64,000 nt of DNA from Owenia fusiformis (GCA_903813345.2 CAIIXF020000001.1:3100001-3164000), one strand, 5' to 3'; numbered from the stretch's first letter, positions 1 through 64,000 are shown. The notes: a model not told the origin generated them from the letters alone. Made by a program: numbers and translations.

Positions 1-81
1 TAAACCTGGAATAATTTTTATACAACCCGGATATAACCCGTATTTTTTTTTAAAAATCAGCCCGGAATTTCAAATTCTTAA

Positions 82-225
82 AGTTGTACTAAAACCATTT
101 TAGTCGATTTGGAGATATTTATGCTATCATACCGTATAAAAGCCACAGGTCAAAATAACAAAAGGGGTGCTATTTGTGCTAAAAACAAGATAATATGGGA
201 TTCTTTAATTGGTTTTGGTACAACT
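82..225. mobile_element. 144-bp MITE with TTAA target duplication (Kolobok/piggyBac-type)
   Basis: TIR AGTTGTACTAAAACC/GGTTTTGGTACAACT, TTAA on both sides; the homologous empty site near 7035 has a single TTAA. Confidence 0.8.
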
Positions 226-321
226 TTAAGTTGAGAAGTTTGAAATTTTGAAAAATATAAAAAATTACAAATTATAGTATCGATTTACGGTTACAAGTCT
301 ATATCGGGAATCTGTTGTCGC

Positions 322-1086
322 TAAAGGAGTGGTATCGATATGGAGAACTGAATTCAACAATGTTTTTCTCTTAAACCAATCCTTGAAAACATTCTGTAAA
401 ACACGGTATTTTATGTAATGTTGACTGATTGACAACAATTTAATGCGAAAACTATTTAGAAATATTTTATATAACTGTTTTTGTTAACATTTTTTGTTTT
501 TTTAATGCAATTGTTTTTGCTCCTTTCTACCAATTCTTGAGAATGAAATAAAATGTCTCCGAACCTCGTTGGAACAAAACATGTTTTTAGACCATGTAAT
601 AACATGTTTTAAACATGTAACAACATGTTTATAGACCTCTCAATATTATAGTTATACAAACGAATTTTTGGTTGATTTTAAAATTTTTAAAAAGTATTCA
701 AAAAATTAAAACAGAATCCCCCCATTATAGATAAAAATCAAGATAAACCTTTTATTTCATTAACAAGATACTTATTTAAAATCAACCAAAATTTCCTTTG
801 TACAATCACAATATTGAGAGGCCTAAACATGTTGTGTTTATGTCGTTTTGTTCCAATGAGGTTCGGAAAGATGTTTCATTTCACTCTGGAAACATGATAC
901 CAAGAACAAAACAAGTGTTTGGTGAGTTTTCTAAAACAATATAGATGAAAGTATATATATATATTTCAAATTATATTGTAACCATTCAAAAGAGGATCAT
1001 TAAATTGAGGATGTGTTTTTTTAGATTTTTTTGACTGGTTTAAGAGAAACGTATGTTTAAAAAGTTCTCCACATTAGGTACACTTT
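322..1086. mobile_element. Old, almost fully palindromic MITE
   Basis: Nested inverted matches (342-381/1033-1072; 540-585/845-886; 633-680/777-823). Confidence 0.6.
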
Positions 1087-1653
1087 ACAAAACATTGCAT
1101 TTTAAATTGAAGTTCCTAACAAGCATGTCACTTCATTAAATGCTCAAAATATTCTCCTTTATACTGGATGCATAGTTTCTGGAGCTTCACCCATTCTTCG
1201 TATTGAGCCCTAAAGCCACAAGGGAATTAAGTGTTAAATTATGGGACTTTGAAAACTTAATCACATAATCATCATTTGAGATTTAGAAACGTTTAAAACA
1301 ATGTAATATTGCTGCAACGAATTTTGAGACAAATTAATAGCTTGTTATAATTTCATAATGTAGGCCTTTACTAAAAAATAAGTACTGCATTGATCCTCGA
1401 GAACTTTTTGCTTTTTAATTCCCTTTGATTTCAGATTAACCTAAACATTTCTGAGTAAGTCCCTGGTAGATCATAATGCAGTGTCTGCAAAGTGACCTTC
1501 TTAAAGTTTATAAATTATGCTGTTTGACAAAGTGATCAATATATGCCAGAGCTAATGGCATAATCAAGAGCCAGGTGCTTATTTTGCTGACCTTACTTAC
1601 CAGTGCGTCGCATAAAATAAATACAGAGATCATTATATCAGACAAAAGACAAA

Positions 1654-1659
1654 TTTATT
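1654..1659 (-). promoter_or_regulatory. Candidate polyadenylation signal for terminal exon B
   Basis: AATAAA on minus strand ~170 nt after the stop codon; a weak signal in AT-rich DNA. Confidence 0.4.
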
Positions 1660-1831
1660 CCGATGAATTATATCAATAACAATTTCATAATGAAAGAAAC
1701 GTCTGAAATGAATTAAATCAATGTTTAATTCACCTAGATGTACAAGTAAATACAGTAGAAGTGTTATCCCAGACATGTGTGTAATTGGTGGTCGGCCCTA
1801 TATATTTGGTCAGTCGATCCTATAGGTCCTA

Positions 1832-2007
1832 CTAACATGGTACTGGTACCATAATTGCGGGTAAACATCTCTGTTCCTCAGCACTAAACAGCAATCCCCG
1901 CTGACACTCCTTGTGTGTGATCCTGTTGTTAAAACACTCAATATATTTTCTACAAGTTGGGTCTGTTGTGTCTGCGATCAAAATCTTTGAATTGGAACAT
2001 GAGATAC
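1832..2007 (-). CDS. Terminal exon copy B: chitin-binding type-2 (peritrophin-A/CBM14) domain
   Basis: TTTTCAG acceptor, phase 1; [57 protein letters not shown] then TAG TAG; Cys spacing CX14CX5CX9CX12CX9C. Confidence 0.85.
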
Positions 2008-5000
2008 CTGAAAATATATGTAAAAGCAGTCATTATCAGAGACATGTAGACATGCAGAGTGACATGAATATAACTCACATTGTGAGGCCATATATTATCA
2101 GCGTTGTACTTAAAATACGTTAACCTGGTAGACGACAGGCGTTGGTTGCATTCGCGAATACAAGCTTATATTTGGACTCTTTCAAATTCGGATCCATATT
2201 TGGGTTTCATATAAAATCCTAGATACCCGTTCAATTCTTCAACCCTAATGTCTGTGGAGGGGTCAATCCGACCCCCCTCGCTCTCGAATTTTTCAGTGCA
2301 ACCTTGTCCTCCTTCATTTTTTAGCTTGAGCCACTACTACAAGACACTTTTTGCGTAAAAACCAAGGTGATTGGGGTAGAGAGGTAAAGTTATGATAGTT
2401 GGAACTTGAAGCAGGTTTTAAACATATAATGATAAAATTGAAATTCATAAAATATTGATTGTTACTTTGTTTCTTATTCTCTTGAAAATACCAGAAAGAA
2501 GATTATTGCTTTGTTTGATAGGCTTAGAAAATAATTTAGCATATTGCATTTTCTTTCCAGTATGCTTTATTTCATGAAAATCAAGCCGAAACAACTGGTC
2601 GTGAAACGCGTTCTCTTCACGAATTTGCGAGAAAAACGGATTTTTGAAATACTACTCCATGAATACCTTTGAATTGCTTTGGCATATTACTAAAGGTTTA
2701 TGCACACTACGGTATCAGAATTATGATGATACCTTTTCCCAACCTTTAGATATAATTTTTTATCCCCCGTACCCCCAATTTTTCAATTTCGCTATTTCAA
2801 TGTTTGTGCCGTTGCCAGGTGGTTGCTAGGCAACATTATGGACGGAAATTATATTGAAACAATACCAATCCATACATTCATACATCTGCATACTAAACCA
2901 CTGATTGGCATTTGTTGTAAATCTTGAAATATACAGGGTGGTCCAAAAAAATTGGAACATTTGATAATTGAACTCAAAATCGTTATTTTTTCTCTACAAT
3001 GCACCAGAATTTTACTGAGTATTTGTTCAATCACTTATTTATCTGATGTAAAGTTTATAGGTGCAAACAACAAAGTTAATCCATTAAACTAGAAAATGTT
3101 TGATATGACCCCTTTTCTCCCGAATTACAAGTTGAAGTCTGGGACTCAGTTTTGAAATGATCCATTCACTTTGCTGTTCGTTTGATTTTGTCCAAGCCAT
3201 CTTGATTAAAATTCAGCTTAAACAAACGGACCGAACAAACTACTTATATGTTAGCCTTGGAAGATCAAATATATGAACATATTCAACATTTCTTTACCCA
3301 AATTGATGGGTATCAAGCATATTTTGATGGCTATTGTTAGATATATTACTGATTGAATATTCTCCAGGGCAGTCTGTTTTGACTGGTAAATGAACCCCCT
3401 CTCCTTTCTTGTTCTAATATGAAATTCAATAATATTCATTGAATATATCAATATATGTATATCAATATCATAAAGCAGTTTCCCAGAACACAAATGATAT
3501 ATTATATTATGTGTGCTTAGAGGTGGTCTTTAATAAAGCCTTGTAAATAACTAGTCAGTTTCCCCTCTACTGAAAATTGGGAACAATGATTTTGTCAGTT
3601 TAGTAGCTGTATGGGTTATGCAACCACTCACCTCTGACACGTTCGTTCTTTCCTACTCTTAAATAAAAATAATGATTTGGGGTATTCTTAAGTTGACAAT
3701 AGTTTTCCAATAAACCATAGATGTTAATACCTCATGTCAACCAAATATGATTTTATAAAATGTGTATAACAATCAACATGTTCATGAAAGTTTTGAAATA
3801 AAGAATACTTGAAAAAGTAGCTGCGAAATTGACAAGTGTATATTTAAGAATAGGGGGTCATATCAAACATTGACTAGTTTAATGCATTAACTTTGTGGAT
3901 TGCACCTATAAACTTTACATCAGAGAGATAAGTGACTGAACTATGCTCAGTGAAATTTTGATGCATTTTAGAAGAAAAATAAAGGTTTTGTGTTCAATTA
4001 ACAAATGTTCCAATTTTTGGACCACCCTGTATATATGCTAAAGACAATATGGTTAAAGAAAGCTTTGTCTCCATCTGATCTGATCTTCGTTGAATTTTTA
4101 AAAAGTCTCGACCTGGAAATGAATTTCAACGCCATCAAAAGTAAAGCCATTGAATTCGCGAATCTCAAAAATGTGAATTCAAAGTTCAACTAATCGTCAC
4201 GGACGGAGAGACGCCTAGAAGATTACACATGCTCACTGCTGCGTGAGCCAATACTAGCTTTTAACGAGTAGGAAACAAACCATTCATATCTCCCTTGAAG
4301 TTTTACAAACTTTCAAATGTATACTAAGTTTATTAGATTCCTCCGTTAAGACAACGAACTTCATCGGATGGAACTTCAAAAAATCGGTTAAGACCAGGTT
4401 CCGTTTAGGTAATAATAGTGAGGTATCATATCAATGATTCTGTTTGACCTATTTGTTCGCAAATTTAAAGGTCCTACTAACATGGTACCATGATTGCAAG
4501 TAAACATCTCTTATCCTCAGCACTATACCGCAATCCCCACTGACACTCCCTATGTGTGATCTTATTGTTAAAACACTCAATATATTTTCTACAAGTTGGG
4601 TCTGTTGTGTCTGCGATTGAAACCTTTGATTCGGAGCATTGGATACCTGAAAATATATGTTAAAGCAGTCATTATCAGAGACATGTAGACATGCAGAGTG
4701 ACATGAATATAACTCACATTGTGAGCCGAAAAAACTGGTCGTGAAACGCGTTTTCTTCACGAATTTGCGAGAAAAACGAATTTTTGAAATACTACTCCAT
4801 GAATACCTTTGAATTGTTTTGGCATATTCCTAAAGGTTTATGCACACTACGGTATCAGAATTATGATGATACCTTTTTCCAAACTTTAGATATAATTTTT
4901 TATCCCCCGTACCCCCAATTTTTCAATTTCGCTATTTCAATGTTTGTGCCGTTGCCAGGTGGTTGCTAGGCAACATTATGGACGGAAATTATATTGAAAC

Positions 5001-8000
5001 AATACCAATCCATACATTCATACATCTGCATACTAAATCACTGATTGGCATTTGTTGTAAATCTTGAAATATACAGGGTGGTCCAAAAAAAATTGGAACG
5101 TTTGATAATTGAACTCAAAAAATTTTCTCTACAATGCACAAGAATTTTACTGAGTATTTGTTCAATCACTTATTTATCTGATGTAAAGTTTATAGGTGCA
5201 AACAACAAAGTTAATCCATTAAACTAGAAAATGTTTGATATGACCCCTTTTCTCCTGAATCACAAGTTGAAGCCTGGGACTCAGTTTTGAAATGATTCAT
5301 TCACTTTGCTGTTCGTTTGATTTTGTCCAAGCAATCTTGATTAAAAATTCAGCTTGAACAAACGGACCGCACAAACTACTTATATGTTTGCCTTGGAAGA
5401 TCAAATATATAAACATATTCAACATTTCTTTACCCAAATTAATGGGTATCAAGCATATTTTGATGGCTATTGTTGGATATATTACTGATTGAATATTCTC
5501 CAGAAAGAGGTCAGGGCAGTCTGTTTTGACTGGTAAATGAACCCCCTCCCCTTTCTTGTTCTAATATGAAATTCAATAATATTCATTGAATATATCAATA
5601 TATGTGTATCAATATCATAAAGGAGTTTCCCAGAACACAAATGATATATTATATTATGTGTGCTTAGAGGTGGTCTTTAATAAAGCCTTGTAAATAACTA
5701 GTCAGTTTCCCCTCTACTGAAAATTGGAAACAATGATTTTGTCAGTTTAGTAGCTGTATGGGTTATGCAACCACGCACCTCTGACATGTTCGTTCTTTCC
5801 TACTCTTAAATAAAAATAATGATTTGGGGTATTATTAAGTTGACAATAGTTTTCCAATAAACCATAGATGTTAATACCTCATGTCAACCAAATATGATTT
5901 TATAAAATGTGTATAGCAATCAACATGTTCATGAAAGTTTTGAAATAAAGAATACTTGAAAAAGTAGCTGCGAAATTGACAAGTGTATATTTAAGAATAG
6001 GGGGTCATATCAAACATTGACTAGTTTAATGCATTAACTTTGTGGATTGCACCTATAAACTTTACATCAGAGAGATAAGTGACTGAACTATGCTCAGTGA
6101 AATTTTGATGCATTTTAGAGGAAAAATAAAGGTTTTGTGTTCAATTAACAAATGTTCCAATTTTTTGGACCACCCTGTATATATGCTAAAGACAATATGG
6201 TTAAAGAAAGCTTTATCTCCATCTGATCTGATCTTCGTTGAATTTTTAAAAAGTCTCAGACCTGGAAATGAATTTCAAGGCCACAAAAAGTAAAGCCATT
6301 GAATTCGCGAATCTCAAAAATGTGAATTCAAAGTTCAACTAATCGTCACGGACGGAGAGACGCCTAGAATATTACACATGCTCACTGCTGCGTGAGCCAA
6401 TACTAGCTTTTAACGATTAGGAAACAAACCATTCATATCTCCCTTGAAGTTTTACAAACTTTCAAATGTATATTAAGTTTATTAGATTCCTCCGTTAAGA
6501 CAACGAACTTCATCGGATGGAACTTCAAAAAATCGGTTAAGACCAGGTTCCGTTTAGGTAATAATAGTGAGGTATCATATCAATGATTCTGTTTGAACTA
6601 TTTGTTCGCAAATTTAAAACTGCTATTCCTATTAAGTCATATCCACATTCATTTTATGTATAACCAAAGTGCCTAATTAACATGCAATCACCATTACCTA
6701 ATTTCGCCCGTTCCGGGAAATTGCCGATTTTGACGTAAAAATACAATTCACATTATGACTACAGGGTCTTGGATCATTTATTTTTATATTTAATGTCTTT
6801 GTATTAAACTTTTGTACTCTAAAAAATAAAAAAATGAGGATTTGAAAAACCGACGATGCTACATGTATCGTTTATTCATCAAAATACCAATCAGGAAAAA
6901 ACGGATTTTTCTAGTCAAACTCAACCCAAAAACGGAAATATTAATGAAAATTGAACGTGGATTAAACCAAAAATATTTTTATACAACCCGGAGAACCCGG
7001 ATTTTTTTAAATCAGCCCGGAATTTCAAAAATTCTTAAGTTGAGAAGTATGAAATTTTGAAAAATATATAAATTACTTATTATAGTATCGATTTACGGTA
7101 ACAAGTTTATATCGGGAATCTGTTGTCGCGAAATTTGCAACAATCCTAGCTATCTATCAATAGACTTCTTTACGTAAATGAACATACTTAAACATTTATC
7201 ATAGTGTTGCACGATCCTTTGATGAAAAAAACTAATTTACTTTTAAAATTTTCACAAATGGCTTCCTCTCCAGTCCATTTTCCTTCTTTTGTACAAATCC
7301 TTACTGCGTCTCCTTTGAGGACATATCCAGGGTTACACCTATATTTCATGTTCATACCAATATAGCCTCCAAAGCCAGTCACTATTCCATTGCTGGGGTT
7401 CTTCAGGGTCGGACACTTCTTAGATTCTGAAAATGACAATTGTGAAGATTTTGCTTTTGCATGAATTTGAAGTATGATGACACTACAGGGTGTTCCAAAA
7501 GTAACAGGACTGGTGCTGGCATTTTGTCGAATATGCACCAATCGTCTTCAAAATTTTACATAATGTACTTCCATGTATTGTAACTAAGACTGCCAAGTTT
7601 TGACAAAAATTATGAAACTGGGGTAGAGTTATGGTTGCTATGGCAACATGACATCACAATACCCGGGGCAACATTCCACACAGAAAGTTACAGAGACTTT
7701 AAGCATTTTGTACATCCCATAGCAAAGTTAGAATCCAACAACTGGTGGGAATTACATTTGCTAAATACATTATTTGATATTCCTCTTTGGTCAGTCCAAG
7801 AGTAGCACTCAGTATCCATGACTCAAACACATGAGTGAACCCATTTGATGACATGTCACGCAGGGTCGATAGGACAACTTGGAGAAGGTCATTCTCATCT
7901 TTAAAGGTCTTACCGCGCTGATTAGCATTCCATTACCCATATAAAAGTAAAAATTAGATATTGCATGATCAGAAGAGTATGATGCATGGTCTTAGATCTC

Positions 8001-11000
8001 AAGATCTAGCTCCGCTATAGCTGCAGTGGTCTTTAATGCTGACTTGCGGGCAGACGCCTTATCAAGGTGGATGACTGGCTTCAAATTGGGTCTTTTCAAA
8101 AACTCAACAATGAATTGTGCAGACTGTTATACATAATAATATTTTAGGAAATTGAATAAATATTATTATTTTGAAATCATGCTTGAATCTGAGTTGTATA
8201 GCAACCCCATAACTATAAAGCAACTAATAAAACAAACAAGAACTTTTGTATTGTAATAGGCGAATTAGATACTTTCTTCAGTCATATAAAAATGTTAGAT
8301 ATTACATTTTCATGAAAAAGTTGCCCCGGGTATTGTGATGTCACGTTACTATAGTAACCATAACTTTACCCGCATTTTATCATTTTTTCTGAAACTTTGC
8401 AATTTTAGTTGCACTACTTCAAAGTACAATTTGTGAGAATTTGAACATACTTGGTGCAGAATTGACAAAATGCCAGCACCAGTCCTGTTACTTTTGGAAC
8501 ACCATGTATATGAAGTATACAGTATGAAGTATGACGATACAAATGAAAAGTTGAAAGTTGGACATTATAACTAATTTTCATTGAATCCTGGTGATCAGAC
8601 CAATAATCAGTCATCTGGAAAAAAAGTAATTCGAATTACATCAAGTGACATTCAAACGGTAACATTTTAAGCCACATTCGGGCAGTGGGTGAAGAGTAAA
8701 TACAATTGTATAAGGTATTTTCATGAATCCTCTGAGCTTGGAATTTTATTATCTTAAAAAAGAATAAAATCAGTTTATGCTGTGGCTTAAGACTCACGGT
8801 AATCTGATTGTTTGCTACATTTAGGAGGAACGCCTGAGTAATCGCCACCTAATTTGCACCACCTAGATCTTGAGCCTTCAAGGGTCTCCCCCTCCTTGCA
8901 ATTATAGCGTACTACAGAATTCAAGTATCCATTGGATACTACCTCCTCAATAACTCCAGATGGAGTCCTGGGTGGAACACACACTGAAAATAATTATGTT
9001 CCATCATATACTAAGGGTAAATCCTGTCGAGGCTGTAGAATCTGGGAAGGTAAAATGCTGAAAATTATTTACAATACACCAGAAAACATTTGGTCATTTT
9101 GGAGTTATTACACCAAAAGTAGAGACTTTTATTAATTTCGTCAAAATGTCGCATTTGTTACAAAATGGAAAATTTTGATTACAGACCAATCAAAATAAAA
9201 TGTTTCCCTATATTTAACAAATAAATTATAATCAAAACCAATGAAATTCTATGTTAGGCTTTTTAGGAATGTGCATGCAAAATGTGGTGACTTAACTCTT
9301 AAAAGTGAAGAAATGAGAGTAAATTTACAGACTTGGGACTTGTGTTGTCTCGGCTACTAACTAAGTTCATTAAATGGTAAAATCCATTCCTTTCATGAAC
9401 AGGACGGGTGTAAGATAAATTCAGTTCAGTTAAGCCAGATTACAAGAATTCTGAGCAATTTTTGGGGAATACGAAGGTCAGTGAAAGTCCTCCATCATAT
9501 CCATCCATCATGAAACCTAGATCAGTATGTAACTAGTTGACTGAGAAATCATAACCATTATTAAAGGTGGTGCAAAGTAAGCATTCAAAGTTGTACTGAC
9601 ACAGTGAATGTTCAAAACATTATTAATGTTCAAGTTCAAATTTGTTCTATTTTCTTCATAATTGTGCACATTTTTCCATATGGTCCTTTTTGCTGCAACC
9701 CTCTCCCGGGAAATTGGATCCCAAAAGCCTCTTGAACAGCAATGAAACTTATAGTTTTTTGATACCATTTATCCAGTTTTTTCAGTCAGTCTTTGTCAGT
9801 TGAACCATGTTTTGCCTTATGTGTACATCTACAGGGTGTCAAATAAGTCCCGTCCCCCCTCTACAGGCAACACCAAGATATTTGGTACCAAGTGTGATAT
9901 ATCATTGGAAAGGTCTTCCAAAGTTATACGTTGATTGGCATATATCTGACACATGTCAATCAATCTCACAAATTTTTACATTGTATCAATTGAGGTGACC
10001 ACAGGCCTAGAAACATGGCAATTTTGGCGTATTTGGCAGGATTTTAAGAATCGGGTATAAGAAAGGTCAAAGGACCAAAATATGACTTAATATGTATATG
10101 GCAATGAATTGAACCAATTGCTGGATAGGGTTAGATGTGCAGAAAATAGAGATGCAAGGAAAGTGGTGAAAACCTTTTTATGTAACAAGTGGAATGCGAA
10201 AAAGATTAACTTTTTGACGTTTTTCACTGACACAGTGAATGTTCAAAACATTATTAATGTTCAAGTTCAAATTTGTTCCATTTTCTTCATAATTGTGCAC
10301 ATTTTTCCATATGGTCCTTTTTGCTGCAACCCTCTCCCAGGAAATTGGATCCCAAAAGCCTCTTGAACAGCAATGAAACTTATAGTTTTTTGATACCATT
10401 TAACCAGTTTTTTCAGTCAGTCTTTGTCAGTTGAACCATGTTTTGCCTTATGTGTACATCTACAGTGTGTCAAATAAGTCCCGTCCCCCTCTACAGGCAA
10501 CACCAAGATATTTGGTACCAAGTGTGATATATCACTGGAAAGGTCTTCCAAAGTTACGTTGATTGGCATATATGTGACACATGTCAATCAATCTCACAAA
10601 TTTTTACATTGTATCAATTGAGGTGACCACAGGCCTAGAAACATGGCAATTTGGCGTATTTGGCAGGATTTTAAGAATCGGGTATAAGAAAGGTCAAAGG
10701 ACCAAAATATGACTTAATTTGTATATGGCAATGAATTGAACCAATTGCTGGATAGGGTTAGATGTGCAGAAAATAGAGATGCAAGGAAAGTGGTGAAAAC
10801 CTTTTTATGTAACAAGTGGAATGCGAAAAAGATTAACTTTTTGACGTTTTTCAGAGGTCATATCCTTGTCATTTTGACGCAAAAAGCTGATTAAATGAGG
10901 GCATGTTAACAATAAAGGACATCATGAAAATATAGGTAAATTTCATCCAAAATACTTGAAAGTTGGTGTGTTGACATAACTTTGGATGATCTTTCCAATG

Positions 11001-14000
11001 GTATATCACACAAGATACCATATATTAAGGTTTTAGCTATAGAAGGGGGACGGGACTTATTTGACACCCTGTATATATGTTAATATGTCTGTAACAACAT
11101 AGTTCCCATGTCATCTAAGTCTGATATGGTTGAAATAATATAGCATAACGTCAACTTTAAAATAGATTAATTCAATGAAAACTAAAAATATCGAAATCGA
11201 CAAATACCGTTCACCATCTTAGATGCGAAGGTCACAGTCGTTACTTTCGCTTGATACTTACCAGTGGCTTATAAGTCATCATGTATGAACAAAATCACTC
11301 TATTACATTTCGTGTTATAGTAAAAAACATAAATGACATCCGACATTGACAGTGTGCCATGATTATAAGTCATCATATACTAAATATGAACAAAATCGCT
11401 TCACTGCTTTTCAAATAATAGCAAATGTAGTTAAATAGCATGTAAGGCCGGCCGTTTTCCAAGATGACTGCCATGTGTTTCTTAAATATCTACATTTCGA
11501 CCTTCATTAATGTCTTATCAAACTTTTTTACCTCAAAAACATAAACAATATTACAGTTTCACATACATTTCGTAGTATCGTAGAAAACATAAATGACACG
11601 TGTAAAATGTCAGCCATTTTCAAAATGGCCGCTTAAAAGCCAAAGTGTCAAAGACAATGCCCAATGCTTATAGGTCACCACATATTAAATAAGAATAAGA
11701 GTAACAAAATTTCTCCACTACTTTTGAAGTTATAGCAAAAAATATTAGTTTTAGACTTGTAAAAATCTGCACTAAAATAACCGTCATTTTAATAAGAGCG
11801 GCCATTTTAAAATCGACTTTTGAGCATAACTTCTACTGGGCACATATGAATAAAATATGAACTGGTCAGCGGTATTTGAGTTAGCGCCCGGACAGACGGA
11901 TGTACGGATGGACCGAGGCGTTCTCTAAATCCCTCAAAACTTCGTTTGATTGAATAATTATGCATTAGTATAGAGGGATTTTTCGAAAATAAAATTGACA
12001 AGGATATCAATTGAGCCCATTATATTATCGAGCCCATTTTATTAAATCGGGACGTTTTCTTGCGAAAGTTACTCTCTAGATCTCATATCATCCACTGGCT
12101 CTATCTTTAACATAACCTACGAGTATACTCTAAATATAGAAGTAGATTTCATTTTAACATAGGCATTCAGTTTTTTATTATATATGTTGGATTACCTTCC
12201 TGGCAGAGATCTCCTTTAATACCACTAGGACAAGAGCATTTGAAGCCTGGCTTAGTATTGACACATTTACCATCGTTCCAACAAGGGTTGGTTGGCTTAC
12301 ACTCATCAATATCTGGAATATAGTGTAGGCTATGATTTATCAGTTTCTGTCACCATTTTGTATATGTTAATAACAAAAAAATATTTGTCTATACAGTATT
12401 TGTAGCAGTTTATGTCAATAGTTGTTGCCATATCAATATCTGTAGTACTATGTGTCAATATGTACACCACTATATGTCAATATATGTTGCATAATGTGTC
12501 AGTTTCTGTTACCATACATATATGATATATGTCATTATCCATGATTGAAAGGATTTAGATCAAATGATGATATATTTGATATCTGGATCAATGTATCATA
12601 TTTTAGCCAAAATCCCCAAACTATAAAATATTACTTCTTAAAAAACAGAGGATATTCCTATAATATCTGTAGTACTGTATGTCAATATTTATTCCATGAT
12701 GGTAAAATTCCCTGCAATCTGATTGGTCCACGTGACTTAAATATATCCTGTATTTACACGCAAATTCCACTGAGCGTTGGATACAGAGTGAAAATTTTGC
12801 AGCGTTGGGATACGGTCCAGTATCCCAACGCCCCAGATTTCCATCAAGGATATGACTATTACTGAAAAAATCAACGCATGCTAATATTTGCATTTTGCTA
12901 CAAATATCTGATTTGAATATCAGGAAATGATACGGTGATCATCACACTTTATAATTTTAGGATAAAACACGCATCGGTGAATATAACAAAAAATCAATAT
13001 GAAGCATGAACATTGTTTTCATGAACAAGTAAAAATCCAATATGGCAACGAAAGTCGAAAAAACGTTTCGCTACACTGCACTTCCAGTTGATGAAATTGA
13101 AGAAAAAATAAATGAAATCAAACTTATAATACAATAAAAGCAACCAAGGCCGAAAGGATTTGAAGGAATTTCGATGTAAAATATCTTTGAGGTGAGAAGG
13201 TTGATCTGTTTCTCCGGTCCCAAGCCAAGGAAATGGACTTGATTAAGGGGAGTTTTATCTGAGTAATCATGGAATAAAAACGTTATTCAATGATTTCTCG
13301 TAAAATACAAAAAATATTCTTCCCTTGAAGGTCTGTATTTCACTCTGCTAGCGCATCGTGAAATACGACCTTCTCGGGAAGAATGTTTTCTGTATTTTAC
13401 TCGAATCATTGAATAACTTATATTATTATATCATTGCTAGAATTTGTGTCCTTTGATTGGCTGATTCAGTACCATGTGATCAAAAATACCAAAGCGTATT
13501 TCACACCTCCCTTAATTTTGGAATAATAAAAGACGTATTGCCCGGCGTATTGCCCGCCCGGGAATTCTGAATCGTCCCGTTTCGTCCAGTACAGTTGTGA
13601 CGTGCATCAAAATGGCAGACAGAAAAAGATTTAAAAGTCTGAATTCCGATGAAAAGAACGACATCTTGAGGGATGTGCATTCTAAAAACACCATTAAATC
13701 AACGGAATGACATCTAATGTCTTAGAACATTTTCAAGTGTTATGTGGACGAAATAGACGTTAAATCTATCGATAAAATCGTTCTGGATGGAATTTTAGAG
13801 TTTTTTTTGGAACTGCGAACGAAGGATGGGGAATATTACAAGAGTGCCAGTCTGCAAAGTAAGCGAATGTCTAGCAATGATATAATAAAACAAATATTTC
13901 ATTCTATGTTCGGGCAATACCTGTTGCACTTTCAATGATTTTTGCAGCATGTATTTCCCTCGCACTTCGGGCTGCGGGCAATACATGCTGCAAAAATCAT

Positions 14001-17000
14001 TGAAAGATGAACAGGTATTGCCCTCCATAGAATGAAATATTTGCTTAGTATTGTATTGTATTGTTTTGAGTGATAGGATATCACAAACCAACAAGTTTAT
14101 ATCAATATCAGAACAAGTGAATATAACTTTAACAATTAATATTGAGTCCAATGAACTGATTAAGATAATTTTTCCGTACCTGTTTCACAATGCTCACCAG
14201 TCCATCCTTTCTCACACACGCAGTTTACTCCATTTACTGCATCAATACATGTGCCGCCATTCTCGCAAGGTTTTGGACCACATTCATCAATATCTATAGT
14301 GGATAAAACGTCAAAGGGGTGATAAACCTAATGTCATATTGCCATGTGGGATTAAATTAATATATAAAAAACTTAGTCATAGCTTAAAATGATGTCCAGA
14401 ACTTCCCAATAATTTCAATTAAAGACAGCAACTCTAATAACATCTCAAAGAATCCCTTGTAAATTCAATTGTCCAAAGAATAATAGTATTTAGTGTATGT
14501 CTCAGAGAGTTCCAATGTAATTCATATTGCATAAATGCTTTCTCTGAACTTACCTGTTTCACAGTACATCCCTGTAAATCCTACTGGACAGTGACATTCA
14601 AAGCTGTCAGCCCCATCCACACAAGTAGCAAAGTTTCTGCAAGGTCTGGATAAGCATTCATCGATATCTGAAAATAAATATCTTAAGTCTTTATTCAGAT
14701 GTATAAAATATAAAAACATATGCAATACATTTCAAACTTTCCAAGATACGTTTGGTAAGGAAATAAATACGAGTATTGTAGCATTCCTGCATGAGATTCT
14801 TTAAGTTAGTCTTCCCACTGTCTACATATGAGAAGAGCAATAGATAATGGGACCCAGAGGCTTGATGCAAGACTGGATTTAGAAATGTAAAGCATACCTC
14901 TTTCACAGTCATACCCAACAAAACCTTTAGGGCAGTCACACTCATAAATGAGTAGTAGGTCACGACAGCTTCCACCATGGAAGCATGGATCACTAGCGCA
15001 ATAGTCAATATCTGAACAAAAGCAAATGGTGTTGAAGATTTATTAACTAGCAGTAAGGTAATCTTTAATTTCAAGATGTATTTATTCAAAATGATGTCAA
15101 GAGCTGAGACTAAATGGACCGATGGAGCAAATGGACCGATTTTCACACAAGCCTTTTATGTGAGCCGATTTAATGGATATAAGACACACTAATCACATTA
15201 ATCTTCTTACCTTCATCACAGGTATCCCCAGTGAACCCAGGCATACAGTCACATGAAAAGCTTGCTATCATATTATGACAGGTTCCACCATTCCTACATG
15301 GCTTCTCAGCACACTCATCAATATCTGCAATAAAAAGGACAACATAATTATTATGCTTTATTTTATGTTGTTTTGTGTTATACCTACATACGACCTTCTA
15401 CATTCTAGTCAATCTACTGATAGTCAATAGATAATTGAGAGAGAATTAAAAAGATATACATGGTTATTTCTGGTTTTGAAGATGACAGCCACTACATTTA
15501 CATTACTTATATGAAGATGTACCTTGTTCACAGTCCTTCCCTGCATAACCTGGCTGACAGGCGCATCTATAGTCCTTCTCCATATCTATACACGTTCCAT
15601 TATTCCTGCATGGATACGGGAAACAGTCATCCTCAAGATCTTAAATGAATGTGTGAACAAAAATGTATTCTCAGAAAACATATATAATATTACTATTTGA
15701 CATAATAATTGGCAAATAACAAATTGAAGACGCATTAACATGAAACTGTCACAATCTGGTATATAATTGAACATGAAAGTCATTCAGTTTGGCTACATGC
15801 AACAAAAGCCAACAATAACTGCTGATCACTGATTTCAAAAATGTTGGCTATAACAATATGCCTCAACTTCTTAAGTTTTACCATTTTCACACTGTGGTCC
15901 ACTGAATCCTTCTCTACATGCGCAGTAAAATCTATCCGGCAAATTCTCACAAGTTGCACCATTGAGGCATGGGTCACTTTCACACTCATCAATATCTAAT
16001 TTTGCAAAGAAAAGCTATCTACATATATCATTAAAACATTTTTATAGTAAAACAATATAAAAATTTAAAAAACGAGTCTTATCTGCTGTAATGCGAATGA
16101 TTATGAATACACACAATGACATTGATTAGCTACATGTATGTTTGAACTTATAATGAACATATTCACACACGCAATTAGCTTAACTGTCCTTAAGATTCCA
16201 GAGCGGATTATTAAAGGTCATATTGTTTATCTAACAGTAAAGATAACGTATACAGTATTTACCAATATTGCATGTTGATCCTAAAAACCCTTGAGTGCAA
16301 TTACAGGTGTATTTTCCTACGAGATCTATACAGGTGGCATTATTGAGACAAGGGCCTGAAGCACACTCATCAGTCTCTGTAAGAAAATGTGCATTCCTTC
16401 GAGTCATATATACAGATTTGTTATATCAGAGACCATTGTTAGTCTCAGGTTATATGTAATTTTTGATGTACCACATAATTAATTTGCTCCAAAAAACAAG
16501 AAATAGTCTGTGATCAAAACATTACTGACTGGGGGTTTTCATTGGACGAGCAAACCCTAAAATATGCTAAATGGAGAACAAATATACAAGACAATAAAAA
16601 ATAATTACATATTTAGGACCACAATCACAGAGACTATCCTTTTAAATAAGCAATACGAATGCATACCTGTTTCACAATTTTTGCCAGAGTACCCACGTGG
16701 GCAGCTGCAGCTATAGTCAGCAACCAAGTCCCTACACCTGGCACCTCTCTGGCATTTATTTGGTAGACAGTCATTAATATCTAAAATCAAATCAAAGTGT
16801 ATGTTCATTGAAGTCATATATCTCTCTATGTGTACAAAGCGAACAAAATAACAGCAGTGTCAGTATCGCCATGAAAGGTGGGTCGACATTCTTTTTCAAT
16901 ATGTTTGTAACGTTAATCGAGTATACGGACGAACACTAAAAGTTAATTATTTTTTCTTCATAAATCTACGAAAAACAATGATTATTCAGTGAGTGGTCCA

Positions 17001-20000
17001 TGATCACATGAGAACAAATATCATTGGAGACATGTGGCTTCGTAAATGAAATTGATGTTGAAATTACACATAGTCCTTTTAGTCCGTCGTGTGTTCATAT
17101 TCCCGTACGATTATTTATATTCTATAATTCATATTCGGACTTACTAGTTTCACAATGTTTTCCAGTGAACCCTTTAGGACATTGACAGGAGTAGCTCCCC
17201 GGTTTGCTCACACACGTGCCCTTATTTCTACACGGATTGGGTTTTCTCTTTCCAAAGGTATCCTGGGTACAAAGGTCGAGTGTGTCTATAGCTATAGCGA
17301 GAAATTAAAAATCGTTTTGGCTAAGACAAGTGCAGATACACGCATTTCAATATATCATCAATCTACCTAGTATATTATAACGTCTTTGATATACTGAAAG
17401 GTTTCAGAGTTTATTGGGGAATATATATTGAGCCATTTTGTAAAACTTATCCTACATAACTTGATATCAAAGCTTGGGTCTAAACGTCTATAGAATCGTA
17501 TAAGCAAAATAAATTTTTTTGTTTCTACCAATACAAGTTTACAAGTTCTAGTTTTGTCTCCTTTCTCAAGTTCTATCAAAGCACATTGGAACAAAACAGA
17601 TATCAAGATCCCAAACTCCTTTGGTATGTATGTGGTTAACACCCATGACAAAACCCTTGTAAGACAAGAAAGGGTTCTACTTACATATCTCACATGTTAG
17701 TCCTCCCCATTGTGATGTACATGTACACTTAAAGTTTCCTGGTAAATCTTCGCACTGACCACGATTTAGACATGGGTTGGGTGAGCATTCATTTAGAACA
17801 TCTATGATCATGGAATAACTTTTAGTGAATGTCATTACTATACTACTTAGAACAACGATAACCTTATAAAACAAGCTGCTATGGGGTAAAACTCATATTG
17901 AACAAAAAGTAGCAGTTTAAAACCCAACAATGTATAACAGTGAAACGGTTTTGAAAAGTGTAAAGGGGCATTACCTCGTTCACAGTGAGTACCAGAGACA
18001 CCTGGAGGACAAGTACAAGTATACCTGTTTATCCCATCAACACAGTCAGCATCATTTTGACATGGGTTGCTCTTACATTCATTGATATCTGAAAATTATG
18101 GAACCTGTTTTGTTAACGCAGACGTCAGGGTTCCAAACTAAAAAGGACCTTTGATGTTAAAAATACTAATTTTGGGAAAACGAAAATGCAGTTCATATTT
18201 TGAGTGTATTCTCTATACCATAGCAACTGAGAACCAACATACTGAAGTTACGTAGTATTTCTTTGACATATTAATTAAAATGTGACTTTTTGTTTATTTT
18301 GGATATGTATGTCTATTGATCTCATCTCATAGAGGCATCTTTGCGTGGCATCGTCGATATTTCTATTATAATACTCATGTTCTGTCAAAACGTCGAAATC
18401 AATGAGTACACTACACATTTTGCTCTAAATTTAAGTCGTAGACGTTTGTACAACGTGTTGAGATTGTCTGATTTCTACGAAGCTTTATAAGGGACATGAA
18501 TTTTTTCGGAATAAAGAATTTTCGTTTTTTTTATTATTTTTTTGATTTTTGAATAAGATTTTTTTATTCTATTTTTACCTCGGTGGAAATTAATTCCCAC
18601 CGCGGTGTAAATTAGGCGTGTCATGGCCTAATTTCCAGACGAAACAGACGGCCATGACAAAACAACCCAAGTAAAAAAATTCTAATTTAGACCTACTTTA
18701 GACCTAGTACCGCTCTAATGCCGCTCAAATCCTTCTAAATTACTGGGCGGCATTGGAACGGTATTAAAATCTGTTAATACCGACTAGTATAGCCGGTACT
18801 AGACTTATATTGCATCGGTGTTAAATCTGTTAATACCGACTAGTCGGTACTAGAGTTATATTACAGCGGTGTTAACTTATATTTAATCTTGTTGATACAG
18901 ACTGAGCGGTATAAGAGCGGTATTACGTTATAAAAAATTAGGACATCTATACTAGATCGGTGTTAAACTTCCCGCTCTTTTTAAACCAAAAGAAAATGGC
19001 TGACAAAGAATGTTCAACTGTAAGAGATTTGGGTAATTTCATGATTTTATAACAATAGTATGAAAATGACCAATCAAATATAGATTCAGAAGTTACTGAC
19101 ATACTTGAACATTCTGCATGTCTATTTTGTGAGGGGTAAAATGTAAGTATTGCTGTGTTATTCCAATTTAGATGGGCAAATCTTCTTTTCTTTGTGAATT
19201 TATCAAGGCCAAATTTTAATTCTATTCATTATACATACAGTCAAAGTGGTCAAGCATAAATGTGTTGTGTATGACCAATTGTACCATGCAGTAAATATAT
19301 AAGGTATTTTATAAAAACGTAAATACTGCTGGAGGCCTAGAGGTCCTTCAATAACTGTGAGCCTTCTTGCCTTCAGGACAATTCTGAATGGGTAAAATTA
19401 CCAGTGATGTAACATAATAATTGCTTATATATCATCTTACATACCCAGGGCCAACCTAAAATGAACAATTTGCGTTATATTTAAAAAAAATTGTGGTACT
19501 TTTACGGGAGATTTTTCCAAAATCTGGTAGTTTTTACGGGAGGTTTTTAAAAAAATTGGTAGTTTTTGTGGTAGATTTTTAAAAATCAGGAGTTTTTTAG
19601 GTAAATTTTGAAACAACTGGAGTTTTTATGGTGAAATAAAACAAAAAAGTGGATTATCTCCAGTTTTTTTCTAATAAAAGCAATAGTTTTTGCGGTAAAT
19701 TCTGCAAAAAGTGGTAGTTTTGCGGGAGATTTTTGACAAAATCTGTAGTTTTTGCGAGAATTTTGAAAAAACTTTGGACTTTGCATGTGAATTAATTAAT
19801 ACATGTAATAGGCCAGAACCAGATTTGGTCTTGAGCACTTCAGTACTACATCACTAAATAACAAACAGTCATTTGGAGCTTTTAGGTGTTCTATAGTTTG
19901 AGCTACTGCATGTCTGTTGACATACATCATATCATTATATTAATTTTGATCAGAAGGCAAAAGGCTGAAACAGAAGCATTGTCATAAGATCTGTGTTACT

Positions 20001-23000
20001 AGCTGTATTTAAATATGATATTGATTATTCCCATTATTCCCATTTCGCCCCTTCCCACTTCGCCCCTTCCCATTTTGCCTCTCATTTATTCCCATTTTGC
20101 CCCTTTCCCAATACGCCCTTTTCCCATCTCGCCCCTTCCCATTTTGCCCCTTTGCCATTTCACCCCTTTCCCATGTCCCATATCGCCCCTTTCCCTTATC
20201 GCCCCTTCCCATTTCGCCCCTTCCCATGTCGCCCCTTCCCATTTCGCCCATTCCCAGTTTAGATCAATAACAGGTTTTATTCAAATATTATTCAATTATT
20301 CAGGGGCAAAATGGGAAGGGTGAAATGGGAATAAATGAGGGGCGAAATGGGAAAGAGGACAATTGGGAAGGGGCGAAGGGGGAATGATAGGAGGCTGTGA
20401 TATCTCACGAAATGGGAAGGGGGCTGAATGGGACAGGGGTGAAATGGAAGAGGGGCAAAATGGGTAAGGGGCAATTTGGGAAAGGGGCGAAATGGGAAGG
20501 GAGAAAAGTGGGAAGGGGCGAAATGGGAAGACACCGGATTTTATCTGTATTTAATCAATATTGGAGCTGTACTAGAGCGGTATTAAATATCCCTGTCCAA
20601 TACCGATGCATCGGTATTTGATCGGTATTTGATCGGTACTTCGTCGGTACTTCATCGGTATTGGAGTTTCACTAAAGCCATATTAAATAGCATAGTCCTA
20701 TACCGGTGCATCGTTATTAGAGCTATATAAGATCGGTACTAGATCGGTACTAGGTCGGTATTTGGTCGGTATTTGGTTAAAGCTGATTGGCTGACAGGAC
20801 TTCTAAATTAGCTCATTTGCATGATAAATTTTAGAAGGATTTCATCGGTATTAGTTGGGTATTAGACAACTACATTAGGTCGGTATAAGGTCGGCATTTA
20901 ATATGCAACGTCCATTGGATTTTTTCACTTGGGAATGTCTAAATACCGAGACAAATTCGTGTTGTCTTATTTTAATGACGGGTTTACGTACAATAGGGTG
21001 GCTCAAAATAGTTTTTTTTTGGAAATGTTATGCTCCCTACGTGAATCGAGTTGCATTTTGGGGTAAATATCACCTGTGATTTTTTTCAAATTTTTTAGTC
21101 AACTTTTAGGGGTCCCCCACAGCCTCTAAAGTTTGCCCATAGGCTTAACATTAGTGGGTGTTGCCCAAAATTGTACTTTGTACAAGCTTTTTTTCTAGTG
21201 ATTTATTTATGTTGTTTGAAGAAAACCAACATTGTATATGATATGATTAGATGTTTAAATCATCATATTACACTGTTTCATCATGTTAATTAACTTATAT
21301 AAAAGGTTATACTTACAATGTCCTATTAACAAAATATCAGGTACATTCGACCAGTATAATTATTTGAACAAGTACAGTTTTAGAGAATCATGTCTCATAT
21401 ATGATTTGGTATTATCATTATAATGGTTTAAACTGTAAAAGGTATATTCATTCTTGACATTTAATGTTTTAAACATGGTTCAGATCAGCTTTTCTTATAT
21501 GTGACAATCTTCCTCTCTGATCTGAGTGTACAACACATACATTGTCACGGTGCGCCGCATCACGGGTCATTTGAGAGCATTCCTGTACCAGCTTCACTGC
21601 TTGTTCAGCTGGATCATTAACAGAATGCAGGTCTTGACAGAAATTCTATCACCAGTACGACCCTGATATAGCAAACGCAGCTCTTCACAGTGTAAGACAC
21701 CATCTATGGTACCTCTGCCCTGAATTAGTTGTTTTGTCCCTATTCGACGAATACATTGCCAGAGAGGAGAAGCAGGAGCTTGCTAAAGCACTGCTCAACA
21801 TCCCACGGCCTGTACAATTTGCAACTGGCAAACCAGTACAGCCTGACTACAACCCAGTTGCTGCTCACTTAGGCAATGTTAAACCATCACTAGCAATGTT
21901 TGTAACTGAGAGATCATGGCTCTTATTTCACCTCCTGGAATCAGGTCCAATTATATGGCTTCAAGAGAATCCAGCTGCATGGCATACATATCCAACTTAT
22001 ATTCAAACCCAGAATTTTTGAAGATTGTCACATATAAGAAAAGCTGATCTGAACCATGTTTAAAACATTAAATGTCAAGAATGAATATACCTTTTACAGT
22101 TTTTAGTTTTTATGGTTCATTTATTGAAATCATATATATATAATACATAAACAGGGCCTAGGCGAAAGCATTATTGGCCCTGTGAGAATACAACATACAA
22201 ATTATTACAGATGGCTTTTTGTTGAAACAACTGATTAAATGTTATAAATTGATAATTCAAATAATTTCCATTATTTTACAGAGAAAGTTAGTAAAAATCT
22301 TAAATACACAACCTTTGATTTTGTTATTCACTAAATTATCTCCAAACAAAAGTGTATTGGTCTTTTGTTCTAAAGTGCATCCAATTAAAAAGAAATGGTT
22401 CAGTTCTGGCATCACCCTAAGCTCCCCCCAAAGTTCTTCTCTTTCTTTAACTAACAGCGGGCAATTGAAGATAAGGTGTTTTGAAGTTTGTTCTCTGTAG
22501 CCACATAAGCATTTTGGACTTTCTACATCTCTAAAATTATGTAAGAAAAAATGGCCAGAGAAAATAAAATCACATCTAATACGATTTAAGAATATTTCAC
22601 TCTTTCGTAATAGTTCTAACTGAGATGTAGGTAATGGTAAATTTTTATCTTTAAGATGAGTTTTGACACTTCTCTTAAAACTAGCAAAACTTTTACTTTC
22701 TTTTTGATCAGTTGGGAGCTTTTCCCATAAACGTATTGCTCTAGTAACTGGGGATTTGGAAAAGGAGCCAATTGGCTTTGGGGCAGTAAAATGTCTAATC
22801 CTTCTAAGGTTCACATTTTGTACCGGATTTCTATGCTGGTCAAAAATTCTTTGAAGGTATGAGGGGACAGTCTTGTTTTTAACCTGGTACATTAACTTTA
22901 AATATTTTTCATCTGTTCTAGTAGGCAGTTCATTCCAATTCAATGATTTAAATAATTTAGTTTTTGAGGTTCCTTGGATACACCCACTTATTAATAAGGC

Positions 23001-26000
23001 AGCTCTATAATGCACCTGATCAAGTTTAGCAAGGTCATATTTAGTCGCTTTTTCAAATAAAATACTTCCATATTCCATTTTGGGGAGTATAAATGACAGA
23101 TACATTTTTTTCTAAATGTTTTGATCTTATTTTGTTTTTTAGAGCTTTCAAAGGATTTAACATTGTGTTACATTTATCAATAGTTTCTAGTATATGAGGC
23201 CTAAAAGATAAGTGTTCATCTAATATTATTCCTAAGTGTTTGTGGTCACTTGATCTGTTAATTTTTTCATTGCTTAAAAAGACAGGCGGGTGTTGAAGGT
23301 ATTTCCTTCTTGATCCCTTAAAAATAATTTCTACACTTTTTGAGGGTTTAAAAATTGACTTCCATTTAAGGGACCATTCTGAAAGTTTATCTATGTCAGA
23401 TTGAAAATTTCTGTGGAGATCAAAAATATTTTTGTTTCTGTCACAAGGAAAAAAGATGGAGCTGTCGTCAGCATAAAGATATAATTGGCTATGATTAAGA
23501 ACCTCATTAAGGTCATTTATGTACAGGAGGAAGCAAAGTGGTCCAATTATTGATCCTTGAGGTATTGAACTGTTGATAAAAGCATCTGGGGAACGTTCTG
23601 AGAACTCCCCATTTACTTTGACTTGGAGACATCTATTTGTCAAGTAAGACTTAATCAGGTTAATAATGGTATCAGAAAAACCATATGATTTTAACTTTTT
23701 TAACAGCAAATAATGCGGAACAGCGTCATACGCAGATTCTATATCTAAAAAATTCCTCTGACGTCACAGTTATTATCTATTTGCTCATCAATCATGTTTA
23801 CTATTGTTATTAATTGTTTTTCAGTACTATGACCCGGAAGAAACCCGGATTGATTTTGATAGATCAGATTGTTTTCAATGACATATTTGAACATATTGTT
23901 GTATATCAATCGTTCAAATATTTTTGAAACATTGTTTAACAGAGTAATTGGTCTGTAATTTTTGGGGTCACATTTGGAACCTTTATTTTTGAAAATTGGA
24001 ACGACAGTTCCTAGTTTCCAGGAACTTGGAAACGTGTTAAATTCTATAACTTTTTTGAAAAGATCAAATAATGGTTGGTCTATACTGTCGCAACACATTT
24101 TCAACATTTTATTTGTTATTCCGTCTGGTCCACCTTGCTTGGTAGTATTAAGGTCACACAAAATTTTATTAACATCTTGTTTTGAAAAGTCAATACTTTC
24201 TAAGATTTGATCTGTTTTTGATGGAATATTTGGAGAGTTAAGTTCATCAAAATTGTGATGGAATTTGGTCAGAAATTGTTGCAAAAGTAAATCTGCATTT
24301 TCTTTGTTGTTTTTTGCCAAAATGTCCGTTTTTGTCAACATAGGAATATCTGAACAAAACTTTTTACCAAGTAATTTCTTGATTGCGATCCAATAAAATT
24401 TACTATTTGATGAGTTTGCTTCCAAGTTAGTACAAATAGATTCATGATAGGACAATTTGGCTTTTGTGATTGCATTACTAACTACATCTGATTGGATTTT
24501 GAATTTTTCATAATTTTCAGTTGTGTGGTCAGTTTTTAGTTTCCTATAGAGCTTATCACGTTTATTAATTGAACTCTTGACTTCCTTTGTAAGCCAAGGC
24601 ATATCTTTGCTTTTTAAAACTTTTATTTTCCTGGGAATATGATCACTAAATATTGATAAAACAGTTGATGTAAAAATCTCAGTCATATTATCTATGTCTG
24701 TTAAAGCAAAGATGTTTTCCCAGTTATACTGAGATATTGCTCTATTAAGATGAAACACATTGCAATCCTGATATTGCCAAGTTGTTCTAACAGTATTTGA
24801 ATCAGTGTTTGCAGTTTTGAGATTTAGTTTGCTGTAAATGCAAGAATGGTCAGATCCTATAGGCGATTTAGTACAAGTTTCCAAGACATATCCTGGAGAG
24901 TCACAGAAAAATAAGTCCAAGCATGAACGACTATTTTTCACACATCTAGTTGGTTCTTTCACTAATTGAGAGAGAGAGTTCTCGACTGAAATATCATAAA
25001 GCCTTGTTCCTTCAGTGGTATTTATGTCTTTTTCCCACCAGTGGGTACTACGAGCATTAAAATCACCTGTACAGAATATCCCATCTGATTTAACTTTAGT
25101 CGCCTTATTTATATTATTGTTAAGGTAATTAAAATAGTTGTCGCGATTTCTGGCATTTTGTGATGGCGACCGATAGAATGTTCCATACAAAAAGGACTTA
25201 TTTTCAACAGTGACTTCAATCCACCGGCACTCGATATTTGGATCATTTAAATCATCTCTGACTTTAAATTTCAAAGAGTCCTTTATATAGACAATAATGC
25301 CACGACCTTTAGAATCATACAGTGACTGATCTAATTTATGAAAGCCTATTATATCATATTTTGATATATCTAATTTGTTACCAGTTTCACACAGACTCAC
25401 AATTGAAATATTTTCTTGTTTAACCAATAACTTAAGACTTTCAAACCTGTTTCCATTGTCGGCTGAGAGACTGTTAATATTTGTAAACAGAATATTCACA
25501 TTTTCGGTATAATTGTTTGGGCCTGGATTTGGTTTTATATCAAATGCTAATAGGAGAAGTTGTCTTAACACATCTTCATGAAATGCTAGATTTAGAAAAA
25601 TTGAACTTCCTGGTATTAATAGAAAACAACTCATTGTGAAAACAAACATGCATATAGACCTTGGATTAATTTGATGTTTTGAAGGTAATTGTACAACCCA
25701 GAGTGCTATCAATGGTGTTACAAAAGATAACATTTTTGCAATTATAAAGATGGCAAATAGTATTTCCAAATGCATATTTAAAAGCAAGTGTTGAAAGAAG
25801 CTACATATTAAGATTATAAGAGGAAGATTACAACAATTGCTGGAAATATGCAACATACTAATAATGAGCCAATTTGAAAATAATGTGTTCACTCTAGGGC
25901 TGTTTCCTATTTTGTTGACATGGTTAAATCCAAGATAATTAAATGCACCTATTCTTCCCCGCCAAAGGGTTAATTCAATGCACATCAAAGATGTAGTTTG

Positions 26001-29000
26001 TGGGAACCCAGGATAATGCCAGACTGAAGTAATTTTCTACATGGATGCTTTTACAGTTTAAACCATTATAATGACAATACCAAATCATATATGAGACATG
26101 ATTCTCTAAAACTGTACTTGTTCAAATAATTATACTGGTCGAATGTACCTGATATTTTGTTAATAGGATATTGTAAGTATAACCTTTTATATAAGTTCAC
26201 ATGATGAAACAGAGTTATATTATGATTTAAACATCTAATCATATCATATACAATGTTGGTTTTCTTCAAACAACATAAATAAATCACTAGAAAAAAAGCT
26301 TCTATAAAGTACGATTTTGGGCGACGCCCACTAATGTTAAACCTATGGGCAAACTTCAAAGGCTGTGGGGGACCCCTAAAAGTTTACTAAAAAATTTGAA
26401 AAAAAGCACACGTCATATTTACCCCAAAATGCAACTCGATTCACGTAGGGAGCATAACATTTCCAAAAAAAATTATTTTGAGCCACCCTAACGTACAAGG
26501 AGATTACTCATCTTCTTGGCTTTCCACAGTCTTCATTTTGATTTCAGATTTATACCGAATGGCTTAGCATATGTTTCTCCAATTTTGAAGAGCTCTGTAA
26601 TAAGGTCATGACACACACAATTTCCACCTCGGTGGAAATTAATTTAACCGCGGTGAAAATAATTTCCATCGCGGTGAAAATTATTTTTTAAGCGTAGTAA
26701 ATAGTTTCTACCGAGGTGGAAATTAATTTCCAAAGCAGTGAAAATAATTTCCACCGCGGTGAAAATAATTTCCACCGGTGGAAATAATTTCCACCGGTGG
26801 AAATTATTTTTACGCGCGGTGGAAATTTTTTTCACTGCTTTGGAAATAGCTTCTACCGAGGTGGAAATAATTTTCACCAAGGTGAAAATTCATGTAAAAT
26901 TTTAAATTAAAAAAATAAATTATTCGAGGAAATTTTTTAATTAAAACTAAAATTCTTAATTACGAAAAAAATTCATGTCCCTTATAAGGCTTCGTAGATT
27001 TCAATAATGTTGGTATTGTTGTAAATCTTTATTCAATACAATCTTCAAAAACGTATTTTACTTTTTAAAATAGTTGGTCAACAACGGTCAAATCGACTTA
27101 GGGTGTACTTTAACAAACTCACGCCCGGTGATCGTACAAAAATGATGGAGGGGGGATTAGGCGATTTCTGCAAGAAAACTCAACAAATTTGGAAGATTTA
27201 TTTTTCAATTGTCACAACACTTATGACATTGCTCACTTTTTAAAGTTAGTTTCCATGCGTTATACAAAAAATAATCGAAATAAATTAATTTTGGATGGAG
27301 GGGGGATCGGATGGAGGGGGGATTTATATATCTTTACGATGGAACAAATTCACAAGAACTCGTGTATTTGAAAAAACCAAATTCAGTAGCCCAGTAAGAA
27401 ACTGGATATCATATCTCTGGAGAATGAAAAATGGGAAAATTTGGAGTCATAAGAATAAATTCAAGTAGCATGTCTTATCATGTATTATATACACGTGATC
27501 CCACCCCTCCATCCGATCCCCCCTCCATCCCAAATTAATACATTTCGATTATTTTTTGTATAACGCATGAAAACTAACTCTAATAGACCATTGTTGCCCG
27601 ATTTATAGCAAAAACATTGACTTTTGCACGTTGGTGATGATGCGCCTTTTTTAATAGATCTCATATCTTAGAAGGGTATCAGTTCAAAAAAATACGAGAT
27701 GACCTAACATATTTTGCCATACATTGCGCCTATTCATTTGGCAATTCAGTTGCAAATTTTCTCTTGAAAAAATAAATCTTCCATTTGTTGAGTCTTCTTG
27801 CAGAAATCGCCTAATCCCCCCCTCCATCATTTTTTTACGATCACCGGGCGTGAAACTGTCAATTTCAAAATGATTGTCGGTGCCATAAACGCTACGCTTC
27901 TTAAAATAATATTGTATCTTTCAAATAAAACTAAGATCAAGGTAAACGCTTTTCTATAGCTGAACCTATGCACTTTCAAAGATAGCAGGTATCACGAAAT
28001 ACCATTGAGACCAATGTAACGCGTTATTGAATTATCAACAATTTTAAGTTCAACTTGTTTTGTCCTTAGCATTCATATTTTTAGATGTGCAATAAATACC
28101 AACCATCTATTATCTACTTTATGTCATTGTTTATGTTATGTAAAATAACCAAAAGCTGAATAAAGACTATTTTAAAAGAAAAAAAAAATACCAACCAGTG
28201 ATTTAGTGAGAAAATAGATCAATGCTCGACGTTGTGTTACTTCAATATACTTCAGGTCTATGCTTTGCCTAATGCCTACGGTATACATCAAGCAGTTTTT
28301 CTCAAATTCGTGAAAAGAACGCAATTCGTGAATATAGGCGATTAACTGTTTTTACCTTTAAAAATTCATAACATAGTCAATAGTGGCTCAATGTTCATGA
28401 AATAAAGCATATTGAAAAAAATAATTAAGTAGTCAAAATGATTATTTGTCAAACATAGCAATAACCATCACTGCATATTCTAGAGTATGGGAAACAAGGT
28501 AAGTATCAATATTTTATGAATTTCAAATTTATTGGCATCAAATTCTAACTATCATAACTTTGCCCTTCTACCCGCTCCAGCGAAAAAAATAACGGAGACA
28601 CAATAAAAATGCAAAAAGTACTATTAACAATCGAGGAGGTCCCCCTTGCAGTCATTGGGGTACGGTTAGGCTACTCTGTTGTATGGGCCTTATTACCATC
28701 TGGTATTCACATCAAATGATGGACTTACATGTACGTGCATTCATTAAAGAAATTGCACATTTAATTAAATACTATTCTTAAATAGAATTTATATTTCTTA
28801 CTCGCAGAGCAGGTTGTCCCTCCAAATCCTGGTACACAAGTGCAGCTAAACGACCCATCTGTATTTTCACATTTTGCACCATTCAGACACCTTCTAAGAA
28901 GACATTCATTCACATCTACAATATAAAGATCACATTGGTCAAATCATTTTGATATTAAATTGAAATTTGTAAGGAAGTTGACTCAATGTTTCTAACAATG

Positions 29001-32000
29001 TAAAGATGTATGCGCAAGTGTCAACGATGAATCAATGATGTGCAAAATATGTATTTGAAAATATCAATGTGAACTGAAAGTACCAAAAATGGTTACAGAA
29101 CACAGCAAGGAAAAGAAAACATCTAAGAGTATACCAGTCATAAGGGAAACGAATCTCAACTGCCCTTAATCATAATCCAACGTGAGAAGAAACAGTATCT
29201 AATCCCCCTCCCGACCATGACAATCCGAGACCATATATTATCAAGGAGCATTTTATTAATACTGAACTCTACAATTCATATTGAAAATAAATTTGAAAGT
29301 GATAGCAAATACTCGTAACATCAAAAATAGTTCATACGCGATAAAGCATCCAGTCTCAAATGATTTGGGACAGCGCAAAGTCGACGCTATAATCCATAAA
29401 AAACAATATTTCACAATGGTCATCAGGAGAAAACTTTGGCTGCTTTTAATCCCTAACTTTAACCAATAATGTAACAGCCCGGATTCACCTAATAAGGTGC
29501 CTAGTGGAAAAGGCTTGTACATTTCGGCAAAGCCAAGAATGTACCTCCGAGTTTCTTCAAGCAAAACCCTTGCCAAGGAGCGTTATCACCAAAACACCAT
29601 GTTGCGACTAAAAACCTAAATATTTTGAGCACGCCCTGTCAAATCAAAGAAGCTGGGACACCAGTTCCAACACGTTGGGCATAAATGTGCTATCCAAATG
29701 TGGAAACCCCACAATATCAAAACCTAAGTTGTCTTCCCCTATACACATGTGTATATCTTGCTTTTCACAAATATTATCTAATATATAAAATGTAAATGCA
29801 AAAATGTTAACATCGACTCTATTGTATTGTACCTTTTTCACATAGCGAGCCCTCCCAACCAGAAGGACATACACAGGAAAAGCTGTTGACACCATCTTTA
29901 CACCGACCTCGATTTTTGCAGGGATTCGGTAGACAGTCATTGATATCTAAAACCACACATATACAATTATAGAACACTCTCTGCAAGAGCAATGTACTAA
30001 CATAAATTATTACCACCTTGCCGGGCCAGTTTTAGTGCTAGTTTAGAAGGCATTCATTTTACTATATCGACCTGAGCAATATGTGACGTCATCGTGGTGG
30101 TCCATAATGGCAGTCAATAATGTAATTAATGACCGACAACTTTCCCCGGGAAATTAGATATCGTTCAGTGCGGCGTAAGATTTTCTTGCTATTTCAGCCC
30201 TTGTCGTTAACCTGGTAATAATCGGTCCAAATTTTACTATATTGCCCGCAGAAATGACGTTATTTTATTAGTATTGCATTCATAAATTTGTAATCGAACC
30301 CGAGTGCAAATATAGTCCTTATTTTGCCCTAGTTCTGCATAATTAAAAGGATTTATGATGGCAATAACATATGATGATTTGACACCAACTACATACTGAT
30401 TTTTGACACCTACTTGTTGCACAAGTTGATCCAGTGTAACCAGTCTTACAACGACAAGTAAATCCACCATCCTTGGCAGATCCAGTGTTAGTGCATGTTC
30501 CATCAAACTTACAAGGATTTGGATGGCAATCATCTCTGGCTATAACAAAGAGACGATGTTTATCAAAACATTATTTCAATTCGCATTGAAAAATTGTATA
30601 AGCATAGACTTAATTTTCATAATGGAAGAACTTTTAAATCAAACACTAGAGATGCACAGAAGTGAGCTCCAAAAGCTAATTGCAATTTTCAGCCTCAATG
30701 TGACATAACACCATATTAACATTTTGTTTTCAGGAGTAGGCAGTTTGATCATATTTACGTAGCCTTTACAATATAGACTTAAACATTGTTGCTAATTCTT
30801 GCAGCCATGTTCGAAATGACTTTAATATCAAAGATCCTATTTCAATAAGACGTATAGGGTTAACATTTGGACAGGTTTTAACTTTTAAGTTGTGTACCAA
30901 TCTGAAAACTGGTATTTGAGTTATATAAAATTATATTTCTTACAGAAAGTGGTGAGGATCGGTACATAAAATGTGTGTACTGGTATTTGAGTGATGAAAA
31001 ATTATATTATTCACAAAAAGTGGTTGCCTATCCGATAACTGGTTTTCAAGCGATCAATATACGAGGGTTGATCCAAAAGTTCCGAACCGTTTGCTCTAAA
31101 AATCTTAATACTTTATGAATATTGTTCACATTTGGCCACAACCATCCCATACATAGTAGTTTCATTTTGTGTAAAAATAAGCAATAAATTTGTCCAGCAA
31201 CATAGGTGTCTGGTTACCATAGCAACATGACAACAGGGTAGGTGGAGCAAGAGTACGACACAGTTATCCTGGTTCATCGCCACCGCCAATGGACCTTATT
31301 ATTCAAATGTCAGTTACAAAACCTTAACAGTAACACTCATTTATAAAGTTGTTAACTAGATTATTTTTATGAGGAATGTTGATCTGTTTTGAGTCAATCA
31401 ATTAGGTATGACACTTACTCAGTTAAAAATGTGTTCGAAGTGCTGAAGAAAGATCTTAAAGATGCTATGAGAAAAAATGACAAGATCTCCTTTGGAACTT
31501 CTACTTTCACCTTGATAATCCCCAAGCCCACAGAGCCAATGTTACAATAGAGGCAAAACACTAGTGCTTGCAGGCCCAACTACAGCCCCATCCGCCATAT
31601 TCTCCTGATATTGCACCATGTAACTTTCATATGTTTCCTGAGGCCAAGAAACCAATGCGTGGTATCTATTTCGATGACGAAGCTGACCTTATCCAGGCAT
31701 TTACTAAAAGCGTTAATGCTACAGCTAAAGGTGAACTTCATCATATGTATTTCACGACTAGTTGAAACGCTGTAAGAAATGTGTAGCACATGGTGGTGAC
31801 TATTTTGAAGGCGAATGAACTTATGAACTATAATTACCTATTGTATGAGATTTTATGGGGGAGAAACTCCATGAATTGAAATGATCTGAAATAGCTGTAA
31901 TTCGGAATAAAGTAAAAATTGTTCCAGCTCCACCTACCCTGTTGTCATGTTGCTATGGTAACCAGACACATATGTTGCTAGTCAAATTTATTGTTTATTT

Positions 32001-35000
32001 TTACACAAAATGAAACTACTATATATGGGGTGGTTGTGGCCAAATATGAACAATATTCATAAAATATTAAGATTTTTAGAGCAAACGGTTCGGAACTTTT
32101 GGATCAACCCTCGTACATTGTTGAACTTGTTTTTTCATGAAAATAAACAGCATATTAAATATAAATAATCAATATACAGTATACCCAGTAATATACATAC
32201 GCTGTTCACATAGATCACCAACAAATTGGGCAGTGCATGTACAGATTGGTTTCCCAGGTCCATCAGCACACCGTCCACCATTTTTACATGGATTCTGATT
32301 ACATTCATTCAGATTGTCTAAACATAACAAAATAAATATTCAGAAGAATAAGAAGTAGTAGCTCGAATGCAATGAATTAAAATTAACTTATGGGTGCGGT
32401 CTGGCCATTACTGGTCGCCCATATATTTGACTCAGTGACTCTAAGTGGTCACCAAGTAATAAAGTAGAAGTTCATACTTCAATGTATAGATGTCAAAAAT
32501 GATACCAAAATTGAATAATACCCTGACACTGTACTTTTCAAGAAAAATGATTTTTTGGAAATGTCATCATATAGAGATCATATAAAGTTGCAATGAAGAC
32601 CCGTGTAATGTTATGACCTCTGTCTATTGAAAGATTCCCCCTTGCAGTGATAATTGAGTAAATCTAGTTATGTTTTAAGGTTATTTATGTATCAACATCG
32701 AAACAGAAAAACAAACAATCTTGGACCTATATAATAATGTTTTGCACGCTTCTACATTATCATAATTTATAATCAGTTATCAATCATAGTTTCAGGGGTT
32801 TCAGGGGTTCAGATTCAATGTCACTCAATTAAAGGACTGCTATAACAACATGAGGCTGTAAGTCTCAAGATTTCTCGAGATTAAAGTTTCAGAGGACAGA
32901 AAAAGTGTTCATAAATGGTGGTCAAAGTTCTTGGTATATTTCAATAATGACATTGATATTGCCCCATTATTCCATGACTTTTGAGTGAAATTGATTGTGA
33001 AATATCTGCCCCACATTCTGATAATCGGAATTTTGACATGTGAAGGTCATATATTTTGAATCAATTATAAATAATTGTAAAGACACACCGGAACACCCAT
33101 CCTTCGAACACAGGCCTCCAGAACTCGTACCTCCTTGAAGGAACTTTGTGGATGATGTCTGGAACCCTGCGTTCGGAGGATGCGGAACACCCTGACAATG
33201 ATAACGTCAGATACCGTTGGCACAAATGTTGGACGACAAACTGTCGCTTCAACTCTTTAATCAATTACTAATCATTTCATGGGACCTTATCGTCGCTAAT
33301 TCAGTGCATGTATTAAGCTCTTGTGATGTTGTATATATGAAATCCCAATTTCGATCAAATATGGTCGTGAATCGACACAATTCACCGTGTTCCATATCGT
33401 CAATGACAACGGAATCTGAATTTGAAATAATTTACAAAGACAATGGCACATGGTAAGATGTGATAACGGCCTATGGTGGATGTTGTCATCTATACAGCAT
33501 CCGTTGTCCTGTGTCATATTTTGATCTGTATATTTAACTATACGATGAATAGAAAGACACTTTGATTGATTCTTATACCAAACGAATTTGATCTAGGTGC
33601 TCTTTTAAACATGCAATTAATGAAAATCGAATCGAATGCGAACCTGTGGCCGCCGTTTGTGACAACGATATCTGACTTTTGTCATGGTGTTCCGATGTGA
33701 TATATTGAAATTTTGAGAGTAAAAATGCAATTTTTTGTTCAGATGATATTGCCTTAGAGTGCTTTTTAAATATATTAAGCTAAAGCGGTCAGATAGTTAG
33801 CTTGCTTACAAAGTATATTAAATGCACCTATGAATTGATTGAACTGTAATTACATTATGCAGTAACTGTCACGTTCTCAATTAAAAAATCAATACTCACC
33901 AAATTGACAAAAGTCTCCAGTCAAACCAGTAGGGCATTTACAGAGTGCCCTGCCAATAGAATCAATACACTCAGATCCATATTTACATGGATTCCGTTCA
34001 CATTCATTTTTATCTGAAAGAATATATGTTATTAGTTTAATTTAAATTCATTCTTCTTTGTTCAGACAAGTTTGTTTGTGCGTTATGTAATTCTGGGTGT
34101 TTGACTGAGTGGTTCACGACTCGTATAAAAGGCTGTGGTGTGTACCTGTATGTCTGTGTACCTGTGCACATAAAAGAACACAGGGCTCCTCCAAGGAGGG
34201 GTTTCTGGCTCTGTCTTCGAGTGTAAAATACGTAAAATACGGAATATACCAATGAGGTATTGGCGGTAACCAATATATAATATAATAATATAACACAAGT
34301 TATCAGTTTCTTCTTTTTGATTTTCCAATGTTCTATTGGATCGCCTTTCTGGAATTTAATCTCTGCTACCTTTATGGATTATATTCATACCTAAAGGCAC
34401 AGTATTCAACAATAGTTGATTCTATTTGAAGGCAGTGTATTAATCGAAAATCAAGATAAATATTAAAAGATAATACCGACTTGGGCAACGCTAAACAATC
34501 CCTAATGTTTACACGTTTCTGATTTATTCATGCTGATTCAAGACAATTCAGTCATCGCAATTTTTAGTCTTGTGGGCTGAATCCCGCATCGTTATGGTCC
34601 TGCACATATGATTATACTACAATCATTACAATCATTAGCTGAGAATTTCGATGATTCCATCTTGCGATCTGAATCATACATTGTGATAATTAAGCGATTC
34701 TTGTGAATATCATCTAAATGTTTGACTGGATAAAATCAGAACGGGCAAAATCTTAATACCAGAATTGTTCTTAAATCGTTAATTCTGTATGGTTAAGCAA
34801 AAAAGTGGCACGTGTTAAGATTGTGATGTATATTCTCAAAATCAAAGAATCGCTCTGAATTAATCTGAACTGTTCATTATAGCTGCATCTGAACAAGCGC
34901 GGCTATTGTTAAGATTACACAAGTGCTCTGAATGGTAATACATATGGATTGCTTAATCATAAAATTTGCACTATTGTTGAATACTGCCCCTTTCTCTAAA

Positions 35001-38000
35001 GTATTACATGTTACCTTCTTCACAGTTGGGGCCTATGTATCCCCGAACACATCTACATACGTATTTATTGAGGCCATCGATACAACTTGCCCCATTCTGA
35101 CACGGTCTAGATTTACAATCATCCGGGTCTGAAAGCGTATGTTTATTGGGAATTACATATTTGCAAAAGTATTTACATGGAACGTGAAGGTTGAAAGGTG
35201 TTGTGATTATCATACTATAAGAACAATTGTATTTTCTAATTGAAAATAGACATACTTATTTCACATCTTTCCCCGGAAGTCCCAGCAGGACATGTGCAAG
35301 TGACTTTACCGGTTGCCATAGAACATCTTCCTCTGTACTTACACGTATTAGTTCGACAACTTTCTACATCCTCCTGTCCTACAATAGAATAATTCAAGAT
35401 TTGTCTTACATTTTAGATCAATACGATTTTGAACAATAATTTTTTGGTTAACATCCACGTCATAGTAGAACGGATCATAATTCCCATTTCACAGGTAAGA
35501 TAATAATATGGCAATATAATGTCATGATCAAACATATTATTCATCAATAGTAGACACGATTGATTTTAATTGTTTTATCGATTAGTATATCTTTCAAATG
35601 GCTGCAAACAATGTTGTTTATAAATTATGATAATGAAGAAAATTGTTTGTTACAAATGTGACAACTTGAAATACACACTAATGAATATGCTTTTGATATG
35701 ACATCATATTATTGAGCTAGGTGCACAACTTCATTTTTGGTGCAATGTCTGGCAAATATCAATCAGAGTGTTGGTACTATAGCAGTGAAATAATAGTTAA
35801 TTTATCTTCATACCATATGTTTAAGTAAGAGTATTCACTCACAGAACAGTATGTCACCTAAGTGGGTGTAACTGAATCTACTTTATCTCTTTTTAATACG
35901 CCTATGTTCTTCAATGTTGCCCTTGCACCTTGCGTTTAATCATCGGATTTAAATGTTGATGCAAAATATGATTTATTTCTTGATTATATTTCAACCTTGA
36001 CATTTTTCAACCATAGAACAACCAATTTCAAGATCTCTTCTTTTATGAGAGTAATGTATTCACCATCACTTACTTTCCTGGCAAATATCACCACTGTATT
36101 CTTGAGGGCAGTCACATATGGACACATCGTTGCTAACACGACATGTACCTCCATTGAGACATTTGTTAACAGCACATCCTTCCGAAATCCGTGTTTTGAC
36201 CACTTTATTGTCAAAAAGTAGAACGAATGTACACATAAATGCAAATAACAGCTTTAACATGCAATTATTAAGCTGACATTGCTAAACAGCATGCACAGCA
36301 AAAAATGTGAATCAAACCACTGAATCCTGGAGTCAGGATTCATACAGGATTCATATGCACATATGAATCCTGTATGAATCCTGCCTCCAGGATTCATACA
36401 GGATTCGCTGTTTAAATAGTTTACAAATGAATCCTGCCTTCAGGAATCATACAGGATTCATATGCAATATAGTTTACAAATGAATCCAGCCTTCAGGATT
36501 CGTACAGGATTCATATAGAAGGTAGTTTGCAAATGAATCCTGCCTTCAGGAATCATACAGGATTCATATGCAATATAGTTTACAAATGAATCCAGCCTTC
36601 AGGATTCGTACAGGATTCATATAGAAGGTAGTTTGCAAATGAATCCTGCCTTCAGGAATCATACAGGATTCATATGCAATATAGTTTACAAATGAATCCA
36701 GCCTCCAGGAATCATACAGGATTCATATGCAATATAGTTTACAAATGAATCCTGCCTTCCTGAAGGCAGGATTCATTTGCAAACTACCTTCTATATGAAT
36801 CCTTACATCGTACGTATCTGGATTTCGTTCATAATTGATTAATCTGTTAATGCGTTCCTCTAAGTAAATGAAACAATCATCACATCGTGTTTATAAGTGT
36901 AATTCAAGGGCGTATAATCTAACATGTCTAATGCTACTCATTTCATGGTATTACTTTCCGATCATTTGATAAAATAGAATACAATCAACATGTGGAAATC
37001 ACGGATGACGGGAAAAACAATATTGTATAAATAGAATATATTTTAATAAGAGATTCGTAATGTAAGAGATTCGATATTTAACAGATATTTAGAATGAATT
37101 GCGACATTATATTCCAAATTCATGAATAAACTGTACGTATCTGGATTTCGTTCATAATTGTTTAATGGTTCCTCATAGATAGTAATAAAGTCATCACATC
37201 GTGTTCATTAGTGTTAATTCGAGGTTGGATAATGTTTTTATAATATGATGTTATAATTTTACATTTTATTTGTGTGTCTGAGTGAGGCTAAATTGAAAGT
37301 AAAACCTGTATAATCAGACGGGCAAATCACGATGAGGACAAATAATTATTTAAATTAGTAAGATAAGTCTGTACATGTAGATTGTTCGTTGAAGTTGGAC
37401 CGTCGGTGACTTTTATTCCTAGATTTCGTATCCCTCTCAAACAAATAAGTCAAAGCCAAATATAGTTGAACTGTTTTCGGGATTATTATTCATTTGTTGT
37501 AATACAGATTGACTTATAGACTGATATTGTAATGGGTTGTGCTTGGGATTCACAGAATTATTCTATGATAGTCTCAGGATATATTGAAATGCGGATGTTT
37601 ACATTAAAGATCTTGCTTTCAAACAAAAATATTGAAGTACTAAGATCGGATATTAGCGTACCCCAGTGGAAAAGAATCAAAAGATATTCCAATTTAACGC
37701 ACTGCACAATAATTTGTCATTTTGGAAATTCGTCAATATGACCTTACCATTTTGATCTTAATAATTTAAAATTTAAACAAGCGCTACCCCCCCCCCCCCC
37801 CCAGAACTAGCCTTCCCGGTAAAGCCAATACGACAGATATCTAAGGAAAGTTTCATTTTTATTCTTGATTTCTCTGACTCGGAATAGTTGAAATGATAAA
37901 CATAAATTGCAATTATTATTACTTTGCTCTTTCATTTTGCTCAGTCATGATCAACGCCTTCCTTAAATTTTCTGTCAGATCATCGATCCCAGACTTCAGC

Positions 38001-41000
38001 AAATATTCCAATCATATTTTGCGTTTTATCGTCTTTCCCAAAAGCTATACGAATATGGTACTACAACTACTTAATGACAGTGGTTTATCGTTATTTTTGC
38101 AAATATGGATGTTTACACTGCTTGAATCTTATTCTAGGAAGTTTTATAGAGACGGGACTTCCTTTTCACAATGCAATTATATCTGTTTTGTAGGTTCCCG
38201 TGGGTAAGATACACACAAGAACAATACGGCCCATCCAAAAGGGACAGATCCGTCAGTGGCGTTCTTCAAATTATAGCCCGTGGAGATATAGTTTATGAAT
38301 CTTGCCTCAAGTGACGTGTTAAATCCCATATTGGGTTTGAGAAAGGGCCCGTATACACAGCCCGATACACAGTTGCTCGATACAAGTGCAAACTATAAAA
38401 TAACCATAATATAACAATTATAGATAAATGTTTGGCATGCATTGTTTCTGTTTAATTGTTAAATTATTTGATAACTTATAATAAGCAGATAAGTTGCTTT
38501 TCAGGTATTAAGCGGCGATTAAGGACTGAAAACCAGCGTCACACATTTCTTCGGATATTCCTCCATAAGCAGATATACCTGTTTGCATGTTTTAATTTTG
38601 ATTTGATTTGATTGTTTGAATTAGATAAAGTCTTTAAAATGTTACTAGTGTTTGGGGGGGGGGGCTGAGATTTCATGTAGGAATTAAAATTAGAATAAGA
38701 TTTAAATACGATCTGTTTTGTTTGCATCGTTGTATAACGTTGATAAAACACAAAGGGCAGCATTGGAATTACAAAATTGTGCGATTCCCTACCTCCCAAA
38801 ATTATTCAAAATTATATTTCTGTCATTCTGATTTCCGTGTCGGGACATTCTGATCTATTAGAGTCTCACTTTATCTAACGCTTTGGTATTCCAAAGGATT
38901 GTACTTGCCCGGGAGTACTTGCTGTATATCACGTCGGGAGATTAAACCTCCTGGATTAAACCAGTGAATGTTCCGATCGTCGTAACATTCGATACACCGA
39001 GAGATTTCCCAGATTCATACATGCATACTGTATATTCAGCAGGAATTTTACATACTTTATCATTCCATTCTTAATATATCGTATAATATTTGTATTCTGT
39101 TTCACAGATTCCCCTTGAAATACAAGGTAGACTAGATGCGAGTAGAAATAATTTTGATTTACGTCATTAAATATTCAAAATTCAGTCAAAGTGATGTCAT
39201 AATTTGAAATCTACATGAAAAAGTACATCTAAAAATACGGTTTCGAAAATTGTTTATCAAATTTGAAAATTACGACAACACGGGCAATATATGGCAGGTT
39301 AAATGAGTCGTCAAGATTATAACACGCCGGTCTTTATGTTACAGTTGATGAAAGTACAATGTCAAAATCTCATGATGATTTCTTCCGACCTGTGTTTACT
39401 GACAAGAGAGGGGTGCGCAGTTGTTGAAGCGAGTATAAACTAAGAAAAATCCAAAGTCCGATAATTAATTAATTGGCATGGATCTGCTAATTGTTTTCGT
39501 TATTGTTACTTGTTCTATCTAGACGGTTTTATCTGCATCGATATGGCTGATTATAAGGCATGAACATTTTTCCCAGTTGTGTTAATTGTTATTCTTTAAT
39601 AAGCGGATTTATATGTTTGAAATATTTATTATCCATTTTTCATTTTGATATACTTTTCAAAGGACTTTTTGTTCTATCTATGTGTTTTGTCTATACTAAT
39701 CTTTAACAGGAGTTAGCTTATTCCATATAGCCTACAATTGATTTTAATTCATAAAGTTTGCTGATAATTGACTTAAGTATGGTAAAGCTCTCGAAGAGAG
39801 CATGTGCATGATCGCCAATAAAATTGCATTCTTTGTTTTGTTTTGACAGTTAGTTTAGAACTTTAGCCACGCGAAGTATACACGCAAACGCTTGTGTACT
39901 TTTGAAACATTAACTTGCAAGGCTCAAAGTCATTTCCATCTCCTCCGGTGTTATTTCTGTGGTAGAGGTTTTTCAAAAATAATTTAAAACTTTTGAGACC
40001 TTTGGGGTATAGGATATACGATCAAATCACATGTCCTTCTATTTTTAGTTTTTTTCCTGAGGGATAAGAAAATAAAAATCAAACATAGAGAGGCAAAGAC
40101 GTAAAAATGTGGGGAAGTTATTTAATTTATGCTTTTCTATGAATATAATTGCGACCTCCATGACATTTGACAAAGTCAGACCCCTAGTCAGAGAAGGGGG
40201 TGGGGGGGGGTTCAAGAACGCCTTTCTCCAAAATTTATTTAAAATCGTGCAGTTTTTCATCATTCTGAGCTTTTTTTTAAACTTAAGTGATGACCAATTT
40301 TGTTTAATGTGAACCCCCTGCCCCCATCACTCTGGAAGTGATCATGATACACTCAATCCACAAGGTGGGTCTAAAGATGAAAACCTAGACGATCTCTGTA
40401 ATCAAAGGCTAAGACGATATTTTCTATAATCAGAGTCCTAGACGACTTCTGCTGCAATCAGAGTCCTGGATGATGTTCAGACTTTTCTGTAATCAAAGTA
40501 GCCAAACATCCGCAGAGCACGGAAATTGATGGATAAGTGAATGGTCTTTTGTTTGTTTTCTTAACTATTGTAAGGAATAAAATTAAGATTTAAATGTTCA
40601 CCCCCCCCCCCCCTCCTCCGTTTAATTTCGATTCAAACAAAATCAAACGGGAATGATTATCTTACAAGGTACGCTGAGACTTAAGACAATAAAAGACGAT
40701 AATTAACCTGATTGGATCCTGTGTCTTATTAGCGTCTGTTATTTATTACTGTTGACCAGTACCAGGCTGATTGCGTATTGATAATCAAACCGGTCGTGGG
40801 ATGCAATGATATATCTAAATTTATCCCATGATACTACTTCCCGATGAATAACACCTTGGAATATTTTTGATTTTGAAAGAAAATCGTATTGTCCCGCCAA
40901 ATCCCGCTCACGAAAATGATATACTCCCATTTGAAAATTAAGAGATTTTGAGACGTAAGGAGTATGAAGCCGCCTATTAAGCATAGTGTAATTGTAATTT

Positions 41001-44000
41001 CATGCTCTGACATAGCATACCAGTGTATTCCTTCAGTCATACAATATTGTAATACCTTGATGGATCAAGATGCTTATAAGACAGTTAAAGTCGTAGAAAC
41101 CTTAGCAATAGCGAATGTGTTTGAATATTGTTACAATATAACTGTATTGAATTTTTCTATGTTGATGTGTTTATGTTATATATCTACAATAAAATTTTTA
41201 TATTTCAAAATTCCATACAGCTAAGTCACCGGACATTTTGTAGACTAATAATATAACAGACTTCTGGTTTTGTTCCATACACAATTTAGATAAGGATTGT
41301 GAACTTAAGATTTTATGAAGAGAGTTATTTATATCTATATAATTACGTTTTGAGTTGGAGGAAACTTACTCAATATCACTTTGATGTCTCGGTCACCTGG
41401 CCATAAAAGGCATTTGCTTAATATGATATTTATTTTTTACAGGTTGTTTCCATTAACGGGGTGATACAGGCATGTGAAGTGTTTGGCTATGCATGGACCT
41501 CAAGGATGACACGGGGTGGAAGAGGGGCAAGGGTTGGTGCAAGTCCCGGGGTGCAAGTCTGCACTCCCAGACTCCAGATAGGAGTGAAACGCATCATGGG
41601 ATTAAATGCATTCGTTGAAGTTTACAGAAACAGTTGAATATAATTCAGAATTTAAGTGAATCCACATGATCATTTGCGTTCAACAATGCGTTTATAGAGA
41701 GGTTTCGCAAGTTTTTGGCTCAATGTGTTGTGTTCACCAGATTTATTACCCTTTACATTCGACTTCACTTCTTAATTAAAAGAGAGCTTCATCTTCTGTA
41801 GTTTATTTCTAGGCCTCTGCGCGTAGGGTACAGCACTTAAACGAGTTGAGGTTAATCCATTGTGCGAAACCTCTCTAATACCAGAGGGGTTATTCATCAA
41901 GCTAAATGACCCCTCGAGGCGATATATGTGTTATGTTACAGTTACATGTTACAGTTACATGTTAAATTGTTAAGACTTGAAAGTTAATAATTAAGTTTTT
42001 TTGCGTTATCTTTCAGATACTTATAATTAGTACACGTTGCTCTCTATGTTGGCGGTGATGACACGTTCTGCTTTCTTTTCAAGAAGCTGCAGTCTAATCT
42101 TTAAATGTTACATTCATAATTTAAAAAAAGCTTTGTTTTGATTTATTATTTAAAAAAATATTGTGGCTTGCTAATCGCACCCCCACCCCATTCTGACTGA
42201 AAATCGAATTTTTAAGGGGCAATCGCATCCCCCCTGACTGAAAGTTGACTACGCCCCTGTGTTTCCCTTTGTCCCCTTTCATTTATCTTCTGTAAACTTG
42301 TTTGAACAAATTAATACTAGTACTACAAAGATAACTTCATTCGAAACGCATGCAATTCACTCCAATATTATATTTATTCATGTATTTGCATTAGTGAGGG
42401 AAAGGGATTTGATTATAAAATTGACGGTGGTTGCGAAGTTGTGATTTGGGAGGGAGGGGTATACTATACTAAGGTGTTATAAGACCCAATAATTAATATA
42501 AACAACTGAGCGCCTTCCTGATTGCATCCCAGCTCATCCTGTCCGCCAGTCTATCTCGATCGCATTTGATCAATGAATTCCTGATTAAACTGACTCTTGA
42601 TTTTAAAATAGGAATTCTAAATCTGTTACTAGGATTTAAAAGTTGGTGTCTATTATGATACTGGAAATTGGAATACTATATTTTGTATTACTATTCTATC
42701 TCGATCTATAGTATATAAATATGAATTTCTAGGTCTACAGTCCCACATGGGCTTCATTGAAACATACGACAAAGTTTATCCATTTCAAACAAGCCAGGAA
42801 AACAGATAACTAGTCTTGCATCAGGCCCCGCAAATGTCCAATTTTCTCTCGGGAAATACATAAATATCAGAGACATATTTCATAGCCAGAGGCCAAAAAT
42901 GTCAAAATCGATATAAAATCTAAAAAGGATAAAATGTCCCCTCGAATACGGTACCTAGGTAATTAAATCTAATATTTCATAGTTCCCGCATAATAAGCAT
43001 AAAACTTTCATTTACCGCTGTATCGAAATTCACGTGATCCCTTATTGAAGTTTTACTAAATAATTGAGTTTGATCATTTAATGCTGTTGGATAGAATATT
43101 AGGCTGAAAAGAATCAAAATTTTAGCCCATGTCTAAGCGAATGGTATAAATTCACATAATTCTGATTACAATGAGAATGCTAAAAAAAAATCCTGGCATT
43201 TCCTTTACTCTACGTTTATAATCACGTATCATGCTTATTAACTAGATCAATACAGACTCGATTTCCTTTGCCCACCTTCAACATTGTTATGTAATGACGG
43301 GAAACAGTCACTGTAATCTTCTAATCAGCCGTTTGTTTTTATTGTAATTAGGAAACTAATCAATTTTGATTTCGTATTGTTTCAATGAACAAAAAGCACA
43401 TTAGTTCAGCATTTCAAGGAAGGGGGGGGGGTGTAAACAATTACTGACTGTCAAGTACATGTATCTCTCACGAGGCCCTATTTCCACAACCCTCCACTCA
43501 TGCATACGCCTATCATATAATGGATAGGGAAATATATAACATTCCAACAGATACTGTCTTGACCTCCTACCCTTTTACACCGGGTCTCTTCTTGAACCCC
43601 TCCCATATTCTAATGTTTCTCGAAACTGCTCATGTTAACTTTGTAAGGCAATGTAGGGTTTGCTACGGGTGTGACTTGCAATGTATAACTTACTTGTACT
43701 TGTATAAGAAATAAAAACAAATAAACAAACATAAAAACTTGTGCTCATAATTAATACGGTGATAAGCAACAAAAGGTTAAAATAAAAATTTTCAAAAACA
43801 GCCATGCACTACCCTGCATTTTAGCTGAAATTAAGTTTATTCCAAATAACTTATGTAACGAAATGGAAATGATTCGAAAAATAACAATTCGATGAACATT
43901 TCACAATGAAGCAAACAAAACCAGATAGTAAAGAATTATTCTAATTTAAACCGACGTGAATCCTCAACCCTAAAGAGTTTTCGTTTTCGGTCAGGGGGGG

Positions 44001-47000
44001 GGGTGCGATTTTGCCATAAGCAACACAAAAAATTAAGTTTTCTTTTGAATTTTACAAAAATTGATGCAACTTCCTTCAAAATTGAGCTAGAAGCTTCAAA
44101 TAAAAAGCATTTTAAAGCTCTTTTCTACCTCTATCCAATGGTCATATTTTCAAAGGTTATGGGGGGGGGGGGTGCGATCGCACCCATCGCACCCCCCCTG
44201 GCTACGCCCATGCTGGTGACATTTGAAAGACTAATTTCTTAATCTAATTTCAACAAAACAAATCAAAACCTAAACAGGTTGACGGTCGTTGTAGATTATA
44301 GACCATGCTAACAAAGTTTAAACATTTTATTTACGGCTTATTTAAAACATGCAAACGGGTGTATTTACTGAAGGAATATGTTAGGAAATATATTTAAAGT
44401 GTATTCATGCCTGCAATCATCGCTGGTCACACCTGAAAAACAACTTCTTAAAATACAAACATAATTCACTGCACTGCTGTATACGTCTACCTGCTCTCAA
44501 ATCTAATAATGAAACGAAAAAAAATAATGCATGCCAAACTTTTATCTATTGTAATATTATCTATGGTTATTTCAAAGTTTTACTCTTGCATCAAGCAACT
44601 GTGCCATTTCCCCAACAGTCCTGTCTTTAAGGACTAACACTTTACTTGAGGCAAGATGCATAAACTTGAACTCCCTGGGCTATAACTCAATTGTCACTGC
44701 TTGTGTGTCATACTCATTGGCACCTGCAAAACAGAATAATATAATAAGAATAACATCATGATGATATCAGATATCATATTTCATTTGGAGCCTTAAATAT
44801 TAAACAAGGCATAAACATGAAAAATGTCACCACCCGCCATTTGTTACAGACGCTGAACGCCGACCCCAGACGCTAAACACCGTACATAAAAAAGTTGGAG
44901 ACTTTAACAATATGTGACCACTTTTGGTGGTGACATAAAAAGGGGAAGTCCCGTCTTAATAAAACTCCTGATTTCCAGTTTTTTGTAAACATACACCATT
45001 GCATGTTGATGGTTCGCATGACCTGCAGGTCACGATGACAAATGAATGTTACGTTGTCAATAGAATGTAGGCTAACTAACTTTCACGTAAGGTAGATTCC
45101 CCGGGTAGATTGTGATTATTCCCCCGGGATTAGGCTATTCCAAAGCAAACACCAAAGATACCAAATCGAACTCCCAATGAATTATTGATCGTATCTATCC
45201 TAGGGCCTATCATTTCAATGTAATTTAAAGGCTTACAGGGGTGCTTCAAAATCATCCCTGCGGCCCAAGAGTAATTCATTGCATTGTGACATTCATGAGC
45301 TGCTATGAAAGCAGTGAAGGACCGATCTTGAAGGATGCTTCAAAATCGGGTTCAAATTGTAATATTGAGGCCTACTAATCTTTCATAACACGTGACGCAT
45401 TCTATATTAGCATTAAGAAATGAGAAATGGGCGTAGGAGCGGAGTAAGAGACCCAGGATAAGAAGAACCATTGGGCAAGATGGCCCACCAAGTTTGTTTA
45501 TCATCAAATATACATCGCCTGATATTATCTCCTGACAGGGACAGCATCGATCTCAATGGCCATTGCACTTTGTTTCATTTAGGCGGCACCTTCTCCAAGA
45601 AGAAACTCTTTTAACGGCACCACTTCTGTAAGTCTGTGGTAAAAAACCTCCCGTCCGAAGAAGTTATCTTACAGAACGGCCCCTTTTGACCCTCGGGGGC
45701 CCTTCTTGCCCTGCCATGGCCACACAAAACCATTTCCAGTAGTGACATTTGCGAGTTAATACCAATAAGAATAAAACGGACCGAATAAAACCAATGTCCT
45801 TTTTTCAATAAACATGGCTACATGTATATTTAAAGTTTATATACCCATTCGGGGAAGACAATATAAATAAAACAATGTATTTTAAATTAGCACACAGAAC
45901 AACTTTTAAATAATTACACATTTTTATTAAATTTTTCGAATTCATTTGGTTCGCCTGTGCGCATTTGGCGTAATATATGCGATACGCCAATGTGAGTGTT
46001 AGAATAGAAACATACACATCAATTCCAATTTTCGTTTGATTCCTGTATGATTCCTGAAGGCTGGATTCATTTGTAAACTATATTGCATATGAATCCTGCT
46101 TGAATCCTGGCTACAGGATTCATTTGCAAACTACCTTCTATATGAATCCTGTACGAATCCTGAAGGCTGGATTCATTTGTAAACTATATTGCATATGAAT
46201 CCTGTATGATTCCTGAAGGCAGGATTCATTTGCAAACTACCTTCTATATGAATCCTGTACGAATCCCGAAGGCTGGATTCATTTGTAAACTATATTGCAT
46301 ATGAATCCTGTATGATTCCTGAAGGCAGGATTCATTTGCAAACTACCTTCTATATGAATCCTGTACGAATCCTGAAGGCTGGATTCATTTGTAAACTATA
46401 TTGCATATGAATCCTGTATGATTCCTGAAGGCAGGATTCATTTGTAAACTATTTAAACAGCGAATCCTGTATGAATCCTGGAGGCAGGATTCATACAGGA
46501 TTCATATGTGCATATGAATCCTGTATGAATCCTGACTCCAGGATTCAGTGGTTTGATTCACATTTTTTGCTGTGATGTATTATGGTGAAAGCATGCATTT
46601 TAAAGATGTTATATACCCATTTTACTCGATTTAGATTACGTTTATACTATCTTACTTTATGAAGGCTACTCTTAACGATGGTGAACCAGCAACCCTTCCA
46701 AAAGGTCATGATATCTGAGACATAAAGTCAACACCTGACTGTTTTCGCGCAAAACTGATTTCCTTTTCAGAGCAGAAATTTTACGTCACGTGACACGATT
46801 ATCAAATGAGCTCGATTTGCAGCGAAATACAATTTTAAAAAATAAAACACTGGGCTCAAAAAGAGTTGTTTACTCTTACATTGGACCAATATTGCATGAC
46901 TTACGGCTATTTTAGTTCCTATCCACGCAGGTTTGTAAGTGCATTTCAATTTAGTTGCTCCCACTTTTGCCCATATATCAAAACTCTTACATGGCTTTGA

Positions 47001-50000
47001 TATGAAGGGTTTTGTTACTATAAAATGTTAAAACTAAGTTTCCAAATAACAGGATTCCAACTAGAAATTGGATGACTATTTGCGAGAATCAAATGCTCAA
47101 ATCACGAAGACAATACAATATTTTCAATCGAATGTAGTGTAATGTAACCATGCATTAAAGAGATCAATGAACCGAAGCAAATTCCAAATTCAGGCAGCCA
47201 TTTGCATTTTCTGAAGCACAAATCAGATAAACGACATCATATTTGTGAACTCTTCTAAAATGAGTATAATATAGCCATACTTTGAAGAGATTGGGAAACT
47301 ATTGCGAAATTCCCACATAATTCAACAATTTTGAATTCCCCACCCGAGGTCCAAATCAGGAAAATGATACAATATTTGCAATCTACTCTTAATTGCCTTT
47401 CAATTGAGTATAATAAAGCTACTTCAGAAAGATCTCAAAACAAACGAAAATTTGCTCCCAATACACGGCCCTTCGGAGTCGGACTAAAAACGCAGAATAT
47501 ATGTGAAAGAAAATGTAGTGAATATACATCCAAAATTTCAAACAGTAATATTCATTACTTTTATTGAAAATGAAAAACTCAGATTCTTGAGAAAAATTCC
47601 AGTAAATTTTAATGCGGAGGCCATCTTGGATTTTTTGCTTAAAACTATTCACCGATATCCATTTTCAAGCATATATGGAAGAAATCAGGCAATTAGTATT
47701 CTAGTTATCTTCCAGACGAAGCATACTGACGGATGGACGGATAGACGGAGGGCTTCACTATATTCCTACCTAACTTCGTTCGTTGGGATAACTATAGGCA
47801 TACCTGTCAAAACTTACTGCCAATACGTAATACACCATTGCTATTTATGTCTAAAGATTGGTGTCATATGGTATTAATATAATGGCAAATGCCTTATGTT
47901 ATATTGTCTCTCATTTTTCAAATTAATTAAAGAATTGAATTTTATCTTGTGGTATCTTGTTTCAATATGCAACACCATGTGATGACTAAACCTATTTCTC
48001 AATTGTCGCTTTATATTATGACCAGATGCAAGTAGAAATGATCTTAATTCATGAAATATTCAATATCTAATCGAATTTATATTTTAAAATCTACTGAAAT
48101 CTGTAAAATATCATCTATAAATGAGGTTTTACATGCTTGCAGATAGGTATATCAAAAATAATGGACTAGAAGTTTATTTCAATTGTGGCACCATTCTCAG
48201 TAAAGGAGGGCGAGTTGTTTGTAGAATGAATCGGGGGATTTTTTTCATGAATTTCGCTTATGTTTTTCATCTAAAAAACATCAATACACTTTAAAACATT
48301 TTGTTTACTTTAAGATTACACCATGTAATCCAAAAATATATTTCTCGTTTTCAAAGATAATCCATGGATTAACACCCAGGTATTTTTATTTTTCAAACTT
48401 CAGAGGGCTGGGAATCATTGATGCTCAACGCTTTTGAATATGATAAATGCTGTTTTAAATAGGTTTTACGTATGCCATTAATTTCTCAAATTATGTAAGC
48501 TGAATGCGCCCTAGAATATTCTCTTGGAGGAATCCAATGGTAATCCAATGGTAGTTCCAAGCAGATTTTTAGATGGCAGGTAAGTAAATTCTTTAGTACT
48601 CGCCTTATTGGGTTGAGTTAGTTTATATTCAAAAATTATATATGATTCTGTAAAGATGTCAGTGTGGATGCTATATAGATTGCACACGTATGGTAAGCTG
48701 TATAATCCTATATTATGTAACACGAGTACAGTTTTGGTTGACATGATTGTGACTGAGTGAGAGATTAAACTCTTTAAGGTAGTTCTGCATGTTGATAATT
48801 TTTACTAATTTTGGTGATGAATAAATTATCTGATATTTATAAATTGGGCAAAATTTTTTACATTTTAAGTGGATATAAAGAATTATGGTAACATACACAT
48901 GGACCATGCATACACATACAATTACAAATGTGAAAATATTGTCCCTTTCATTGATTATCGGTATTTATAATCATGAAAATTATTGAAAAATATCGAGACA
49001 TGTCTACCTTAAAATCAAATTGGCTTACAAGTACCCTAAGCTATTTTTACATTTTTATTGCAAGAAAATCTTTTTGCAAGGGTAACAAAGGTTGAAATAT
49101 TGTGGTGGCTCTATTTGGCTGGAGTTTAATATTCAGACCTAGCTATAGGTATTATTACATTTATATGTACACTAGTATCTTGTTGACCTATATTCAGCAC
49201 TGTATTGATGAATGGGCCACTTATTAGGGCCAATATTCAATCATAAAGTGTACAGGGGTAGAGATGCCAAACCAAAAAGTCTTTTTGTGTCTGTCAAAAT
49301 CCATTTGCATCCTACACATCCCAACATATTATCCAAATATGTTATTAATTAATGAAACATAACAGTATAATCTTTGGATTTAGAAAGTTGTATGGGATTT
49401 CATTAGTATAAAAGTTGCTTTTGAAGCATTTTTCTATAGCCATTTTGTAGGAAAAAATGATGGAAAAAATGTATAATCTTTTAATTTGAAGTATGACCTG
49501 AATCGATTGCAAACTTTATATTTGCACATCTGATGTGATATACCATTTGTGTCATACTGTGAAATTATTTAATTTGCAATCGATTCAGGTCATAGTGTAT
49601 TTTAGGTATTTTTGTGAAAATCAATAGAAACCAATGGCCTCAATTGGAATTGATGATATCCACATGTTAAGTCAATGGAGCCCATTCAATGGCAAGTCAA
49701 TACACCCTTGCTGAACTAAATGACCTCAACCTCAGCCCATGTGGGTCCAAACGCCCAAATATTTTCCACAGTATTATGTGACATTGAATTCTTTATGTTA
49801 CACCTAAAAATGATTCATTTTGTTCATGGGGATATCATAATGGAAAGTGCACTAGACCCTTATTGTAATTGTATGATATCGTATTTGTGATTTGAATATA
49901 CACTGTGATATTTGAGAAAAAGAATGTTTTGTTTAAGTTTCATTGCAATTTATAACCCTAATATCCTTCCCAGAATCCTTCCTTGTCTTCCAATTTTCTA

Positions 50001-53000
50001 ATAACCTCAGAAGTTCCTACTTTTTAAAAAAAATGCAATTTTCCATGATCATTTTTATGTCACCACCACAAGTGGTGACATATTGTTATGGTCTCAAACT
50101 ATTTTGTGGACGGTGTTCAGTGGTTGGTGTTTATCATTTGGCAGTTGGTGTTTGGCAGTTGGTGTCTGTAACAAATGGCAGGTGTTGACATTTTGCATGT
50201 GAATGCCTTGTCTTATAATGTAGCCAACTGCAATGGATGTAAAACGGATACAGTTAACTAATACATTTCTTGGCATCAATTCAAATCATATGCTAATTTT
50301 AAATGAAAATGCTTTTTTTCATGTTTTACCACTCATAAATGCCATAATATCTCGATGTCACATTCAGGAAAATATGGCTATCAACAAGTTTTGAATTCTT
50401 ACAATCCTGGAAGTTGTACATGTAAGCGTGCACATCTGTCAGTTCAGTTTATGTGTAAAAGTTAATCCCCTAAGCCTTAATACCTGATGCATGAAATATT
50501 ATGAATAAGTTACATAATATGTACTCGTGCTATTTAGGTAAATGTTGTGCTGTTTCACCAGATTTGACTGACATCTTTAAATAACAACAATTTGATTTGA
50601 TGATCAGACAGCAACAAAACATATTAAGTGGCCAAGACAAAAGAATGTTATTATGATAGGCATTCTAGGGATTAAGGAATGCATTCAGCTTACATAATTT
50701 GAGAAATTATTGGCATACGTAAAACCTATTTAAAACAGCATTTATCGTATTCAAAAGCGTTGAGCATCATTGATTCCCAGCCCTCTGAAGATTGAAAAAT
50801 AAAAATACCTGGGTGTTAATCCCTGGATTATCTTTGAAAATGAGAAATATATTTTTGGATTACATGGTGTAATCTTAAAGTAAACAAAATGTTTTAAAGT
50901 GTATTGATGTTTTTTGGATGAAAAACATAAGCAAAATTCATGAAAAAAATCCCCCGATTCATTCTACAAACAACTCGCCCTCCTTTCGATGAACATGCGA
51001 ATTGTGTATTTTTGGCGCAGTAACTGTGCAGTAACTGTGACGCAGTAACTAGCGCTGATAACGATTTTATTACAATAACGCTTTGCTTTCTGGCATAAAA
51101 TTGTACAAGACATAATTTTTTACATGGATTTGGGCACTCATTTGTTAGTAGCGCCATCTGCAATATATACTTCAAAATATATTGGTCATCACTGAAGAAG
51201 TGAGGCAAGATTATCATAATAGTGCTATGCATTAATGTAAAATATGTAGGATAAAACTATGTCAATGACCAATTTTCATTAAATGACCAACCTGCCTTCT
51301 GTTCACATGTTCGACCACTCAAGCCTTGAGCGCATTTGCATGTAAAACCTGTTTGTGTGGCTGTGCATTTTCCACCATATTTGCATGGATTCGGTACACA
51401 TTTGTTGGTGGTAATAGCTGAAACACATTTATATTAAAAGATATATTTGGCCATCACTGAAGAAGTACGGATAATATAACCATAATAGTGTTATGCATTA
51501 TGTAGAATATGTAGGTGAAAGTGGAATACATGTCTATGACCAATTTACATTAAACTAGATGAAACAGCAACTCCAACAGAACATATTTTGATAATTTGTG
51601 GCCATCCACTGGAATTTGATATTATATTTTTTCCAAATAATGGCAGCCATTTTGAAATTCAGCTGCCATGTTCAAATTTCTTCTTGGACAATGAAAATAT
51701 TTTCTTGAGCAGACCTTAGATAAAGTTAGTTATCAAAGATTACGTTTATAACAAAAAGGCAGCCAATTTGAAATTTAAGTGTCATCTTGAACTTTATTTG
51801 ACCCAAATCCAAATAGGATAGGAAGCCGTTATTCAAACTCGATACTCCGACTAGAACTGCTGAGGAAGCTTGAATACTACCAAAATATTCTTAATGGCCA
51901 TCTTTCAATGAAATACTTGGTCCAGAGAGAACCTTATAGAAATATTTTTACTAAATTGTTCCACTGCAGGCAACGGAGTATCGAGTTTGAATAATGGCTG
52001 CCAATCCTCCTTGAACCACATCCGTTCACTGGTATTGAGTAATCATAAATAATGTTTTTTTCACGAAAAATGGCGGCCATTTTAATATTCAGCGGACTTC
52101 TTCAAAATAACTTCTTGAGCAAAGCTCTTGGCATCAGAATATAGAATTTGAACCAAATCCATCAACTAGTACTGAGTTATCTAAGATTACATGTTTTACG
52201 AAAATTGCAGCCATATTGAATTGAGCGCGATATTGAAAATTCCTTCTCGAGTAGAAGTCCTATATCTCATATATAAGGCATAAGCCTATAAAATTTCAAT
52301 CAAATCCGACAACCGGTATTAAAGTTATCGCCTGGACAGACGGACGGACGAACGGACGTACAGACGGATTTCCTATATCCCCCTCGAACGTCATTCCTTG
52401 GTATAATAACCAACCTGCTCTCTGTTCACATGTTCGACCACTCCAGCCCGAAGCACATTTGCATGTAAAACCTGTTTGGGTGGCTATGCATGTTCCTCGA
52501 TTTTTACATGGATTGGGTGAACATTTATTCTGTGTACATGTTGAACCACTCCAGCCCAAAGCACATTTGCATGTGAAACCTGTCCTTGTGGCTGTGCATG
52601 TTCCTCGATTTTTACATGGATTGGGTGAACATTTGTTGGTAGTAATAGCTGCAATAATTTCATACTACAAAATATATTGGTCATCACTGAAGAAGTGGGT
52701 CAAAAGTACCATTCTAGAGCTATGTGGTAATGTAGAATAATTATGTAGGATAAAACTAGAATAAATGTCAAATACCAAATTTACATGACATGACCAACCT
52801 GCTCTCTGGACACATGTTGGGCCTTTCCAGGCTGGAGCGCATTTGCATGTAAAACCTGTTCGTGTGGCTGTGCATGTACCACGATTTTTACATGGATTGG
52901 GAGAACATTTGTTGGCGGTAATAGCTGCAATACATTTATACTACAAAATATGTTGGCCATCATTAAATAAGTGAGTTAAAATTACCATTCAAGGGCCATG

Positions 53001-56000
53001 CCTTAATGTAGAATATGTAGGATAAAACTAGAATACATGTCAATGACCAATTAACATTACATGACCAACCTGCTCTCTGGACACATGTTGGACCTTTCCA
53101 GCCTGTAGCGCATTTGCATGTAAAACCTGTTCGTGTGGCTGCGCATATTCCACGATTTTTACATGGATTGGGAGAACATTTGTTGGTGGTAATAGCTGCA
53201 ATACATTTATACTACAAAATATGTTGGCCATCATTAAATAAGTGAGTTAAAATTACCATTCAAGGGCCATGCCTTAATGTAGAATATGTAGGATAAAACT
53301 AGAATACATGTCAATGACCAATTTACATTACATGACCAACCTGCTCTCTGGACACATGTTGGACCTTTCCAGCCTGTAGCGCATTTGCATGTAAAACCTG
53401 TTCGTGTGGCTGTGCATATTCCACGATTTTTACATGGATTGGGAGAACATTTGTTGGTAGTAATAGCTGCAATACATATATACAAAAAATATATCGGTCA
53501 TCATTAAATAAGTGAGTTAAAATTACCATTCTAGGGCCATGCCTCAATGTACAATATGTAGGATAAAACTAGAATACATGTCAATGACCAATTTACATTA
53601 CATGACCAACCTGCTCTCTGGACACATGTTGGACCTTTCCAGCCTGTAGCGCATTTGCATGCAAAACCTGTTTGGGTGGCTGTGCATGTTCCTCGATTTT
53701 TACATGGATTGGGTGAACATTTGTTCTGTGTACATGTTGAACCAGTCCAGGCCAAAGCGCATTTGCATGTAAAACCTGTTCGTGTGGCTGTACATATTCC
53801 ACGATTTTTACATGGATTGGGAGAACATTTGTTGGTGGTAATAGCTGCAATACATTTATACTACAAAATATGTTGGCCATCATTAAATATATAAGTGAGT
53901 TAAAATTACCATTCTAGGGCCATGCCTTAATGTAGAATATGTAGGATAAAACTAGAATACATGTCAATGACCAATTTACATTAAATGAACAACCTGCTCT
54001 CTGGACACATGTTGGACCTTTCCAGCCTGTAGCGCATTTGCATGTAAAACCTATTCGTGTGGCTGTACATGTTCCACGATTTTTACATGGATTGGATGAG
54101 CATTTGTTAGTAGTAATAACTTTCTGTTCACATGTTCGACCACTCCAGCCCGAAGCACATTCACATGTAAAACCCGTTCGTATTGCTGTGCATGTACCAC
54201 GATTGTTACATGGATTGGGAGAACATTTGTTGGTAGTAATAGCTGCAATACATATATACAAAATATATCGGTCATCATTGAAGAAGTGAGTTAAAATTAC
54301 AATTCTAGAGCTATGGATCAAAAGTACAATAGTACAATAACGTCATTCTGAAGGGCAATATAGTGAAATATTGGACCGAGGGCCATATTTACTAACTGAT
54401 TTATCCTATACTTAGTAGATTATGAGAATTAAATATGCATTGAATGTTAGGGAACCCTACTGTAATTATCGTTTGTGATTTTTAAATAAAAAATCATCAA
54501 AACATGAATAATATTTTATCTCAATTTAAAGTCCTCAACAATATTTTCACATTCAACAGTGTGTGAAATTAATATTTATCAAATAGAGCCAAAGTATATC
54601 CCGGGAATTCAAAAAAGCGCCGAAAGAAATTCCCGGGGATCGCTGATGAGCGGGTGATATATATGTATATCTCCCGCTCACCCTAGCGGGAGATATATAT
54701 ATTACCCAATCACCTCAGATATCGATTATATTCCAGTATGTTATTTACCTATAACACTACTAAGTATGGAATAATTCACTATATTGCTCGCAACTAAATA
54801 GTGATATGAAGGATTAAATATATAACCAAAAAAGTAGAGGACCAAAAAGCAGCTCTATTTCTGTAGGATTTCAACCATAACTGATAAAGCCTAATTTGTC
54901 ATGAAATGCTAGATTTATTGCAGCATTCACTAGTTCCAGTTGCAGATTCATCATTTCAACTTGCAGAAAACTGCTGTATTGAGTCGATTAACTCATTAGG
55001 GTAATAGCCAGGGACAACCGCATAAGGATACAATTGGATATATTGTAGACTATTATATTATTATTGAATAATCTTTAATCTAATTTGATTAGAATAAAGC
55101 ATATCATTTACCCTTTGTGTTACATGTAGTTCCTGTCCATGCATTTCTACACGTGCATTTAAATTTAGTTCCCACGGTTGAACATCTACCAAAGTTCTGA
55201 CATGGGTTTGGTAGGCAGGGTTTTACTAAAACATGTTAAAAACTAATAAGTATCAAAGCCTCGTTTGTTATAAAAACGCAAAATATATCTCACAGAATTA
55301 TTGCGGCATTTGCAGAATTCATCATTTTGACTCTCAAAGATGTATTGACATATTGACAACTTACTGCAAAAGGATACAAAGTACTTTTCAGTAATATCAT
55401 GTCATGTCATGGATAGACACATTCAAATGGTATAACAATGATCTGACGACTAGAAAAGATTTGACAGGACTGAATGATAAAACATTGATACCATTTAATA
55501 GATAATCTTCTACTTGATTTAAAGGGGCAATAAGGACTGTAGAGAAAATATGAAAGTTTTTTCATTTTTTCTGAGCTATCAAGGCAACATTTGGTTTAAC
55601 ATCTTCTTTGACATACCTATTTTCTTAAAATGTATGGATAAATTATCAATTTCAACATTAAGAAGTGTAAATTCAGTTCAAAGCTTCAAAAAGGGGACTT
55701 CCACTTTTATATTTTTAATATCCACCATGTTTCAAGAGGAATATCAGCTAAAATAATGTTTATCTAGGGGGTTTCTTTGTAGATAATAAAAATAGATGTT
55801 AGTCTGATGAAATATCCAAACTTAAATATATTTTGACACTGGTCCATGATCATTGAATGACCCCTCTGCACTAATTATTGCACCTTTAATTAGGAATATA
55901 GCATATAACTTACATTTTGTCTCACATATAGTTCCTGTCGATCCAGCTTTGCAAATGCATTTAAAGTTAGTTCCCAGTTTTGCACATCTACCAGCGTTCT

Positions 56001-56030
56001 GACATGGGTTTGGTAAGCATGGGTTTTTTA
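1832..56030 (-). CDS. Multi-exon gene model: ~32 EGF-like domains + 2 sushi/CCP domains + C-terminal chitin-binding type-2 (CBM14) domain; probably a secreted matrix protein; 5' end not identified
   Basis: 31 internal GT-AG exons, all phase 1-1 and multiples of 3 nt, join without stops; six-Cys EGF spacing in the EGF exons; no transmembrane exon seen. It is unresolved whether 51-56 kb and 7-36 kb form one transcript. Confidence 0.8.
2934..4029. mobile_element. Tc1/mariner-type non-autonomous element
   Basis: TA|CAGGGTGGTCCAAAAA...TTTTTGGACCACCCTG|TA, long imperfect TIRs. Confidence 0.85.
4477..4646 (-). CDS. Terminal exon copy A: chitin-binding type-2 (peritrophin-A/CBM14) domain
   Basis: Same acceptor; [55 protein letters not shown] then TAG TAG; spacing CX14CX5CX9CX12CX7C. 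Confidence 0.85.
5074..6177. mobile_element. Same Tc1/mariner MITE, copied by the segmental duplication
   Basis: Same termini and same flanks as 2934-4029. Confidence 0.85.
7241..7426 (-). CDS. Sushi/CCP domain exon 2
   Basis: 186 nt, [14 protein letters not shown]...[30 protein letters not shown] (4 Cys + Trp). Confidence 0.92.
7486..8506. mobile_element. Tc1/mariner-type MITE
   Basis: TA|CAGGGTGTTCCAAAAGTAACAGGACTGGTGCTGG...inverse|TA, ~190-bp TIRs. Confidence 0.85.
8798..8983 (-). CDS. Sushi/CCP domain exon 1
   Basis: 186 nt, [17 protein letters not shown]...[32 protein letters not shown]. Confidence 0.9.
9595..10853. repeat. Recent ~631-bp tandem duplication
   Basis: 9595-10225 is near-identical to 10226-10853. 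Confidence 0.95.
9832..11071. mobile_element. Tc1/mariner-type MITE with duplicated left end (9832 and 10463)
   Basis: TA|CAGGGTGTCAAATAAGTCCCGTCCCCCT...AGGGGGACGGGACTTATTTGACACCCTG|TA. Confidence 0.8.
12196..12312 (-). CDS. cbEGF exon
   Basis: 117 nt; [39 protein letters not shown]. Confidence 0.92.
12688..13417 (+). mobile_element. Crypton-like non-autonomous element
   Basis: Short IR TTTATTCCATGAT (12688/13266) followed by a ~135-bp terminal hairpin (13282-13417); decayed MATKVEK...DEIEEKINE...NTIKAT remnant. Confidence 0.6.
13423..14043 (+). mobile_element. Crypton-like element with N-terminal recombinase-gene remnant
   Basis: IR TTATTATATCATTGCTAGA (13423/13870) plus terminal hairpin 13891-14043; [10 protein letters not shown]...NTIKSTE* and [24 protein letters not shown] resemble the Crypton/ZMYM/KIAA1958 N-terminal region. 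Confidence 0.7.
14180..14293 (-). CDS. cbEGF exon
   Basis: 114 nt; [38 protein letters not shown]. Confidence 0.92.
14554..14667 (-). CDS. cbEGF exon
   Basis: 114 nt; [38 protein letters not shown]. Confidence 0.93.
14898..15011 (-). CDS. EGF exon
   Basis: 114 nt; [38 protein letters not shown]. Confidence 0.92.
15211..15324 (-). CDS. cbEGF exon
   Basis: 114 nt; [38 protein letters not shown]. Confidence 0.92.
15523..15639 (-). CDS. EGF exon
   Basis: 117 nt; [39 protein letters not shown]. Confidence 0.9.
15882..15995 (-). CDS. cbEGF exon
   Basis: 114 nt; [38 protein letters not shown]. Confidence 0.92.
16263..16376 (-). CDS. cbEGF exon
   Basis: 114 nt; [38 protein letters not shown]. 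Confidence 0.92.
16667..16780 (-). CDS. cbEGF exon
   Basis: 114 nt; [37 protein letters not shown]. Confidence 0.92.
17145..17285 (-). CDS. EGF exon with extended C1-C2 loop
   Basis: 141 nt; [49 protein letters not shown] acceptor, GTAAGT donor. Confidence 0.85.
17685..17801 (-). CDS. EGF exon
   Basis: 117 nt; [39 protein letters not shown]. Confidence 0.92.
17975..18088 (-). CDS. cbEGF exon
   Basis: 114 nt; [37 protein letters not shown]. Confidence 0.92.
19490..19785. repeat. Degenerate ~30-bp tandem repeat
   Basis: Recurrent GGTAGTTTTTRCGGGAGATTTTTNNAAAAA units. Confidence 0.7.
20027..20535. repeat. Inverted arrays of 15-bp minisatellite (CCCATTTCGCCCCTT)n; truncated foldback MITE
   Basis: C-rich arm 20027-20256, G-rich arm 20302-20530, ending GGGAAGACACC. 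Confidence 0.85.
22103..26047 (-). mobile_element. Full-length ORF1-less CR1/L2-group LINE (APE + RT), two 1-nt frameshifts
   Basis: ORFs 25988-23745, 23709-23053 and 23105-22257 join; NINSL, GDFNA, SDH (APE); [19 protein letters not shown] (RT); 12-bp TSD CTTTTACAGTTT (22091-22102, 26048-26059); 3' stem-loop ACAGGGCC/GGCCCTGT, AATAAA and A-rich tail. Confidence 0.95.
22257..25985 (-). pseudogene. LINE polyprotein: hydrophobic leader, 2A-like motif, AP endonuclease, reverse transcriptase
   Basis: Frameshifts at a T run (~23750) and an A run (~23108) on the coding strand; otherwise open for ~1240 codons. Confidence 0.88.
27120..27852. mobile_element. Transib-like MITE
   Basis: CACGCCCGGTGATCGTA termini, ~90-bp TIR plus internal inverted blocks, 5-bp TSD AAACT. 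Confidence 0.75.
28802..28915 (-). CDS. cbEGF exon
   Basis: 114 nt; [38 protein letters not shown]. Confidence 0.9.
29100..29745 (-). mobile_element. Penelope-like retroelement 3' RT fragment (degenerate)
   Basis: [17 protein letters not shown]...[15 protein letters not shown]...LLGKGF resembles the PLE RT C-terminus (DFNFxIVNFPFLxSNIP...SQLIRYARACS). Confidence 0.6.
29833..29946 (-). CDS. cbEGF exon
   Basis: 114 nt; [37 protein letters not shown]. Confidence 0.92.
30414..30539 (-). CDS. EGF exon
   Basis: 126 nt; [41 protein letters not shown]. Confidence 0.9.
31062..32113 (+). mobile_element. mariner (DD34D) internally deleted element
   Basis: TA|CGAGGGTTGATCCAAAAGTTCCG termini, ~190-bp TIRs; FHLDN...[17 protein letters not shown]...[11 protein letters not shown] remnant at 31500-31818. 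Confidence 0.92.
32201..32317 (-). CDS. EGF exon
   Basis: 117 nt; [39 protein letters not shown]. Confidence 0.9.
33900..34013 (-). CDS. EGF exon
   Basis: 114 nt; [38 protein letters not shown]. Confidence 0.9.
35015..35128 (-). CDS. EGF exon
   Basis: 114 nt; [37 protein letters not shown]. Confidence 0.92.
35256..35378 (-). CDS. EGF exon
   Basis: 123 nt; [40 protein letters not shown]. Confidence 0.9.
36074..36202 (-). CDS. EGF exon (5' boundary ambiguous: AAG acceptor giving an exon start at 36202 or 36178, or ATG at 36260)
   Basis: [48 protein letters not shown] donor. Confidence 0.8.
36294..46574. mobile_element. 10.3-kb CACTA/CMC-type non-autonomous element
   Basis: CACAGCAAAAAATGTGAATC termini, 3-bp TSD ATG, ~500-bp near-perfect TIRs made of GAATCCTG/CAGGATTC subterminal repeats (~55-bp units, 110-bp dimer); no transposase ORF seen. 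Confidence 0.88.
46905..47017 (-). pseudogene. Degenerate EGF pseudo-exon related to the 55.1/55.9-kb exons
   Basis: Same acceptor context (CATTTTATAG); [37 protein letters not shown] keeps only 2 of 6 Cys; 113 nt to GTAAGT (frame-breaking). Confidence 0.7.
47059..47792. mobile_element. Helentron/HINE-like non-autonomous element
   Basis: AACTAG start, GACG microsatellite and terminal hairpin region; similar in layout to 51555-52406 and to the element ending near 11957. Confidence 0.5.
48202..50986. mobile_element. DNA transposon with ~305-bp TIRs (Kolobok-like AAAGG end; TSD not intact)
   Basis: 48202-48507 is the reverse complement of 50681-50986; internal palindrome 49492-49594. Confidence 0.75.
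51115..51157 (-). pseudogene. Truncated last unit of the tandem EGF exon array
   Basis: Array-type intron and TGCAG acceptor, then GATNK-TGA in place of Cys1, a 1-nt shift, and loss of homology after CCATGTAAAAA. Confidence 0.7.
51292..51417 (-). CDS. Array EGF exon
   Basis: 126 nt; [42 protein letters not shown]. Confidence 0.88.
51555..52406. mobile_element. Helentron/HINE-like element inserted in an array intron
   Basis: Interrupts the conserved intron motif CAATTTACATTAAAT(G/A)ACCAACC within its A run; (GGAC)n microsatellite near the right end; no TSD. Confidence 0.65.
52415..52648 (-). CDS. Array double-EGF exon
   Basis: 234 nt; [18 protein letters not shown]...[20 protein letters not shown]...GRTCEQRA. 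Confidence 0.88.
52799..52924 (-). CDS. Array EGF exon
   Basis: 126 nt; [42 protein letters not shown]. Confidence 0.88.
53070..53195 (-). CDS. Array EGF exon
   Basis: 126 nt; [42 protein letters not shown]. Confidence 0.88.
53341..53466 (-). CDS. Array EGF exon
   Basis: 126 nt; [42 protein letters not shown]. Confidence 0.88.
53611..53844 (-). CDS. Array double-EGF exon
   Basis: 234 nt; same CTQ/NKCSP internal junction as 52415-52648. Confidence 0.88.
53994..54242 (-). CDS. Array double-EGF exon
   Basis: 249 nt; ...[25 protein letters not shown]... Confidence 0.88.
55112..55225 (-). CDS. Basic EGF exon
   Basis: 114 nt; [37 protein letters not shown]. Confidence 0.88.
55914..56030 (-). 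CDS. Basic EGF exon (most 5' exon recognised)
   Basis: 117 nt; [38 protein letters not shown]; has an acceptor, so further exons lie upstream. Confidence 0.88.
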
Positions 56031-58030
56031 CTATAAAATGTAAAAACTAGTATTAAAACAACAGAAACAGCAACCATTCGCATTCCTCAAGGCCAATTTT
56101 ACTGGAATTAGGCAACACCTCATTTCTATTGAAGCCTTAAGATCCAAGTTACACTATATTGAAATAATGGTAAAATAATGCCACGTTTGTGTTAGTTTGG
56201 CTGTCATTTTTGATATACTGTAAAACATAATAAAGACCAGAGGCCTCATTATCATCTGGTCGCAACGCAAAATCGCATGCGAATCGCATCGCAAGACATC
56301 GCAACGCAACTATTTCCCAAAAATGTTATTATCATTCCATCGCATCGCAAGTCTGACGCAAAGTTATCGATTTTCTGATCGCAACTAAACAAAAAGTTGC
56401 GACGACGTTTACCCTGTCGCAAATCAAATCGAATATCTAGTTCATCTTTGAGCGTTATACTCAAGGGGCGAGGAGGAAAATTCTCAATAAATGGTGTATA
56501 GTTGGTTTGGCAGCATTTTCAGTTAGGGGAGAGTCTTGGATGAAACTTCCACCTAGGTGATAGCTTCACAGAGTGGTAGGAAGTTCTTTTTTTGAGGAGT
56601 TAGCCCCCCATCCCCTGAAAACACCCCACCCGGGGAAAAAAATTGTTCACAGTGAATAACCTTAGATATTTTGATGTTTGTAAGTGACATACATAGATAT
56701 TATATATATGAATCACTTGCAGTATAATTGATGCTGATTGCTCCTAAAGAAATTGAATATTAGTACAAAGTGTGTACCCCAGGGGGCAAATTTGTGACTC
56801 ATTTTCTTACTATTTTGATCCTAACTTTTCAATTAGACATTGTAAGAGGTTGAAAAAATTCATGGGAAGTACCCAATAGGAAGTACCCAATAGCAGGGTT
56901 AGTAAAACTGAAAGATGCAAAGCCATTAAAAAGGTAGGAGCTGAGAAAAAAATTGTTGATTTTTCGAAAAATTTGACATTTTTGACAGTTGGATTTTGTG
57001 AATGACTATAGCTGACCCCTATAGTTTCTAGATCCATCCCTCTATAGTGATATTTATGGTTTTATAGTGTGGAACTAAGATGTAAAACATAATTTAGATG
57101 GGTTTTAAGGAAGTTAAAGGTTTTAAACAAGTCCAAAATTTGAAAAATTGTAAATATAAGGTTTCAAATTTACATATTCCAGGTATAGCCATGGCGGACC
57201 CCTATAGTTTCTAGATCCATCCCTCTATGATGATATTTATGGTTTTGCCATGTGGAACTAATATGTAAAACACAATTTAGATGGGTTTTAAGAAAGTGTA
57301 AGGTTTTAAACAAGTCCAAAATATGAAAAATTGTGAATATAAGGTTTCAAATTTACGAATTTCAGGTATAGCCACGGCTGACCCTTATGATTTTTACATC
57401 CATACCTCTATGATTAAATATACAGTTTTAGAGTGTGGGACTAAGATTTAACATATCCAAAATGAATTTTAAGGAAGTTTAAGGTTTTAAACAAGTCCAA
57501 AATTTGAAGAATTGTAAATGTTAGGTTTCAAATTTATGAATTTCAAGTATAGCCAAAGATGACCCTTATGGTTTTTACATCTATACCTCAGGGATGAAAT
57601 ATATAGTTTTAAGAGTATTTAATTAAAATGTAAAAGATACCTAAGATGAGTTTGAAGGAAGTTCAAGGTTTTAAACAAGTGCAAAATTTGAAAAATTGAT
57701 CTCAAAATTGGTCTCAAATTCACGCTATTCAGGTACAGAGTTGAATTTGCCCTGATAATTGAAGGTTATGAGCATAATAGTATCAACTATGATATCATAG
57801 CTTAGAGACCAGGTGTAGAATATATACCTGTTGCAGCAGTTAGTCTGCTGCATATAGATGGAGTGAAAAGTCGTGAATTACAGTAAAATCTCTCTAATCT
57901 GAATGCTACTGGTATTTGGACCAGCTAAAAGCATTCTAATTAGGAGTGTTTTGAGGTTTTTACATTTACAATACAAGTTCTGGATTTTGAAGAAATATGA
58001 ATGCATTCTCAATGAAAAATATTAATAATA

Positions 58031-59277
58031 CGAGGGATGATCCAAAAGTCTTGGACGGCCTGATCTAATTTTGTTGGTTTTTGATAAAATTACTTTAAAC
58101 TTCCCAATAATAAAGACCAACAACTGAACGACTTTGTGTATTAATTTCATGGAGAAATGATATATTTTATGTAGTTTTCTAAATAGTTTTTAATATAGGG
58201 ACCCTGCCACCCGGAACGGTATTCACACATGGCAACTTTCAGCCTTAAATGTTGCCGCCATTTGACTTGTTTCGCAAGTCTTGATCACTATCTTATTTTG
58301 AATTTTGAATGTTAAAGGAATATTCCTTGCCAAACCATCTCTCTCCTCATATGGTAGCCATAACCGTATATATGCTTGCCATGTTTAGCAAAACACGCAA
58401 AAATGTTTTGATATGGTCAAATTTGATCACTTAGAAATGTGATGCTCAATTCCAGTAAGCTAGAGTAGAGTTGATGACATCACTTCCTTCAAGAAATTTT
58501 AAAAGATGGCAGCTCACTGGAAATAAGCACTAGATTTTTAAATGATCAATATTGACCATATTAAAACATTTTCCCATGTTTTGCTAAATATGGAAACTAT
58601 ATATATGATTATAGCTACCATATCAAGAGAGAACATGCAGAACATGAAAGAAATCAAGGTGGAACAAAGAATACTACAAAGATATTCTCACTACTACTGA
58701 CCTTGAGTAGCAACCATATGCACGATGTAGTCTAGATATGGCTCCGTGAGATTTTCTTCCTTTTCTCCAAGTTGAAAAGGAGGGTTGGAAGAAACTGTTT
58801 TTATTCATTTGATAAGGTTTAGAGTGGCACTCCAGCAGCGTTTGTATCATATAAGCAATGGCAGTTTCATAAATATCTTCCATTCATTGGTAAAGACTTT
58901 GTGTTCAAATTCGTTTAAAACATTAGAAAAGTAGGTATTAATATGTGACGATGATGATGACAGATGACAATTAGATTGAAAATCTGAAATTCTCTCATAT
59001 CATGACCAGTATTATAAGGCTGTGCACCTGCACCTAAAGTATTTGCCATATTAACCGTAGGTGTGACGTGCTTTGCTATATTTAAATACCGTTCCGGGTG
59101 GCAGGGACCCGGTATTTAAAAATATTTAGAAAAGTAGCTAAAATATATTATTTTCTGTTGAAACTCATACACAAAATTGTTAAGATGTTGATCTTTATTA
59201 TCTGAAAGTTTCATGTAATTATATTAGAAAATAGCAAAGTTCAAGCAATGCGTCCAAGACTTTTGGATCACCCCTCG
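58031..59277. mobile_element. mariner-type MITE nested in the foldback element
   Basis: TA|CGAGGGATGATCCAAAAGTCTTGGACG...CGTCCAAGACTTTTGGATCACCCCTCG|TA. Confidence 0.85.
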
Positions 59278-60167
59278 TATTTATACTGACATCATAAATG
59301 ACACTGATATTCTAATTTTATGACTATCATTTCAATAAATGTAAAAAATTCTTCAACTGCTAGAAAATGTCATCTGCAAAGTCAGTATGTAAACATTTTC
59401 TACAATGTCTGTTTGTTTGAAACATATTGATCATGTATATCACCATATATACTTTTTTGATCTACATGAAGATTTTAGTGTGAAAAGACCCTTTTACCCT
59501 GGAGTTCCTAATCTCATTGCACTAACGGGAGTTTCTAGGCCAAGCGGGGTATGATCCTTATAATCCTTATTTTCCCAAATAATTACTGTTGCCTGATGAC
59601 AAGTTGTTTTATTGGGAGTGTAGTGATTATAATTTGATAATTTATAATAATAATATTTTGTATTAGGAGATGCATAACAAAATATAGAGAAATCATGTAG
59701 AACATTACATCGAACATGTTGATGTGAAAAAGTAAAAATGCTATATCACATAATAAATATCATCAAATAATAATTAATTAGTTATAATCCATTTAATCAA
59801 TCAATTTCTACACTGTATACGATATCCCTAAGAGCAGTTACACTTTAGGGGGGGGGTGGATTTATTAACCTCTCACCCCCTTAGGAACTCTAGGGTAAGG
59901 TCCTCAACTCTAATGATTTTTCTTTTAACAATACTAGTAACATGGATCAAACCTGACCACAATATTTTCAACATCTAATTTCTAAGCTAAAAAGTCATAC
60001 ATTCAAAAAAGAGACATCCAAGGCAATACCTGAAATCGTAAAGGAGGACTGAAAGTATCGCAACAGATTTAGGACAGTTACATGTTGGATTTTTGCTATT
60101 TTCTGAGTATTTAAGGAGGTGCATATGTTAGGCCAATGCATTTCCTCCAGGAAAAGCACTCATAGAG

Positions 60168-60245
60168 TACCCTTTGCATTCGTTTGACTTCACTTCTTAA
60201 AAGAGAGCTGCGTCTGTAGTTTAACTAGACTCTGCAGGCAGGGTA
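60168..60245. mobile_element. 78-bp micro-MITE with 9-bp TSD
   Basis: CTCATAGAG|TACCCT...AGGGTA|CTCATAGAG; related copy at 41747-41830. Confidence 0.7.
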
Positions 60246-63200
60246 CTCATAGAGATGATAAAATAATTTCTATTTGAGACAGGGTGCAAACATAACCAAC
60301 CCACATGCATCAATATGTTGTGTTTTGACACAGTTAACCCTTTAAAGAAATAATGCATTCCATCAGGGGTTTAAAAGATATCAAATATGGGTGACCAAAA
60401 TTAAGCTCAAAGTAATGGAGCACATGAGTTTTCCCTATGGGAAAATAACAGGAAAATATTGTTTTCTGCTTTATCTAAAAGAAATTTATTATTCCTTTTT
60501 ATGGGTTAACTATGTCTCAAAATCGCAACATATTGATGCAACAAAAATTTAAAAAGCAGGGGTGAAAGGGCGTGAAAATCAGGACAACATTTCCGAAAAA
60601 ACATGTTGTTGGATTGTTTGCACCTTCGATGTCTCAAAGTCCAAACTATTTTATCATCTCTGAGAGTTCTTTTCCTGTAGGTAATGCAATGGCCTATCAT
60701 ATGCACCTGGTTAAGTCCTCAGGAAACAGACGAAATCTAACATATGACTGTCTGAAATATGTTGCGATACTTTCCGTGCTCCTTTGAGACCTGATATTTC
60801 TCAATTTTTCAAACATTGCACTTGTTAAAATTCTTAAACTTCCTTAAATTCATCTTCGGTATGTTTTACTTCTTAGTTTCACACTCTAAAAATATATGTT
60901 TCATCATAGAGGTATGGATGAAAAAGCCATAAGGGTCATCCATGGCTATACCTAACATTCGTAAATTTGAAACCTTATATTTACAATTTTTAAAATTTTG
61001 GACTTGTTTAAAATCTTTAACTTCCTTAAAAAACATCTAAATTATGTTCTACATCTTTAGTTCCATACTACAAAACCATAAATATCACCAAAGAGGGATG
61101 GATTTAGAAACTATAGGGGTCGGCCATGGCTATACCTTGAATTCGTAAATTTGAAACCTTATATTTACAATTTTTCAAATTTTGGACTTGTTTAAAACCT
61201 TTAACTTCCTTAAAACCCATCTAAACTATGTTTTACATCATAGAGCCACACTATAAAACCAAAAATATCATCATAGAGGGATGGATCTAGAACCTATAGG
61301 GGTCAGCCATGGCTATACCTGGGATTCGTAAATATGAAACCTTATATTTACAATTTTTCAAATTTTGGACTTGTTTAAAACCTTTAACTTCCTTAAAACC
61401 CATCTAAATTATGTTTTACTTCTTAGTTTCACACTATAAAACCATAAATATCATCATAGAGGGATGGATCTAGAAACTAAAGGGGTCAGCCATGGCTATA
61501 CCTGGAATTCGTAAATTTGAAACCTTATATTTACAATTTTTCAAATTTTGGACTTGTTTAAAACCTTTAACTTCCTTAAAACCCATCTAAATTATGTTTT
61601 ACATCTTAGTTTCACACAATAAAACCATAAATATCATCATAGAGGGATGGATCTAGAAATTATAAGGGTCAGCTATAGTCATACACAAAATCCAGCTGAC
61701 AAAAATGTCAAATTTTTCGAAAAATCAACAATTTTTTTCTCAGCTCCTACCTCTTCCATGGCTTTGCATCTTTCAGGGTTACTAACCCTGCTATTGGGCA
61801 CTTCACATGAATTTTTCCAACCTCTTACAGTGTCTAATTGAAAAGTTAGAATCAAAATAGTAAGAAAATGAGTCACAAATTTGCCCCCTGGGGTACATAC
61901 TTTGTACTAATTTTCAAATTCTTTAGGAGTTATCAGCATCAATTATACTGCAAGTGATTCATATATATAATATCTATGTATGTCACTTACAAACATCAAA
62001 ATATCTAAGGTTATTTAGTGTGAACAATTTTTTCCCCCAAGGTGGGGTGTTTTTGGGGGGTGGGGGGCTAACTCCTCAAAAAAAGAACTTCCTACCACTC
62101 TGTGAAGCTATCACCTAGGTGGAAGTTTCATCCAAGACTCTCCCCTAACTGAAAATGCTGCCAAACCAACTATACACCATTTATTGAGAATTTTCCTCCT
62201 CGCCCCTTGAGTATTATTTTATCTATGTTAATGGATATTTTGTGGTGTTTTATATCGGTCATTTCACTACCTGTTAAGTATTAATCAATAGTATCGAAGA
62301 AATTGTTCAATTTTATTTATCTAATATGATTAAAATTGAACATTTAATTGAGCCTGTAAATCCTTAAAAATCACGTTTGTTTCTAAATATTGCGAACGCA
62401 TCACATACTGTATACGTCTTAGATTGGTGCCTGCAATATTTCGTGCTCTTTGAAGCATAGGATTTTCGCCAATTAAATATTTATCTAGCTAATAAAGCTT
62501 GTTTGGTGAATTAATCTTGGCACTACTACACTAATGTTCTGAGTATTCCTAGTGTATATGTACCTCACCTACATCGTCTGCAAAAGTGCAAGAACACCAA
62601 GATGTTTCATTTCATTCTGGATCACCACAATCGTATTGGCCGAAGAGCATTTCGAGATAGGTTTAACCATGTTCCCAGATATAGATTAAATATTAAAGAC
62701 ATTTTATTTGATCGAGTTTGAATATGAATAGAAACGTTGTTAATTCTACATAATAGAATAAATGCACATCACTGCAATTACTAAGTTGTTAAATTTAATA
62801 GTTTAAAAATGAAAAAGCACGATTTTCTTTTTTACATAGACATGTACTCTGTATCTGTTGTTCGAGCATCACCCATCGCATTGAAGTTGACTCGTCAGAA
62901 AGAGTTAGATTTTCAATTTGAAATGAGAGTTCGTCTCAAAATTGTAGATTTTCACATTTTCATCCCGACCCTGATTCAAACATGATTTGCTTTGATCACA
63001 ATGCAAAAGACGTGTTTCATATTTTGTTCCAAAGGAAAATAAATGCAATACACTGGAGACATATTTAAACATATATCGATATGGAACCCACAACTTGCAA
63101 TTTTCTTGCATGTGTATAAAATGTAAAATATACACCACCAAATAGAAAACTCATTAGCTGTTATCGTTTCATTGTCTGTTGAAAAATTATGTTGACGGAT

Positions 63201-63476
63201 TTTAGATAGAAGCATTGTAGAACACATACAACAACGGCCAAAAGTTCATTTTATTTCAGTTAGTTTCAGTAACATGACAACTTCCCGTTTTAACAGTTAT
63301 TTATTTTCAGTGATGTGTGACATACATAACGTTTTTTCTAGTCCTCATTTTCACACCAAGTGAACTTATTTTTTCAGCTACCCTTGCCCAGCAACTATCC
63401 TGTGACTGTATTGTTATTTGACAGCTATGTGGTGCCAAAAGAATATTTGCATCCTTCTCAATGAGAGATACTATAA

Positions 63477-63786
63477 GTTATTGAATGATTTGAAGTGCAA
63501 TACAGGATATATTCTGATCGAGAAATTCCGTATTGGAACGAGACGAAGTCGAGTGCCAATACAGAATATCGAGACAGAATATATCCTGTATTGCACTTCA
63601 AATCATTCAATAACGTTTTTATCGTGTGGTCCTCTGTATTGCTACTGAGATCGTCCCCTCCGTACCAATATTTTCTGTATTGCGACGGAGATGATTAACG
63701 GGAACAATCTCAGTAGCTTTACAGATTGGTACAGCACAAGAACTGACCGATCAGAGGTCTTCATTTTACAGATCATACGATAAAAA
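63477..63786 (-). mobile_element. Crypton-like non-autonomous element
   Basis: 138-bp terminal hairpin GTTATTGAATGATT...AATCATTCAATAAC, then short IR TTTTTATCGT/ACGATAAAAA; same layout as 12688-13417, inverted. Confidence 0.6.
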
Positions 63787-64000
63787 TAATTCTTGTTCAT
63801 CATTTGTCCAATTCCTTGCCCTCGACATGTTTCTTGACTACCGTCTGTTCAATGTAAATCGATTTGCATTTTGGCGCACTTATGTCTTGCACAAGTGTAA
63901 TGCATGCGCAACCAATCAAATCATATCAATTATTGGATTTTTATCAATTTCAATCAATCAATGTCAAAAACTAGCGCCAGTGTCCTTTTAAATTTCGCGC

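Follow-up and report, generated by a model that had tools for sequence, protein, structure and literature searches.

The window, i.e., the whole 64,000-nucleotide stretch of DNA analyzed here, carries on its minus strand a real and intact gene for a long extracellular mosaic protein. We recovered 32 exons lying between 56030 and 4477 (or 1832, with the alternative last exon), all bordered by AG/GT and all joined at phase 1 junctions, the lengths of exons 1–31 being divisible by three (phase 1-1; Table 1). Across 4.35 kb of coding sequence, no exon has lost its open frame, its cysteine pattern or its canonical splice sites. Spliced together, the exons read open throughout, for 1450 aa with terminal exon copy A and 1452 aa with copy B, and the domain count and order given in an earlier note on this DNA (about 32 EGF, two sushi/CCP and CBM14) are upheld by the spliced frame and the Pfam matches: the product displays 32 EGF, two sushi and one CBM14 module. 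A scan of the window for the six-cysteine EGF pattern returned 31 matches on the minus strand and none on the plus strand; with the 32nd EGF, which has a long first loop and lies at 17145–17291, there are 32 six-cysteine modules spread over 29 exons. The gathering cut-off of the Pfam EGF family (PF00008; 21.5 bits) was reached in all 25 EGF exons tested, the lowest scoring 21.6 bits, with the remaining four of the 29 being near-identical array copies. Of all acceptors in the model, that of exon 10, selected on phase, is the least secure, and exon 20 has a second possible in-phase acceptor at 17285.

Table 1. Features of the EGF–sushi–CBM14 gene and its repeats (positions counted from the first letter of the window).
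Feature	Position	Strand	Evidence
Candidate signal peptide with its start codon (17 codons: Met-Arg followed by ~14 hydrophobic residues)	56032..56083	-	relaxed scan
Exon 1, EGF1 (non-calcium type)	55914..56030	-	Pfam EGF 31.9 bits
Exon 2, EGF2, paralogous to exon 1	55112..55225	-	Pfam EGF 31.1 bits
Exon 3, EGF3-4, basic array	53994..54242	-	Pfam EGF 70.7 bits, 2 stretches
Exon 4, EGF5-6, basic array	53611..53844	-	
Exon 5, EGF7, basic array, within 271-bp tandem unit	53341..53466	-	
Exon 6, EGF8, basic array	53070..53195	-	99% nt identity to EGF7 in the core
Exon 7, EGF9, basic array	52799..52924	-	
Exon 8, EGF10-11, basic array	52415..52648	-	Pfam EGF 77.1 bits, 2 stretches
Exon 9, EGF12, final basic array unit	51292..51417	-	Pfam EGF 33.9 bits
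Exon 10, EGF13	36074..36202	-	Pfam EGF 29.8 bits
Exon 11, EGF14	35256..35378	-	Pfam EGF 21.6 bits, marginal
Exon 12, EGF15, full calcium-binding motif	35015..35128	-	
Exon 13, EGF16	33900..34013	-	
Exon 14, EGF17	32201..32317	-	
Exon 15, EGF18	30414..30539	-	
Exon 16, EGF19, full calcium-binding motif	29833..29946	-	
Exon 17, EGF20, full calcium-binding motif	28802..28915	-	EGF_CA 33.4 bits, above cut-off
Exon 18, EGF21, full calcium-binding motif	17975..18088	-	
Exon 19, EGF22	17685..17801	-	
Exon 20, EGF23, long first loop	17145..17291	-	Pfam EGF 42.3 bits
Exon 21, EGF24, full calcium-binding motif	16667..16780	-	
Exon 22, EGF25	16263..16376	-	
Exon 23, EGF26, full calcium-binding motif	15882..15995	-	
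Exon 24, EGF27	15523..15639	-	
Exon 25, EGF28, full calcium-binding motif	15211..15324	-	EGF_CA 34.6 bits
Exon 26, EGF29	14898..15011	-	
Exon 27, EGF30, full calcium-binding motif	14554..14667	-	
Exon 28, EGF31	14180..14293	-	
Exon 29, EGF32, full calcium-binding motif	12196..12312	-	EGF_CA 30.8 bits; 87% identical to P0057
Exon 30, sushi/CCP 1	8798..8983	-	Pfam Sushi 25.8 bits; 85% identical to P0057
Exon 31, sushi/CCP 2	7241..7426	-	Pfam Sushi 41.0 bits; 82% identical to P0057
Terminal exon copy A, CBM14 then TAG TAG	4477..4646	-	Pfam CBM_14 30.5 bits; 64% identical to P0057
Terminal exon copy B, CBM14 then TAG TAG	1832..2007	-	Pfam CBM_14 36.9 bits; AF2 and Foldseek
Tandem array of 271-bp units (126-nt EGF exon + ~145-nt intron)	52536..53725		TRF: 4.4 copies, 92% matches
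Tandem duplication with CBM14 exon and its upstream intron sequence	1844..6618		blastn

The EGF modules fall into two blocks of opposite charge, namely a cationic head (net +66) and an acidic rod (net -38). Residues 1–529 contain just two tyrosines and 78 Lys+Arg versus 12 Asp+Glu (pI 9.4), in agreement with the nearly Tyr-free basic EGF head described previously. The engine of the growth of this basic array is the 271-bp tandem repeat of exon plus intron, within which the introns measure 144–150 nt; in the related pair of exons 1 and 2, the cores are 82% identical at the nucleotide level and the likeness includes about 22 nt of the acceptor region. In the rod, 9 of the 20 EGFs possess both calcium-binding motifs that we sought (the N-terminal D/N-x-D/N-E/Q and the C-x-D/N-x4-F/Y-x-C hydroxylation motif) and seven more possess one alone. 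The EGF_CA family (PF07645; cut-off 27 bits) is reached in only three of these 20 exons, with scores lowered because translation exon by exon loses the split first Asp codon. The acidic rod is genuine, but its description in the earlier note as a calcium-binding EGF rod was overstated. By the general consensus motifs for these modifications, O-fucose sites occur in 17 and O-glucose sites in seven of the 32 EGFs.

At the C-terminus, both sushi modules score above the gathering cut-off of PF00084 (20.7 bits) and retain four cysteines; the usual Trp before C4 is in place in sushi 2 and displaced in sushi 1. They are followed by a CBM14 exon, for which the earlier note had a single copy directly preceding the stop; it is in fact present as two alternative, tandemly duplicated exons (A and B), each ending in TAG TAG. 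A match to CBM_14 (PF01607; gathering cut-off 22.1 bits) had been set beforehand as the test of this assignment, and both copies score as such a domain (A at 4480–4644, B at 1835–2005), with the fold in agreement. Their cysteine spacings, C-14-C-5-C-9-C-12-C-7-C in A and C-14-C-5-C-9-C-12-C-9-C in B, together with a Tyr before C3, a Phe after C3 and a Tyr/Phe in the GL-x-[YF] stretch, conform to the six-cysteine spacing and conserved aromatics of the peritrophin-A consensus, and in an alignment of 31 sequences each of the six cysteine columns is either fully conserved or conserved to 90% or more. An AF2 model of copy B has a pLDDT of 89.9, and ranks 1–11 of its Foldseek matches, which include Der p 23, the chitotriosidase CBM14, Avr4, Aplysia EHEP and Blo t 12, are all of CBM14 type (TM-score normalized to the query 0.62–0.72; probability 0.99–1.00), albeit with E-values of only 0.007–0.16, none at or below 0.001, and with a model biased towards the CBM14 fold by having been built from an alignment of CBM14 proteins.

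The two duplication units span 1844–4469 and 4483–6618, with about 500 extra bases (2087–2583) in that of copy B. By blastn they are 96.8% identical over 1901 nt of flank and 91.4% identical over the 243 nt containing the exon. The exon copies themselves differ at 20 of 165 nt versus 3.2% in the flank (binomial p 4e-7), i.e., they have diverged four times more than their surroundings. The ancestral 3′ flank stays with copy B, which has an ATTAAA at 1729 and an AATAAA at 1659; copy A has an AATAAA at 4334, 143 nt downstream.

Support for this terminal architecture comes from an unnamed, independent protein of 250 aa (P0057), in which Pfam detects an EGF, two Sushi and a CBM_14 domain (the last at 27.8 bits). 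It is 78% identical (172/221) to our model and colinear with it across the EGF32–sushi 1, sushi 1–sushi 2 and sushi 2–CBM14 junctions; hence, the EGF32-sushi-sushi-CBM14 order is not an artefact. The identity is lower in CBM14 (64%) than in the neighboring modules (82–87%), indicating a faster evolution of the former. Nearly all of the 150 nearest CBM14 relatives are multi-CBM14 proteins; an EGF is found in two (P0057 and P0137) and a sushi domain in P0057 alone. Word-index searches with exon-by-exon queries against candidates of up to 2000 aa returned no full-length ortholog, and no named protein with this layout emerged from the word-index search, an exhaustive HMMER search or the literature, as had been surmised before. 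In three RNA runs, expression is barely detectable: unique exon-bearing bins between 12007 and 18009 have 0.06–0.86x depth, with zero in three run-bin cells, depth over CBM14 copy B is zero, and none of the splice joints listed belongs to this gene. The reads in those bins derive almost solely from pairs with the first mate on the plus strand, which fits weak minus-strand transcription provided that these are stranded libraries of the ordinary kind.

We also searched the window for other domains. Other than three LINE ORFs, none of the remaining ORFs of at least 45 aa in the window (0/226 on the minus and 0/228 on the plus strand) has a Pfam match at E <= 1e-4, a survey that reaches only exons of that size or more lying inside the window. 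Within that scope, the LNR, ankyrin, laminin-G, CUB, avidin, VWA and pentraxin exons that the earlier note had reported missing were likewise not found. Nor does the spliced protein contain a hydrophobic span, the Kyte–Doolittle mean peaking at 0.67 over any 19-residue window, consistent with the lack of a transmembrane segment noted earlier.

Our best reading, which we consider somewhat probable when taken as a whole, is that the window contains a single intact gene, from an invertebrate animal, that extends over about 52–54 kb of the minus strand and encodes a mosaic extracellular protein of about 1,450–1,470 aa inclusive of a probable signal peptide. On this joint reading, the first 12 EGFs are basic, Thr-rich, non-calcium modules of the Notch/Delta type, 10 of which multiplied recently via tandem duplication of exon-plus-intron units; the remaining 20 are acidic overall, with calcium-binding motifs in about half; and the CBM14 module is supplied by either of the two duplicated terminal exons. 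The product is most likely a secreted matrix protein tethered to chitin. We propose that it would be secreted, with the predicted chitin-binding CBM14 gripping chitin in cuticle, shell, radula, gut or a similar matrix, and the EGF chain projecting as a semi-rigid filament, whose cationic head may engage anionic partners or the acidic rod of neighboring molecules; the architecture would have been built by phase-1 exon shuffling and duplication. Of the secreted, chitin-anchored linker previously envisaged, the CBM14 end and the basic head stand, while the anchoring is a prediction from sequence and the signal-peptide candidate, on which secretion depends, is out of frame in this assembly.

That candidate bears directly on where the gene begins. 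It is the top match in a relaxed scan of 56031–64000, lies 53 nt 5′ of exon 1 and is the strongest of about seven such loci in 128 kb (both strands), which argues for secretion; it is offset by +1 from EGF1 across a run of six As (56024–56029) in the assembly, although a GT at 56031–56030 could serve it as a phase-1 donor. Its hydrophobic stretch lies partly in T-rich sequence homologous to the acceptor region of exon 2, and hence this out-of-frame ORF could have arisen by chance. Accordingly, it is possible, if less probable than our best reading, that the gene is larger and that only its 3′ portion, the bulk of it, falls in the window, with the first exons, bearing the signal peptide and perhaps other domains or a membrane anchor, lying beyond 64000, where the true 5′ end could be. 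In favor of this, exon 1 has a good phase-1 AG acceptor that is homologous to the exon 2 acceptor and that, with six As in the run, shares its frame with exon 1, and no other start exon was found in 56031–64000. However, the candidate lies on the right strand and less than 60 nt from the very spot required, none of the signal-like peptides adjoins any of the other 32 acceptors, and the 36 minus-strand ORFs upstream of 56046 display no Pfam domain. If the frame break were instead real and the near-absence of RNA a sign that the locus is no longer translated, the gene would be dying or silent. We consider this very improbable, given that all 32 exons are intact, that the start exon could still be spliced directly to exon 2 through the phase-1 donor that overlaps the acceptor, and that the three RNA runs are of unspecified tissue.

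Other alternatives concern function. Among solved structures, the CBM14 exon has its best sequence match in a sea hare's 25 kDa polyphenol-binding protein (the Eisenia hydrolysis-enhancing protein; E 4.2e-8), which binds polyphenol rather than chitin, ahead of the squid beak chitin-binding protein 3 (E 3.1e-4). This, along with the rapid divergence of the CBM14 module both from P0057 and between the exon copies, a pattern presumably common in recognition domains, would suit a soluble binding or recognition protein, with dietary polyphenol or microbial chitin as the ligand of CBM14, and with sushi and EGF modules acting the way they do in the humoral immune or digestive-fluid factors of invertebrates. 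We view such a role as rather unlikely: the ORF survey revealed no protease, lectin or other effector domain, and chains of 32 EGFs, here about 1,270 aa long, are met more typically in proteins of the matrix or the cell surface. Improbable, too, is a diffusible Delta/Notch-like modulator of Notch-type signaling, as might be suggested by the O-fucose and O-glucose consensus sites and by a pair of array EGFs whose best matches with a solved structure are Notch1 (E 1.3e-49) and Delta-like 1; these features are generic to the hEGF class, and DSL, MNNL, LNR, ankyrin and membrane segments were not found in the ORF survey or the spliced protein. Those two chains also rank far ahead of PVFP-5, the only mussel foot protein with a PDB structure, which is 17th with a significant E of 2e-13. 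Thus, the likeness of the basic array to mussel foot protein 2 remarked upon in the earlier note is a generic one, and an adhesive plaque protein of that kind working without DOPA, to which the basic repeated EGFs might point, is highly doubtful, with none of the 32 word-search matches being a named foot protein.

We favor the chitin-tethered matrix protein, an unnamed but unsurprising outcome of exon shuffling whose parts recur in several known systems. With Notch, Delta and Jagged it shares the hEGF class, phase-1 EGF exons and the glycosylation consensus sites, and the best named-protein match of the array EGFs is jagged-1b (50–53% identity); it differs in ending with sushi and CBM14 and in having no DSL, LNR, ankyrin or transmembrane segment, and a Notch receptor was rejected on the LNR and ankyrin results from the window ORFs of at least 45 aa and the absence of a hydrophobic span. 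Mussel foot protein 2 and PVFP-5 are alike in their repeated basic EGF modules; however, foot proteins are Tyr/DOPA-rich and expressed in the foot gland, and our array is Tyr-poor and, with PVFP-5 only 17th, nearer Notch/Delta, which led us to discard this type. The fibropellins likewise feature a long secreted EGF chain with a different C-terminal binding module, and the top word-search match carries the automatic name “fibropellin-1-like” (44% identity). Fibropellins end in an avidin-like domain, with fibropellin-1 also having a CUB; here the C-terminus reads sushi-sushi-CBM14-stop with neither avidin-like nor CUB domain among the Pfam matches of the window, and this identity was set aside. 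The sushi proteins of the SVEP1/CSMD/furrowed type resemble our gene as EGF-plus-sushi mosaics and provide the best named matches of the P0057 fragment (26–34% identity), although PF01607 occurs in none of its 12 word-search matches and their VWA, pentraxin, CUB, lectin and F5/8-C domains were not found here; SVEP1 itself was rejected with VWA, HYR and pentraxin not found in the window.

The succession of sushi and CBM14 has a closer parallel in PifCCP of the Pif/BMSP group of bivalves, secreted lophotrochozoan matrix proteins with sushi/CCP repeats followed by CBM_14. As described in PMC11291548, VWA, CBM_14 and laminin-G characterize Pif, BMSP and PifCCP, and PifCCP has an N-terminal VWA, many CCP repeats in between and laminin-G, without an EGF chain. 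Our protein shares the CCP-then-CBM_14 order but has only two CCPs alongside 32 EGFs, and we excluded it from this group as VWA and laminin-G are absent from the ORF survey of the window. A mussel shell proteome also lists a “sushi-like protein” with ChtBD2 (PMC6641155). Finally, by Pfam, PDB sequence matches and fold, the last exon belongs to the same family as the peritrophins, squid beak chitin-binding protein 3, Der p 23, the CBM14 of chitotriosidase and Aplysia EHEP.

The locus is a real gene, encoded on the minus strand as a chain of 32 EGF modules followed by two sushi (CCP) modules and a CBM14 module with the stop codon. At a GC content of 0.32-0.36 the window is rich in AT, and it has the look of animal DNA, its introns being long and its repeats numerous. 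Over its whole length the minus strand holds 31 matches to the six-cysteine EGF pattern and the plus strand 0, a module pattern far beyond chance; the 32nd EGF has a long first loop. Each module lies between an AG acceptor and a GT donor, with 2 + 1 bases left over (phase-1 junctions), and 31 of 31 internal exons are a multiple of three in length. When script-spliced to a terminal exon, these give an open frame of 1450 aa or 1452 aa, depending on whether copy A or copy B of the CBM14 exon (CBM14-A and CBM14-B) is used. With each exon run separately against Pfam at the curated cut-offs (GA), CBM_14 scored 30.5 and 36.9 bits (GA 22.1) and Sushi 41.0 and 25.8 bits (GA 20.7), while EGF reached at least GA in 25 of the 25 exons tested among the 29. 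The exon borders, open frame and Pfam scores thus bear out the coordinates and the domain count of the earlier note. A scan of the window for further Cys-rich ORFs as missed exons returned none that was credible, and other stop-to-stop ORFs of at least 45 aa had no Pfam match at E <= 1e-4 (0/226 minus, 0/228 plus), the LINE in intron 17 being the sole other coding signal in the window. Since these scans were empty, LNR, ankyrin, laminin-G, CUB, avidin, VWA and pentraxin exons are absent from the window among ORFs of at least 45 aa, as the first reading had claimed. The gene model has no membrane span, the maximum mean hydropathy of any 19-residue stretch being 0.67.

The most unusual feature of the gene is its duplicated, fast-diverging CBM14 terminal exons. 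The single CBM14 module with stop that had been described is present, but as two copies lying in a tandem duplication, both with an intact acceptor and both ending in TAG TAG. Serial in-frame splicing of the two was considered and rejected: the checked GT in copy A, after an ATG codon and before the stop, is phase 0 and the acceptor of copy B is phase 1. Hence, either the two serve as alternative terminal exons or one is idle. Between the exon copies, 20 of 165 nt are different (pS 0.18, pN 0.106), whereas their flank differs by 3.2% over 1.9 kb and by 1 nt in the 79 nt just upstream (binomial p 4e-7 for exon versus flank). Either the flanks were homogenised while the exons were held distinct, or the exons were pushed to diverge; as judged from these substitution patterns, both readings would argue that both copies matter.

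The assignment of the last exon to CBM14 holds by fold as well as by Pfam. An AF2 model of CBM14-B, for which short CBM14 relatives were aligned in 31 rows, has a pLDDT of 89.9, and in a Foldseek search against the PDB its ranks 1-11 are exclusively CBM14-type domains, including Der p 23, the human chitotriosidase CBM14, Avr4 with chitin, Aplysia EHEP and Blo t 12 (TM-score normalised to the query 0.62-0.72; E 0.007-0.16, the domain being small). In sequence comparison, the exon lies nearest, among solved structures, to an Aplysia polyphenol-binding protein (4.2e-8) and the squid beak chitin-binding protein 3 (3.1e-4). Membership of the CBM14 family is secure; the ligand specificity is not.

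When the CBM14-B exon was run through HMMER exhaustively against 1.84 billion representatives, 300 proteins came up at E <= 0.001, of which the best 150 are nearly all multi-CBM14 proteins; among these 150, EGF co-occurs in two and sushi in one. One relative, P0057, an unnamed 250-aa fragment with Pfam EGF, two Sushi and CBM_14 domains, shares 172 of 221 aligned residues with the spliced model (78%, E 8e-120) and is colinear with it over three modelled junctions, so that the C-terminal architecture is found in at least one other record. Its per-exon identity is 87% for EGF32, 85% and 82% for sushi 1 and 2, and 64% for CBM14, the fastest-evolving module. Residues 222-250 of P0057 form a tail of 29 basic, non-hydrophobic Arg/Pro-rich residues beyond the last CBM14 Cys; both CBM14 copies in the window have stop codons where this tail begins, and no match to it was found in the window. 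A further relative from the same search, P0137 (623 aa), has N-terminal EGF modules and eight CBM_14 modules; hence, EGF-CBM14 mosaics exist in other arrangements. An ESM Atlas search with P0057 gave scores of 0.75-0.79, under the meaningful level, and its AF2 model (6-row alignment) had a pLDDT of 45.6, too low for use.

Several repeats and mobile elements lie in and around the gene. The LINE-type retrotransposon in intron 17 has Pfam Exo_endo_phos_2 and RVT_1 domains (endonuclease and reverse transcriptase), and its coding sequence is broken into three ORFs (763, 236 and 284 aa), so that it is frameshifted and probably dead. The two 53/106-bp satellite arrays, about 9.2 kb apart in the 15-kb intron 9, resemble the two termini of a large insertion of the foldback type. 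Opposite strands of the 183-bp satellite (3.8 and 4.9 copies) yield the same peptide in ORF translation, and the inverted repeat copies in intron 9, flanking about 2.3 kb, likewise give nearly identical 70-aa ORF translations on opposite strands. In intron 29, ORF translations that are nearly the same come back at a spacing of about 630 nt, which points to tandemly duplicated non-coding sequence. The low-complexity Pro/Phe-coding minisatellite has no Pfam match, and a plus-strand ORF whose translation recalls what we take to be a mariner/Tc1 transposase C-terminal motif has none at E <= 1e-4.

Coordinates of the main features in the window
Feature	Position	Strand or orientation	Setting
CBM14-A terminal exon	4477-4646	-	
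CBM14-B terminal exon	1832-2007	-	
Tandem duplication units	4483-6618; 1844-4469		around CBM14 exon
32nd EGF	17145-17291	-	
LINE-type retrotransposon	22257-26036	-	intron 17, gene orientation
53/106-bp satellite arrays	36321-36809; 46037-46547	opposite	intron 9
183-bp satellite arrays	57011-57698; 60783-61673	opposite	upstream of gene
Recurring ORF translations	9517-10900 (e.g., 9517-9768, 10178-10399)	- (examples)	intron 29
Pro/Phe-coding minisatellite	19969-20550	readable on both	
Inverted repeat copies	48121-48437; 50751-51256	+; -	intron 9
Possible mariner/Tc1-like ORF	31565-31762	+	
Expressed repeat family	1-1334	both (RNA)	outside gene
Recurrent RNA joint	11398-11870		

The N-terminal EGFs, or head, are strongly basic, and the remark that they are nearly Tyr-free proved accurate: EGF1-13, the first 529 residues, have a pI of 9.4, 78 K+R against 12 D+E, 86 Thr and 2 Tyr. 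EGF14-32, the next 743 residues, have a pI of 4.6 (72 K+R, 110 D+E). The calcium-binding character ascribed to the rod of 20 EGFs stands in part, with nine of 20 carrying both calcium-binding motifs and seven more carrying one, but the EGF_CA cut-off was reached in only three of the 20 exons. EGF3-12 cores share 78-99% nucleotide identity, and 271-bp exon-plus-intron units stand in tandem in 4.4 copies with 92% matches; the basic array grew by tandem duplication of these units.

The product would be secreted, with its C-terminal CBM14 attached to chitin and its two CCP modules serving as a spacer, from which an acidic EGF rod, partly stiffened by calcium, and a cationic Thr-rich EGF head, probably O-fucosylated, might project from the surface; their opposite charges would permit intermolecular head-to-rod contacts. 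A fuller proposal is that two isoforms differ in the anchor alone, with mutually exclusive CBM14 exons held or driven apart by selection and offering one filament two ligands (e.g., two chitin forms, or chitin and a polyphenol), and that the protein, a block polyampholyte (+66 head, -38 rod), self-assembles head-to-rod as a charged network on chitin; taken as a whole, we regard this as quite doubtful. That the protein is instead a soluble recognition or polyphenol-binding factor is somewhat easier to credit, though still unlikely; the Aplysia relative lies on its side. For the head, Notch1 (E 1.3e-49) and Delta-like 1 come closest among solved structures, a kinship in line with a Notch-pathway modulator; the window lacks LNR and ankyrin exons, and we deem that role very unlikely. 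These same relatives are closer than the mussel foot protein PVFP-5, which appears only at rank 17, so that the likeness once seen to such proteins is weakened, and an mfp-2-like adhesive, for a head so poor in Tyr, seems highly improbable.

The gene in the window could also be part of a larger one with 5' exons unseen, which we hold to be a possibility of some weight, if on the unlikely side. A strict signal-peptide scan of 56031-64000 gave no convincing start exon and one unconvincing ORF at 60124. A relaxed scan ranked first a peptide with its ATG at 56083, in which Met-Arg precedes a stretch of about 14 hydrophobic residues; it is the strongest of about seven similar ones in the window (both strands), 53 nt upstream of exon 1. 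Read across a run of six A, its ORF falls one base out of the EGF1 frame in this assembly; with a hypothetical five-A run it would continue in frame into EGF1, and a GT overlapping the exon 1 acceptor would serve it as a phase-1 donor able to reach exon 2. Against this candidate, its last 22 nt are homologous to the acceptor region of exon 2, so that T-rich sequence of intron-like character makes up part of the hydrophobic stretch. On balance, we lean towards 56083 as the true start. A silent or dying gene is as improbable as the mussel-type adhesive: the frame is open across all 32 exons. Three RNA runs carrying the same species label were mapped on 1-20000, with 6-12% of every run read, and the unique exon-bearing bins 12007-12673 and 14675-18009 have a depth of 0.06-0.86x in most run-bin cells and 0 in three. 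The first mate there falls almost solely on the plus strand, which fits weak minus-strand transcription, given a standard stranded library. CBM14-A has 0.14-0.74x on both strands, the CBM14-B bin has 0, and no splice joints of the gene were listed in that region; the runs lend weak support to its transcription. The same runs show an expressed repeat family at 37-76x in all three runs, where numerous loose ends fall at 322/323 and 558; a recurrent joint skipping 471 nt (six extra letters between, CT..AG ends, 38-59 reads per run, 3/3 runs) reflects a variant copy of some repeat located elsewhere and is not a splice of the gene.

In line with the first reading, no named counterpart of the layout was found: neither the exon and P0057 queries nor the literature yielded a named protein with EGF(n), two CCP and CBM14, though supplementary tables of proteome papers could hold one. 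The named database matches of the array are fibropellin-like and jagged proteins and an annelid EGF protein (44-57% identity). In word-index searches, an array exon matched 32 proteins, all generic EGF proteins (38-57% identity), and P0057 matched 12 longer proteins, all sushi proteins (26-46% identity), with PF01607 in none of either set; CBM14-B gave one candidate among longer proteins and none scored. No full-length ortholog was found with these exon and P0057 queries among candidates of up to 2000 aa. Automatic annotation would probably mislabel this gene as "fibropellin-like" or "Notch-like", and its product is a candidate for shell, cuticle, radula or gut-lining proteomes. It neither opens nor settles a long-standing question. 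It is a well-resolved case in which lineage-specific invertebrate matrix proteins are built by the shuffling of phase-1 exons and by tandem exon duplication of very recent date, and, if the two CBM14 exons are alternative and functionally different, it would offer a compact natural experiment on the retargeting of a matrix protein.

The gene product is an unnamed version of a well-known sort of mosaic matrix protein. The shuffling of EGF domains into lineage-specific matrix proteins is documented in lophotrochozoans (in parts of PMC4595640), and EGF, sushi and CBM14 all recur in shell proteomes (in sections of PMC13425148 and PMC3374290). Going by the portion of PMC11291548 that sets out its layout, the nearest described architecture is that of the bivalve PifCCP shell-matrix subfamily, with VWA, many CCP, CBM_14 and laminin-G domains: the CCP-to-CBM14 tail is common to both, whereas the EGF chain belongs to this gene only, in which a sushi-CBM14 tail, elsewhere a feature of bivalve shell proteins, is attached to an EGF filament.
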